53,894 nucleotides of DNA from a virus (Duplodnaviria; Caudoviricetes), in IMG/VR virus record IMGVR_UViG_3300020392_000021, positions 1 through 53,894 of that record, one strand, 5' to 3'. The translations under genes and the position numbers were made by a program. Shown one piece after another: positions 1-53,894 of the stretch (position 1 is the first letter of the stretch; each line of letters opens with the position of its first letter). Below the pieces are notes generated by a model. The model saw only the letters and a program-made list of their open reading frames with translations, did no database searches and had not been told where the DNA came from.

Positions 1-62
1 ACCTTCTTCCATATCGTGACCTTCTTCCATATCGTGACCTTCTTCCATATCGTGACCTTCTT
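1..62 (-). repeat. 18-bp tandem repeat encoding (MEEGHD)n in the scaffold protein
   Basis: accttcttccatatcgtg repeated three times from base 1. Confidence 0.9.
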
Positions 63-756
63 TCATGTCATCCATTTCATCTAGTTCTATTTCATACATT
101 ACTTCTTCGTCCATATGGTCATGTCCTTCTTCGTAACGTTTTCCACATCCTGCTTCCTCTTTCATACAATCTTTCTCTTCATCCATTTTGTCGTAAGATT
201 CTTCATAATGTTCGTCACCTTCTTTAATGTAATATTCTGCACCGGTTTCGTTATCTGTTAAGTGGATTCCGTCTGCGTCTTTAACAACCTCAACCTCGTC
301 TTCATCGCTCATTTTCTTAAATACTGCGATTACTTCTTCGTCTGATGCTCCAGTTAAATCTAATTCTTCTTCATCACCCATATCTAAATCTGAGGGTAAT
401 TCAGCAACATCTAATTCAACTTCATCATCATTATCTCCCGCTAAAGCGTCAAGATCAACATCTAAATCCATTAATTCTGACTCTTCTGAGTCTGCTTCTT
501 CAGCATCCCCTTCTGAATCGTCTCCAGCTTCTAACGCTGGCATTTCTTCCATTTCTTCATCGGACCCTTCCACATCGATATCTAGCTCTTCAGCTTCTTC
601 TTCATCTTGTTCTTTTAAAGATGACTCTACGATGTTCTCAATTTCTTGCTTCATATGATTGGCAAGCATTTCTTTCGTATTGGCTTTTAAGGCATCCTCT
701 AAAGACTTTGCTTCTAACAAAGCCTCTTCGATGATTGATTTTCTTTTTGTAGCCAT
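1..756 (-). CDS. Prohead core/scaffolding protein (T4 gp22-like position), 3' end outside window
   Basis: Not in ORF track (open at window edge). ATG at 756 reads MATKRKSIIEEALLEAKSLEDALKANTKEMLANHMKQEIENIVESSLKEQ, then very acidic; lies directly downstream of the prohead protease. Confidence 0.7.
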   Translation of the reverse strand, partial: MATKRKSIIEEALLEAKSLEDALKANTKEMLANHMKQEIENIVESSLKEQDEEEAEELDIDVEGSDEEMEEMPALEAGDDSEGDAEEADSEESELMDLDVDLDALAGDNDDEVELDVAELPSDLDMGDEEELDLTGASDEEVIAVFKKMSDEDEVEVVKDADGIHLTDNETGAEYYIKEGDEHYEESYDKMDEEKDCMKEEAGCGKRYEEGHDHMDEEVMYEIELDEMDDMKEGHDMEEGHDMEEGHDMEEG

Positions 757-799
757 TGTAAATTTTTATTTTTTTACATTTTGTTATTATAATAAAAAA

Positions 800-820
800 T
801 GCAGGCACTAAGTGCGCTGT
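800..820 (-). promoter_or_regulatory. GC stem-loop in 5' leader of scaffold gene (mRNA-stabilising hairpin or terminator)
   Basis: Minus strand CAGCGCAC-TTA-GTGCCTG followed by a T run, between the TATTTAT motif (828-834) and ATG 756. Confidence 0.45.
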
Positions 821-870
821 TTTTTTTATAAATATGCAAAAAATGATAAAAGTGTTACTTTATTGTGAAA

Positions 871-1560
871 TTAATCTGACAGAAAATTATTTAATCCATC
901 TACTAGTAAATTCTTATCTGTTTTTTTAGATTCAGACATTTGTTGTTCTTCTTTAGATGGTGACTCATTATATATCCAAGATCCTGGTGTTGATGGTGAG
1001 GTAACTACATCCCAACAGATTAATTCAAAATCATCTTGAACAACATTTTTTCCGTTTTCTTTCTTTAATGAACCTACACCTCTAGAAGATACACCAATCT
1101 TTAAACCCTTTCTTAAAAGGTTTGCAACTTGATCACCTTCACATGAAATAATACCTTGTGTTACAAAACCTGGAGACATAATAATTTCTAATTTACCCAT
1201 CATCACATTTCCTTCCCACCACAATTCTGTAACGTTATGTGAAATTCTACTTATTGCAACAATAGAAGATTCTGGGTGATCAGCCTCCCCCATAGCTCTT
1301 TTTTCATTTATTAATTTCATATAATTTTCACCTTCTTTCTTAAGAATGTTTTCAGGATAAACTCTACCATTCCTATTTTCAACACCATATTTTTGTAATA
1401 CTGCATAAACAACCAAAGGTTCTTCAATAATTTGTTGACCTTTAGTTAGTTTATTTATTTCGTTAATAAAGTGTCTATTATCTTTAGGTGAAATATAACC
1501 AGCATCATACTCGACTAGTATACCTTTTTTATTTAGGTTATTGTTTTTTAAAATTTCCAT
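871..1560 (-). CDS. Prohead maturation protease (T4 gp21-like)
   Basis: NRNGRVY, GEADHP (catalytic His), IGVSSRGVGS (catalytic Ser) and WDVVTSPS motifs; head-gene context. Confidence 0.93.
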   Translation of the reverse strand: MEILKNNNLNKKGILVEYDAGYISPKDNRHFINEINKLTKGQQIIEEPLVVYAVLQKYGVENRNGRVYPENILKKEGENYMKLINEKRAMGEADHPESSIVAISRISHNVTELWWEGNVMMGKLEIIMSPGFVTQGIISCEGDQVANLLRKGLKIGVSSRGVGSLKKENGKNVVQDDFELICWDVVTSPSTPGSWIYNESPSKEEQQMSESKKTDKNLLVDGLNNFLSD

Positions 1561-1607
1561 AATAAGAATATTATTTACTAATAAATATATCTTTATTATA
1601 AAAAACT

Positions 1608-2042
1608 TTATTTTTTAGTTTTAAAGAAAGTAAAATGTTCGTTTTTATTTAAACAGTCTTTTATAATATCTTCTATTATTTCTTTTGAAGAATTAACTAT
1701 ATCTGTATTGGTTATTGGAGTTTTTTCTTTTTGGAATAATGTTATTTCACAAGACATGAAACTTCTCTTTGTTGGTTTTATTCCTGATGATCTCATATCT
1801 AAGTCTACAATATACTTACCATTATGAAAAGCATCTATGTTATAACTATTAATTTTATGTTTAATTTTTGTTCTCAGTTTGTTAATTACATTATCGTAAT
1901 TTAAGTCTATATCGTACTTTTTTAATTGCCCCCAAGCAGTTAAATTTATATATATCGTTTTTGGGTTTTTATTATCTACTGTACCTAATTTAATCTTATA
2001 ATTTGGGTTTAAATCTAACTTTAATTCTTTTCCTCGTTTCAT
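1608..2042 (-). CDS. Hypothetical protein
   Basis: 144-aa ORF with host-type promoter at 2076-2107. Confidence 0.7.
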   Translation of the reverse strand: MKRGKELKLDLNPNYKIKLGTVDNKNPKTIYINLTAWGQLKKYDIDLNYDNVINKLRTKIKHKINSYNIDAFHNGKYIVDLDMRSSGIKPTKRSFMSCEITLFQKEKTPITNTDIVNSSKEIIEDIIKDCLNKNEHFTFFKTKK

Positions 2043-2075
2043 TCATAATTTCTTTATTTTAATGTTATTTATGTA

Positions 2076-2107
2076 TAAAGATAATCATTTTATGTATATA
2101 TGTCAAA
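2076..2107 (-). promoter_or_regulatory. Bacteroidota primary-sigma-like promoter
   Basis: TTTG-N20-TATCTTTA on minus strand (one mismatch to TAnnTTTG). Confidence 0.5.
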
Positions 2108-2120
2108 TTAACGCTATTGC

Positions 2121-2150
2121 AAAAAAAAACTCACAACTTAGTGTGAGTTT
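2121..2150 (-). terminator. Intrinsic terminator
   Basis: AAACTCACA / TGTGAGTTT stem with A-run (U-run on minus) downstream of 2174..2398. Confidence 0.7.
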
Positions 2151-2173
2151 ATATTTAGTTATTAATTATGTTG

Positions 2174-2398
2174 TTATTTTTTATTTAAGATATTCACTAA
2201 TACTACAACTGCTAGTAATCCAACAAATCCAGAGTTACCTAAAGATTCAATTAAATTAGTAACGTTACCTACTACGTCCATCCCAAATACTGCACCTCCG
2301 AAAAGTACTTGTACTAGAATACCGACACTTAAAAATGTCATTAATAGGTCAGTAATACCCGCGAAAAAACCTTTTACTTTGTTAAAAATTTCTTCCAT
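2174..2398 (-). CDS. Small membrane protein
   Basis: 74 aa, two to three hydrophobic Gly-rich segments, C-terminal KK. Confidence 0.75.
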   Translation of the reverse strand: MEEIFNKVKGFFAGITDLLMTFLSVGILVQVLFGGAVFGMDVVGNVTNLIESLGNSGFVGLLAVVVLVNILNKK

Positions 2399-2417
2399 AA
2401 TATAAATTTATTTTTTG

Positions 2418-3185
2418 TTATTCCTCAGTGGCCACTGAATTTTTAAGTTCATAAACACTATTTATGTCCTTAACATATTCATCTGGATTATAAGTCATTC
2501 TTAATAATTTATCTTTGACTTTAAGTAACTTATCTTTGATGTCCAGATCAACATTCTCATTTAGTTTTTTATCTATGATATCGATACATTCAGTTTTTAA
2601 GTTTTTATAAACTTCTTTTTTATCTTCATCACTCCCATTTAATATAGTTTTAATGATTTCTTTTTCCCCTTCAGTAATATCTTGATATTTTAAGTTAAAT
2701 CTGTTGGTTGCCATCTTAGTTAAAATACTTGGTGGTATATCTACTTTATCGAACTCTTCTTCCTCTACTATAACTTCTTTTAACATATTATTAGTTAAAA
2801 AATTCAAAGACTCTTGAATATTAATAATATTTTCTGGTGTCTTTTTAGTGTTTCTTAAGATATTAATATGTTCATATATTTCACTATTATCTTTTACTAT
2901 TTCATTACCCTCTAAAATAGACTCTAATTTTTTAATACCTTTAGTGGCATTGTTATTTTTTAATAAATTAATGTTTTCTTTAATAAAATATTTTGCGTCT
3001 GACTCATTGTCAAATCTAACAGAAGTTAAATTTTTAAATAATAAGTATTCATTTTTTAAATTACTGTCTTCTTTTAATAATTTTATAAATTTAGAAAATA
3101 TTTCTTTACCCTTTTTATTTTTGGTTAATAACGAATTAGATAATATGTTATTAAATGTATCTTTTATGTTTCCAAAGTTATTCAT
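2418..3185 (-). CDS. Hypothetical head-module protein
   Basis: 255-aa helical ORF just downstream of portal, with TATTTAT motif at 3200-3206. Confidence 0.75.
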   Translation of the reverse strand: MNNFGNIKDTFNNILSNSLLTKNKKGKEIFSKFIKLLKEDSNLKNEYLLFKNLTSVRFDNESDAKYFIKENINLLKNNNATKGIKKLESILEGNEIVKDNSEIYEHINILRNTKKTPENIINIQESLNFLTNNMLKEVIVEEEEFDKVDIPPSILTKMATNRFNLKYQDITEGEKEIIKTILNGSDEDKKEVYKNLKTECIDIIDKKLNENVDLDIKDKLLKVKDKLLRMTYNPDEYVKDINSVYELKNSVATEE

Positions 3186-3225
3186 AGTATTGTTTATTTA
3201 TAAATATTAGAATATAATAAAAAGT

Positions 3226-5184
3226 TTATTTTTCTTCTTCTTTTAAAATATTATCTATATCTGAAGACATTTTTTCTATCTTAGAGTTTATTGTGTTTAC
3301 TTCGTTATCCATACCTTCTACATTAAACACCCTTTCATCTGAATCAATACTTTCTATTAGTCTTTTTAAATATACGTTTTGATATTTTTTTGTTTTTTTA
3401 CTTAACTTTAATTTCTCTTGTTCTAATAGTAGGTTTTCTTTTTTACTTAAAGATTCCTCAGTAGGTGCAGCCTCTGTTTCTGTTTCACCTCCTGTATCAC
3501 CTCCTGTATCACCACCTGCGTCTGATCCCATATCACCAAAGCCACCTCCCATATCACCAAAACCTACACCTGTGTCGCCACCAGCAGCATCTCCACCTGC
3601 AGCATCTCCACCAGCAGCATCTCCACCAGCAGCATCTGCACCCAATGGATCACCATATAATGTATCAATTCTATCAAATATACCTGTTTTCTTAATTATA
3701 GTAGAAGTTTGTTCCATTTCTGCACCTGCAGCTTTTTCCATTCTTTGTTGTTCTAAATCAACTCTAATTTCTTCTTCAGACATTCCTAAAATATCTCTTT
3801 TCGCTCTAGTCATAGAATAAGCACCAAAACCATTACCTGCATCCGAAACTGCATCTTTATAAAGTGTTACTTTAAGTTGATTTTGTTCAATCTTTAACAT
3901 CTCCGCTTGTGTAGAAGGATTATTTAATGAAAGTGTGAAATTTTCTAAATCATCTTCTAACCCTAAAATATATAAATGTATTATTGCTAATTTATTTAAT
4001 TCTTGTATAATTGCTTGTTGTACTCTATTAATTGTTCTAGCAAATCTAATATCTTGTAATGCCAAATTTTTACCTTCACCATTAACTTCCTCAAAACCTA
4101 AAAATGGTTTAGGTACTCTTAAAGCGGTAAATAATTTTTTCTGTAAAAATTGTATATCTGCAATTTCAGATAAATTAGTTGCTCCAGGTAAAGTATCTAT
4201 TGGGCTAGGTGCATTAGGATCCCTAACAGGTACAAAATAATCTTGATCTTGTGCCATTTGATTGTATCTAGTGTCTATTTGTCCTGTTTGTTGATCAATT
4301 ACCGGACTTCTTTTAAAATTATCTGCAATCTTATTAACATATGCGGGAACATCTTTTTCATCAATATTACCAACGAAGATTTTAAAAATTCTTCTTTCGG
4401 GTGCTCTGGTAACTCTATATATTAACATTGCATCTTCAGAAAGTAATAATTGTTTCCATATCCTTCTAGCTTTTTCTAATATAGATGTACCATAAGGTAA
4501 TCTTCTATCATCACCTAATAATCTAAAATGTGCTACTTGCCAAGCATTAAACTCCATATCTTTTTGTCCCCACACAAATTTAACTGGATTAAATTTATCA
4601 TCTTTACTAGTGTTTGCATTTTCACCAAAACCGTCATTTTCTTTTCTACTAATTTCTATATTAGGTAATTGTTTTACACTTTGTATCCCATTTTCACTGT
4701 CTATCGATAGATATAAGAAATTATCTCCGTACTTACATGTATTTCTTACCCACATAGGTAAATTAGTATGGATATCTAATCTATTAAAAAATAGATCTTG
4801 TAATATCCTCCTTACCCTTTTACTTTCAGAAAATATATTTAATATTCTACCATCATTATTAGGTGTAGTAGACTCTTCCATAAAAATATCTAAAGCCGCC
4901 GCAATTTCGGGAAAAAATTCCATACCCTCGAAATCAGCATAAGAAGCTAATCTCGTAGTTTCGTAATAAATAGAATGTTGATATATTTCGTTATCAACCT
5001 TCTTCCATTGATTAGATAAATAAGCGTCTTGTTGTTTTTGTAATAACTCATAGTTATATTCTTCTTGTGATTTAGTTTTTAATAATTCTTTGTCATTTAA
5101 AGAATATCTAGATTTATTAGAAGTCTGTTTTCTTTCCGGACCAAATAAGTCACCTAATTGTTGAAATATTGTTTTTTTTGCCAT
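3226..5184 (-). CDS. Portal protein (T4 gp20-like)
   Basis: PYGTSILEKARRIWKQLLLSEDAMLIYRVTRAPERRIFKIFVGN, DYFVPVR, IDTLPGATNL and DIRFARTINRVQ motifs. Confidence 0.95.
   Translation of the reverse strand: MAKKTIFQQLGDLFGPERKQTSNKSRYSLNDKELLKTKSQEEYNYELLQKQQDAYLSNQWKKVDNEIYQHSIYYETTRLASYADFEGMEFFPEIAAALDIFMEESTTPNNDGRILNIFSESKRVRRILQDLFFNRLDIHTNLPMWVRNTCKYGDNFLYLSIDSENGIQSVKQLPNIEISRKENDGFGENANTSKDDKFNPVKFVWGQKDMEFNAWQVAHFRLLGDDRRLPYGTSILEKARRIWKQLLLSEDAMLIYRVTRAPERRIFKIFVGNIDEKDVPAYVNKIADNFKRSPVIDQQTGQIDTRYNQMAQDQDYFVPVRDPNAPSPIDTLPGATNLSEIADIQFLQKKLFTALRVPKPFLGFEEVNGEGKNLALQDIRFARTINRVQQAIIQELNKLAIIHLYILGLEDDLENFTLSLNNPSTQAEMLKIEQNQLKVTLYKDAVSDAGNGFGAYSMTRAKRDILGMSEEEIRVDLEQQRMEKAAGAEMEQTSTIIKKTGIFDRIDTLYGDPLGADAAGGDAAGGDAAGGDAAGGDTGVGFGDMGGGFGDMGSDAGGDTGGDTGGETETEAAPTEESLSKKENLLLEQEKLKLSKKTKKYQNVYLKRLIESIDSDERVFNVEGMDNEVNTINSKIEKMSSDIDNILKEEEK
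3575..3642 (-). repeat. 15-bp tandem repeat encoding (GGDAA)n in portal C-terminal tail
   Basis: ccaccagcagcatct-type units, about four copies. Confidence 0.85.
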
Positions 5185-5236
5185 TTTTATATATTATCTT
5201 TTACTATTATAATAAATATCTAGTAAAAACTAAATA

Positions 5237-7030
5237 TTACTTTATACCAAATAACCAATTATATTCACCATTATCAGTATTATTATGGTTTTGTTTAGGA
5301 TTATAAGTAGGGGTATTACTATAAAATGGGTTAGTATGAATAGGTTTAGGTGTAATTTTATTACTACTGTTACTAACAGTTGTCCAACTATCTAACATTG
5401 CTCTTGTTTGATTTTCTGCCTGTTTTAATTTTTTAAACGTTGTTTGAACTACAAATAATGGCATTGCCAATGCCATTATGATATCATCATGATATCCATC
5501 CATATGATCGGGCCTACCATTTCTATAAACAAAAGTTTTTAATTCTGATATTAACCTAACAGAACGAATTATTGTTTTATTTTCTCTTATGTGTTCTTCT
5601 AAATCACTAACCATTTGTAATCTACTACTACCAACATTAAAACCAGGTACTTTATCACCTTGTTTATATAATGTTTTAACGTATTTCTCACTTAATTTTC
5701 TACTTTTAGGATCATCATAATGTAAATGTTCATACCCCATCTCTAATAATTTCATTACAGTAGAAACTCCCATACCACCTGTAATATCTACTACAGTATA
5801 TGCATTATATAAGTTACCATATTTATAAACTATTTCTGCCAATAGATCTGGAGGTAATTTATACTTAAATTCTGCAACTTGTTCTAAGTTTTCAAAATCC
5901 AATATTACAATAGTAGAGCTATCTTTCCCATCTCCTCTAGAAACATCTACACCCATAATATATTTATGTCCGTCTTCAGGTTCTTTCCATATCCACATAG
6001 ATTTTTCCATCTCTGCCTTATATTTTGGTTCTTGTACATTATTTTTTTCTTGAAACTCTATGTATTCTTCATCTATTACATTACCTCCTGAAGAAACAAA
6101 GGATACGTCTAATTCCTGTGCTATTTGTTTTTTGTCCCCATTCATATCTCTACACATTTCTTCATACCACGGAGAAGAACCTTTCCACCCATCTTTTACC
6201 ATCACATTATAGTCACTTATATCAATACTATTAGTTTCATATGTTTTACCACTGTATTCCCATCTCAATGTTTCTCTACCTACCGTTTCACATTCAATAA
6301 CTTCGTCTTCACCTCTTAACCATTTTAAACCCCTATTATATCTAATATCTTCATGCCACCTCATTTCGATTATATTGAAGTTATTATCACCTTGTTTAGC
6401 ACCATCATAAGTTTTATAGTATAATGCATCTTGTCCGTTAGGTGTTGAAATTAAAGTTACTTTACCACCTGTACCTAACGAAGTTAGTGCAGCACCAAAT
6501 ACTTCTGCTCCTTTATCGATAAATGCCGCTTCATCCATAACTAAAAATGTTGGTGTATACCCCCTTAATGCATCTTTAGAAGTTGCTAACGCTTTTACTT
6601 CACATTGAGTGTCTTTAGTTTTAATATGTCCCTTAGATTCAATAGATAAATAAGATTCATCTTCGTCTATTCCCCATACCCATGATGGTATTTGATCTAG
6701 GAAATCTTTTATTTTTTTAAGGAACTCTTGTGCTAATGTTTGTTTATTCGCTAATACTAGTACTTTCCATGGATTATTAGGATCACCAAATGCAATCTTT
6801 GCTGCAATATATGCTGCAGTGGTAGTTGATACACCAGCCTGTCTAGGTTTAGTTACAATATTACGATTGTATTTTTCGTATGAACTAATTATTTCTTTTT
6901 GTTTATGAAATAGTTTAAAAGGAACGAACCCTTTTTGAGTTAAGTCATAAGTTTTAAGAAATGTTTCTATTGCATATATTGGATCACCTAAACACTTCGC
7001 ATATAATTTTAATTTTTCACCTCTATCCAT
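5237..7030 (-). CDS. Terminase large subunit (T4 gp17-like)
   Basis: KPRQAGVST (Walker A position), LVMDEAAF (Walker B), ISTPNG, nuclease MGVDVSRG and HDDIIMA motifs. Confidence 0.95.
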   Translation of the reverse strand: MDRGEKLKLYAKCLGDPIYAIETFLKTYDLTQKGFVPFKLFHKQKEIISSYEKYNRNIVTKPRQAGVSTTTAAYIAAKIAFGDPNNPWKVLVLANKQTLAQEFLKKIKDFLDQIPSWVWGIDEDESYLSIESKGHIKTKDTQCEVKALATSKDALRGYTPTFLVMDEAAFIDKGAEVFGAALTSLGTGGKVTLISTPNGQDALYYKTYDGAKQGDNNFNIIEMRWHEDIRYNRGLKWLRGEDEVIECETVGRETLRWEYSGKTYETNSIDISDYNVMVKDGWKGSSPWYEEMCRDMNGDKKQIAQELDVSFVSSGGNVIDEEYIEFQEKNNVQEPKYKAEMEKSMWIWKEPEDGHKYIMGVDVSRGDGKDSSTIVILDFENLEQVAEFKYKLPPDLLAEIVYKYGNLYNAYTVVDITGGMGVSTVMKLLEMGYEHLHYDDPKSRKLSEKYVKTLYKQGDKVPGFNVGSSRLQMVSDLEEHIRENKTIIRSVRLISELKTFVYRNGRPDHMDGYHDDIIMALAMPLFVVQTTFKKLKQAENQTRAMLDSWTTVSNSSNKITPKPIHTNPFYSNTPTYNPKQNHNNTDNGEYNWLFGIK

Positions 7031-7071
7031 AAGATAAGTTTATTAATAAATATCAAAATGTAAATAAATAG

Positions 7072-7917
7072 TTAAAATGCAACTAAATTACCGTTTTTCC
7101 ACGCTTCGTAATTGGGACCTAATTCGTAAGTGATTGTTCTACCATCCCTAACTTTTTTAATAATACCCGCATGTACTGCCGCTCTAAAAAATGTTGAGTG
7201 TTGTCCTGATGATCTACCTCTAGAATTTATATATCTTAAAAATCCTTCTTTAGTTTTCTTAGGTTTATCTTGAATGTAATTTATTAGTGACTGTATCATA
7301 CCATCCTTTTTCTCAAAAGTTAGTCCCGCAGTTTTATAGAATAACACTAGTCCGTGTCTTTCTGCAAAATTATTAATTTTATTCATAATTTCCCTTGGAT
7401 CAAAAAAAACACCTCCACCTCTTATTTTTTTATATAAAATTGATGCTAATTGTATTGCTTTTTTAGGTGGGTTATGTTCAAAAAAATAGTCTAATGCTGG
7501 ATCTACAGTATTTAATAACCTTTCTACAGTTTCATTTCCTGCAACTGAATCATCAAATAGATAAAGTATTTGCTTTAGTTCTATTGCCTTCTGTGGGGGT
7601 GAGATATTGGATATATATACGTCATCACTAAGTTTTTCTGCAATCGCATTCATATACCTTCTATAAGGTCTAGGATTAAAACCTAAGTAACCCGAATTTC
7701 GTACTCTATCTAACATTTTATAACCTAATAAGTGATATAACATCTCATCTTCTATAACTTCATCTACAGTAAACCCATATACATTTACTATTAAATCCCA
7801 AACATGTTCAAAATCATCACCTTCAATTTCTTTATAGACTTTATTCATAAAGTTAGTGCGGTTAGTATCTTCCGATACAAACTTACGATATTGTTCCTCT
7901 GTTAATTTAATTTTCAT
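7072..7917 (-). CDS. Leader-bearing hypothetical protein with C-terminal winged-helix-like segment
   Basis: Preferred start MKIKLTEEQYRKFVSE at 7917; C-terminus STFFRAAVHAGIIKKVRDGRTITYELG resembles a wHTH recognition helix plus wing. Confidence 0.7.
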   Translation of the reverse strand: MKIKLTEEQYRKFVSEDTNRTNFMNKVYKEIEGDDFEHVWDLIVNVYGFTVDEVIEDEMLYHLLGYKMLDRVRNSGYLGFNPRPYRRYMNAIAEKLSDDVYISNISPPQKAIELKQILYLFDDSVAGNETVERLLNTVDPALDYFFEHNPPKKAIQLASILYKKIRGGGVFFDPREIMNKINNFAERHGLVLFYKTAGLTFEKKDGMIQSLINYIQDKPKKTKEGFLRYINSRGRSSGQHSTFFRAAVHAGIIKKVRDGRTITYELGPNYEAWKNGNLVAF

Positions 7918-7921
7918 AGTA

Positions 7922-9166
7922 TTATGCACTCATTTCCAAATAATTATATAAACTTTCTTCAAACCACTCTTTCGCCTTTGTAGTATCAGGATAGTAGTAA
8001 TCTAAATCAGGCAAGGATAATTTTTCATATTCCTCATCTAACATCCTTGCAACCGCATCTAAAAAGTATGATTCTTGTTCCTCAACAAAAGCGGTTTCAA
8101 CATCAATATAATGTTCAATTACCCTATCTATTAATTCAGTAGGAATTGGTACTTCTAAATTATACTTATTAGTATTTTCACTCTTTTTATTTTCTACCCA
8201 ATCTGGTTTACCACCAAATAACTCAGTAATTTCTTCTATACCTCGATTTGTTATATCTGATTCTGTCACATCATTCATTGTCCTTTCGTAGGCACTTCTA
8301 ATATCTCTTTCTAAGTCAATCAGTTCACTATAATCTAATAAAAAATTTAAAACATCTTCTCCATCTACTTCATTATTTTTTATCTGTGTCCTTAATGTAT
8401 TTATAAAAGTTGGGTTAATGTCTAAGAAATCATCATCACCTACAACCTCTTCAGGCATACCCATTTCATATAACTCTTCTCCTCCATCCACACCAACCAT
8501 AATTTTGTCTGTATATGCAGGTATGGATTCTATTACACTATCCATTGCCTTTCCTGTCATATCTGAGACTATCTCATCTATTGGGGTATCGTAATAAGAA
8601 AAGAAATCACTATAATCTTCACTAAATGCCTCTTCCGCTAAATCTCTATTCTTAAATAATTCTGAGAACTCATCCCATCCATCAACAGATAATACCATAT
8701 TAGGGTATAATCCTTCGGTGTCGTTAAATGACATAGTATCATAATAATTAAGTTTTTCAGGATTACCATCTTTATCAGTTTTTCCTGTCTTAAAACTTTT
8801 ATTAAAAAAATCTAACTTTTTTAATATACCATATATGGTAGTCATATTTTTCCAACCCCTTACCTCATCTAACTGAAACTCACTAAATATATTACCTCCA
8901 TCTTCCTCATTCCATTTAGAATTAGGGTCTAATGTCCATTTTATGAAAAAATATAAAACAACTTCATAGTCTAATGCGACCATTTCTCCAAAGTAATCTA
9001 ATACCTGTGCAAGATTATCATATCTAAAACCGGTTCTATGTGGACTATTATCTTCATCCCTCCATAAAGAAAAAAACTCCCTATTAAACAGACGAAACAT
9101 CATGTTTTCTATTTTAGGGTTGTCCTCAGTACTTTCGTTAATTATATGTTGGAAGTTTAAATTCAT
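7922..9166 (-). CDS. Acidic hypothetical protein, paralogue of 33914..34792
   Basis: Leader MNLNFQHIINE-S; DLERDIRSAY and FEESLYNYL echo DLESAIGCAY and FNEYLYNRL. Confidence 0.75.
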   Translation of the reverse strand: MNLNFQHIINESTEDNPKIENMMFRLFNREFFSLWRDEDNSPHRTGFRYDNLAQVLDYFGEMVALDYEVVLYFFIKWTLDPNSKWNEEDGGNIFSEFQLDEVRGWKNMTTIYGILKKLDFFNKSFKTGKTDKDGNPEKLNYYDTMSFNDTEGLYPNMVLSVDGWDEFSELFKNRDLAEEAFSEDYSDFFSYYDTPIDEIVSDMTGKAMDSVIESIPAYTDKIMVGVDGGEELYEMGMPEEVVGDDDFLDINPTFINTLRTQIKNNEVDGEDVLNFLLDYSELIDLERDIRSAYERTMNDVTESDITNRGIEEITELFGGKPDWVENKKSENTNKYNLEVPIPTELIDRVIEHYIDVETAFVEEQESYFLDAVARMLDEEYEKLSLPDLDYYYPDTTKAKEWFEESLYNYLEMSA

Positions 9167-9423
9167 AGTTTTTTAATTCTTACTTTTAAATCTCCATCTC
9201 CTTTTATTACTCTATGATATACCTCTTTAGGTATAAATGTTCTTTCAGTTAAAGGTTTAGGTATTTCATTGTCTAATTGAATCATCCAGTTAGTGTCACC
9301 TATAGATTCTACAATTCTATCTTCTTTGTCTCTATGCCACACTAATTCACCACTATCAGTCTCATTAGAGAATGTTCTGATGTGATATCCATTATCTAAC
9401 TTTTCTTTAAATGGTAAACTCAT
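9163..9423 (-). CDS. Small cupin-like protein
   Basis: ELVWHRDKEDR ... FIPKEVYHRVIKG pattern typical of a cupin beta-barrel. Confidence 0.6.
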   Translation of the reverse strand: MSLPFKEKLDNGYHIRTFSNETDSGELVWHRDKEDRIVESIGDTNWMIQLDNEIPKPLTERTFIPKEVYHRVIKGDGDLKVRIKKL

Positions 9424-9806
9424 TACTTTGGGTAAGGATTAAAACTATTACCATACTTATCGTGAGTATTATAATAATCTTCTGTATCATCATATTTACC
9501 AAAATCATGATCTACTGAAGGAAACTCATCAGTACCTACTGCATTAGATTGTTTATTCATAAAGAAATCGAATACACTATCAATATTTGTTTTAGATTCA
9601 CTTATCTTATCGTCTGCCCAGTCGTGTCCATCCGCTAATGTGGAATCCACCCAATGAGGGTTAAAATTTTCTAACATCATATCAATCTGTCTTCTCATTT
9701 GTTTAAGGTTACTAAAGAACATATAGTTTTCAGTTTTCCTATCTTCCTTAATAGTTTTCTTAACTATCCTCAATAAATCTTTTTCTGTTAATTTTATCTT
9801 TTTCAT
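9423..9806 (-). CDS. Leader-bearing hypothetical protein
   Basis: MKKIKLTEKDLLRIVKKTIKE leader, then NYMFFSNL...GHDWADD. Confidence 0.75.
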   Translation of the reverse strand: MKKIKLTEKDLLRIVKKTIKEDRKTENYMFFSNLKQMRRQIDMMLENFNPHWVDSTLADGHDWADDKISESKTNIDSVFDFFMNKQSNAVGTDEFPSVDHDFGKYDDTEDYYNTHDKYGNSFNPYPK

Positions 9807-9818
9807 ATCTTTTTTTTT

Positions 9819-11147
9819 TTACCACCATGTTCCACCACCAGATAAACCTAATTTCTTAGCGTATCTTGGTAACCTACAAGACCAATATCCTGCCTTACAT
9901 TTATCGTTATGTCTACCTTTAGAACAACCGTGTCTAGCGTTGTAAGATTTCTTAGCATCTTTATTACTTAACTTAGCCTTTAATCCACCAGAACCAAATC
10001 TAATTTGTTTTACTCCAGATGGGTTGGATTTGGTTTTATTAACACATCCACTTACATATACTCTATATGCTTTACCACCAGAAGAACTTCTTTGTGGAGA
10101 ATTAGTCTTTACTGTCTTACCTCTAAATTTTGCTTCAGTTAAAATTTCATTGTCTTCCATTGGGATATCTAGCCAAACTTCTTTACCCTCAAATACTGCT
10201 TTCCTACCAATATCTGTTTTAAGTAATTCTTCATCTAAATAAGATAAATTAACTTTATTACTACTATGTAATTTTCTTACTTCATTAATTAAATTAAAAA
10301 AAGATTCACTACCGTATCTATAAATGTTTTCTGATAAAGGTATTTGATTATCTAAATGATATCTTAATCCTTCACTAACAATTGTTCTGTTTTCAGTAAT
10401 CATCATTCTGTTGATGTTTACTGATTCATTCTTTTTAGATTTTCTCTTAGAAGATTTTCTTTTTCTTGGTTTGTAATTTTTTACTTTAATTGGGCTAGGG
10501 GATTGTCCTTTACCCGATTTACCATCATTCTTTTCTTTTTCTCTTTTACGTCTACATGCAGAATCTTTTGCAGACTGTGACATATTAGCCGCAACACTTT
10601 TTGCCCTACATACAGGATAACCTCCTTTATCTGAATCACTTCTTCCACATGTAGGGTGTCCACCACCTTTCTTTTTTCTACATATGTTTACCCATGGTCC
10701 TTGTGGTTGTTTACCCCCTTTTTTCTTTTTTTTTGTACCGAACCATACGGCTAAATCTTCGTCTAACCTTTCTACAACTTCTACCTCACCTATTTCGTAA
10801 GATTCATTTTTTTTCCCTCTACAGTAACTTCCACTACATTTTTTAGTACCATCTAAACCTTTTATTTTACCTTTACATACTTGAACTGCGTATCCATTAG
10901 CATAAGCAGATGGGTAAACATCAAACTTAGCCTTAGCAGCACTCTTACCTCTAGCACATAATGTATTTTTCTTTTTCTTAGATTTACTTCTTGTAGATTT
11001 ACGTTTTCGTGATTTACGTTTTTTTCTTCTTTTCTTTCTACCTTCGTCTATATGTTCTTCTTCTGAAAATAAACCGGTAGATTTACCATCAAAACGCATT
11101 TCATTTAAAACTCTTTTCAGTTGTGATTCTGTTAATTTAATTTTCAT
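9819..11147 (-). CDS. Leader-bearing, highly basic multi-module protein (putative virion internal polyprotein)
   Basis: MKIKLTESQLKRVLNE leader; K/R- and Cys-rich modules (YPSAYANG; WF..WVNIC..CGR..YPVCR; ARHGC..AGYWSC) separated by acidic xxE linkers. Confidence 0.75.
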   Translation of the reverse strand: MKIKLTESQLKRVLNEMRFDGKSTGLFSEEEHIDEGRKKRRKKRKSRKRKSTRSKSKKKKNTLCARGKSAAKAKFDVYPSAYANGYAVQVCKGKIKGLDGTKKCSGSYCRGKKNESYEIGEVEVVERLDEDLAVWFGTKKKKKGGKQPQGPWVNICRKKKGGGHPTCGRSDSDKGGYPVCRAKSVAANMSQSAKDSACRRKREKEKNDGKSGKGQSPSPIKVKNYKPRKRKSSKRKSKKNESVNINRMMITENRTIVSEGLRYHLDNQIPLSENIYRYGSESFFNLINEVRKLHSSNKVNLSYLDEELLKTDIGRKAVFEGKEVWLDIPMEDNEILTEAKFRGKTVKTNSPQRSSSGGKAYRVYVSGCVNKTKSNPSGVKQIRFGSGGLKAKLSNKDAKKSYNARHGCSKGRHNDKCKAGYWSCRLPRYAKKLGLSGGGTWW

Positions 11148-11247
11148 CTCAATGTTTTATTAATAAATATTAAGAAATTACAAAAAAAAATAGATGTTAA
11201 TGGTAAAGTTATTCTATTGGGATTTAATAAAAATCAAATAGTATCAA

Positions 11248-12990
11248 TTAATTATCTAAATCAAAGTTTTCGTAATCAGCATTAGGAATGGGATCTATAC
11301 TATTCATCAAACTATCAACTAATTCTTGTTCTTTATATTTATTACTAACATTTGTGTCATTTGTATCTTTATTTAGTCGATTAACAAAAAAGTCATCCTC
11401 TACATTTACATCTTTATTTTTTAATAAATCATCGGATGGATTAAAACTATTAACTTTTTCCTTATTTTTAAATAAGTCTTTATATTTTTTTGTTTGGTAT
11501 TTTTCAGGTACTTCATTAAAATCCATTTGTGTTGGGTTTTTTATACTTTTATTAAACGGTCTCCATCCCTCTTCCCACGCCTTCTTTAAGTTAAGATTAT
11601 CTTCTTTAGATTTTTCAAAACTATAATCAGGATCATCTTCTGAGATAGCACCGAAAGCTTGTTTAGTGGTAAACCAATCATAACCTTCCAACTCAACAGT
11701 GTTTCGAATATCTGGTATCAATATATCCCTAAGTTCCCTAATACCTTTACTAATAAATAATCCCACTTTTTCGTTTCTTAATGATTTATCTAACGCATAA
11801 AATAAAGATAGCTCCATAACCGCTTCTCTACGTGCAACTTTATTCAAATACTTAGACAATGCTTCAGGTATGTTGTTATCACTATTTTTTAATATCGTTT
11901 GGAATACATTGTTGTTTTGCATTAACTGTTTTAAATTAGCTCTTTGGACTACGTTTAAATCTTCACCTATAACCTTAATAGCCTCTGTATAATTATTAAT
12001 TATGTTTTTGTCTAACGTCTTAAGACTATTAAGTATTTTATCTACAGTTTTTAACTCTTTAGTTGTTAATTTATATTTATTATTAAGTTTTTCTATATTA
12101 GACTTTAATATTTTATTATTGCTACTTTTATTTCCTAAATCAATTAAATCACTACAATATTTATATATATCTTTATTTGTCCCAACCTCTTTTACTATAT
12201 TAACACTTTGTTTAATACCTTTACCAGCAATACCACCAAGAAACGAGAATGTTGCACCAATTAATAGTGCTTGTTTTTCTTCTCTAGTTGACGCATTATT
12301 ATATCTAACTACATACCACGCTCCGTGACCAATATCTATTGCTGCACTTAACGCTAAACCTACACCAGGAAGTGCTATAACTGCAACAGAAGCAACATCT
12401 ATAAGACAATCTAAATCATTAAAACAATCTTCTACCCATTCCCCAAAGTCTTCTATTCCTTTTTCAACTGATTCTATACCAGACTCAAGTGCGTATTTTA
12501 GTGGTTTTAAAATTTCCTTTTTCCCAAATTGATAAAAATGGTGAATACCATTTAAAACATCACCAATATGTTCTTCAGGTGATTTTTCTTTAAGACTTTT
12601 TAATAGTCCTTGTTTAAATCCTTCCAAAACTTCATCAAGTTCATCTCCTGTATACATTTTGTAAAGTTTACCAAACGATTCGGGAATTTCAGGAATTTCT
12701 TCTATCGCTTTTTTAGTTTCTCTTGAAATTTTGTTTTTATCTGCTTCTGTATACCCAAAATATGGTATTTTTGCATCTCCAATCTTACCATTCTCCAAAC
12801 CATCAGTATCGTCAGTTTTTGATCCATACCATATATAATCTCCAAAGTCCGTAAGATGTTTACCTACGTTATGATCTAACCAAGCTGAGAACCCAACTAC
12901 TAGATCCATCGGATTTTGTTCTACTAAAATAAGTTTATTTTTTTCAGTTAATAATCTTTTGAGTTGGGATTCTGTTAAAATAACTCTCAT
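11248..12990 (-). CDS. Leader-bearing protein with central hydrophobic hairpin (pre-toxin TG-like)
   Basis: MRVILTESQLKRLLTE leader; LIDVASVAVIALPGVGLALSAAIDIGHGAWY and LLIGATFSFLGGIAG. Confidence 0.7.
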   Translation of the reverse strand: MRVILTESQLKRLLTEKNKLILVEQNPMDLVVGFSAWLDHNVGKHLTDFGDYIWYGSKTDDTDGLENGKIGDAKIPYFGYTEADKNKISRETKKAIEEIPEIPESFGKLYKMYTGDELDEVLEGFKQGLLKSLKEKSPEEHIGDVLNGIHHFYQFGKKEILKPLKYALESGIESVEKGIEDFGEWVEDCFNDLDCLIDVASVAVIALPGVGLALSAAIDIGHGAWYVVRYNNASTREEKQALLIGATFSFLGGIAGKGIKQSVNIVKEVGTNKDIYKYCSDLIDLGNKSSNNKILKSNIEKLNNKYKLTTKELKTVDKILNSLKTLDKNIINNYTEAIKVIGEDLNVVQRANLKQLMQNNNVFQTILKNSDNNIPEALSKYLNKVARREAVMELSLFYALDKSLRNEKVGLFISKGIRELRDILIPDIRNTVELEGYDWFTTKQAFGAISEDDPDYSFEKSKEDNLNLKKAWEEGWRPFNKSIKNPTQMDFNEVPEKYQTKKYKDLFKNKEKVNSFNPSDDLLKNKDVNVEDDFFVNRLNKDTNDTNVSNKYKEQELVDSLMNSIDPIPNADYENFDLDN

Positions 12991-13002
12991 AATTGTATTT
13001 TT

Positions 13003-14430
13003 TTATAAATACTTAGATAACATACCTACGGTATCAAAATCACCAGCATCTAAAGCATCATCTATAAGTGATTGTATTTCTCTAGGTGACATTTCTGAAT
13101 AATCAACTTCAACATCTACTTCTTCAGTAGGTTCATCTTGTGGTGGTGCAACACCAGCATCAACCATTAAATCTTCTAAACCATCTTCAAAGTTATCTTC
13201 ATCACCCATAATTAAATCATCTAATTCTTCATCTTCGTCTGCTAAGTGTAATTCTTTTAAGTGTCCAATTACTTCTTTACATTTACCACTGTTAGATAAA
13301 ATCTCTTTCATAAAGGTATGAAATTGTTGTGCTGGTAACTTAGTAAGTTCATGAAAGAACCATTGTTTTAATTTATAATCATCATCATCGATACAAGCTA
13401 CAAATTTTTCCCACATACCTGGACCTAATCTCATTCCCCATATTTCATTTTCTGGTGTATCTGCTCTATCTATAACGTGTTTTTGTTCTTCAAAATCTAA
13501 ATGACCTTCTCCCCAATTGGATGCGGCTAATTCCATAGCACCTTTAATAAGTTCGTGTACTAATAATGGGAATATCCATGCTTTAGCTTCTACCACTGGT
13601 TCTTCTTCTTCATCCTCCTGTTCATTACCTTCTTCATCTTTAGGTTTTTCCCATTTAATTTTTTCTGTTCCACCTATTTGTCCACCCATTACTTGATCAG
13701 GTATCACCCAATATTGGAAATCTGCTAAAGACATTAGTTTACCATATAAACTCATTAATCTAGGATCGATACTGTCTAACTCATCTGCAACCATATGGAA
13801 AATATAATGTCCTTTTTTGGCTGCTCCCTGCATTAATGCATTAATTACATTTCTTTTATCTACCTCAATTTCTAATTCTTCCATTCGTTCAGCACTCTTA
13901 GACTGAAACTCTTCCTGTTCTTCTTCTTCCCCATCTTCATCTTGTTCTAAATCTAATGGTGAACCCGGAGGTAATAATTCCGCATCTAACATATCATCTG
14001 GAATATCAAATTCCTCACTTACAATTTCTACTGCTAATCTTTCTAACGCATCTTTGTGTTGTGTTTCTATTTGCGCAACTTGTTGCATAATCATCATCAT
14101 CTGCATCATCATTTGAGGATTGATTTGTTGAATACCGTGATACCTTTTGACTTTATTAATAATATCTTTAAAACGAGAACTCGCTAATTTTTCTGAAAAG
14201 TTTTGATTAGTACCTGTCGCAGGTAAACCCTTATTTCTACCAAAGGTATGTTCACCACTTCTTAATTTATCTTCTAAATTAGGATTCATTCTTTCTGGAT
14301 GATTAGGATCATATTCGATACCTTCATTAAGTTTTTCAATTCTCTTTAACTCACCTTTTAACATTTGGTGTTCTTTAATTACTTTCTTAGTAATTTTATC
14401 TAAGTCTATTTTAATTTTTACCTTTTTCAT
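13003..14430 (-). CDS. Acidic hypothetical phage protein
   Basis: 475 aa; basic N-terminus ending VIKE/LNE; FPLLVHELIKG motif. Confidence 0.8.
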   Translation of the reverse strand: MKKVKIKIDLDKITKKVIKEHQMLKGELKRIEKLNEGIEYDPNHPERMNPNLEDKLRSGEHTFGRNKGLPATGTNQNFSEKLASSRFKDIINKVKRYHGIQQINPQMMMQMMMIMQQVAQIETQHKDALERLAVEIVSEEFDIPDDMLDAELLPPGSPLDLEQDEDGEEEEQEEFQSKSAERMEELEIEVDKRNVINALMQGAAKKGHYIFHMVADELDSIDPRLMSLYGKLMSLADFQYWVIPDQVMGGQIGGTEKIKWEKPKDEEGNEQEDEEEEPVVEAKAWIFPLLVHELIKGAMELAASNWGEGHLDFEEQKHVIDRADTPENEIWGMRLGPGMWEKFVACIDDDDYKLKQWFFHELTKLPAQQFHTFMKEILSNSGKCKEVIGHLKELHLADEDEELDDLIMGDEDNFEDGLEDLMVDAGVAPPQDEPTEEVDVEVDYSEMSPREIQSLIDDALDAGDFDTVGMLSKYL

Positions 14431-14440
14431 TTATTTTGTT

Positions 14441-15034
14441 TTAACCTATACTATATAATGAAGTCCACATAACCCAAGCATCTTTCGCCATTCTCTCAAA
14501 CACGTTTTGTACATTTCTAGTTTCATGATTTCCATCAGTATTATCAATCCTTTTTAATGCTCCCCTTATTAATATGTCTCTTACTTCTCTTTTATTATCT
14601 AATAAATATTTTATAATTTCTATTTCTTCTTCTAACGAATCTAATTCTGATTCATATATGCCACTATCTTCACCTTCATTTTCTATATCGTACTCTAAAT
14701 TTTCTTTTTGTTGTTCTAAAGAATCTAAATCTTTTCTCATACCATATAACCATCTATGTAAATCATCTTTAGTCCAATTTAAGATAGGATGTGCACCAAA
14801 CATATTAGTTAACCCACTCTCTCTAATTTTCTCTAAATACTTAATTAACATTTTAACTTCAGGACCACTTAATTCATTGGTAAATCTAGGAAAATCATAT
14901 TGATCTCTTCGTGCTTCACCTAGTAAATCAGATTTTTTGTATTTTTTATATCCACCATTTTTTTTGAATTTAATATATTCTACTAAATCCTTTTTCTTCA
15001 TTTTTGGTTTGGTATATTTATCTACTGTTTTCAT
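14441..15034 (-). CDS. Hypothetical protein with DUF5049-like motif
   Basis: YLEKIRESGLTNMFGA; basic N-terminus ending LLGE. Confidence 0.65.
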   Translation of the reverse strand: MKTVDKYTKPKMKKKDLVEYIKFKKNGGYKKYKKSDLLGEARRDQYDFPRFTNELSGPEVKMLIKYLEKIRESGLTNMFGAHPILNWTKDDLHRWLYGMRKDLDSLEQQKENLEYDIENEGEDSGIYESELDSLEEEIEIIKYLLDNKREVRDILIRGALKRIDNTDGNHETRNVQNVFERMAKDAWVMWTSLYSIG

Positions 15035-15052
15035 CTGAATAAAGTATAAAAA

Positions 15053-15529
15053 TTATTTTCTTAGGTTCTCTCTAACGATATCCTCAATATTAACTTCGTA
15101 TTGTGGATTATTAGGTAATTTAGGTGATATATAGTCAAACATTTGTTGTCCATATATATCATATAACCTTTTAATTACCCTTTCAGGATTTTTTCTAATA
15201 TATCTTAGTACTGATGGTGGTATTTCTTCACCATATTGTCCGAATACCCCCTCAATATCCCTTTCTCTAGGAGACTGTCTATAATTTTTTCTACTATATG
15301 TGTCTTTCATTTCAAACTCTTCAGTCATCTCTTCAGATTCATTTTTAGTATAAGTGGTAATATTACCAGTATCGTCTTTTACCCCAAACTGTTCACCTGA
15401 TTCTACATCTGGTATTGGATCACCTTTTTGGTAAACCGTCATTTGTTCTTCCTCATCTAAAATATTCTCCATTAATTTTCTTCTGACTGCCCTTTTAATT
15501 TCTGATTCGTAAATTCTTACTTTTTTCAT
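15053..15529 (-). CDS. Leader-bearing hypothetical protein
   Basis: MKKVRIYESEIKRAVRRKLMENILDE (start 15529 or 15538). Confidence 0.7.
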   Translation of the reverse strand: MKKVRIYESEIKRAVRRKLMENILDEEEQMTVYQKGDPIPDVESGEQFGVKDDTGNITTYTKNESEEMTEEFEMKDTYSRKNYRQSPRERDIEGVFGQYGEEIPPSVLRYIRKNPERVIKRLYDIYGQQMFDYISPKLPNNPQYEVNIEDIVRENLRK

Positions 15530-15530
15530 T

Positions 15531-15929
15531 TTATCCATTTATTAATTCATTGTTATAAGATAGTACCATATCTTTTTCATATAATTTAGATTCTACTGAG
15601 TCTATTTCTTCACCAAACTCAAAGAATAATCTTTTTTCTGGATATTCATCATATCCTTCTAAGTTTTCCCAAGCCATTGCTATAATACCATCTACGGCAT
15701 CCCACATAGCAAATGAATCAGATTCTTGTATAACATCTAATTTTAATTCACTCGTTAATGAACCTGTTTTTTTTATAAATTTTTCTTCTGGTGATTCAGG
15801 ATTTCCCGATGCGGGATACGCATCCCATCCCTCACCGTCTATATCGGTTATAATATCAGAAAAGAGAAATTCATATATGAAGTTCCCTTTCCAATTTTGT
15901 CCAACCTTATTTATATAAACTAAGTTCAT
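15531..15929 (-). CDS. Hypothetical protein
   Basis: 132-aa ORF tightly packed in operon. Confidence 0.75.
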   Translation of the reverse strand: MNLVYINKVGQNWKGNFIYEFLFSDIITDIDGEGWDAYPASGNPESPEEKFIKKTGSLTSELKLDVIQESDSFAMWDAVDGIIAMAWENLEGYDEYPEKRLFFEFGEEIDSVESKLYEKDMVLSYNNELING

Positions 15930-15930
15930 T

Positions 15931-17682
15931 TTATCTATACATACCTTTTCTACCTAAATGAAATTTTCTTCTATCTGTTGCCTTTGGTTTTGGATTAACT
16001 TCTGGTCTAGGTATTTTTTTCCATCTTGGTTTTTTTCTACCTGGTGTAGTTGACGGTGGTGCAATTCCCGGTTCTTTAGTTGGTGCTGGAGAATTACCCA
16101 TTAATGAATCAAAATCTATTTCAATAAATTCCTCGTCATCAAAAGTTGGGTGATCTAAGTCACCATCCATATTACTATCCATATCTAATCTATTTGGTAT
16201 TTGATCACCATCTCTATCTAAATCTCCAGACGCTTGTAAGTAATTTTGTCCTGTAGCAATTGCATCTACTACAGACATATTTTCTTCGTGTACTACACCT
16301 ACATCGTCACCCGCTAATTCTGAAGTTTGATTTGTAATATCTAGATCTTCATCGACATGACAATCACCTTCATGCATTTCACCACATTTTTCACAAATTA
16401 GTTCATTCTCTTTAAGAATTTTGTTTAAAGACTCATTAATGTTTTTTTTTAAAAAGTTTTCCATTAATTGTTTTTTAGAAAATTTTCTAGACTCATTTTT
16501 TTCTTCCTTATCTCCAGTAACATCATATTTTTTACCATCAACTTCAAACTCGTCTTCACCTGCATCGATTGCTTTTTGTCTTTCACCACTAAATTTATTT
16601 CCTTCTTCTAGTTCATCATCAGATTCATCTAATTTAAGAGTTACATCACCACAATCACACTTACCATCTTTTTTTAACATTTCCATTTGTTTTTTAGAAA
16701 TATTAATTGTCTCTTTTTCTTCTTTAATTTCTTCAGATTCTGCTAATTCTTCTTCACCACCTTCTTCTTCATCTGCGAATGGATCTTCTTCACCACCTTC
16801 TTCATCTGTGAATGGATCTTCTTCACCACCTACTTCATCACCACCTTCTAATTCACCATCTTCTTCATCTTCACCCTCAATCTTAGCAATAATGTCTTCA
16901 ACATCTTCATCAGGAATCTCCTCCCAATCAATTGCAGATATTATAGAATTAATAACGTATTTGTCTAATTCTGCATCTGGTTCATCTTTATCTCTCAGTA
17001 GCTGACCAATTTTACCTGTAAGTTTTTGAATTTTTTTAGTTTTATCATCTCCATCTTCATCGTCACCTCCTTCTTCATCAGCAAATGGATCTTCATCACC
17101 TCCTTCTTCATCAGCAAATGGATCTTCATCACCTCCTTCTTCATCAGCAAATGGGTCATCTTCAACTTCTGTATCCACAACCTCATCCTCAACAGGTGCG
17201 GAAGAAGGTGCAGGTGCATCTACTTTAATTACTTTCTTTTGTTCCTCCACTTCTTTTGGTTCTTCTTCTTTAACAACAACACCACTAGCGTTTGCTTCTT
17301 TTACTTCTACCGCATCAGACTCAAACAAGTTAATATTAGTTTTAACACCAAAAGACTCATTTAACATATCAAATTTTAAATTTAATTGTTTTAAAGCTTC
17401 AGCGTAAGAATCATATCTTTCACTATTTTTATTCTGTAAACCACCAATATAATTAAAGTCTTCTGCTAATATAGTACCAGAAGTTTTTTCAGTGGTTTTT
17501 ATAAAGTAACTATGATTTTCTCTTACTATACCATAAATTACTCCGTTAGCACCCCTTTTTACGTTATCAACTTCAGATGTTGAGGTACTCTCATTTAAGG
17601 TGTTCATTTTACCCATTAGATCTTTAATTCTATCTAATTTGTCTTGACCTTTTATTTTTTTTGGATTTACAAAATTTTTCAT
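15931..17682 (-). CDS. Large acidic low-complexity protein (possible head core component)
   Basis: 583 aa, D/E-rich, many LNE/LAE/KNE-S/INE-S sites, DxDxD motifs, basic Pro-rich tail. Confidence 0.75.
   Translation of the reverse strand: MKNFVNPKKIKGQDKLDRIKDLMGKMNTLNESTSTSEVDNVKRGANGVIYGIVRENHSYFIKTTEKTSGTILAEDFNYIGGLQNKNSERYDSYAEALKQLNLKFDMLNESFGVKTNINLFESDAVEVKEANASGVVVKEEEPKEVEEQKKVIKVDAPAPSSAPVEDEVVDTEVEDDPFADEEGGDEDPFADEEGGDEDPFADEEGGDDEDGDDKTKKIQKLTGKIGQLLRDKDEPDAELDKYVINSIISAIDWEEIPDEDVEDIIAKIEGEDEEDGELEGGDEVGGEEDPFTDEEGGEEDPFADEEEGGEEELAESEEIKEEKETINISKKQMEMLKKDGKCDCGDVTLKLDESDDELEEGNKFSGERQKAIDAGEDEFEVDGKKYDVTGDKEEKNESRKFSKKQLMENFLKKNINESLNKILKENELICEKCGEMHEGDCHVDEDLDITNQTSELAGDDVGVVHEENMSVVDAIATGQNYLQASGDLDRDGDQIPNRLDMDSNMDGDLDHPTFDDEEFIEIDFDSLMGNSPAPTKEPGIAPPSTTPGRKKPRWKKIPRPEVNPKPKATDRRKFHLGRKGMYR
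17060..17165 (-). repeat. 33-bp tandem repeat encoding (DEDPFADEEGG)n; related copies near 16750-16835
   Basis: Three near-identical units visible in DNA and protein. Confidence 0.85.
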
Positions 17683-17703
17683 TTTATTTTTTTTTAATTT
17701 TTT

Positions 17704-17991
17704 TTAGCTTTGTATTGGATTACCGTTTTTAATATTCACATATTCCCCTATACCTACTTTAGTTTGTGGCGCTATTGGATTACCTAATAATAAGAATCCT
17801 GCATTTAATTGAGTTGTAGATTTATTTACAATGATATCTAATGTTCTACCTGCAGTTCCTGCAACAGAAGTACCGTTAATGATAAATGGTCCTGATCCAG
17901 TAAAATATAATGCACTATAAATAAAATTATCAAAGTCTGCAGTATTATTATTATGTATTACTGAATATGTACCTGTTAAATATGTTCCCAT
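17704..17991 (-). CDS. Small beta-rich hypothetical protein (possibly structural)
   Basis: 95 aa, G/T/N-rich, TATTTAT motif at 18009-18015. Confidence 0.65.
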   Translation of the reverse strand: MGTYLTGTYSVIHNNNTADFDNFIYSALYFTGSGPFIINGTSVAGTAGRTLDIIVNKSTTQLNAGFLLLGNPIAPQTKVGIGEYVNIKNGNPIQS

Positions 17992-18052
17992 AATTATGTT
18001 TTTATTTAATAAATATTACAAATTCAATAAAAAAACTCAAAATAGTATATAT

Positions 18053-18844
18053 TTAGTTTCTTATAAATTGTATTGATTCATCCAATGTTAATGATTTATC
18101 ATACGCCAAAGTTTCTAACTCACTTAACTTATCTAAAAATTCCATTCTTCTTAATACCTTAAATGTAATATTTTCATAAGAATATTCTCCTTCTCTATCT
18201 AACCCTGTTTGTCTCATTTTTTTAATTTTTTCTTTAAGGGTTTTTATTGACCTAATTAATTTATCATAGTCACCACCTTTATAAAGTTCAAAAAAATGTT
18301 TTATTGTATCAATTAAACTGTTAGCTTTTTCTTTTACTTTCTTATTATCTATTTGGAAATTTTCTCTTTCAGGTTTTACATTCCATTTGTCCCATAATAC
18401 TGAATATACCCCACTAGCGACATGTGGTTCATCTTGATCTTGTACATATAATTCTACATCATATCCTTTTACTGTGATATTATGTTTTTCATTCCATAAA
18501 TTTTTCTTTGAGTTAAAATATGAACGAACTAATTCTTCGTTTTCATCTACGTCACCAAAATCTAAAAGTATATGTAAATCTACGTCAGAAAAACGAGACC
18601 AATTAAAGTTCGCTAAACTTCCAGTTAATATAATATCACTTATTTCTACATAACCAATATCTAAAGTTTCAAAAAAGTCATCTGCAATCATTAACAGTCT
18701 CTTTCTTATTTCTTTATACATTTGTTGTTCTCTATCGAATATTTTTGGGTTTAATGTTTCTTTGATTCTGAAAGAAGATAAATCAATGTTCTCCTTTTCA
18801 ATAATATCATTAACTTCTTGTTCTTCTAAATTATTTATTTTCAT
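18053..18844 (-). CDS. Pol-beta superfamily nucleotidyltransferase
   Basis: LTGSLANFNWSRFSDVDLHI = hGS-x(n)-DhD; third acidic residue in YDVELYVQD. Confidence 0.8.
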   Translation of the reverse strand: MKINNLEEQEVNDIIEKENIDLSSFRIKETLNPKIFDREQQMYKEIRKRLLMIADDFFETLDIGYVEISDIILTGSLANFNWSRFSDVDLHILLDFGDVDENEELVRSYFNSKKNLWNEKHNITVKGYDVELYVQDQDEPHVASGVYSVLWDKWNVKPERENFQIDNKKVKEKANSLIDTIKHFFELYKGGDYDKLIRSIKTLKEKIKKMRQTGLDREGEYSYENITFKVLRRMEFLDKLSELETLAYDKSLTLDESIQFIRN

Positions 18845-18886
18845 TGGTATCTTTTTTTATATAAATACTTGTATTTTATATAAATT

Positions 18887-19057
18887 CTAAATACCAATAG
18901 TACCTATCTTATTAATGATTCTATATTCTAATTTTTCTATTATTAAATGAAGTGTTCTAATTTCTTCATACATTTCCTGACTAATTAAAATATCACTTAA
19001 TGATTCTTCTAAATTATATAATTCACCTAAAATTTTTTGTTCTTCTGTTACTATCAT
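18887..19057 (-). CDS. Small hypothetical protein (56 aa)
   Basis: Hand-translated MIVTEEQKILGELYNLEESLSDILISQEMYEEIRTLH...; start overlaps upstream stop (ATGA). Confidence 0.55.
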   Translation of the reverse strand: MIVTEEQKILGELYNLEESLSDILISQEMYEEIRTLHLIIEKLEYRIINKIGTIGI

Positions 19058-19347
19058 TGATTTTTAAGGTTTTCTATTTGTTCTAATATTAGTGTCGTAT
19101 CTACAATACCCTCAATTTTTTCTGTCTTATAGTTTTTAATTTTACTATTTAATATTTTACCTTGACTGTTTGCTGACTCAAATTCATTATAATCAGTTCT
19201 TTTTACGTCATGATATAGGTATTGTCTACCACCTTTAAATATAATCGCCAACTTTTGACTTATTGTATTATAACGAGATGCTAGTATATTACTAGATTCG
19301 TATAAATTTTCTATTGATTCTTTATCTATGTGTTTATTTAATAACAT
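19054..19347 (-). CDS. KTSC-domain protein
   Basis: ESSNILASRYN...LAIIFKGGRQYLYHDV...FESANSQGK. Confidence 0.8.
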   Translation of the reverse strand: MLLNKHIDKESIENLYESSNILASRYNTISQKLAIIFKGGRQYLYHDVKRTDYNEFESANSQGKILNSKIKNYKTEKIEGIVDTTLILEQIENLKNQ

Positions 19348-19351
19348 ATTT

Positions 19352-19591
19352 CTAATTTTTATATAATTTGTAACTATCTATTTCCTTTAACTCATAAATT
19401 TTACCCATTACCGAATGTTCATCGTCTATACTATTTCCTTGAAAATCCTCAGTTATAATAACATAATCACCTGTTATTACCATCGCACAATCTTCATGTA
19501 TAACTCTAATTTTAGAAGATATATCGCTAGAAGGAATTTTACTTTTTATGAGTAAAACTATTTTTTTAAATTTTGGTGCCGTATTTAACAT
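19352..19591 (-). CDS. Hypothetical protein
   Basis: 79 aa, directly behind host-type promoter 19596-19627. Confidence 0.65.
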   Translation of the reverse strand: MLNTAPKFKKIVLLIKSKIPSSDISSKIRVIHEDCAMVITGDYVIITEDFQGNSIDDEHSVMGKIYELKEIDSYKLYKN

Positions 19592-19595
19592 ACCT

Positions 19596-19627
19596 CAAAT
19601 ATACTAAATTTATTTTTTAATTTCAAA
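19596..19627 (-). promoter_or_regulatory. Bacteroidota primary-sigma promoter (-33/-7)
   Basis: TTTG-N20-TATATTTG. Confidence 0.7.
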
Positions 19628-20168
19628 TAAAAACATCTATTTCTTTTCCTTCTGGATACATTTGTTTTAGAAGATATACTCTATGATTACCATCAGTTAT
19701 TATGTATTTATTATTTTTTATTGAAATTTTTACATAACTATTATTTTCAGGATTATATCCTTCTTTAGTTAATGAGTTATGAAGATCTCTCCAGTCATAG
19801 TAAAGGTAGTCAAAACTATCTTTATAAATAACCCATATATTAATATTTTTTTTTAGAAAAATATAATAGATGAGTTTAGGTAAAAATAAAGATAGTGGTA
19901 ATAATAATAATAATATTGGGTAATAAAAAAAATTGGTGTTCTTCATTTTATTTTTTAATTTTATAATTAAATTTATTCTTATAATAAAAAAAAAATTAAA
20001 ACAAAAATATATAATATTTTTTAAATGATGATAGGAAAATATAGAAGGTTTTTTTATAATAATTTTATTATCTTTTACTTCTAAAAAAAAACCTTTATTA
20101 TCAAAAATAGTAGTCATGTTATTTATATTGAAAGTCTTTTTCATATTACAAGTATAAAAAAAACCCAC
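19623..20168 (-). CDS. Membrane-anchored protein with ParB/Srx-like motif; true start uncertain (possibly 19946)
   Basis: ITDGNHRVYLLK motif; hydrophobic YPILLLLLPLSLFLP; extremely AT-rich. Confidence 0.5.
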   Translation of the reverse strand: MGFFYTCNMKKTFNINNMTTIFDNKGFFLEVKDNKIIIKKPSIFSYHHLKNIIYFCFNFFFIIRINLIIKLKNKMKNTNFFYYPILLLLLPLSLFLPKLIYYIFLKKNINIWVIYKDSFDYLYYDWRDLHNSLTKEGYNPENNSYVKISIKNNKYIITDGNHRVYLLKQMYPEGKEIDVFI

Positions 20169-20193
20169 AACAAGTAAAGTTATGGGTTTATTT
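20156..20193 (-). terminator. Intrinsic terminator after Hsp20
   Basis: AAACCCACAAC / GTTATGGGTTT imperfect stem with A-run. Confidence 0.55.
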
Positions 20194-20215
20194 TTCTTTA
20201 TAGTTATTAAATATT

Positions 20216-20674
20216 TTAAGCTATATCTACTGTTCTACTTCCTTTTTTATTTTTAGTTGGTGTTACTTTAGGTAAAAACAAAATAGTAATACCATTTTCA
20301 ACTTTTGCGTGTACTTCATCTAATACAACGTTTTCTGGTAAATTAAATGATCTAAAAAATTTAGATGTATGATATTCTTTAGAAATATATTCACCTTTAT
20401 CTTTTTTATTTTCAGTTTTTCTTTCACCTTTAACTTCTAAAACATTTTCTTCTATTTTAATAGTTAAATCCTTTTTAGTAAATCCTGGTGTCGATAATTC
20501 ATATCTATATGACCATTCATCTTCATATACGTTAGTAGATGGTGTGTTATCACTATAATCTTTTGTTTTAAGATTATTAGTTCTGATTCTTGGTAAACTA
20601 ATTTCATAACTTCTACCAAATAAATCATCGTTCATAAACTCTCTTAAAAATTCGTTTAAATTTCTATTATACAT
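20216..20674 (-). CDS. hsp20: Small heat-shock protein (Hsp20/alpha-crystallin)
   Basis: TNVYE..PGFTKKDLTIKIEENVLEVKGE..FFRSFNLPENV..AKVENGITILFLPK. Confidence 0.93.
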   Translation of the reverse strand: MYNRNLNEFLREFMNDDLFGRSYEISLPRIRTNNLKTKDYSDNTPSTNVYEDEWSYRYELSTPGFTKKDLTIKIEENVLEVKGERKTENKKDKGEYISKEYHTSKFFRSFNLPENVVLDEVHAKVENGITILFLPKVTPTKNKKGSRTVDIA

Positions 20675-20713
20675 TTTTTTTATTTTAAATTATTATTATT
20701 ATAAACTAATATA

Positions 20714-20754
20714 ATCAAAATAAATGCCAATAGAATTTTTGTGACATTTTGTCA
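20714..20754 (-). promoter_or_regulatory. Putative sigma54-like promoter plus TGACA-N3-TGTCA palindrome upstream of hsp20
   Basis: Minus strand TGACAAAATGTCA (20742-20754) then TGGCATTTATTTTGAT. Confidence 0.45.
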
Positions 20755-21678
20755 TTAAGGGTTATTTATGTGTTTACCTTTTATTTTATAATAGTTTACA
20801 TCAATACCCTTTTCCTCTAATAAATTTTTAGGGATATATAATTCTCCTGTTTCTAAATAGTGATTCATTCTTTTTCTTCCGAAATTAATATTAAATTCTA
20901 CTAAGTCGACACCAATAAAGTTTCTATTGTTTTTTAATGAGGCTACACCTGTTGTTGATGACCCAGCGAATGGATCTAAAACCACATCGTTTTCATTACT
21001 ACCTATTTTAACAAACCATTCCGCCAATTCAACACTAAATGGTGCGGGATGTAGAATTCCTGGATTTGTTTCTGACGCAGCAATTACAACATTGTGTGGT
21101 AAAGAACCTTTTTTATTTAACTCTCTCATTTGTGAATCATATACACCATCTCTAGAATTAATTGTAGTGACTGGTTTTTTGAATCTTTTTTTGGTAACTT
21201 CTGAATGTTCTGTTCTACAGTTATCTGCAACAAATTTAGGTTTATTAGAATTAGAAAAGTGAAACACATATTCATATCTATCTATTGCCCTATATTTGCA
21301 ATTGGTTGGTATAGCGTTTTTCTTAAACCATATATACGGTTTAGCAACCATATACCATCCCTGTCTTCTCATTTTATATTTTAATTCATCAATCACAGGA
21401 TGTACTACTCCATTATCTATTTTATCATTAATATTTAAGAAAAAACTACCATTGGGTTTTAATACTTTTAAAAATAATTCTGTAAACTCTAAAAACCAAT
21501 CGGCATAATCATCAACATGTATAGATCCGATTTCTCCATCATCATTACCACTATAATTTTTTCTCATTGAGAAATAGGGTGGTGATGTGAATATCATATC
21601 TACTTTTTGATTTTCTTTTATCATAGTAGAAATTATTTTTTTTGTGTCTCCTAAATGTAATTTATATTGACTTTCCAT
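20755..21678 (-). CDS. Site-specific DNA methyltransferase (N4-C/N6-A, beta class)
   Basis: FTSPPY catalytic motif N-terminal to VLDPFAGSSTT SAM-binding motif; HPAPF. Confidence 0.9.
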   Translation of the reverse strand: MESQYKLHLGDTKKIISTMIKENQKVDMIFTSPPYFSMRKNYSGNDDGEIGSIHVDDYADWFLEFTELFLKVLKPNGSFFLNINDKIDNGVVHPVIDELKYKMRRQGWYMVAKPYIWFKKNAIPTNCKYRAIDRYEYVFHFSNSNKPKFVADNCRTEHSEVTKKRFKKPVTTINSRDGVYDSQMRELNKKGSLPHNVVIAASETNPGILHPAPFSVELAEWFVKIGSNENDVVLDPFAGSSTTGVASLKNNRNFIGVDLVEFNINFGRKRMNHYLETGELYIPKNLLEEKGIDVNYYKIKGKHINNP

Positions 21679-21700
21679 AATTTATTTTATATCTTTAATA

Positions 21701-21732
21701 CAAATATAGAGATATTTATATAAAAAAACAAA
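21701..21732 (-). promoter_or_regulatory. Bacteroidota promoter for the MTase, overlapping a plus-strand TATTTAT motif (21713-21719) for clpC
   Basis: TTTG-N20-TATATTTG on minus strand. Confidence 0.65.
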
Positions 21733-21738
21733 TTAAGT

Positions 21739-24207
21739 ATGAAGAAAGTACAACCAAAGGTTAAAAAAATCATAAATAAGTCTATAGAAGAGGCTAAATT
21801 GTATGGTGATGTGGAAATTAATATAGAACATATTATTATTGCCTTAATCAATGATTATGATAATGAAGCAATAAAATATTTAATTGAGTTGGGTGTAGAT
21901 ATTAATAAACTACACGGTAAGATTGAAAAAATAGTATATTCACCAACAGAAGACGACACTATTATAAATTTATCTTTATTACCTATGTCAAAATACACTA
22001 AAAAAATTATTGCAGATGCTGAAATAGAGTGTGATAAATTAAAAGAACTATATCTTAATACTGCACATATAATGTTATCGATACTAAAAGAAAAAAATAA
22101 TGTAAGTAAAATATTGGAAAAAATGGGAGCAAACTATAAAGATTATAAAAAAACTGTAAAGAAACATCTTATTGAGGATTCTTTTGATTCTATGGACGAA
22201 GAAGAAAACATGTTTAGTAATAGACCACCAAAAAAGAAAAATAAAAATTCTGGTACACCTATATTAGATAATTTTTCTGTAGATGTAACTAAAAAAGCGT
22301 CAGAAGGTAAAATTGATCCTGTAATTGGTAGGGATGATGTAATTCAGAGAGTTGCACAAATATTGTCTAGAAAGAAAAAAAATAATCCTGTTTTAATTGG
22401 TGATCCTGGAGTTGGTAAAACTACAGTTATTGAGGGGTTAGCATTAAAAATAAATGAGGGTGATGCACCAAGAACATTATTGGATAAAAGATTAATTTCT
22501 TTAGATTTAACTTCATTAGTTGCTGGTACTAAATATAGGGGACAATTCGAAGAAAGAATCAAAGGATTAGTAGATGAGTTAGTTGATGTTGACAATATTA
22601 TATTATTTATTGACGAGTTACATACTTTAGTAGGTGCTGGTAACGCATCTGGTTCTATGGATGCGGCTAATGTATTAAAACCAGCTTTATCTAGAGGAGA
22701 TATTCAGATAATAGGTGCAACTACGTTAGATGAGTTTAGAGAACACATAGAAAAAGATGGGGCACTAACTAGAAGATTTCAACAGGTAGTCATTGAACCC
22801 CCTTCAATAAGTGAAACAATAGAAATATTAGAAAAGATTAAATCTTCATATGAAAAATATCACAAAGTTAGTTATTTAGAAGATACCATAATTCAATGTG
22901 TTAAATTAGCAGATAGATATGTTACTGATAGAGAATTTCCTGATAAAGCTATTGATATTATGGATGAGGTTGGTGCTAGATCACAAGTTAATGCAAAACC
23001 ACCTAAAATAATTAGTGACTTAGAACAAGAAATTGTTTCTATTAAAGATGAAAAAAATAGAGTAGTTAGGAGTCAGAAATATGAAGAAGCTGCAAAATTA
23101 AGAGATAAAGAAAGACAAGTTATTGATAAATTAGAAAGTAGAAAAGAAGAATGGAAAAATAATTTAGATAAAAAAAGAACAATAATCAATCCAGAAGACG
23201 TTAGCGAAGTAGTGGCAACTATGACTGGTATACCACTAAAAAGACTTACCAACGATGAAGGTAAAAGATTATTAGGTATGGAGAAAGAGATGAAAGGTAG
23301 TGTTATAGGACAAGATGATGCAGTAGTTAAAATTGCTAAGTCATTAAGAAGAAATAGGGTAGGTATTAGAAACCCTAAAAAACCTATTGGTACATTTATG
23401 TTCTTAGGACCTACAGGTACAGGTAAAACACACTTAGCCAAAAAACTTGCACAATATATGTTCGGTGATGAAGATTCACTAATAAGGATTGATATGTCAG
23501 AATATCAAGAGAAACACGCACTTTCTAGAATGGTAGGTGCACCTCCAGGATATGTAGGACACGAAGAAGGTGGGCAACTTACAGAAAAAGTAAGAAGAAA
23601 ACCATATTCAATAATTCTATTTGATGAGATTGAGAAAGCACATAAAGATATCTACAATGTTTTATTACAATTGTTGGATGATGGACAATTAACAGATAGT
23701 TTAGGTAGAAAAGTTAACTTTAAAAACTGTATGGTTATTATGACATCAAATGTAGGAATTAAAAAATTACAAGAGTTCGGTAGCGGTGTTGGTTTCAGTA
23801 CAAAAAGTTTAGAGAAAAATAAAGATCAAGAGAAGTCTAATTTTCTTAATAAAGAATTAAAGAAACATTTCCCACCAGAATTTTTAAATAGATTAGATGA
23901 TGTGGTTATATTTAATTCACTTAAATCAAATGAAATTAAAAAAATAGTAGAATTAGAAGTAGTTGCAATAACTAAACGTATTAAAGAGTTAGGGTTTGGT
24001 TTAAAAATATTAAAATCTGCAAAAGACTTTTTAAGTGAGGTTGGGTATGATGAAGAATATGGTGCAAGACCACTTAATCGAGCAATACAAAAATATATTG
24101 AAGACCCAATATCAGAAGAAATATTAAAAGATAATATTAAAGAAGGACAAACTATTATGGTATCATATAGTAAGGTAAAAGAAAAGATAGACGTTAAGGT
24201 AATTTAA
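21739..24207 (+). CDS. clpC: ATP-dependent Clp protease ATPase subunit ClpC
   Basis: Clp N repeats, GDPGVGKT and GPTGTGKT Walker A motifs, UVR middle domain (QKYEEAAKLRD), GVGF ClpP-docking loop, GARPL. Confidence 0.93.
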   Translation: MKKVQPKVKKIINKSIEEAKLYGDVEINIEHIIIALINDYDNEAIKYLIELGVDINKLHGKIEKIVYSPTEDDTIINLSLLPMSKYTKKIIADAEIECDKLKELYLNTAHIMLSILKEKNNVSKILEKMGANYKDYKKTVKKHLIEDSFDSMDEEENMFSNRPPKKKNKNSGTPILDNFSVDVTKKASEGKIDPVIGRDDVIQRVAQILSRKKKNNPVLIGDPGVGKTTVIEGLALKINEGDAPRTLLDKRLISLDLTSLVAGTKYRGQFEERIKGLVDELVDVDNIILFIDELHTLVGAGNASGSMDAANVLKPALSRGDIQIIGATTLDEFREHIEKDGALTRRFQQVVIEPPSISETIEILEKIKSSYEKYHKVSYLEDTIIQCVKLADRYVTDREFPDKAIDIMDEVGARSQVNAKPPKIISDLEQEIVSIKDEKNRVVRSQKYEEAAKLRDKERQVIDKLESRKEEWKNNLDKKRTIINPEDVSEVVATMTGIPLKRLTNDEGKRLLGMEKEMKGSVIGQDDAVVKIAKSLRRNRVGIRNPKKPIGTFMFLGPTGTGKTHLAKKLAQYMFGDEDSLIRIDMSEYQEKHALSRMVGAPPGYVGHEEGGQLTEKVRRKPYSIILFDEIEKAHKDIYNVLLQLLDDGQLTDSLGRKVNFKNCMVIMTSNVGIKKLQEFGSGVGFSTKSLEKNKDQEKSNFLNKELKKHFPPEFLNRLDDVVIFNSLKSNEIKKIVELEVVAITKRIKELGFGLKILKSAKDFLSEVGYDEEYGARPLNRAIQKYIEDPISEEILKDNIKEGQTIMVSYSKVKEKIDVKVI

Positions 24208-24217
24208 TAGTATTTTA

Positions 24218-24249
24218 TTTGGTAGATTAAAATATTTTTCTTATATTTG
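24218..24249 (+). promoter_or_regulatory. Bacteroidota primary-sigma promoter
   Basis: TTTG-N20-TATATTTG. Confidence 0.75.
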
Positions 24250-24264
24250 TATAAATCAAACAAT

Positions 24265-24888
24265 ATGAAAAAGTTAATCACATTATTATTAGTATTAGTA
24301 ACACTAAACAGTTATAGTCAGTCTAAGAGAGAAGTTTACGATTATTATGAAGAAATAACCCACTATACAGAGTGTTGTGGTAGAAAAAAACCGTGTAAAT
24401 TTGAGAAGGACGTTAAAATATATGTAGATGGCGTTAAAAAACCTTATTTAATAACAGAGTTGAATAAGATTGTTGGTGAATTGAATGATTTAATTGAATC
24501 AATTAATATTTCTATAGTTAATGATAGTTCAGAATCTAATGTTTATCTATTTTTTGGGAATGCTGACGATTTTGCAGATAATTTGAACGATTCTGATAGA
24601 TGGAAGAAACATATTAGAAAAAGAGCAAAAAAATGTAACGGACTTTTCGTAATCACAACAAATTATAATAAAGATTACATAAAACATTCCGAAGTATTTA
24701 TAGATTTAGAAGCGGGTAATAGTATCAACAAAGAAAAACATACACTACGAGAAGAAATTACACAATGTTTAGGACTAACTAACGATTCTTATAAATATGA
24801 TGATAGTATATTTTATCAATTAAATAATGAAGTGACAAAATATTCAAAAATAGATAAAAAGATTATTAAATTATTTTATAACGAATAA
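24265..24888 (+). CDS. Secreted DUF2927-like protein, paralogue of 42695..43291
   Basis: Signal peptide MKKLITLLLVLVTLNSYSQ; HTLREEITQCLGLTNDS...SIFY. Confidence 0.7.
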   Translation: MKKLITLLLVLVTLNSYSQSKREVYDYYEEITHYTECCGRKKPCKFEKDVKIYVDGVKKPYLITELNKIVGELNDLIESINISIVNDSSESNVYLFFGNADDFADNLNDSDRWKKHIRKRAKKCNGLFVITTNYNKDYIKHSEVFIDLEAGNSINKEKHTLREEITQCLGLTNDSYKYDDSIFYQLNNEVTKYSKIDKKIIKLFYNE

Positions 24889-24891
24889 TCA

Positions 24892-26175
24892 TTAATTATT
24901 CTTCATTTTTTGTATTTTTCTTTCATGATTCTTATCTTTACGGGTTAACTTTCCTTGATCAAAGAAAACACAACTATATTTTCTTTTTTTATAGTTTTTT
25001 TGTTTATACTTTTTATCCCAGTTAGTAAGAATTTTAGGTAAGTATATAGTCAATGGTGATCTGTAACTACTAAAAGTAATTTTATAGTCTTCAAATTCCA
25101 ATGAATCTCCTTCATCCTCACCCTCTTCTTTTGGGTCTACACAATGGTTTATAATTACATCTAATTTTACATTACAATACTTATGTTTTTCATATTCTTC
25201 AATACTACCATATGGTTTACCTTTGATGTTTCTATCTTCTTCTGTTGCGTTTTCTATTTTACTGCCGTGACTACCATTTTTAGAAACTTCATATCCTTTC
25301 GGTGGATTTGGACCTGATGAACCATCACCATTTTCACCATCAAATTTTTGGTTTATTTTAGTATTACCATCTATTGCTACACCAATACTTTTTAATTGAT
25401 TAGTTATATATTCTAATGCGGAGGTATTACGTTTTTTAGATAATTCAAGCCAAGTATGGGATTCACCATTTCTTAATCTTGAAGCGGACGTACTAATAGA
25501 AATATTATCTAAGTATGCACGATCTTCTTCGTCATCACAATTAAAGTCAGACATAGCATCCTTCAATACCGAAATTATTTTTTCACTAACCTCCTTCTTT
25601 AATAAATCAGTAACTTCCCATTCATCATTTTCAAAATATTCAGATGAGGGAGTACCACTAAATGGTAATGAAATATTAAACCCAGGATATTCGTTAGGTG
25701 GTGTAGGTGGGGTAGTATCTTCTCTTTTAGTTTCACCTAATTCTACCTTTTGCCACTTATATTTTTTATAAGTTTCATTAAATCTTTCTAGAGACGCAAC
25801 TGCAAAACCTTTTTGTTTTTGACATTCTTCATCACAATCAGATAAACTCTTATCAGAATTTTTAAGGGATTCCCATATATTTTTAGAGTCAACCCCCATT
25901 TTACTAGTAATTCTACCATCTTTTTTTAAAAACTTATCCCATAATTCTTGATTCAAATTAGGTTTAAGTTGTCCCATTTCTAAACTTTCATTACCCTGTC
26001 TTTTTTTTCTTAGGGTAATTGGTTTACCTTTACCCCAGTCAAATGATATATATTTTCTTTTAGTACCGATTCTGGTTTGTTCATCTAATGTATCACTATA
26101 AGAAGTTCCAGACTTATAATCTAATAAAGTCTGCATTCTTTTTAATTCTTCGTTTAATGTTTTAATTTTTTTCAT
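24892..26175 (-). CDS. Leader-bearing protein with OmpA-C-like motif
   Basis: Start MKKIKTLNEELKRMQTLL; ISISTSASR..ELSKKRNTSALEYI; NGDGSSGPNPP shared with neighbour. Confidence 0.65.
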   Translation of the reverse strand: MKKIKTLNEELKRMQTLLDYKSGTSYSDTLDEQTRIGTKRKYISFDWGKGKPITLRKKRQGNESLEMGQLKPNLNQELWDKFLKKDGRITSKMGVDSKNIWESLKNSDKSLSDCDEECQKQKGFAVASLERFNETYKKYKWQKVELGETKREDTTPPTPPNEYPGFNISLPFSGTPSSEYFENDEWEVTDLLKKEVSEKIISVLKDAMSDFNCDDEEDRAYLDNISISTSASRLRNGESHTWLELSKKRNTSALEYITNQLKSIGVAIDGNTKINQKFDGENGDGSSGPNPPKGYEVSKNGSHGSKIENATEEDRNIKGKPYGSIEEYEKHKYCNVKLDVIINHCVDPKEEGEDEGDSLEFEDYKITFSSYRSPLTIYLPKILTNWDKKYKQKNYKKRKYSCVFFDQGKLTRKDKNHERKIQKMKNN

Positions 26176-26185
26176 AACATTTTTT

Positions 26186-28090
26186 TTATCCACCGAAAGC
26201 TTCACATTTAGTATCACCCCATTTTTTACCATCACCACCGCCACCACTATCTTTGGCTTTTTTCCTAAAATTGAATCTTAGTGTTGGGAATTTTAATTCG
26301 AATGGTCTTTTACCTGGTGCAAAAAATGAAATTGGGTATGATACGTTTTCTACTTCTATAACATCAAGTTTATCGTCACCACCTTCTTCTTTTTTATCAC
26401 CATCTGGATCTACAGGTGTAGTGTCATTGAAAACTAATTCTACAATACCTTTAACAAATTTATATTTATCATAATCTACAGAAGTTGCATGTGGTGCACC
26501 TGCTTGATCTCTATTTATCTCTTTACCATTTATTATACAACTATCTGGAAAACCATCCATATCAGGATCACCTTCTTTAAACCTACAATTATCACTCATA
26601 GATACCCCCTTACCAACAGGTACAAAAGATTTATTTTTTGGGGGGTTAGGACCTCTACTACCGTCACCATTACTACCTTCAGTTACAAATTTCCAACCTT
26701 CACCTTCTGCAACTATGTCTGTACCATCATATTTATATATTTCTTTAAAGTCTTCATGTTTTACTGCACCTAACTTTTCTAACCATTGAAAGATGTAATC
26801 TTTCATAGTTGTTAGTCTTTTTTGTGCTAACTCCTCAAACGTAAGTGGTCCAGTACCACATGTTTTAGATTCAGCATTTCTATAACGTGAACAAGAAGAT
26901 ACTATCACAATTTGTTTTACCGCACATTTGGGTTGCCCTTCTGGTGGGTTAAGTACACTAATTATTTTTTGATAATCTTCCATTTGTTTATCTATCGCCT
27001 GAAATAAATCACCTGCAGCTTGAGGACACCATTCATTATCAGCAAACAAATTAGTATCACTATTAAATTTTGGTAATTGTGTGGTAACTCTTGGAAACAC
27101 CTTTTTTTCTTCATCCTTATCTCCATCTTTCTCCTTTGGAAAGTATTTAAGAAGGGTTTCTGTATCTCTACCCACAGTAACTGTTTTCCATTTAGTTATA
27201 GGGTTGGTTTTAGTAAAATATTCAACCGAAGCCACTGCAAATCCTAAGTCTATCTTCTTTTGTTCTTCGTCTTTACCTTTGGTTGATGTTAACATTTGCC
27301 ACTTACCTTTAGAATACTTACTCATTTTTTTAATCATTTTTCTAGCATCTTTAGATGTTAATACATTTGCCCAATCCTCTTCGGGTGCATTAGGTGTAAA
27401 ATCTTCTGTCGAATCCATACTATGTGATTTAGAAGGTTTATACTTACCAATTTTCCATGAATGAGCATAACCAAAATCTATGCTTTTACCATCAATCCAT
27501 TTTGCTTTTAATTGCTTAGTAAAATGTCTACGAACTTTTTTGGAAAACTCTTTAAATTTTCTTCCGATTTTTTTACCCACTTCTCTAAGATATTTTTTGA
27601 ACCTACGCACCCCATTCCCGATTGAGTCCCAAATATTCCAATTTTTAATTTTCCTTTTAAGTTTCCTAAATCTTCTTTCCCACCAGTTCCACCACTTGGT
27701 ATCAACTAAATACTGTTCATTTAAATTTTCTTCACTATCACCACCGAGTAACTTATCAAAATACAAATAAATATATGAAAGATATTGGTTTGCTTCTTCT
27801 TGTTCACCTTTAAAATTTTTATACAAAGAATGTATAAATTTCATAAATAAATCCTCTTTTTCATTATCATTCATTTCGTCATTTTTCTCTTCTTGTTCAT
27901 TTAGATAAACAGATTCGGATAAAGTTTCTGATATTATTTCTTTATGCAAAGTTAATGCGTTTTCGTACGTCCAAAACATAGGATTAGAATATTTCATATT
28001 TTCTTCTGATAAAACATTATGTGAATTATCCTCATAGGTAAACCCTATAAGTGTTCGCATACGTTTTTGTTCTTCTATAAGTGATTTCAT
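26186..28090 (-). CDS. Leader-bearing protein with OmpA-C-like motif, tandem paralogue of 24892..26175
   Basis: MKSLIEEQKRMRTLIGF; GFAVASVE, F.DNEW, IVSSCSR..ELAQKRLTTMKDYI, NGDGSRGPNPP. Confidence 0.7.
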   Translation of the reverse strand: MKSLIEEQKRMRTLIGFTYEDNSHNVLSEENMKYSNPMFWTYENALTLHKEIISETLSESVYLNEQEEKNDEMNDNEKEDLFMKFIHSLYKNFKGEQEEANQYLSYIYLYFDKLLGGDSEENLNEQYLVDTKWWNWWERRFRKLKRKIKNWNIWDSIGNGVRRFKKYLREVGKKIGRKFKEFSKKVRRHFTKQLKAKWIDGKSIDFGYAHSWKIGKYKPSKSHSMDSTEDFTPNAPEEDWANVLTSKDARKMIKKMSKYSKGKWQMLTSTKGKDEEQKKIDLGFAVASVEYFTKTNPITKWKTVTVGRDTETLLKYFPKEKDGDKDEEKKVFPRVTTQLPKFNSDTNLFADNEWCPQAAGDLFQAIDKQMEDYQKIISVLNPPEGQPKCAVKQIVIVSSCSRYRNAESKTCGTGPLTFEELAQKRLTTMKDYIFQWLEKLGAVKHEDFKEIYKYDGTDIVAEGEGWKFVTEGSNGDGSRGPNPPKNKSFVPVGKGVSMSDNCRFKEGDPDMDGFPDSCIINGKEINRDQAGAPHATSVDYDKYKFVKGIVELVFNDTTPVDPDGDKKEEGGDDKLDVIEVENVSYPISFFAPGKRPFELKFPTLRFNFRKKAKDSGGGGDGKKWGDTKCEAFGG

Positions 28091-28100
28091 AGGTTAATTT

Positions 28101-28235
28101 TTACTTTCTACGGGCAACTCTTCTTTTTGACTCATTTATTTTTCTTTTCTTTTCAGATTTAACTTGATTTACAATGTTTTCGATTAAAGTAACCATTTCA
28201 GATTCTGTTAATCTAACTGTTTTTTTATTTGACAT
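28101..28235 (-). CDS. 44-aa leader-only micropeptide
   Basis: Hand-translated MSNKKTVRLTESEMVTLIENIVNQVKSEKKRKINESKRRVARRK; TATTTAT motif at 28272-28278. Confidence 0.7.
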   Translation of the reverse strand: MSNKKTVRLTESEMVTLIENIVNQVKSEKKRKINESKRRVARRK

Positions 28236-28304
28236 GTCTTATTATTTTTATAATATATGTTATTATATACTATAAATATATTAATAAAATAAAAAAATTA
28301 AATT

Positions 28305-28460
28305 TTAATTTGTTTTTAGAACGTTATAGATTTTAATTAAATCTAATTCACTTAAATTTTTAACTGCTGCAAAATAAATAATTGCTAATTCTAAACTGTG
28401 TGTATAGTGTGAATGTATAACTTCTTCAGTTTCTTTATGTGTTAAAATATATTTTCCCAT
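28305..28460 (-). CDS. Small hypothetical protein (51 aa)
   Basis: Hand-translated MGKYILTHKETEEVIHSHY...; TATTTAT motif at 28471-28477. Confidence 0.6.
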   Translation of the reverse strand: MGKYILTHKETEEVIHSHYTHSLELAIIYFAAVKNLSELDLIKIYNVLKTN

Positions 28461-28503
28461 ATCTCTTTTTATAAATATAAGAATAAATAATTACAAACTC
28501 AAA

Positions 28504-30129
28504 TTAGGCAACTAAATATCCTATACCATTAGGATCCTCTAAAAACGTATTCCACTCTTTTTGGTTTTCAGGCGATAACTGATTCACATCAATAGAACCA
28601 ACAAATCTCGCCAATCTTTCATTCACTAATTGATTTAGTGGTTCTATATTAATTTTAGTTACTGGGTTTTCTTGTAAATTAATTACGAACATATTTTTAA
28701 ATTTTCCGTATCCTTCTAAAGGTGCTTCAGTTATTTGGTTACCTTTCATAGTTAATACTTCTATATTATCAGGTAAATGTTCTGGAGATGGTAATCTCTT
28801 TAATCCACAATTATTACAAGATATTCTTTCTGCTTTTTTAAATTCTGAAACATCTGGAAAAACTTTTAAGTCCATATCACTAAAGTCTAAAGTCCCCATA
28901 TCTTTATTAAGATAATCAGTAATTTCTACACCTTCAGTATTTTCCATTAACCACTTTAAGTATTTATTATTTTGTAATGCCCCTTGTTGTTCACTCGCCA
29001 ATTTACGTATTGACTGGACACCTGCATCCCATACTTCGTCATCAATGACATCTTTAATGTCACCACCAAATTTAGTTAAATATTTTAGATATTTACTATC
29101 CATTAATCCAGAACCATTTCTAATATCACCAGTTGCTAATGCACCTAATTCCTTTTTAAAGAAATCAGTTAGTCCACTAAATTTAGATAATACATTAGGT
29201 AATTCACCCCTTTCAATACTTCTATTATTTTTATCATGCAATTGTCCAGATTCAAAATGGAATTGTAACGGATACATTTCTTCATCATCACCATCAAATA
29301 ACTTCTTAGGCATTACCACATAGTAATCAGATAAACTACCATCTGGTTTAGGATTATTTCTTCTATAAGAATCGAAATAACTATTTCCTTCCCTTCTAGT
29401 ACACCAAGATGCTAAATTACCTAATGGTTCACAACTAGATTCGATAGTCTGTGGTGTATAAACTAATACATCATTATCTCTATATGCTAACTTAGCGTGT
29501 CCTAAGTCTATATATTTTTTTAGTTTACCCCATAATCCACCATCACCTTCATCGTCTGCGCCTATAAATGGGCTAACTATTGAGTATAGGTGTGCTAAAT
29601 CGTTATATTGTGTAATATCACTTACGTTTTCTGGTGCGTTTGGTCTATTAGGTGCACCAGTTTTAAATACCTTTTTCTTCCTTACCTTATCAAACACTTC
29701 TAAGTATTCATTTGCTTCAGGTAAATCTTCAGTTAAAAATCTAATTGCTTGATCAACATCTCCATCTTTTAAATGTCTCATAAATACAGTAATCATCCAT
29801 TGTACGAATTCTTTTTTATTAGTTGGGTCAGATTCAACAATGTCAACAAATATATCATCAGTAAGAACTACTTTACTTTTACCTTTTTTATTTGTTACTA
29901 TATATGCAATGTCCAATCCATCATGATCTTGTATAGGTTCTAACTTTTCTTTAGGTTTTCCCATTCCACCTGCGGGTCTATCACCATCTTCGAATTCTTT
30001 TTCGTCATTCTTACCATCTGTTGCTTTATCCAACAATTTTGGATCTATTACGAACTGACTTCTTAAAAAATCTACTCTATCTTCCCTTAATAGAATAGTA
30101 TATTGATTTTCACTAATTACGTATTTCAT
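28504..30129 (-). CDS. Leader-bearing protein with central WCT-motif domain and C-terminal leucine-rich repeats
   Basis: MKYVISENQYTILLRE; ASWCT..YFDSY; LxxLxLxxNxI-type repeats (IEVLTMKGNQI, FVINLQENPV). Confidence 0.75.
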   Translation of the reverse strand: MKYVISENQYTILLREDRVDFLRSQFVIDPKLLDKATDGKNDEKEFEDGDRPAGGMGKPKEKLEPIQDHDGLDIAYIVTNKKGKSKVVLTDDIFVDIVESDPTNKKEFVQWMITVFMRHLKDGDVDQAIRFLTEDLPEANEYLEVFDKVRKKKVFKTGAPNRPNAPENVSDITQYNDLAHLYSIVSPFIGADDEGDGGLWGKLKKYIDLGHAKLAYRDNDVLVYTPQTIESSCEPLGNLASWCTRREGNSYFDSYRRNNPKPDGSLSDYYVVMPKKLFDGDDEEMYPLQFHFESGQLHDKNNRSIERGELPNVLSKFSGLTDFFKKELGALATGDIRNGSGLMDSKYLKYLTKFGGDIKDVIDDEVWDAGVQSIRKLASEQQGALQNNKYLKWLMENTEGVEITDYLNKDMGTLDFSDMDLKVFPDVSEFKKAERISCNNCGLKRLPSPEHLPDNIEVLTMKGNQITEAPLEGYGKFKNMFVINLQENPVTKINIEPLNQLVNERLARFVGSIDVNQLSPENQKEWNTFLEDPNGIGYLVA

Positions 30130-30156
30130 TTTATAATCTTTTTATATAAATATATA

Positions 30157-30414
30157 TTAAATTGAATTAATTAACAAATCTAATCTATTACTTTTTTTTT
30201 CTACTCTTGATAAAACATCTTTAAAAACCTTTTTATCATTTTCTTTGTCAGTAATTCTATATTTAATCTCATCGATTAAAGTTTTTTCATTTAACATATA
30301 TAATTCATCTAATATGTTATCATAGTTTATCCATTTTCTTTTTATTTCTGTTCTCGCACCTTTAATTTGTTCAAACACAAATACTTTATAGCTATGTTCT
30401 AATTCTTCACCCAT
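30157..30414 (-). CDS. Hypothetical protein
   Basis: Likely start MGEELEHSYK at 30414, abutting upstream stop. Confidence 0.6.
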   Translation of the reverse strand: MGEELEHSYKVFVFEQIKGARTEIKRKWINYDNILDELYMLNEKTLIDEIKYRITDKENDKKVFKDVLSRVEKKSNRLDLLINSI

Positions 30415-31241
30415 TATCTTCCAGTAAAATTTTTGGACCATTTAGTTGTAGTATCCCTACCAAAGATATGATCTAAACCTTTAGGTGGGTGAGGTATCCA
30501 AGTTTTACTTTCTTGTCCCCATGGTGGTTCTATTTTATTTGGGTTATAATAATGTGTTGCACCTTTAGTGTTATCAGAAATATTACCACCACCTAAAAGT
30601 AGTTTTGCGTATTTAACCGCCAATTCCCAAGATTTTCTATTTTGATACCTATCATCATTAGGTCTATTCATCATAATATTCTTCATAGTCTCATTATCCC
30701 TACTAACTGGTTGGTGTTTGTTCCATCCTGAGAATTGTTTGGGTTCTAAAACGACATCTACCACACTACCTCTCCCTGCTTTACTTCTGTTTAATATTAC
30801 ATTTGCAATACCTTTTATGTCCGATTCTTTATCTTCTGATTCTTCCATAACAAAATTTATTGCTAATATTAATTCATTTAATGATAGGGTAGGTGGTTTT
30901 TTAAACCCTAATTTCCCTAAAGTTTTTGGTCCAATAGATACAGTACTTAAATCTTTAAATTTAACATCAAATAACTTACCTATCATTCTAGATGTTCTAT
31001 CACCGAAGTCTTTATCTGCACGAAAACCAATTTCTTCTGCAAATTTAGGAAATTTATCGTATAATTTTTGTTGTACTAGATTTAAAGGTCCTAAATCATT
31101 AGTTTGGTAGTCACCGTGATTCAAAGTATCGAAACCGTACCATATATCTTTGAGTGAAACGTAAGTTTTATCTACTTTATCACTAGTTTTTTCACTAATA
31201 ATTAGTTTTTTTAATTGTTTTTCTGTTAAATAAACCCTCAT
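30414..31241 (-). CDS. Leader-bearing cell-wall hydrolase (SleB/Hydrolase_2 lytic transglycosylase)
   Basis: MRVYLTEKQLKKLIISE; E..IANVILNR, VVLEPKQFSGWN, GATHYYNP, PPW, HIFG. Confidence 0.85.
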   Translation of the reverse strand: MRVYLTEKQLKKLIISEKTSDKVDKTYVSLKDIWYGFDTLNHGDYQTNDLGPLNLVQQKLYDKFPKFAEEIGFRADKDFGDRTSRMIGKLFDVKFKDLSTVSIGPKTLGKLGFKKPPTLSLNELILAINFVMEESEDKESDIKGIANVILNRSKAGRGSVVDVVLEPKQFSGWNKHQPVSRDNETMKNIMMNRPNDDRYQNRKSWELAVKYAKLLLGGGNISDNTKGATHYYNPNKIEPPWGQESKTWIPHPPKGLDHIFGRDTTTKWSKNFTGR

Positions 31242-31260
31242 TTTAATATTTTTACTTATT

Positions 31261-31274
31261 TATTTATATAAATA
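31261..31274. promoter_or_regulatory. Palindromic double TATTTAT motif between divergent genes
   Basis: TATTTATATAAATA perfect palindrome between 30414..31241 (-) and 31294..31695 (+). Confidence 0.55.
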
Positions 31275-31293
31275 TAATAATAATGTCTAAATT

Positions 31294-31695
31294 ATGAAAA
31301 AATTACCTAAAAATAACCCCAAAAGTAAAAATAGTAATAATTTTAATAAAATTAGGTATAAAATACGAAAAATCACCAAAAAATACCCTAAAATTAAACA
31401 AAAAATTAAAAATATTAAGAATTTAGAGAAAAAATTGTATTATGCTATGGTTTGGGAGGTTACTGAGGAACAACCTCTACAGATTTTAGAGAATTCTGAT
31501 AAAAGAGGGTGGAAAAATCATCATTTGGATCATATTTACCCTATTGCAATGGGTTTTCATAACAAAATATCACCTAAAAAGATAGGAAATATTAAAAATT
31601 TACGTTTTATACCCTATAAAGAGAACCTTCGTAAAGGTTCTTCACTAACTAATGAGTCACGAAACGCTTTACGAAGGTTAAAAAGGTTAAAATAG
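31294..31695 (+). CDS. HNH-like endonuclease-domain protein
   Basis: HHLDHIYPI...GNIKNLRFIPYKENLRKG. Confidence 0.65.
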   Translation: MKKLPKNNPKSKNSNNFNKIRYKIRKITKKYPKIKQKIKNIKNLEKKLYYAMVWEVTEEQPLQILENSDKRGWKNHHLDHIYPIAMGFHNKISPKKIGNIKNLRFIPYKENLRKGSSLTNESRNALRRLKRLK

Positions 31696-31700
31696 GGTAA

Positions 31701-31913
31701 TTATGCCCTAGTTGGTTTAAATGTGTGGAATAATTTCTGAGCTTCTTGCACAATTATTGATTTTTTTCTTTCTAATTCATCTAATCTAGATAATTGCTCC
31801 TTATTTAAATCCATACCTGCCGCTTCTGCTTTAATATCTGCTACTTGTCCATCTAATTTATCATGTTTTAATAATAAACTATGATAATACTCTGCTTTTT
31901 GATCGTTATTCAT
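31701..31913 (-). CDS. Small coiled-coil hypothetical protein
   Basis: 70-aa ORF in tight operon. Confidence 0.65.
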   Translation of the reverse strand: MNNDQKAEYYHSLLLKHDKLDGQVADIKAEAAGMDLNKEQLSRLDELERKKSIIVQEAQKLFHTFKPTRA

Positions 31914-31915
31914 TT

Positions 31916-32128
31916 TTATTTTTTTACTTTTTTATTATTATTGATAACCATTATTTCATATCTACAACCGTTATCTGTATTTTCATTTAATAAACCTACT
32001 AAATATTCTGCTTTACTTAATGTTGTTAATTCTAAAACTTGACTATGACCATCGGTTATTAGTACATGTAAGTCTTTTCCTGTGTTATCTCTATAACACT
32101 TTTTTATCATATAGGAATCTTTACTCAT
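31916..32128 (-). CDS. Small hypothetical protein
   Basis: 70-aa ORF; TATTTAT motif at 32132-32138. Confidence 0.65.
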   Translation of the reverse strand: MSKDSYMIKKCYRDNTGKDLHVLITDGHSQVLELTTLSKAEYLVGLLNENTDNGCRYEIMVINNNKKVKK

Positions 32129-32139
32129 ATTATAAATAT

Positions 32140-32334
32140 TTAAGTTGTTTGCCCGGTAAATGTACTAATATCACCAACCTCTTCAATCTCCATCTCTCTA
32201 TTTTTCATATCTTCCATATATTTCATAAACTGTTCTTGTATTTTCTTTTCCATAGACCTTTTTTGGATTTTTAACCTTTCGGTTCTAGCTTTGGATTTTT
32301 GTTTTTGATTTTTTCTATGTTTACTTTTTGGCAT
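32140..32334 (-). CDS. Small basic hypothetical protein
   Basis: MPKSKHRKNQKQK; host-like promoter TTTG-N20-TATATTTA at 32353-32384. Confidence 0.65.
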   Translation of the reverse strand: MPKSKHRKNQKQKSKARTERLKIQKRSMEKKIQEQFMKYMEDMKNREMEIEEVGDISTFTGQTT

Positions 32335-32395
32335 TATTATAATTTTTTTATTTAAATATAATCTTATTTTATTTAAATGTCAAATATTTATTAGT

Positions 32396-32800
32396 ATGAA
32401 ATTTATAGATATTTTAAATGAAATGGTTAAACACCCCTTCCCAAATAAAAAAAACGTTGTTATAAAAAATAGTGATGATAATGACGTTACTATTGAGTGT
32501 GAATATGCGCAAACAAGTAAACAAAAAATGACTGGTGCTTTAGGGATGGATTCTATGTGTGATTATTGTGGTATATTATTCGATGAAATATCACCCACAT
32601 ATTACCATATGCAAGGTGTAAAATTTCCATTAGATATGATTTTTTGTGATAGTAATGGTACTATTTTAGATATTGTTACTGCAGAACCTGATGGTGAGAA
32701 CGTATATCCACCAGATGGTTCAAAATATAATATAGAAGTTAATGGTGGTTTCTGTAATAAAAATAATATAAATAAAGGAGACGTTATTTACGTTTCATAA
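32396..32800 (+). CDS. DUF192-family protein with short T4-CTS-like leader
   Basis: MKFIDILNE; GILF...YHMQGVKFPLDMIF...IEVNGG. Confidence 0.8.
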   Translation: MKFIDILNEMVKHPFPNKKNVVIKNSDDNDVTIECEYAQTSKQKMTGALGMDSMCDYCGILFDEISPTYYHMQGVKFPLDMIFCDSNGTILDIVTAEPDGENVYPPDGSKYNIEVNGGFCNKNNINKGDVIYVS

Positions 32801-33657
32801 ATTTCAGGATTCTCTCTACCATATTTACGAACAAGTTCTCCGGCTTTTGCATTTGCTTCATCTTCCCACGGTGAACCATCTTCACCTTCTTCTTTTCTAC
32901 CTGTTAATTCACCTCTCTCATTTTGTTTATGGTGAACTAATTCATGTGCAACAGAACGAATGATATCTGGTAAAGCTCTATCTTTACCTAATACTGTTAC
33001 TTCATTATTGTTAATATCGTAACTTGCCAATGTTTCTACATCGTCAGAATCATTTGTAATATCTACGGTAAAGTTATCATCTAATTCTAAATCACCACTT
33101 ACAAAATCAACAAAATCATCTATTTTATCTTCCGTTAACTCTAATCGTCCAATAACACCTCTACTGCTTTCACCTCTTTTGATTATTTTAATTTTATCAT
33201 GTGGTAATAAAACTTTTAAAGTTCTACCATTTTCCCAATTAATCCATAAATGTTCTTCAGGTATACCTGAAATAACTTGTGAGTCTATTCTAGTTACTAC
33301 ACCCTTTGTTCCTGGTAGTATCGGGTTTGGATCTTCTCCCTCCATTTCAATCATTTCAATGGTGTCCCCAACCATTGGATAATCATCGTTATACAAATAT
33401 CTAACAAATTTATCTAAAATAGGTTTAATTAAATCCTCATTTTCAAAATACTCTAAACTATAAACATCCTCAATATGTGGTATGGCAGCATTATTAATAA
33501 TATTCTTAATTGCCTTTATACAGTTATAATATTCAGGCCCCCAATCATAAATTAATATTTCTTCGTTAAATGTATTAACTAAATCATCAAATATTACATC
33601 ACTTAGTGATCTTTGTTGTGTTTCTTCTTTAAGTATTTTTCTGATGAGAGATTTCAT
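32788..33657 (-). CDS. Leader-bearing multidomain protein: DUF4314-like plus HExxH zincin metallopeptidase-like
   Basis: MKSLIRKILKEE; VGDTIEMIEM..DPNPILPGTKGVV..WENGRTL; RSVAHELVHHKQ...EDEANA. Confidence 0.75.
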   Translation of the reverse strand: MKSLIRKILKEETQQRSLSDVIFDDLVNTFNEEILIYDWGPEYYNCIKAIKNIINNAAIPHIEDVYSLEYFENEDLIKPILDKFVRYLYNDDYPMVGDTIEMIEMEGEDPNPILPGTKGVVTRIDSQVISGIPEEHLWINWENGRTLKVLLPHDKIKIIKRGESSRGVIGRLELTEDKIDDFVDFVSGDLELDDNFTVDITNDSDDVETLASYDINNNEVTVLGKDRALPDIIRSVAHELVHHKQNERGELTGRKEEGEDGSPWEDEANAKAGELVRKYGRENPEIYET

Positions 33658-33741
33658 ATAATATAAATATAAGTTAAGTGGATAAAATTTTGCGTACTTT
33701 TATTAATAAAGTGAATATTTTTGATTATATGATATAATCTT

Positions 33742-33861
33742 TTATTTTGAACTTGTTGTTAAAACTTTAGATTTTACAGTCTTTGTCTTAACATTTAAAT
33801 CCTTAACCAACTTTACTAAGTCTTGTTCAGTCAGTCTAATAGAACCTCTTCTTGTTTTCAT
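33742..33861 (-). CDS. 39-aa leader-only micropeptide
   Basis: Hand-translated MKTRRGSIRLTEQDLVKLVKDLNVKTKTVKSKVLTTSSK; TATTTAT motifs at 33896-33906. Confidence 0.6.
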   Translation of the reverse strand: MKTRRGSIRLTEQDLVKLVKDLNVKTKTVKSKVLTTSSK

Positions 33862-33913
33862 ATTATAAAAAATTTAGATTATAAGTGTCTTATATATAAA
33901 TAAATATGTGTAA

Positions 33914-34792
33914 TTACATAAAAGAACTATACTCATCGTATAATCTATTATATAAGTACTCATTAAATTCTTTTATATCTAGTGTTCCTGCACCACCATA
34001 TCTGAAATGTCTATACTCATCTATAGTTACTGGTTCACCGAATAAAACATCTCCTTCATCACCATTCCAAACATCTTCCCACTCCCTTTCAACTATGGCA
34101 CTAACGACTTCATTCCAGTCATATCCTTGTTCTAAACTATCGGATAGTATATCTAATGCTGCATCATGATTCATTATATCACAAACCGATATTCTACCTT
34201 TTAATGTGTGGGTATCCCAATCCCATTTACCCTCTATTTTATCGGTTACTTCATGTACCCCATCTAAAAAGTCTTCATGTAATGCATTTATATCGGCATT
34301 TTGTTGTGCGTCACTATATGCACAACCAATCGCACTTTCTAAATCACCGTTTTTAATAAATTCTCTTAAGGTTTCATCTTCCTCTTTTTGTGATTCATAT
34401 ATTTTTATTATGATTTTCATGTTCTCTTCATTAATATCATCTAATTGATATTCGTCATAATAACATTCGTAACCATCATACATATAATCATAATCATCTT
34501 CTAAAAACCTTTTTACCATATTTTGTATGTCATAATCGCCATCGTAAAACATATTTGAAATTTCGTCTGCCTCTAATACAAAATTAATATATTCATCACA
34601 TCCACCATCATAATCTTTAAGGTATTTCCACATAAGATTTATTTCTTCTTCAACATCTAGCTCCATATCTCTAAGGTACTCATCAATAAATTTTTCAATA
34701 CCAATCTTATCGATAATTTTAAATGCGCCCAATTCAAACTTGTTAAAGTTTGATGTCTCCTCCTTTAATATTTTTCTAATTAATTTTTTCAT
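33914..34792 (-). CDS. Leader-bearing acidic protein, paralogue of 7922..9166
   Basis: MKKLIRKILKEE; D/E/Y-rich. Confidence 0.75.
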   Translation of the reverse strand: MKKLIRKILKEETSNFNKFELGAFKIIDKIGIEKFIDEYLRDMELDVEEEINLMWKYLKDYDGGCDEYINFVLEADEISNMFYDGDYDIQNMVKRFLEDDYDYMYDGYECYYDEYQLDDINEENMKIIIKIYESQKEEDETLREFIKNGDLESAIGCAYSDAQQNADINALHEDFLDGVHEVTDKIEGKWDWDTHTLKGRISVCDIMNHDAALDILSDSLEQGYDWNEVVSAIVEREWEDVWNGDEGDVLFGEPVTIDEYRHFRYGGAGTLDIKEFNEYLYNRLYDEYSSFM

Positions 34793-35271
34793 TACCAATC
34801 CATATCGTGTTCTTCAGGATAATCATTTATGGGATCATTATCCATATGTTTTTTTATTCTATCAAATAAATATTGATAAATAATACTATAAAATTCCATA
34901 TCACTTGATTCACCACCGAACATATCTATTATCGCTAACTCCACTGCACTAACAAATTGATCGTTATCTTCCGCATGTACTACATTATATATGTCGTGTG
35001 TACCTGTAGGGTAATGGAATGTACCACTACACCCATAACAATAATTTTTAGCGATAGGTTCTACATCATCAAAATAAACGGTATACGTTGTGGAATTATC
35101 GGATTTAACAATCATATCTATATTAATGATATTATCTAAATATTTTATTATTAATGGTAATATTTTTTTGTTAGTGAAGTATTCTTGCCATTGTGTAGAC
35201 ATAATTTTTTTATAGTCCTCAATCCTTTCACTATACTCTTCCCTTAAAATTTTTTTAATTAATTTTTTCAT
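34792..35271 (-). CDS. Leader-bearing hypothetical protein
   Basis: MKKLIKKILREE. Confidence 0.75.
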   Translation of the reverse strand: MKKLIKKILREEYSERIEDYKKIMSTQWQEYFTNKKILPLIIKYLDNIINIDMIVKSDNSTTYTVYFDDVEPIAKNYCYGCSGTFHYPTGTHDIYNVVHAEDNDQFVSAVELAIIDMFGGESSDMEFYSIIYQYLFDRIKKHMDNDPINDYPEEHDMDW

Positions 35272-35795
35272 CCTCTAATAATATCCCACAATTTATCTTT
35301 ATTGGTTTTAATTATTTCACCCTGATTCCATGGTCTCATTTGACTCATTTGTTTTTTAGTGGACATAGAATAACCATCTTCATTTTCAAACCATTGTCCA
35401 TCCTTATAAACAAATACAGGATACCAATCATAAGAAAATACCACATACGCACCATTTCTATATTCTGCGTGTGTATTATTACCTTTAAATGGTATTCTAT
35501 TAATAACTAAATCTCTAGATCTAATATTTGCAGTTCTCATCTTCCTATCCTTTATGTCTTTTCTTACTAAAGGATTATTAGATATAGTACTAACATTATC
35601 TTTAAATAATTGATACATCTCAAACGCCTCCATACCAACAATACCCATCACATCATTAAGGTATCTTAATACTTTTTGGTACGGTGTTCTCGAATCGAAT
35701 CCTTCACGCCTTAATATGTCTATCATATTCTTTTGATAATTGTCTTGTTGTGCAGTTACCTCCTCTTTTAATATTTTACGTATAATTTGTTTCAT
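35268..35795 (-). CDS. Leader-bearing hypothetical protein
   Basis: MKQIIRKILKEE; C-terminal YVVFSYDWYP..WFENEDGYSMST domain. Confidence 0.75.
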   Translation of the reverse strand: MKQIIRKILKEEVTAQQDNYQKNMIDILRREGFDSRTPYQKVLRYLNDVMGIVGMEAFEMYQLFKDNVSTISNNPLVRKDIKDRKMRTANIRSRDLVINRIPFKGNNTHAEYRNGAYVVFSYDWYPVFVYKDGQWFENEDGYSMSTKKQMSQMRPWNQGEIIKTNKDKLWDIIRG

Positions 35796-35811
35796 ATTCT
35801 TTTAATAAATA

Positions 35812-35843
35812 TTTGTAAAATTAAATAAATTTTTCTATATTTG
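35812..35843 (+). promoter_or_regulatory. Bacteroidota primary-sigma promoter
   Basis: TTTG-N20-TATATTTG, followed by TATAAAATCAAACA as at 24250 and 42679. Confidence 0.75.
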
Positions 35844-35859
35844 TATAAAATCAAACATT

Positions 35860-36456
35860 ATGAATAAACACATAGTTTTCAAACACCCCAAAACAAACAT
35901 ACCCTATATAGATACTGATGATGCAATAGTAGGTTATTCTAAAAGTGCAATAGCAAAAAGTGAGGATAATGATTGTTGTGTAAGAGCATTTGCATCAGTA
36001 ACAGAATCACCCTATGATGATGCACACGATTACGTTAAGAAAATATTTAAAAGAAAAAAAGGAAAAGGTACGCCACGTTTTCCATTAACAATGAGTGAAA
36101 GAGAAGGTTTAAAGACGTTAAATGGTTATAAGTATAAAGAATTAAAGAATCACGATAAAACCACCTTTAAAAAACCTGTTAAGTATTACTGTTGGGAAGA
36201 TCGTAAATATAAGTATCGTTATGTAGAACGTACATTAGATAGTAAGTATTACCCACTTATAACTACCTATGGTAAAACCAGAGCCAGTCAAATGACTGTA
36301 GGCACATTTATCAAAGAATATAATATTGGTAGATATTTAATACATGTAAGAGGTCATGCATTTACAATAATAGATGGTGTGGTTGTTGGTAATTCTTGTG
36401 ATTCTAAACAACTAAAATGTAGAATAGTGGGTGCATATAAATTTTATAAAAAATGA
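35860..36456 (+). CDS. Hypothetical phage protein with DCxVRA...H motif
   Basis: NDCCVRAFA and VRGHAFTIIDG; possible Cys-His dyad. Confidence 0.7.
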   Translation: MNKHIVFKHPKTNIPYIDTDDAIVGYSKSAIAKSEDNDCCVRAFASVTESPYDDAHDYVKKIFKRKKGKGTPRFPLTMSEREGLKTLNGYKYKELKNHDKTTFKKPVKYYCWEDRKYKYRYVERTLDSKYYPLITTYGKTRASQMTVGTFIKEYNIGRYLIHVRGHAFTIIDGVVVGNSCDSKQLKCRIVGAYKFYKK

Positions 36457-36680
36457 ATGATTTAAGTTTAATAGAATATTTAATAATTTTTTTATCAATA
36501 ACCTTTATTTTTTGGGGTGGATACCTTATAGGTATTAATAAGGATAAATTATTTCCCAAAGAAGAAAAAGAAGAAAAAACCCTTACGGAATTAGATTTAG
36601 AATTAGAAGAAGCTTTAGAAGTAGAAGACTATGAAGAAGCAATGAAAATAACAAAACAAATAGAAAAAATAAAAAAATGA
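36453..36680 (+). CDS. Membrane-anchored UVR(UvrB/C)-motif protein
   Basis: N-terminal TM helix; LEEALEVEDYEEAMKITKQI. Confidence 0.7.
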   Translation: MNDLSLIEYLIIFLSITFIFWGGYLIGINKDKLFPKEEKEEKTLTELDLELEEALEVEDYEEAMKITKQIEKIKK

Positions 36681-36838
36681 ACAACACAACCACCGATTAT
36701 GATGATTCAGTAAAAAAAATGGAGTGTACTGACATTATAGAAGGTTATTTATTAGATAACTATCCACACATATATAATACAATAACTAGAAGAGAAATAA
36801 AACTTTGGGTTGAGAAATATTTAGAGACTAATAAGTAA
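36677..36838 (+). CDS. Small hypothetical protein (53 aa)
   Basis: Hand-translated MNNTTTDYDDSVKKMEC...; ATGA overlap with previous stop. Confidence 0.55.
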   Translation: MNNTTTDYDDSVKKMECTDIIEGYLLDNYPHIYNTITRREIKLWVEKYLETNK

Positions 36839-38630
36839 GTTTTTGTCCGTGATAATCTTCTAAGTAAGATATTAAATCTTCGTGATAAGGTTTAAAGTCT
36901 TCCTTAGTCCACCCATCAAAAAAACCTTCATCCTTTAATGTGGCTTCGTATGCTCTTTTACCTCTAAAAAATCTTGATTCACTACCAGCACCTAAATAAT
37001 CTATTTTACCATATCTAGACCATTTAAGTATATCTATATAGTCTTCTATCTTTCTTAGATCATAATCTCTTGTTAGATAACTACCCCAGTCTTCTTCTCT
37101 AATTATTAATGAGGGGGTATACTCTAAATCCCAATCACCGATTAAAACGCTATTCATAGAATTTAAACGATTACTTTTAAATATATGGTAAAGTGCTGCA
37201 TTATATACATCTTCAACCTCGCTATAATTTAATCCATATATATCACCATAAAAGTCTCTAAATCTATTGAATAACCAGTCCCCTCTTAACTTATTTAATA
37301 TCCCTTGTTTTTCTACCCTAACTGGTGCAACATTATCATCGTAAGTAGGTTCTACCATCTCATTAAAATTCCAAAACCTATCATCTTCACTTATAGAGTC
37401 AATCACTTTTTTTTTAACTTTATCTAAATAGTCTGTCTGTTTAGTAGATTCCGCCAATATCCATTCCTCATTCCAATCCTCCCAATCTTCATCTCTTTGG
37501 TAATTATTTATTTGTTCTATAATTTCATCACTTAATATTTCGGATATTATAGGTACGGTAGGATCATCATCTCCTGATAATAAACTTTGTTTCTTTAAAT
37601 ATTGTTTAACTAATTCAGGTATATTTCTTCTGACTACATCTATACTATCTTTTGTTAATCCTGTTTTATCGTTCCATCTATATAATAATTGTGGTAGATT
37701 ATTACCACCCTCAAAACCTAACCCATTAAAATCAAATAAAACTTTAAAGGATCTTAAAAGAGTCATTTTTAAAATGTCAGTAACTATTCTATTTATAAAT
37801 CCATTCTTATGATATATTTTACCTACATTCTGTCTAATCTGAGGTGCGGTTTGTTCAGTTAATGAAGAACGAAGATTAACCAACTTTCTTACATAACCTT
37901 TATCTTTTGCAATTTTATATGTATTTTGTGTTAATTTTTTCGCAATGGGTGCAACCATCGGATCATCAAAGTGTCTGTTGGTTATTCTTTTTGGTACACC
38001 TATACCCATTGTTTTAAATAGATAATATGCAACTAAGTTAGATAAAGTACTCAATACAAATTCATAATCAAATATTCCTACATTACTGTGATAAGGATCA
38101 TAATAAAAATCAACATTTCTACTAAGATCACTATCTCTAAACCCATAATCTATAGTATTAAAATTTATACTCTCTTTACTGTATCTAAAATTCTTTTCAA
38201 TATCCCTAACCACCTTATCAATTAATGACTCAATATTTTTATTTTCTCTCATAACAATAGGGGCATCTGGTGTATCATCTTCTTTAAGATATCTATTATA
38301 AAGTTTAGGTATAAAAAATCTAGCCAAAACATTTATTATATCTTTAAGGTTAAAATATCCATAATGATCCTCAAAAATAATAAAAAAGTCATTAAGTGTT
38401 TGGCTAACTATATCCCTAGTTAATTCCATTAATGGTTGGTAACTTTGACGAATTCTTTCTAAATCATCTTTAGATAAACTATAATGCACACTATTTTTCT
38501 CATCAAACCCAAACCAGACATTATAATCAGTATCCCCATCTTCTTCTGAAGGAGGACTTACATAAATATTATTCATCAGTTCATCTGCAACTTTCTCTAA
38601 GAATTTATATGAATTAGATTGTGTTTCCAT
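36828..38630 (-). CDS. Repeat-module polyprotein-like protein
   Basis: Four modules opening with FLEKVADEL / LIDKVVRDI / FINRIVTDI / YLDKVKKKV after MRE-N, LTE-Q, LAE-S. Confidence 0.75.
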   Translation of the reverse strand: METQSNSYKFLEKVADELMNNIYVSPPSEEDGDTDYNVWFGFDEKNSVHYSLSKDDLERIRQSYQPLMELTRDIVSQTLNDFFIIFEDHYGYFNLKDIINVLARFFIPKLYNRYLKEDDTPDAPIVMRENKNIESLIDKVVRDIEKNFRYSKESINFNTIDYGFRDSDLSRNVDFYYDPYHSNVGIFDYEFVLSTLSNLVAYYLFKTMGIGVPKRITNRHFDDPMVAPIAKKLTQNTYKIAKDKGYVRKLVNLRSSLTEQTAPQIRQNVGKIYHKNGFINRIVTDILKMTLLRSFKVLFDFNGLGFEGGNNLPQLLYRWNDKTGLTKDSIDVVRRNIPELVKQYLKKQSLLSGDDDPTVPIISEILSDEIIEQINNYQRDEDWEDWNEEWILAESTKQTDYLDKVKKKVIDSISEDDRFWNFNEMVEPTYDDNVAPVRVEKQGILNKLRGDWLFNRFRDFYGDIYGLNYSEVEDVYNAALYHIFKSNRLNSMNSVLIGDWDLEYTPSLIIREEDWGSYLTRDYDLRKIEDYIDILKWSRYGKIDYLGAGSESRFFRGKRAYEATLKDEGFFDGWTKEDFKPYHEDLISYLEDYHGQKLTY

Positions 38631-38643
38631 CTAAAAATAAATA

Positions 38644-39036
38644 TCACTTCTTTTTATAAAAAGTATGTGGATTTCCATTGTCATCAAAAACAATAAATTC
38701 ACTATATGGATTTTCCAAAACTATATTAGGATTAGAAAGTAATTCCTTTTTAATTATATTAAATGGTTTACGTTTATACCATTCTTCCACTTTACCCAAT
38801 AAATTAACTGTTACTACTAAATAATATAATTCTTTTTTATCTACAACATCCTCAATAACCTCAAAACCTCTTTTACATAATAATTCTTTTCTTTCATCGT
38901 AAGTTCTTATTAATTTAATATTATTTATAAAGTCAGTATCTGACATATTAATAATATCCTTTTTAATTTTTTCTAATGCTATGTTTGAGTCAACATATCC
39001 ATATATTTCTTTAGTTGTAACTTTAGTACCTTTCAT
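38644..39036 (-). CDS. Hypothetical protein
   Basis: Likely start MKGTKV at 39036 behind TATTTAT motif 39051-39057; ORF-track extension crosses a terminator. Confidence 0.65.
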   Translation of the reverse strand: MKGTKVTTKEIYGYVDSNIALEKIKKDIINMSDTDFINNIKLIRTYDERKELLCKRGFEVIEDVVDKKELYYLVVTVNLLGKVEEWYKRKPFNIIKKELLSNPNIVLENPYSEFIVFDDNGNPHTFYKKK

Positions 39037-39066
39037 TTTATAGTTTATATATAAATATATAGGCAT

Positions 39067-39093
39067 AAAAAAACCCTCACTGTAGAGGGTTTT
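39067..39093 (-). terminator. Intrinsic terminator
   Basis: AAAACCCTC-ACTGTA-GAGGGTTTT. Confidence 0.75.
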
Positions 39094-39113
39094 ATTATTT
39101 TTATTATTTATAC

Positions 39114-39419
39114 TTACGCAATAATATACAAATATGTAATAATAACTGGTAGGTGAGTATACGCAAAGTACCTCTTCCAATCATTATCATTAACATTTAA
39201 TATTCCAATAAGTGTAGTTCTTAAAAACTTAGAGAATTTTTTACCTATACCGTAAGCTACCACACTTAACATTGCAAATACTGAAGGTGCGTTGTACTGA
39301 TAATCTAATGGAAATATAGAAAAGAATAAGAATACCGTACATATTCCGAATATTACATCTACTGCAGTAATTTTGATTCCATTACTGTTTAAAATTGAAT
39401 TTTGATTTGAATTTTTCAT
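39114..39419 (-). CDS. Small membrane protein (about 3 TM)
   Basis: Hydrophobic segments; own host-type promoter and terminator. Confidence 0.7.
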   Translation of the reverse strand: MKNSNQNSILNSNGIKITAVDVIFGICTVFLFFSIFPLDYQYNAPSVFAMLSVVAYGIGKKFSKFLRTTLIGILNVNDNDWKRYFAYTHLPVIITYLYIIA

Positions 39420-39441
39420 ATTATTTATTTTTTATTTACTA

Positions 39442-39473
39442 CAAATATAAGGCAAATATATTAAACTACCAAA
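39442..39473 (-). promoter_or_regulatory. Bacteroidota primary-sigma promoter
   Basis: TTTG-N20-TATATTTG. Confidence 0.75.
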
Positions 39474-39482
39474 TATTTGTAC

Positions 39483-39514
39483 AAAAAAAACCCTATAAAC
39501 TTAATTATAGGGTT
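39483..39514 (-). terminator. Intrinsic terminator
   Basis: AACCCTATAA-ACTTAA-TTATAGGGTT with A-run. Confidence 0.75.
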
Positions 39515-39539
39515 AATTTTTTTAAAAATAAAATGAATG

Positions 39540-40169
39540 TTAACTAACAAATTGTTTTAATGTTCTATATTCTGATTCAGTAAGTGTATTTAATATATTA
39601 CCATATTTTTTACCACTAACTAAATTTTTATTGTTAGAAGTATATCTTTTTAATGTTCTATACTCTGACTCAGTAAGTGTATTTAAGATTTTTTTGTATT
39701 TTTTATTTTCGTTCTGTCCCTCTTTTGGTACTACATTAGGGGAATCAATTTTTTTATTTTGATTTTTAAGGTCATCTAAAATCATTTCTATATTTTTTTC
39801 ACATCTACTTAATCTACCTTCTATATCCTCTGCTTCTTCTTCTTTAATAGTGTCTTCTGAATCGTGATCATCACCTTCTTCCATTTTTTTACAAGAATCA
39901 TACATTTCTTTTATTTCTTCTTCGTTACATTCGGAATATTTTTCACATATTTGTTCTTTTGACATTCCTTCGGAAATACATTTTTTCATTTCGTCCATAG
40001 TTGGTAATTTGGATTCCTCTTCTTTAATTGTGTCTTCTTCTTGTTCTTCCATATCATCCATTTCCATCATGTCATCCATTTCCATAACTTCTTCTTCTTC
40101 TTTGATCAGATTAAGACCCATTAATCTTCTCATATCATTTGTTTCTTTTAATACATGTTTTTTCATCAC
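39540..40169 (-). CDS. Leader-bearing acidic protein with duplicated C-terminal motif
   Basis: MKKHVLKETNDMRRLMGLNLIKEE; ILNTLTESEYRTLK occurs twice. Confidence 0.75.
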   Translation of the reverse strand: MMKKHVLKETNDMRRLMGLNLIKEEEEVMEMDDMMEMDDMEEQEEDTIKEEESKLPTMDEMKKCISEGMSKEQICEKYSECNEEEIKEMYDSCKKMEEGDDHDSEDTIKEEEAEDIEGRLSRCEKNIEMILDDLKNQNKKIDSPNVVPKEGQNENKKYKKILNTLTESEYRTLKRYTSNNKNLVSGKKYGNILNTLTESEYRTLKQFVS

Positions 40170-40468
40170 GATTCTTTTTTACTTTCTTTTTTATTAATCT
40201 TATCTTCTATTCTCTCAATTTGGGTTTCTACAGAAGTATCTATATCATTTAGTATTTTATTAACTTCAGTACCATATTCAGTACTTTTTAACATCTCATT
40301 TAATTCTTTTAACTTAGATATGATTTCTTCAATCCTTCTATTTTTACCAATATTCATACGAGACTGTCTATCCTCCGATAAAAATCTTTTTATCTTATAT
40401 TGTTTAACTATTTCTTTTATTTCAGATTCAGTTAAATTTAATACTTTACCATTTTTTTTGATTTTCAT
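40166..40468 (-). CDS. Leader-bearing small coiled-coil protein
   Basis: MKIKKNGKVLNLTESEIKEIVKQ..FLSE. Confidence 0.75.
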   Translation of the reverse strand: MKIKKNGKVLNLTESEIKEIVKQYKIKRFLSEDRQSRMNIGKNRRIEEIISKLKELNEMLKSTEYGTEVNKILNDIDTSVETQIERIEDKINKKESKKES

Positions 40469-40502
40469 GTGATTAATATTTATTTTTTGTTAATTCAAAA
40501 AA

Positions 40503-41033
40503 TTAGCTTCCCATTTTTCTCATATGTCTTTTAACTTTCCTCATACCTTTTCTGGTTTTGTCTTTAAGTAATTGGATTAGTTTTTGCATTTGTCTTAAAA
40601 ATCTTCCCGCTTTAGCTTTTGATTTAGGGTTTTTGATTTTTGAAATCAGTTTATCTAAAGGACCTTGACCATCAGAACCTACTTTTTGTTCGTGTAATCT
40701 TTGTTCGTTAAATAAACCAGTGAACCAATCACCTACTTCTTCTGCTGCATCAACAATTTCATTACCCATTGTCTCAAATCCTCTACCTACTTCTTGCCAA
40801 TTTTTCTTTGATGTTAAGAAGTCACCTAATTTTGCAAAGCTACTAGGAATTTCTGAAGTTTCGCTTGCGGCGTCTTTAATATCATTCCATATATATTTAG
40901 CACCTCTAGTAAACTCATCCCAAAATGAAGGTGGTGTATATGTATCTTCTTGTTCAGTTAATATTCTTTTTACAATTCTTTTAAGATCAGATTCAGTTAA
41001 TCTAATTACTTGTCCATTCTTTTTAATATTCAT
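40503..41033 (-). CDS. Leader-bearing hypothetical protein
   Basis: MNIKKNGQVIRLTESDLKRIVKRILTEQ; amphipathic Trp-containing helices. Confidence 0.75.
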   Translation of the reverse strand: MNIKKNGQVIRLTESDLKRIVKRILTEQEDTYTPPSFWDEFTRGAKYIWNDIKDAASETSEIPSSFAKLGDFLTSKKNWQEVGRGFETMGNEIVDAAEEVGDWFTGLFNEQRLHEQKVGSDGQGPLDKLISKIKNPKSKAKAGRFLRQMQKLIQLLKDKTRKGMRKVKRHMRKMGS

Positions 41034-41131
41034 TTTATTTTATTTTATAATATATTATTTGTTTTTATATAAATATAGAGAAATAACAAAAAATTACATT
41101 TTTGTGACAACAACAATATTTATTAGTGAAA

Positions 41132-41446
41132 ATGAAAGTGAAAGGTAAAAATTATAGACCCCTACCTAGTTATTTAACTATACAAAAATCAACTATCGAA
41201 GGTTTAGGTTTATTTGCGATAGAATCTATTTCTGCAAATACCAATTTAGGTATTTCACATGTACACCATATAGACTATGAGGATGACTATATAAGAACAC
41301 CATTAGGTGGGTTTATTAACCATTCTAACACACCTAATTGTGATATCTATAATGACATAGGTGATTTATATTTAAAAACTATTAAAGACATTAAAAAGGG
41401 AGAAGAATTAACACTTAAATATACATTATACGATCCTACTAATTGA
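41132..41446 (+). CDS. SET-domain protein (lysine methyltransferase-like)
   Basis: STIEGLGLFA, GFINHSNTPNC, DIKKGEELTLKY. Confidence 0.88.
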   Translation: MKVKGKNYRPLPSYLTIQKSTIEGLGLFAIESISANTNLGISHVHHIDYEDDYIRTPLGGFINHSNTPNCDIYNDIGDLYLKTIKDIKKGEELTLKYTLYDPTN

Positions 41447-41487
41447 CTTATTGATTTTTTTATTTTATATTTAAATAAAATTAAGTT

Positions 41488-41748
41488 ATGGGTAGATTAT
41501 TAGACGGTATAGTAAGCTATTATGTAGATGAAGAAATTTTAACTGCAGATGGTTTCGATGATGCAGTCATAGGTATTGACGATAAAACAATGAGAGTAAT
41601 ATACTCAGTTACCAAATGCATTGAAATATTAATGACTGAAATGGATATGGGTATGGAAGAAGCAGTAGAATTCTTCGAATTTAACGTAAAAGGTTCTGAA
41701 TTAGGTGAAAAGACACCTATCTGGTGTGAAGATATGTTAATTGAATAG
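41488..41748 (+). CDS. Conserved-looking phage hypothetical protein
   Basis: ADGFDDAVIG..EEAVEFFEFNVKGS..GEKTPI. Confidence 0.7.
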   Translation: MGRLLDGIVSYYVDEEILTADGFDDAVIGIDDKTMRVIYSVTKCIEILMTEMDMGMEEAVEFFEFNVKGSELGEKTPIWCEDMLIE

Positions 41749-42591
41749 TTCGGGACTTTTTCTCATCAAATCTTCGTCTCTAGTATAGGTAGAACATCCC
41801 TTTTCAAGACAACGTTGGAGAAAATCTCTCCTTTCCCAATAGGCTTTGTCCCCACCAGCGACTTGATTACCGCCCCAAACATATTTTGGACAACCATCAC
41901 AACCATAATCGTCTTTAATAGGTGGTAATCCTTTGATTCTTTTAATACATTCCATAAATGCTTTCCATCTATCCCCAATAGTTTGGGAAGAGGTATTAAT
42001 TTTTTTAATACACATAAATATATCACCACATTGTTCGTCTCTAATATCTACATCTATTTCACCTAATTTAGGTATATCCTCATCACCAGTAATTGGAACG
42101 CCAGGACCATCAATTGGAACGTCTTTACCAGGATTTTCATCATCTATATCATCACATTTACATTGGAAAGGACAAAAATCATCTTTAGATAAACTGATAG
42201 TAAATTTTAAAACTTCACACATTTTATCTAATGTTTTAGGCCCAACTATACCATCAATGGATAATTTATGTGCTCTTTGAAACTCTTCTACCGCTTTTTT
42301 AGTTTCTCTTCTGAATTTACCGTCACAAACCGGCCATTCTTCAATACAACCTTTTTTAATTCCACCACCTTGTGCACCTTCATTAAAACCATTATTACCT
42401 AATAGATGTTGTATTTTTTTAACTATCTCACCATTAGAACCATATTTGGCGTGTCTAATATTACACTTAATTAAACATGTGTCAGTATCACCATTTTCTA
42501 TTCTACCCGCTCTACTTTCGGTTAATAAACCTAAATTTCTTCTGTTAGCTTCGTTTATTGCTTCTCTTTTTAATTTACTTAATCTTCCCAT
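41737..42591 (-). CDS. Leader-bearing peptidoglycan-binding (PG_binding_1), Cys-rich protein
   Basis: Start MGRLSKLKREAINEANRRNLGLLTE-S; GSNGEIVKKIQHLL..DGKFRRETKKAVEEFQRAHKLSIDGIVGPKT. Confidence 0.85.
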   Translation of the reverse strand: MGRLSKLKREAINEANRRNLGLLTESRAGRIENGDTDTCLIKCNIRHAKYGSNGEIVKKIQHLLGNNGFNEGAQGGGIKKGCIEEWPVCDGKFRRETKKAVEEFQRAHKLSIDGIVGPKTLDKMCEVLKFTISLSKDDFCPFQCKCDDIDDENPGKDVPIDGPGVPITGDEDIPKLGEIDVDIRDEQCGDIFMCIKKINTSSQTIGDRWKAFMECIKRIKGLPPIKDDYGCDGCPKYVWGGNQVAGGDKAYWERRDFLQRCLEKGCSTYTRDEDLMRKSPELFN

Positions 42592-42646
42592 TACGAATGT
42601 TTTTTTATATAAATATAATGAAAACATAAAAAAAAATGTCTAATAG

Positions 42647-42678
42647 TTTGGTAGACTGGTTATTTATTTATATATTTG
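42647..42678 (+). promoter_or_regulatory. Bacteroidota primary-sigma promoter
   Basis: TTTG-N20-TATATTTG. Confidence 0.75.
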
Positions 42679-42694
42679 TATAAAATCAAACAAT

Positions 42695-43291
42695 ATGAAA
42701 AAGTTAATCACACTATTATTAGTATTACTAACACTAAACAGTTATAGTCAGTCTAAAGAAGAAATAGAAAATTATTTAGACACTATCATACATTATGTAG
42801 AAGGAAATGATAATAAATATATACCAACCAAATACTCAGAAGATGTTAAGATATATGTAGATGGTGATAAGAAACCTTATTTGTTAACAGAATTAGATAA
42901 AATTATAAACGAATTAAATGATTTAATTACCACAATAAATTTTAGTTTAGTAGAAAGTAAATCTAAATGTAATATGTATATATATTTTGGTGATGTTAAA
43001 GGGTATTCTAAAATAAGTGAAGATGTTTTAAGTAAAAAAAATGTTAACGGTTTTGGTGAAATTTATCCTGATCTAGATTATAATATAATTTATACATCAA
43101 TATTTATCAATATCGGTAAAGTTAAGGACATTAAAAGACAAAAACATGTTCTTAGAGAGGAAGTTACACAATCATTAGGGTTAACTAATGATACTTATCA
43201 ATATTTTGATAGTATGTTTTATCAAGGGTACTCTAATGTTACCGAATATTCTAATTTAGATAAAGAAATAATTAAATTATTTTATAACTAA
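42695..43291 (+). CDS. Secreted DUF2927-like protein, paralogue of 24265..24888
   Basis: MKKLITLLLVLLTLNSYSQ; HVLREEVTQSLGLTNDT..SMFY. Confidence 0.72.
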   Translation: MKKLITLLLVLLTLNSYSQSKEEIENYLDTIIHYVEGNDNKYIPTKYSEDVKIYVDGDKKPYLLTELDKIINELNDLITTINFSLVESKSKCNMYIYFGDVKGYSKISEDVLSKKNVNGFGEIYPDLDYNIIYTSIFINIGKVKDIKRQKHVLREEVTQSLGLTNDTYQYFDSMFYQGYSNVTEYSNLDKEIIKLFYN

Positions 43292-44736
43292 TTTTTATTT
43301 CTTTTATTTTTTCTTTTATTTTTCCTACCCCTTTCATTCTTTGTTTTATTCTTTTTATTCCATTTAAATAATTTTTTCGTCATTCCATCATCTGTGGAAT
43401 GTTTCTTAAGAATATCACAAGCTGCAAAAGTATGTAGTTTAACTACCTTATCATACTTATTAGGTGTACTTACCTCGACCTCTTTTCTTTTATTTAATGA
43501 TGGGATATCTAATTTTATTCTACCAACACCCTCATGACAATCAAAACCACCCTTCTTTTTCCACGGACCTAAATCTATACCATTTTTTCTAAATGTCTTT
43601 TTACACGCTGCAGTAATAACTAATTTACCATCATGTTTACCTATAATATCTTCGTTGAAGAATTCTTTATTATCTCCATCTATAGTTAATTTAAATACGT
43701 TCCTTCTACCCATACCTGGTTTACTACTATTTATAATTAATGCGTTATCCATAATTTTTTTATTATTTAAACTAGCATAATCATAAAGTACACCATCTCT
43801 ACCTGTTCTTTTTAGTTTATAACCATTAGCATAAATTTCATATATTGCGTGATTACAACTGTGTCCTGAACCATCATAAATAACTTCTATAGTAGAATTA
43901 TCAAAGCAAGTCTCAAACAATTCTGGAAGTTCTGGTTCTTCAGGATCTTTAGGGTCTTTAGGATCTTCAGGATCTTTAGGATCTTCAGGATTTTCTTTTT
44001 TAGCAACGCATTTACAATCAGGTTCTTTTAACCATATTGGTTTTTCTGGAGGACAACCACCCTCTGGTTCTTTACATTCATCAGTAATTTCTGTTTTAGG
44101 TACATAACAAATTTTTATTAGAATCTGAACTATCTGACCAGTATTTTTATATTTATCTTTTTTTCTATTCTTGTCCGTTGTACCTCCTGTATCTACAACT
44201 ACACCTTCAGTTTTAGATATTGCATTTTCTAGTACACCATCTTTAAATTTTATCTTCAAAGTATCCAACCCACCAGGACTATTTAATTTTTTAGCGACAT
44301 TATTTGCTCTATCAACTGCTAACTGTTTATTTTTTTTATAGTTACCACTATTTTTTTTATGTTTATATGTTCCTTTAGGTGGGTTTGATTTTCTGTCATT
44401 TGCAACATCTGGTTCTACAGAACCCCCATAATAGTTACTAGCACCACCTTTAACTGAAAATTCTGTTACGAATAAACCTATACCTTTATCAGATAGTTTT
44501 TTTAGTGTGGGATTCCCTTTAATTTTTTGATTTACTGCGTCTAAGAACCCTTTAAATGCGCCTGATCCAGTAGTAACACTAACGGGAAAATTACCAACAT
44601 GACTAACAACTTCACATACAGGTTTGTTCGGTATTTCTTTTTGTTCTAAAATTGGATTTTTGTAATTACCGTTTTGGTAAACCATCAAACCCTTCATTCG
44701 TTTTATTTCCTCGTTTAAAGTATTTCTTTTATTCAT
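43288..44736 (-). CDS. Leader-bearing protein with OmpA-C-like motif and P(E/K)D linker
   Basis: MNKRNTLNEEIKRMKGLM..ILEQ; VKGGASN..NKQLAVDRANNVAKKL; PEDPKDPEDPKDPKDPEEP. Confidence 0.72.
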   Translation of the reverse strand: MNKRNTLNEEIKRMKGLMVYQNGNYKNPILEQKEIPNKPVCEVVSHVGNFPVSVTTGSGAFKGFLDAVNQKIKGNPTLKKLSDKGIGLFVTEFSVKGGASNYYGGSVEPDVANDRKSNPPKGTYKHKKNSGNYKKNKQLAVDRANNVAKKLNSPGGLDTLKIKFKDGVLENAISKTEGVVVDTGGTTDKNRKKDKYKNTGQIVQILIKICYVPKTEITDECKEPEGGCPPEKPIWLKEPDCKCVAKKENPEDPKDPEDPKDPKDPEEPELPELFETCFDNSTIEVIYDGSGHSCNHAIYEIYANGYKLKRTGRDGVLYDYASLNNKKIMDNALIINSSKPGMGRRNVFKLTIDGDNKEFFNEDIIGKHDGKLVITAACKKTFRKNGIDLGPWKKKGGFDCHEGVGRIKLDIPSLNKRKEVEVSTPNKYDKVVKLHTFAACDILKKHSTDDGMTKKLFKWNKKNKTKNERGRKNKRKNKRNKN

Positions 44737-44811
44737 AAATTAATATTATATAATATAAATATATTGATTTTATGAATAATTTTATATATATTATATAAAA
44801 CAGTTAAAGTT

Positions 44812-46077
44812 ATGAGTAAAATTTTATTATTGTTATTATTATTATTACCTGTAATGATTTTAACACAAACACCGTGTGCTACAGATGAATATAATAAACC
44901 CTTTATTGAAGAAAATCCACAAAGGTACGATAAAATAGAAAAAGATATACAAAACTATTTAAGAAGTCCGCAAAAGAAATCAGAAAATAGTTATATAATT
45001 CCAGTTGTAGTTCATATAGTCTATAACGATTGGAGAGAAAATCTTCATGACTCTATAATCTATCAACAATTAAAGGTTTTAAATGATAGATTTAACCTTA
45101 GAAACGCTGATACAGTATTATTAACTGATACCCTACAGAATTGGAAAGGTAATTTTAAAATATCATTTGAGTTGGCACATATTGATCCTGAAGGATATCC
45201 AACTACAGGAATTACAAGAACTAAAACAAATGTTGGTGAATTTTCTTATTATAGTAATAATGTTAAAAAATCAAGTCAAGGAAAAGTGGGTTGGCCAAAC
45301 GACAGATATCTTAATATTTGGATATGCGACCTCTATGATGGATTGATGGGTTATGCACAATTTCCTGGCGGTGAAGACTGGTCGGATGGAGTTGTTGTAG
45401 ATTGGCAAAGTGTTGGGGATAGAGTCTATTCTTGGACTTATCCAATGTTCAATAAATGGGCAAAAGGACATGTCCTTGTTCATGAAATAGGACATTGGTT
45501 AAACCTTCATCATCCTTGGGGAGATTGGGGTCCATGTGGAGAAGACTATATTCCAGAGACAGGTTTACAAGATGGACCTATTTACCCAAGTGCTGAATGT
45601 CCAGATACCCTATTTAGTCAATGTGATACACCAGAAAGGGTGTTTGTAAAACATTATATGGACTATGTAGGTGCAGATTGTATGTGTACTTTTACAAAAA
45701 ATCAAGTTGTTAGAGGTATTGCATCTTTGGAAACCTATAGAATAGATCTATTAAATAATTATGTACCAAAGCCACAGTTAACTGGTTTTGAGAATACGGT
45801 AGTTAGACCATCATTTACTAAAGGTAGAGTTATTTTACAATTTCCAGACTATGAAGGAGAACTACAAATCATAATTTATGATATGTTAGGGAGAATAGTT
45901 TATAGAGAATATACTACATTTCCATTTATTGATATGAGATTAAAATTAACTAACGGTAGTTACTTAATAGATGTACTTAAAAAAAGTGAAAGAGTATTTC
46001 AAAGAAAGATTATAATTAATAGTGCGTCACCATACGGTGCTAGTTTAAAACCAATAATAAATAAAGATAAAATTTAA
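44812..46077 (+). CDS. Secreted M43 (pappalysin/ulilysin-like) zinc metalloprotease with T9SS C-terminal-like sorting domain
   Basis: Signal peptide; pro-peptide Cys (PCATD); IPVVVHIVY, YLNIW, LMGYAQFP, HEIGHWLNLHH, HYMDY Met-turn; IYDMLGRIV..LTNGSYLI..KIII. Confidence 0.85.
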   Translation: MSKILLLLLLLLPVMILTQTPCATDEYNKPFIEENPQRYDKIEKDIQNYLRSPQKKSENSYIIPVVVHIVYNDWRENLHDSIIYQQLKVLNDRFNLRNADTVLLTDTLQNWKGNFKISFELAHIDPEGYPTTGITRTKTNVGEFSYYSNNVKKSSQGKVGWPNDRYLNIWICDLYDGLMGYAQFPGGEDWSDGVVVDWQSVGDRVYSWTYPMFNKWAKGHVLVHEIGHWLNLHHPWGDWGPCGEDYIPETGLQDGPIYPSAECPDTLFSQCDTPERVFVKHYMDYVGADCMCTFTKNQVVRGIASLETYRIDLLNNYVPKPQLTGFENTVVRPSFTKGRVILQFPDYEGELQIIIYDMLGRIVYREYTTFPFIDMRLKLTNGSYLIDVLKKSERVFQRKIIINSASPYGASLKPIINKDKI

Positions 46078-46080
46078 ATT

Positions 46081-46269
46081 ATGGAAAAAATAATAGAAGA
46101 AAAGATGTCAGTAAGATTCCCTAATGAATCATTTTATGATGAAGTGTATAACTTCAATATAAAAGACTTTAATATGGAAAAGAAGTTTTCAGATGAAGTG
46201 TTTGGTTATTGGTGTGGGAGTTATGTAGTAATTAAGAGAGAAGATTACGATAGATTAAGTAAAAATTAA
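46081..46269 (+). CDS. Small hypothetical protein
   Basis: 62-aa ORF immediately after the protease. Confidence 0.6.
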   Translation: MEKIIEEKMSVRFPNESFYDEVYNFNIKDFNMEKKFSDEVFGYWCGSYVVIKREDYDRLSKN

Positions 46270-46443
46270 TCACTTATATTTCCTTATATTACGTATAAGG
46301 GCAATAATATATCCACCCATTACTAATATAGGTAAAAGACCAAGCCATATTATTTGATGTATGTTCATAATTTATAATTAAGAATATAAATATACCCTTA
46401 GTGTAAAAAGTTCGATAAGTAATGTTATGAAATTGTAAATTGT

Positions 46444-47451
46444 TTAATATCCTCTTGTGAATGAGTCCCAGTACTCTTCAGTCTTCTCCCATATCTCACC
46501 CTGTAATGAACCCCAAATACGATTCCATTCACTACCACTGATTCCATACATATCTTCTATGTGATTCATTAAGTCAACATGCCAGTTAGTATTTGGTGAA
46601 CTAATATCATTAGTAAATGCATCGTCTGCAGAAACCGCAGATAAAAAATCATCGTCCCTAATACTAGCGGAATAATCTATCATAGGGAAATAAACAAGTC
46701 CTCTATCAAAGTCCCACACTATTTCTTTAAGAACTCTGTCAGTAACCTTTTCAACGTATGCTAAATCAATACCTTCATCTAATCTAGGTCTGGTTTTATA
46801 AGATAAATCGAAAAACCTCTTAAAGTATTTTTCAAAGATATCATTAAAATACCAATACATTACCTCTTCTATTTCATCAATTTCTGTAATACCAAACATG
46901 TCTAAATATCTGGTGAAAATCTTACCCATAGTAAACTCATCATCAAAATTATCAACCATCTTTTTACAATAGTGTGCACTCAATACAAATACATTTCCTG
47001 TTTGTCTATCGGCAATAAATGGTGTTATAACACTAGCACCAGTTTCATTAAAGGGTTTAGTCTCATCTATCATCGTATCTACAACTTTTTGTAGGAATTC
47101 TGTTTGTTTATCTATTTTAGATTCTCTTAGGTAATCAACATGTACTCTTAGATATGGTGATACATGTTCTTTTTTGGATAGTACCATATTAATAATATGT
47201 TCATCATACTTATCCCAAAATAATTCTTCTATTTCATTATAGGTTAATCCCCAATAATCTTTTAGATAATTTTCTAAACATTCTGGTATATAGTTAAAAT
47301 AAGGTGCTTCACTTCCCCAACGAATACCAACTTGTAAACTTTTACACTTACCATCATATAAGTCTATTTCTTTATAAGATGCATCTCTGAATTTAGTATT
47401 CTTAACTAAATCATTATAAACATATTCTAAATATTCTTTTTGTTTATCCAT
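46444..47451 (-). CDS. Three-module polyprotein-like protein
   Basis: KQKEYLEYVYNDLVKNT..YWGLTYNEIEE; LRE-SKIDKQTEFLQKVVDTMIDET..FGITEIDEIEE; LDE-GIDLAYVEKVTDRVLKEI..MYGISGSE. Confidence 0.78.
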   Translation of the reverse strand: MDKQKEYLEYVYNDLVKNTKFRDASYKEIDLYDGKCKSLQVGIRWGSEAPYFNYIPECLENYLKDYWGLTYNEIEELFWDKYDEHIINMVLSKKEHVSPYLRVHVDYLRESKIDKQTEFLQKVVDTMIDETKPFNETGASVITPFIADRQTGNVFVLSAHYCKKMVDNFDDEFTMGKIFTRYLDMFGITEIDEIEEVMYWYFNDIFEKYFKRFFDLSYKTRPRLDEGIDLAYVEKVTDRVLKEIVWDFDRGLVYFPMIDYSASIRDDDFLSAVSADDAFTNDISSPNTNWHVDLMNHIEDMYGISGSEWNRIWGSLQGEIWEKTEEYWDSFTRGY

Positions 47452-47797
47452 TATCGTTAGGTGTTATCTTAATGGACTTACCATCTATTTCTACTTTAAA
47501 GTCATTTGGAGAAAGGTTTTCGAAATAATCTTTTAAATATTTAATCTTACCGTCTTTTCCCTTCATTGTGGTGGGAACATCCACTTGTCTTACATAAGGT
47601 GGTTTAGGTGGTTTCTTTTCCACCCATTTAACAGTATTTTTATCCGTAGCGTATGCATCGAAATCATCTTTCGTTGTAAACTCCCAATACTTATCACCTT
47701 TACGTTTTCTATAATAGGTGTCACCACCTATGTCTCTTACTTGATATTCGTACTGAGAAACTTCTTCTAATAATATTTTTCTTATTATGTCCCTCAT
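47444..47797 (-). CDS. Leader-bearing hypothetical protein
   Basis: MRDIIRKILLEE. Confidence 0.72.
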   Translation of the reverse strand: MRDIIRKILLEEVSQYEYQVRDIGGDTYYRKRKGDKYWEFTTKDDFDAYATDKNTVKWVEKKPPKPPYVRQVDVPTTMKGKDGKIKYLKDYFENLSPNDFKVEIDGKSIKITPNDNG

Positions 47798-47810
47798 TTA
47801 AATAAATTTA

Positions 47811-48692
47811 TTACAACATAATAGATACGATTGCACCACCTTTAGCAAAACTAATTTTCGCAACTTTACCTTTTCCACTATTATTTGCAGCGTTGTTAAT
47901 TGCATTTACAATATCTTCTCTTTCTTCAGTATCACTACCCATACCTGTTAACCCATCAGTAATAGTATTATTTATAAATCCTTCTAATCCACCGTTGTTT
48001 CTTAATTCATAATCTAAGTCTACAATATCTGAATATGTTTCTAATTCTTTTATTGCGTTTACAATTGATTCTTCATCTTCATGACCCAAATAATCTGCAC
48101 CCCTCATTTTATCACCCACACTACCAATAGATTTTTTATCTAATCCCATAGTTGTAAGTGGACTAATTACGACAAAACCATATCTATCCATATCTCTAGG
48201 TAGTGATCTATTCCTATCATAAATTGGGTTTAAATCACTAGGTTTGTAAGATGAATTACTATTAGTGGTAATTAAGTCTTCTATTACATCTTTAGCCACA
48301 TATTTACCTGTAATATCACCCACAATATCAAATGACATAAAAACTATATCTTTCATTTCTTCCATTCTAGATCTACCTAATTCTGCATTTCTATCTCTAC
48401 TACCAGTAGAGGATGTACCACTACCAATGGTAATGAATTTAGGGATGTTTTTTTCCGCTCTAAATCTTTCTATAGTTGGTAATGATCTCATAATGTCTCT
48501 AGATAAGTGTTGTGCTGCCATTTTTTTATCACTATCAGATATTGTGTCCTTACCCTCTTCAAAAAACATTTGATATCCAACATCTCCTTCACTTTTATCT
48601 ATAACTGGTTCTATACCTAATTTATCTTCACCTAATAATCTTTTATTAGATTCTAATATTAATTCTCTTTTTAATTTTGCTAATCTTCCCAT
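47811..48692 (-). CDS. Leader-bearing protein with OmpA-C-like domain
   Basis: MGRLAKLKRELILESNKRLLGE; FFEEGKDTIS..ITIGSGTSSTGSRDRNAELGRSRMEEMKDIV..DRYGFV. Confidence 0.72.
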   Translation of the reverse strand: MGRLAKLKRELILESNKRLLGEDKLGIEPVIDKSEGDVGYQMFFEEGKDTISDSDKKMAAQHLSRDIMRSLPTIERFRAEKNIPKFITIGSGTSSTGSRDRNAELGRSRMEEMKDIVFMSFDIVGDITGKYVAKDVIEDLITTNSNSSYKPSDLNPIYDRNRSLPRDMDRYGFVVISPLTTMGLDKKSIGSVGDKMRGADYLGHEDEESIVNAIKELETYSDIVDLDYELRNNGGLEGFINNTITDGLTGMGSDTEEREDIVNAINNAANNSGKGKVAKISFAKGGAIVSIML

Positions 48693-48715
48693 TTTACTTT
48701 TTTTATATAAATATG

Positions 48716-51004
48716 TTATATTTTTTCAATATCTAAATATTTTGCCCCTCTACCTTTATTCTTTAAAGTTATTTCTTTTTCATGAGGATAAAGGATATTA
48801 TTATTTAATGTCTCCATTACATCTACTTCACTTTTAGGTACTTTAACAGTTATTAAATATGCATCTTCTCCTTGTCTGTGTCCGTATATACTACCTCTAT
48901 TATAATGGTTATTAATTAAGTCTGTTCTGTCTTGTGAATAATGACTACCTAATTCATCGTAATTTATTTGATTTCCATCATCTAAGTAAAGTACTCTATA
49001 TAGAAATAATTCTTCTGGTAAATCTTTTACCCACGTAATTAATTCTCCTAATTCTTCTGATGCAATTTCTGGTGGAGTACCCATATCCCCAAAAGATTGT
49101 AATAGTGATTTATGTTCATCACCAGTTAAATTTTGTTCCGTTATAATTGCATCATCAGGAATATCGGGCAAACCTGGATTCACAAGTTTTAATTTTTTTC
49201 TTCTTAATTTATCTTTATACATTTCCCATAAAAATGCACTTTCTCTGGCTTGTGCAATACTATTACCTGTAGGAAACATTATTTGGTTATCACCCACCCC
49301 ATATATATCATCTACGTATTTCTCAAAACTACTGTGCCTATAGTCATTTATAAATACATCGTATTCAAATTTTCCGAAAGGAGTAAATACAATAAAACCA
49401 CCATCCTGAAAAACTTCATCGGATTCTAGTTTAGTTTCTTTATCTAACCTATCTACTACATTTTTTAAATACCTAATTTCTTTACTATCAATTCTTCTAT
49501 AGAATGGTACGTTGATGTCCGTACTTAATATATCAATACCTTTAGCCTTTAATAAATTTATGTTTTGTTCTCTAGCCCTTTCATCCCAATCCTCATAATG
49601 TTGTTCTCTTAATGAACCATAATGTTTTTTATGTTTTTCATTATACACCAAAATATTTTTAGCATTTAAACTGTCCCATACAAGATCTGATACCATTTCT
49701 GTCTCTGCCTTTGTTAACCCATATGTATCTTTTGAGTGTTTTTCTAAACCAACCCAAAAACCTCTACCACCTGTAGACATATCACTCCACGAACCGAATC
49801 CCCTAACTTTAAAATTGTCGTTGGAAATTTCTATTTCTTTCATAATAGAGTCTGCAACTTTATATAGATATTTAAGATCCATTCCTTTAGGTTTTTCTGT
49901 AGATTCATTAAGTCCTTTTTGGTAATAGTAATTGGTTTTAATTTCATAGAAGTAATTATTCCATACATAATCAATTTCTTCATCGGTTAACCCATAAACA
50001 TCTCTACAATGCTTTATTGTGTGGGTTAAAAATCTATTGTACAAATAATCTAAATGATCAAACATTTTTATCGCATTCCATTTTTCATCTGGATTACCTG
50101 GTATACTTATCATATCTCCACTGTAAGAAGTATATATAATAGTCTCCTTAACAAGTTGTTCAATAACCCTATCTAAGAATCTTCCTTGTTTATCTATAGA
50201 TTCATTTAAACTACCACCAATTTCAAATACCTCATCACCTCTAAACCATTCTTCTGATTTACTGGTAGGTATTTTATCATCTTCATTCATTTCTAAATAA
50301 CTTTTATAAATATTATTATAAAGTGTAGTATAATAGTTAAAAATGACTTCTTGTATTTCTTCAGAATTTAGTCCATATATATTAGTTAGATGATCTTCTT
50401 CGTAGTCTTCTATGTATTCTTCTTTTCTTTTTTTTCTTTTAAGTGCACTGTTTTTTACCGAGTCCATAGAAAAAACTTCAATAGGTTCTCCTGTTCGTGT
50501 ATTAGTAAGTGCAAAAATTATTTCTACTCGTGTTACTTTTTTAATATCTGTAGCGAAATCTTTATTTTCCCATATTCTATACATTGATTCTTTAAGTAAT
50601 CTATCTACAACCTTGTCTAAAAAATCTTTTTGTGTGTCATTTGATTCGGTTAAGATATTTTCTTCTTCACCTTGTGTTTTAACAATTTGTTTAAGAATAA
50701 AATAATAAACATGATGTAATTCATTTAACTCATTTTCTGGTACTTCATACTTCTCTATATAGTTAACACTTTTACTTGGTGATTCTAACTCATAATCTCC
50801 ATCATAATTAAAATGAAGTACAGAACTCCTTGATGGATATTTGTGATTATGTACTAACTTAGATCGGTGCAATAAGTCTTTAAGGATTTCTCTATAATAT
50901 TTATAGTTAAGGTATTTACTCCAGTATTCTCCCAGCACATTATCCCTAACATCATCTAAGATGTCATCGAACCATGCATCATACATATGTTTACTATTAT
51001 CCAT
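48716..51004 (-). CDS. Six-segment polyprotein-like protein with C-terminal ADP-ribosyltransferase-like domain
   Basis: Segments split by LTE-S, LNE-S, LNE-S, LRE-Q, ITE-Q; repeated FLD(K/R)V..L.KE(T/S) and YGL(T/N)xEE; last segment LYRVL / GSHYS / HEKEITL. Confidence 0.75.
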   Translation of the reverse strand: MDNSKHMYDAWFDDILDDVRDNVLGEYWSKYLNYKYYREILKDLLHRSKLVHNHKYPSRSSVLHFNYDGDYELESPSKSVNYIEKYEVPENELNELHHVYYFILKQIVKTQGEEENILTESNDTQKDFLDKVVDRLLKESMYRIWENKDFATDIKKVTRVEIIFALTNTRTGEPIEVFSMDSVKNSALKRKKRKEEYIEDYEEDHLTNIYGLNSEEIQEVIFNYYTTLYNNIYKSYLEMNEDDKIPTSKSEEWFRGDEVFEIGGSLNESIDKQGRFLDRVIEQLVKETIIYTSYSGDMISIPGNPDEKWNAIKMFDHLDYLYNRFLTHTIKHCRDVYGLTDEEIDYVWNNYFYEIKTNYYYQKGLNESTEKPKGMDLKYLYKVADSIMKEIEISNDNFKVRGFGSWSDMSTGGRGFWVGLEKHSKDTYGLTKAETEMVSDLVWDSLNAKNILVYNEKHKKHYGSLREQHYEDWDERAREQNINLLKAKGIDILSTDINVPFYRRIDSKEIRYLKNVVDRLDKETKLESDEVFQDGGFIVFTPFGKFEYDVFINDYRHSSFEKYVDDIYGVGDNQIMFPTGNSIAQARESAFLWEMYKDKLRRKKLKLVNPGLPDIPDDAIITEQNLTGDEHKSLLQSFGDMGTPPEIASEELGELITWVKDLPEELFLYRVLYLDDGNQINYDELGSHYSQDRTDLINNHYNRGSIYGHRQGEDAYLITVKVPKSEVDVMETLNNNILYPHEKEITLKNKGRGAKYLDIEKI

Positions 51005-51045
51005 TATAATAATAAATATCCTATAAATGGATAATAAACTAAATA

Positions 51046-51450
51046 CTATTTTTTATCTTTTGATATTTGTTTTTCCCAGAAATGGGTGTCAGATTCAGAA
51101 CGAAAAAATATAGTACCTCTTTGTTCTAAATTATATACCATAATCTCTGTTTCTTCATCTATTGTGATACAAACGTGACTACCGTTAATTTTAAAGCTAG
51201 CCTCTTTTTTATCTTTCATTTTTTCTTTAACTTTTTCTAAATAGATTCTTTTAACTGGTTGTCCTTTTAGTTCTTTAGGCTCATCAATATACATTTCTTC
51301 TAAACTGATGTCTACAGTTAGATTTTCATTATTTAATAATATATCATCTACAAAACCTTTCTCAGGTTTCTTAAAAGATTTAACACCATAAAGTTCTTTT
51401 ACTTCTTCTACAGATAATTTTTTAAATACTATGTTTTTATTGATTCTCAT
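51046..51450 (-). CDS. Hypothetical protein
   Basis: 134-aa ORF; TATTTAT motif at 51467-51473. Confidence 0.65.
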   Translation of the reverse strand: MRINKNIVFKKLSVEEVKELYGVKSFKKPEKGFVDDILLNNENLTVDISLEEMYIDEPKELKGQPVKRIYLEKVKEKMKDKKEASFKINGSHVCITIDEETEIMVYNLEQRGTIFFRSESDTHFWEKQISKDKK

Positions 51451-51525
51451 ACACCGTTGTTTAAAAATAAATAGGTGTATAAGTCTTAGATTTAATTAAG
51501 AAATGTAAAAGTTATGTAATGTATA

Positions 51526-52113
51526 TTATGGGTTATTTACAGGAGGATCTATTGTACTATGATAAATAACTCCAGTATTTGGATTACCTCCACCAATCGG
51601 CACGACTCCTCCACCAGAATTAGGTGGTGTTGTCGAATTAGGTATTTTAAGACTACTAATCTTTCTAATTAACATTTTTAGAATTGGGTGATTTTTTATT
51701 ACTACTATTGATAAACTAGCAACTAATACACCTAATATCCCTTTAAGTATTTTTTTAGAAGCTGCATTTCTAGTTTCAGATGTGGTATTTTCTAATTTCT
51801 CAATCTGTCGTTCTAATTTCTTAATATTTTTATTTTCCCTTTTTAAAATTTTTCCACTGACTCTATTAGATTTCAATTGTTCTAAGTATGCTTCTAGTTT
51901 TATTTTACTTAAGTTCTTTTCAATCTTTAAACGTTCTGCTTCTTCTACTGCTGCTCTAAGTTCTTCTTCTAACTTTTTACCTTGTTCCTTAGATAATTTT
52001 AACTGATTATCTAAAGGAGAAGATTCAATATTATCCAAAGTTTCTTGTTCGGTTAATATAGATAACCCCATTAATCTCCTCATTTTATTTGTTTCGTCTA
52101 ATCTAGTCTTCAT
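51526..52113 (-). CDS. Leader-bearing coiled-coil protein with one hydrophobic helix
   Basis: MKTRLDETNKMRRLMGLSILTEQ; ILKGILGVLVASLSIVVI. Confidence 0.72.
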   Translation of the reverse strand: MKTRLDETNKMRRLMGLSILTEQETLDNIESSPLDNQLKLSKEQGKKLEEELRAAVEEAERLKIEKNLSKIKLEAYLEQLKSNRVSGKILKRENKNIKKLERQIEKLENTTSETRNAASKKILKGILGVLVASLSIVVIKNHPILKMLIRKISSLKIPNSTTPPNSGGGVVPIGGGNPNTGVIYHSTIDPPVNNP

Positions 52114-52121
52114 CTTAATAG

Positions 52122-52201
52122 TTTTTTATATAAATATAACAACTTATTAAAAAGAATGAAATAGAGGAGGGGGGCTGGGGGGAGAAGTCGACAGTTCCGC
52201 C
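52122..52201. repeat. Intergenic conserved element copy 1 (TATTTAT promoter plus G-rich box)
   Basis: ttttttatataaatataacaactt...aggggggctggggggagaagtcgacagttccgc. Confidence 0.8.
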
Positions 52202-52244
52202 GGTCAATTTTAAAAATGACATAAGTATTACAAAAATAATTGCA

Positions 52245-52275
52245 TAAAAAAAGGTATTAAATCAATAATACCTTT
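52245..52275 (-). terminator. Intrinsic terminator
   Basis: AAAGGTATTA-AATCAA-TAATACCTTT with A-run. Confidence 0.65.
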
Positions 52276-52308
52276 AATATCTCCTTTCTAGATAATTAGT
52301 TTGTGTTG

Positions 52309-52527
52309 TTATTTCAATGCATCTGGTAATGTACCCAATGCAGGAATTGCTCTTCTTCTTACACCACCATAACCACCTGCAGCACCACCTCTAACTACAA
52401 CATCATATATTCTACTTAACATTTCTCTATCCTCTTCAGTAAATGATACTGGACGACTCTCCCCTTCTGCCCAAGATTGTTCAGAAATAATTTCTTTATA
52501 TTGTTTTTCAGTTATTCTAATTTTCAT
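52309..52527 (-). CDS. Leader-bearing small protein
   Basis: MKIRITEKQYKEIISEQ. Confidence 0.72.
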   Translation of the reverse strand: MKIRITEKQYKEIISEQSWAEGESRPVSFTEEDREMLSRIYDVVVRGGAAGGYGGVRRRAIPALGTLPDALK

Positions 52528-52550
52528 AATATAATGTTTTTTTTAAATTA

Positions 52551-52874
52551 TTAATACTTTAAAACATGATCTACTAAATTTTGTAAATCATCGGATAAAT
52601 AATCAATCTGATAGTGAAAATCTTCAATTATAAATCTCGCTATCTTATCTATCACCATATCTACCTTATCTGAAGGTATCATCTCTAGAATCGCTTCTCT
52701 TTCCATTAAGCTATCCCTTACTTCTTTTTCAATCATTTCAATAGTAATGGGACGGTGAAAATGGTTAACCATTTCTTCATCACCCATACGTTGTTCAGAT
52801 AGTGTTCTCTTTACAATTCTTTTAAGGTCTGATTCTGTTAATCTAATTACCTTACCGTTTTTTTTAATTTTCAT
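52551..52874 (-). CDS. Leader-bearing small protein
   Basis: MKIKKNGKVIRLTESDLKRIVKRTLSEQ. Confidence 0.75.
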   Translation of the reverse strand: MKIKKNGKVIRLTESDLKRIVKRTLSEQRMGDEEMVNHFHRPITIEMIEKEVRDSLMEREAILEMIPSDKVDMVIDKIARFIIEDFHYQIDYLSDDLQNLVDHVLKY

Positions 52875-52895
52875 AATCTTTTTTTATTTTTATTT

Positions 52896-53411
52896 TTATT
52901 TACCAAATAAACTAACAAATTTAGGATCTAATTCATTTATATTTTTAGGTAAATCTAATGAACCCCTAAATATTGGTTCGATATGTTTATTACATTCCGC
53001 CACTTCCAATTTATCTGGTGCACATTTATAAGGACATCTCGCAGTGCTCATTCCATATGATTCTACTGAATCTAAAAATATATCTTTACGTTTTTTAGTA
53101 AAAGTTAAGATAACACCAGGTTCAAATGTTTCAGTTTCACCATCCTTATTTACCCATATACATTTTTTTAATGCATCTGAAAATAAAGATTCATAGTTTT
53201 TTATATTATCTGATATACCTACATATATTACTACAGTATCATTTTCGGATTTCACATAAGGCATATCATAAACCTCACCCTCATGTATTGTTATATCACC
53301 TATGGTTATACCATTCTGATCTATTGTGTTTTCATTTAACACTCTTTTTACAATTCTTTTAAGGTCTGATTCTGTTAACCTAATTACCTTACCATTTTTC
53401 TTAATTTTCAT
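52896..53411 (-). CDS. Leader-bearing hypothetical protein
   Basis: Start MKIKKNGKVIRLTESDLKRIVKRVLNE at 53411. Confidence 0.75.
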   Translation of the reverse strand: MKIKKNGKVIRLTESDLKRIVKRVLNENTIDQNGITIGDITIHEGEVYDMPYVKSENDTVVIYVGISDNIKNYESLFSDALKKCIWVNKDGETETFEPGVILTFTKKRKDIFLDSVESYGMSTARCPYKCAPDKLEVAECNKHIEPIFRGSLDLPKNINELDPKFVSLFGK

Positions 53412-53423
53412 AATATAATGTTT

Positions 53424-53501
53424 TTTTTTATATAAATATAACAACTTTATAAAAACGACAATCTAATAAGAGGGGGCTGGGGGAGATTTCGACAGTTCCG
53501 C
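53424..53501. repeat. Intergenic conserved element copy 2
   Basis: ttttttatataaatataacaactt...agggggctgggggagatttcgacagttccgc. Confidence 0.8.
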
Positions 53502-53587
53502 GAGTTAATAAATGTAACCATCATTTAATGATGAACTTTACAAAATTCTTTATAAGTTCGTATAATACGATGATTGTAACAATTTTT

Positions 53588-53893
53588 TCAATATCTTCCA
53601 TTTAACTTTAATAAAATTATATCAATATATTTTTTAAGAGTGTATGATACTTCTTCTTTAGATAAACCATATATGTTTTTAACATGTAATCGAAAATTAT
53701 GAGATAATTTACTTACAGGAAAAAATCTCCTAGTTTGTAATTCTATATTAATCTGATTAAATACATCCTCCGGAAATACCGAATCATAAAATGGTGTTCG
53801 TATGAATTTAAATCTTTTATGTTTAGATAACTCTGTTTCAGATGCTATCCGATCCGCCACCTTATCTAAATATTTTTTAACGTTATCTTCCAT
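53588..53893 (-). CDS. Stand-alone copy of the repeated polyprotein module
   Basis: KKYLDKVADRIASET..IRTPF..NIYGLSKEEVSY; start lies at window edge so it could extend upstream. Confidence 0.72.
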   Translation of the reverse strand: MEDNVKKYLDKVADRIASETELSKHKRFKFIRTPFYDSVFPEDVFNQINIELQTRRFFPVSKLSHNFRLHVKNIYGLSKEEVSYTLKKYIDIILLKLNGRY

Positions 53894-53894
53894 T

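Follow-up and report, generated by a model that had tools for sequence, protein, structure and literature searches.

A fragment of the genome of an uncultured marine giant (jumbo) phage with a T4-type head encodes 27 proteins that begin with leaders of four classes, all on the minus strand and within 47 kb, and these leaders are portable, modular, interchangeable N-terminal tags on unrelated bodies. We think it somewhat probable that they are an expanded T4-type capsid-targeting propeptide system of head assembly, in which the tags would be cleaved and their proteins packaged and injected. The fragment, hereafter the window, is the whole stretch of 53,894 nucleotides that was analysed; it comes from a lineage with genomes of about 330 kb and was compared with two close relatives, G1 and G2.

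Class A accounts for 14 of the leaders (the one starting at 30129 is weak), class B for five, class C for six and class D for two, and the short leaders at 9166 and 32396 are two extra, less certain candidates. These classes had been proposed in a first-pass annotation, and translation from the 27 starts that it gave yielded ORFs of 39–634 aa with the N-termini that it described (the plus-strand gene at 32396 was read separately), thus confirming the classes; a class C member at 17682 was absent from its list. ATG is the start codon in 26 of the 27 translated ORFs, and the remaining one is a GTG at 40169, where the ATG of the next codon (40166) is the likelier start. In six-frame searches with regular expressions, classes B, C, and D were found only 1–13 residues from the first start codon, and the LTE core of class A lay 4–22 residues from the start in eight of ten matches, the other two being a C-terminal repeat within the gene at 39540–40166. 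HMMs of the four classes were searched at E<0.01 in the full set of 3,826 six-frame stop-to-stop segments that the window and the two close relatives yield together, and gave 62 matches, every one on the main coding strand; a Met lies at most 12 residues upstream of the match in 61 of the 62, and the match starts within the first 30 residues of its segment in 60. Counted over the same three sequences, a genome of ~330 kb would hold roughly 45–50 leaders. Each leader consists of a short charged amphipathic helix of 11–31 residues followed by a flexible junction with hydrophobic-x-Glu (h-x-E).

The leader genes of the window are given here by position, all on the minus strand unless noted. By both HMM and translation, class A leaders are found at 7072..7917 (281 aa, with the terminase gene next downstream), 9423..9806 (127 aa), 15053..15529 (158 aa, degenerate), 28101..28235 (44 aa, the leader plus a 25-aa basic tail), 33742..33861 (39 aa, again with a short basic tail), and 52309..52527 (72 aa), and in a long form at 40166..40468 (100 aa), 40503..41033 (176 aa), and 52551..52874 (107 aa). 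The same two lines of evidence place class B at 32788..33657 (289 aa, DUF4314), 33914..34792 (292 aa), 34792..35271 (159 aa), 35268..35795 (175 aa), and 47444..47797 (117 aa), class C at 24892..26175 (427 aa), 39540..40166 (208 aa, its C-terminal end formed by two class-A-like LTESEY cores), and 43288..44736 (482 aa), and class D at 47811..48692 (293 aa) and, with a Pfam match as well, on a PG_binding_1 protein at 41737..42591 (284 aa). Translation identifies class A at 11248..12990 (580 aa), class C at 26186..28090 (634 aa) and 51526..52113 (195 aa), long-form class A at 52896..53411 (171 aa), the uncertain short leader MNLNFQHIINE at 7922..9166 (414 aa), and the weak class A leader at 28504..30129 (541 aa), which the HMM at E<0.01 did not recover. 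The unlisted class C gene at 15931..17682 (583 aa, very acidic) was found by HMM. Class A also occurs at 9819..11147 on a 442-aa protein with a very basic body (net charge +63, with a long K/R run) and at 30414..31241 on a 275-aa Hydrolase_2 cell-wall hydrolase (PF07486), and the uncertain short leader MKFIDILNE precedes a DUF192 protein of 134 aa on the plus strand at 32396..32800.

The leader genes of the window run directly into the terminase, portal, and protease genes. On the minus strand lie the large terminase (5237..7030; PF03237, phrog_2), a T4-type portal protein (3226..5184; PF07230, E 6e-76), a prohead protease of 229 aa (871..1560; PF03420, E 2.4e-24; phrog_207 head maturation protease), and, by translation, the N-terminal 252 aa of an acidic scaffold-like protein whose gene leaves the window (1..756). 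The protease, which the first-pass annotation had called gp21-like, is indeed of the S77 (T4 gp21) type: it is 29% identical to T4 gp21, and its catalytic His (in GEADHP) and Ser (in GVSSRG) are in place and align with the Ala-replaced residues of PDB 5jbl. The G2 orthologue of the scaffold-like protein is 500 aa at full length and is flanked by the protease on one side and the capsid protein on the other. In a near-complete relative (G008; 318 kb, 96% complete), a class A gene overlaps the stop codon of the protease gene and is followed by a gene with the short leader MNFIDRVILE, which resembles the MKFIDILNE of 32396, and then by the scaffold and capsid genes. The major capsid protein of a relative keeps a T4 gp23-like propeptide with LLTE at residues 57–60, and its GSFE aligns with the T4 sequence GSFLTE just before the mature N-terminus (the mature T4 chain is 456 of 521 aa). 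S77 is encoded in all five large leader-bearing genomes (233–318 kb, 78–100% complete) and was not found in five further leader-bearing contigs, which are 13–40% fragments. In G2, leader genes also occur in the tail region, some of them separating the tail sheath gene from the tail tube gene and others following the tube gene; one of the latter encodes a 1030-aa class A protein paralogous to the body of 11248..12990; comparison with the Microcystis phage Mel-JY01 suggests that these tail-region genes are insertions into late operons.

Leaders equally frequent on early metabolic or replication proteins were one outcome that the first-pass annotation had set against its own proposal, and no annotated replication or metabolic protein of G1 carries one: 37 of the 39 Pfam-annotated G1 proteins, including all replication and metabolic proteins, are without leaders, as are the replication and metabolic genes of both close relatives, and the two G1 proteins that do bear them are peptidoglycan-binding cell-wall proteins. 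In other phages, class B occurs on a protein with a PolyA_pol/CCA-adding-type (tRNA nucleotidyltransferase-type) domain and, as judged by eye only, on DHH- and nucleotidyltransferase-like bodies.

The bodies behind the leaders are unrelated, as had been claimed: when the 25 window proteins of sufficient length were compared by BLASTP from residue 36 to the end (E<0.01), a single pair was similar, that of 24892–26175 and 26186–28090. From the cargo list of the first-pass annotation, the hydrolase and the peptidoglycan-binding protein stand; the LRR protein (28504..30129) has a weak match (E 0.0019) that falls short of the curated cut-off, the M43 peptidase (44812–46077, plus strand) has an ordinary signal peptide and no leader, and an OmpA-like domain was not found in the window by Pfam at E<=0.01. 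Leaders are also swapped. The gene starting at 53411 shares only its first 29 aa with the syntenic G1 gene, and that starting at 28090 only its first 30 aa with the syntenic G2 gene; conversely, the class C protein at 52113 and its syntenic G1 homologue, of class D, have related bodies and different leaders. Conservation of the 5′ ends that encode the tags makes it probable that strains also recombine there and so exchange bodies. The Hydrolase_2 protein was compared with 46 homologues: 33 of these bear class A, three class B, one a short leader (P0037, resembling MNLNFQHIINE, in the place of class A), and four another leader. The 31 that were aligned all have their h-x-E at one shared junction, which precedes the start of the conserved body by a few to ~15 residues. 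In the AF2 model of 30414..31241, the leader helix (pLDDT ~50–57) is detached from the confident body (87–98), with the junction below 50.

In public data, the class A profile matches 4,223 protein clusters at 50% identity, and in all 30 IMG/VR matches the distance from the first Met to the class A core is 6 or 11 residues. The best class A match begins at residue 1 in 146 of the best 150 of the 4,223. Of the same 150, 146 were parsed: the h-x-E lies exactly 16 residues after the start of the core in 143, P3 is occupied by Leu in 115 and by Ile in 24, and P1′ is most often Gln (73). The bodies of 137 database proteins fall into 94 BLAST groups. Seven of the best 150 of the 4,223 class A proteins contain a second, internal leader, as would be expected of cleavable polyproteins.

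Every leader class terminates in h-x-E, and (L/I)-x-E, the ending noted in the first-pass annotation, is present within the first 35 residues of all 27 leader proteins. It is also found in 139 of 307 non-leader N-termini (45%) and in 778 of 2,582 internal 27-residue windows; (L/I)-x-E is thus enriched in leaders, yet frequent across the AT-rich proteome. The LTE-x-(D/Q/E)-h core can be explained, from its sequence, as a helix N-cap box with a hydrophobic staple and need not be a cleavage site; its conservation would therefore need no protease.

In the capsid-propeptide reading, the leader helix would dock a newly made protein on the assembling prohead core, formed by the acidic scaffold and its partners. 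Once the shell closes, the S77 protease would cut behind the Glu, leaving mature cargo free in the capsid, and the cut leader would be degraded or lost. The cargo would remain associated with the DNA and, in part at least, exit along with it at infection; besides many unknown proteins, this cargo would comprise small basic ones and cell-wall hydrolases that lack export signals. We infer docking, cleavage, packaging, and ejection from the modular N-terminal tags, the S77 protease, the capsid propeptide, and the leader genes beside or inside head-assembly operons; the tags, protease, propeptide, and gene positions are the parts of the proposed modular capsid-loading system that stood, and that the phage packages and injects dozens of effectors, as first put, we likewise only infer. 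Several observations speak against capsid propeptides: leaders, at 11–31 aa, are longer and far more conserved than cleavage alone calls for, h-x-E is common by chance and P1′ is mostly Gln, leaders occur among the G2 tail genes and class B on a CCA-adding-type enzyme, and the class-A-like core at 39540–40166 is C-terminal and present twice.

Some of these same observations fit a permanent, uncut docking or oligomerisation helix that recruits proteins to the head interior, tail lumen, baseplate, or another assembly, with the terminal Glu belonging to the binding surface. Conservation of the leader helix is very high, with 11 columns invariant among 19 sequences, leader genes are interspersed with the G2 tail genes, a class-A-like core is found at a C-terminus, and helix capping accounts for the LTE core. 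In the account of SPN3US compared here (PMC10052503), head proteins mostly stay uncleaved, 42 of them entering the head in this form, so a giant-phage protein does not need a leader to be located in the head. We nevertheless regard a permanent helix as rather unlikely, because unrelated leader classes end in h-x-E at one junction on the same orthologous body, this junction is predicted to be flexible, fused proteins hold internal leader copies, and the lineage has both a T4-type protease and a T4-like capsid propeptide.

It is improbable that the 5′ module, made up of leader codons and a promoter-like motif, acts mainly at the DNA level, as a cassette boundary that supplies a common translation start to accessory genes shuffled by homologous recombination, with a peptide of little function. 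Strains at ~85–98% DNA identity do keep the leader and swap the body exactly behind it, an upstream motif is common to leader genes, and three long-form class A genes with near-identical leader peptides are also close in DNA, the fourth (40468) being more diverged. However, synonymous positions vary between copies while the peptide is kept, the peptide is conserved over the 4,223 clusters, and leader classes replace one another with the same h-x-E end, which together argue for selection on the protein. A shade less probable again are tags for folding or timed degradation by a phage chaperone/protease set (ClpC-like ATPase, ClpP, Hsp20, DnaJ): the window encodes Hsp20 and a ClpC-like AAA+ protein whose sequence has a VGF loop, while G1 encodes ClpP, DnaJ, and FKBP, but the leaders cluster with head genes, end in a head-protease motif and, to our knowledge, are unlike any Clp recognition signal. 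Export or membrane-targeting signals would account for the three peptidoglycan-directed kinds of protein that bear leaders (Hydrolase_2, PG_binding_1, and NlpC/P60), but we give this reading very little credence, since the leaders are highly charged without a hydrophobic core, most leader cargo is acidic or basic, soluble-looking protein, and the plus-strand DUF2927 and M43 genes use ordinary signal or lipoprotein peptides.

Encapsulin cargo-loading peptides are likewise short and portable and bring unrelated cargo into an HK97-fold shell; these peptides, however, mostly sit at the C-terminus, make direct contact with the shell, and stay on the cargo, whereas the tag here is N-terminal with a protease motif behind it. 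T4-like phages have hyperplastic regions and promoter-flanked mobile ORFs, through which related phages trade small accessory genes whose 5′ flanks are conserved, much as bodies are exchanged behind the conserved leader here, but in our case the conserved unit includes a protein-coding leader selected at the peptide level. In phiKZ, 201phi2-1, and SPN3US, giant phages with many internal head proteins and a gp21-related protease cutting after Glu, propeptides have been proposed to target proteins to the prohead (PMC10052503, PMC9026906). The motif in those phages is S/A-x-E, while Leu or Ile occupies P3 here in 139 of 146 (best 150 of 4,223), and SPN3US has nine known substrates, with two propeptides of 20 and 24 aa and the others of 111–254 aa, and a shared portable tag is not reported for them in the accounts compared; unlike those phages, the present lineage is T4-like in its portal and capsid protein. 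The closest likeness is to the capsid-targeting sequence (CTS) of T4 IPI-III and Alt, a portable N-terminal tag ending in L/I-x-E and removed by gp21. This lineage shares the S77 protease, T4-type portal, and T4-like capsid propeptide, and in both the tagged proteins are divergent, in part small and basic, and encoded near head genes. The account compared (PMC9026906) describes L/I-x-E cleavage, a portable 10-residue CTS, and divergent internal proteins that bear CTS-like sequences, and already proposes the CTS as an evolutionary route for loading varied proteins. In T4, a handful of proteins carry a tag of ~10 residues, whereas here there are 27 in 47 kb with tags of 11–31 residues and a putative function, in at least four interchangeable classes, with class A alone on 4,223 database clusters. 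If the propeptide reading is true, a T4-type tag has been expanded in this lineage to ~45–50 proteins per genome, in four or more classes.

Every leader start listed by the first-pass annotation yields, on translation, an ORF with the leader assigned to it, and its class listing is correct for the given starts but overlooked a class C member at 17682. Class A (n=14, with 30129 weak) has a short form, MK-h-K-LTE-x-(D/Q)-h-KR, where h is hydrophobic, and a long form, MKIKKNGKVIRLTESDLKRIVKR-h-h-x-E. Class B (n=5) reads MK-x-h-IRKILKEE, class C (n=6, including 17682) reads E-x-x-RM-x-x-L-h-G, and class D (n=2) reads MGRL-x-KLKRE ... LG. We searched profiles of the four classes, at E<0.01, against all six-frame stop-to-stop segments (3,826 segments) of the window and of two close IMG/VR relatives, G001 and G002. 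All 62 matches lie on the main coding strand, 61 of them have a Met no more than 12 residues upstream, and in 60 the match starts no further in than residue 30 of the segment. The tag is thus placed at the very N-terminal end of the protein, which is also the position of the T4 capsid targeting sequence (CTS). Away from the N-terminus there is one clear case, gene 39540–40166 (minus strand), where the LTESEY core occurs twice at the C-terminus. Its product is a class C leader protein that ends in two copies of ILNTLTESEYRTLK, a class-A-like core that is kept in the G002 orthologue. By a conservative profile count, leaders are carried by 23 of 71 called ORFs in the window versus 21 of 217 in G001 and 19 of 119 in G002, so the window region is the main leader cluster.

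The claim that the leaders end in L/I-x-E holds for all 27 window leaders. The motif is enriched in leaders, but the background is high, with h-x-E in 45% of non-leader N-termini. The length up to the Glu is 11–31 residues, longer than the T4 CTS of about 10 residues. Among long-form class A genes there are synonymous differences that leave the peptide unchanged, and the leader is therefore conserved at the protein level; on the same synonymous differences between copies we rejected a repeat that acts only as DNA.

The window is an entire virus contig of 53,894 bases with a G+C content of 29% and a majority of its genes on the minus strand. At its left end is a head module, all on the minus strand, comprising the large terminase (7030–5237), a T4-type portal (5184–3226; PF07230, E 6e-76), three small proteins of no assigned family between the portal and protease genes, an S77 prohead protease (1560–871; PF03420, E 2.4e-24), and the start of a very acidic scaffold-like protein that, by translation, runs from 756 to 1 at the window edge. 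The window leader genes form an uninterrupted minus-strand run ending at the terminase gene. The gp21-like protease reported at 871..1560 was confirmed, with an S77 Pfam score of 86.4 bits versus a cut-off of 27 and with the catalytic His and Ser present. It is 29% identical to T4 gp21, and its His and Ser align with gp21 positions that read Ala in the crystallised inactive enzyme (5jbl).

G001 and G002 are IMG/VR records from one sample, with DNA identity to the window of mostly 69–98% over aligned stretches. G002 (127 kb) matches the left-hand two thirds of the window in the opposite orientation and continues into scaffold, a 580-aa T4-like major capsid protein, DNA polymerase, and tail genes, while G001 (159.5 kb) extends from about 44.8 kb of the window into replication and metabolic genes. 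CheckV completeness is 38% and 48% for these two records, and the genome of the lineage is therefore about 330 kb. A gp21-type protease is thus found together with a T4-type prohead made of portal, scaffold, and a capsid protein with a propeptide, the capsid protein coming from G002 and not from the window. That capsid protein aligns with T4 gp23, propeptide included. It has LLTE at residues 57–60 and also GSFE aligned to T4 GSFLTE, after which mature T4 gp23 begins (mature chain 456 of 521 residues), and either LLTE or GSFE is a candidate cleavage site.

The association of leaders with head genes extends to a 318-kb relative, G008 (locus L188, 96% complete), where a class A gene (8866–9255, plus strand) overlaps the protease stop codon and is followed by a short-leader gene (MNFIDRVILE), a class-B-like gene on the opposite strand, and then the scaffold and capsid genes. 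The same head module holds a glutamine-synthetase-like gene (4085–5221, plus strand) and the gene for a 769-aa class B protein (5697–8006, minus strand). S77 is encoded in all five large class-B-bearing genomes (233–318 kb, 78–100% complete), which have 3–14 class A matches each, and was found in none of five other class-A-bearing contigs, which carry little weight because all are 13–40% fragments. In G002, leader genes also flank the tube gene, lying between it and the sheath gene on one side and following it on the other. Microcystis phage Mel-JY01 has a portal that is 42% identical, and these leader classes were not found in its head region. Its sheath, tube, and hub-like genes are adjacent, and the hub-like gene shares 30% identity with the G002 gene past the inserted block; the G002 leader genes therefore look like insertions into late operons.

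The bodies behind the leaders are indeed unrelated, as had been proposed, since past residue 35 there is a single similar pair among 25 testable bodies. The converse is seen for the Hydrolase_2 cell-wall hydrolase (30414–31241), which has 46 database homologues: 33 carry a class A leader, three a class B leader (MKDLIRRILKE), one a short leader (MSVLSFINWINE), and four another leader (MIKLK-x-IL-x-EQ), and five are fragments or have no comparable leader. An h-x-E is present at a common junction in 31 of 31 aligned homologues, a few to about 15 residues ahead of the conserved body. Three syntenic comparisons show swapping between strains. The protein at 52896–53411 has its first 29 residues and nothing further in common with the G001 gene, the likeness of 26186–28090 to its G002 counterpart is limited to the first 30 residues, and the class C protein at 51526–52113 shares its body but not its leader with the class D gene at the same site in G001. 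The same tag is found on unrelated proteins and tags are exchangeable on one protein, which is the portability known for the T4 CTS.

AlphaFold2, run on the Hydrolase_2 protein with an alignment of 31 sequences, gave a body with pLDDT of 87–98 and a leader modeled as a separate helix (model residues 6–17, pLDDT ~50–57), with pLDDT below 50 at residues 14–19, the site of h-x-E. In this model the anatomy would fit a detachable tag whose junction is exposed. Cargo body sizes span 3–70 kDa; two of the bodies are tiny basic tails, several proteins are very acidic, and one, the 48-kDa class A product of 9819–11147 (minus strand), is very basic. With its extended stretch of Lys and Arg, net charge of +63, and pI of 10.1, this last protein is a candidate DNA-coating internal protein. 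The 769-aa class B protein of G008 has a PolyA_pol/CCA-adding-type domain, and for this reason the tagged proteins are not only structural. By eye, from about 100 residues each, class B bodies in loci L071, L089, L062, L046, and others look like the N-termini of CCA-adding enzymes, DHH phosphoesterases, and nucleotidyltransferases.

The absence of leaders from replication and metabolic genes, which the first-pass annotation had set as one check on its proposal, is borne out in G001, where 37 of 39 Pfam-annotated proteins have none. These include primase, DnaB, ribonucleotide reductase, UvsX/RecA-like, gp32-like, and exonuclease proteins as well as ClpP, DnaJ, sigma-70, IMP dehydrogenase-type, and methyltransferase proteins. 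One of the two exceptions is a class D protein with PG_binding_1; the other, which combines NlpC/P60 with PG_binding_1, is class-A-like on the pattern match alone. Leaders are also missing from the G002 terminase, portal, capsid protein, DNA polymerase, helicase, sheath, and tube.

A back-translated class A core pattern gave 30 matches in 29 IMG/VR loci, all sitting 6 or 11 residues past the first Met of varied bodies. A class A profile of 31 positions, searched against 1.84 billion representative proteins, matched 4,223 at E<=0.001 and 226 at E<=1e-10. Among the best 150 of the 4,223, the best match begins at residue 1 in 146, and in 143 of 146 parsed leaders h-x-E lies exactly 16 residues past the core start. 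In these 146, the residue two before the Glu (P3) is L in 115, I in 24, M in 5, and V in 2, and the Glu is followed most often by Gln (73), Gly (21), or Glu (17). Bodies of 25 residues or more, 137 in all from the same best 150, fall into 94 BLAST groups, and just one of the 150 has a Pfam match, on the body domain and not the leader. Seven of the 150 (P0047, P0055, P0062, P0097, P0098, P0149, and P0172) have a second, internal full leader between two bodies, and from their layout they look like fused genes or cleavable polyproteins. The class B pattern had at least 130 matches in at least 125 IMG/VR loci, with the motif exactly four residues past a Met in 88 among the matches listed; the class D pattern had 15 matches in 14 loci, 12 of them MGRL-type leaders with varied bodies; and a strict, narrow class C pattern was found in two IMG/VR loci. 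A 107-aa leader protein retrieved low-scoring clusters without names from the ESM Atlas. No paper printing any of five leader strings came up in a full-text literature search, and titles and abstracts on capsid targeting, which brought up work on T4, SPN3US, and P1, contained no multi-class tag system. The tags would still be a very widespread, undescribed N-terminal module even if they are not cut or not packaged.

Window DNA words recur in marine metagenomes from several studies, with studies P1 and P2 supplying the runs in which half or more of the sampled words occur, and one metatranscriptomic run has 35% of the sampled words of window 1–10000, by word sharing only. Megablast of window 1–25000 against 50,697 phage records gave no match, a 33-aa leader had no tblastn match among the same records, and no cultured phage with these leaders was thus found. 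A promoter-like motif, ATATTTAT(A/T)(T/A)A, lies 11–45 nt upstream of 23 of 64 genes of at least 60 aa versus 1.9 expected from uniform sites (e.g., before 1560, 3185, 5184, 7030, 11147, 12990, 30129, 41033, 48692, 52113, and 53411). It is common to head genes, the first genes of leader runs, and a ClpC-like gene. In its place, TAnnTTTG is found upstream of 20755–21678 (minus) and of 24265–24888, 35860–36456, and 42695–43291 (all plus), which encode a DNA methyltransferase, an unannotated 198-aa protein, and two DUF2927 proteins with signal peptides. We take TAnnTTTG to resemble the Bacteroidota sigma-A -7 element, and the motif suggests that these genes may form a separate, host-type promoter class. 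Together with a Por_Secre_tail match on a secreted M43 peptidase (E 0.0011, under the curated cut-off), the TAnnTTTG motifs before plus-strand genes point to a probable Bacteroidota host. The ClpC-like AAA+ protein (21739–24207, plus; Clp_N, UVR, two AAA modules, and a VGF loop at 684–686) and an Hsp20 (20216–20674, minus) in the window, with ClpP, DnaJ, and FKBP in G001 (84386–85096 and 87237–88259 listed), amount to a phage-borne protein-quality-control set. SET-domain proteins (PF00856) are encoded at 41132–41446 (plus) in the window and at 49199–49831 in G001.

The best-supported explanation of the leaders is a much enlarged T4-type capsid-targeting propeptide system, toward which we lean with modest confidence because every functional step is inferred. 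The likeness to the T4 CTS lies in the N-terminal position, the portability, the L/I-x-E end, and the encoded gp21-type protease, and the difference lies in length. Propeptides of the phiKZ/SPN3US type have a small P3 (S/A/G) before the Glu, unlike the leaders here, with L or I at 139 of 146. In SPN3US, according to a passage of PMC10052503, the protease has only nine known substrates and 42 head proteins escape cleavage, and a passage of the review PMC9026906 proposes the CTS as an evolutionary route for loading varied proteins.

Against a propeptide stand the high h-x-E background in non-leader N-termini, the G002 leader genes among tail genes, the CCA-adding-type domain on the tagged 769-aa protein of G008, and the 42 SPN3US head proteins that escape cleavage. 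In addition, the LTE-x-(D/Q/E)-h core resembles a helix N-cap with a hydrophobic staple and so may have a purely structural role. The rivals are that the leader is a helix used for permanent docking, a cassette for recombination, a tag read by Clp or a chaperone, or a signal for export. We rejected export on composition, since the leaders are, by eye, charged helices without a hydrophobic run and lack the hydrophobic core after a short basic N-region that marks Sec, lipoprotein, or Tat signals. True signal peptides are seen by eye on the plus-strand genes at 24265, 42695, and 44812.

Relative to T4, the novelty lies in the number of genes, 27 within 47 kb, in the existence of several equivalent classes of tag, in bodies swapped behind the tag, and in global spread. 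If the tags are not cut or do not direct packaging, the partner of a widespread N-terminal module would be worth finding. If the tags do load cargo, sequence alone would show which proteins uncultured giant phages hold in their heads and inject, knowledge that at present requires virion proteomics on a cultured phage. Thousands of uncharacterised proteins would become candidate early effectors or anti-defence factors, the T4 trick of three to four proteins could expand to tens per genome with several equivalent tags, and new portable tags would be available for putting foreign proteins into phage capsids. We consider it possible, though rather doubtful, that the leaders are a multi-dialect capsid-loading code of widespread ~300-kb marine and aquatic T4-like phages in which any bearer is packaged and injected. 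If so, the thousands of tagged, mostly uncharacterised metagenome proteins would form an immense store of first-strike effectors that enter along with the DNA, which could include cell-wall openers, basic DNA-coating proteins, and anti-defence enzymes (e.g., the tagged tRNA nucleotidyltransferase), and strains would re-arm by exchanging bodies behind a constant tag.
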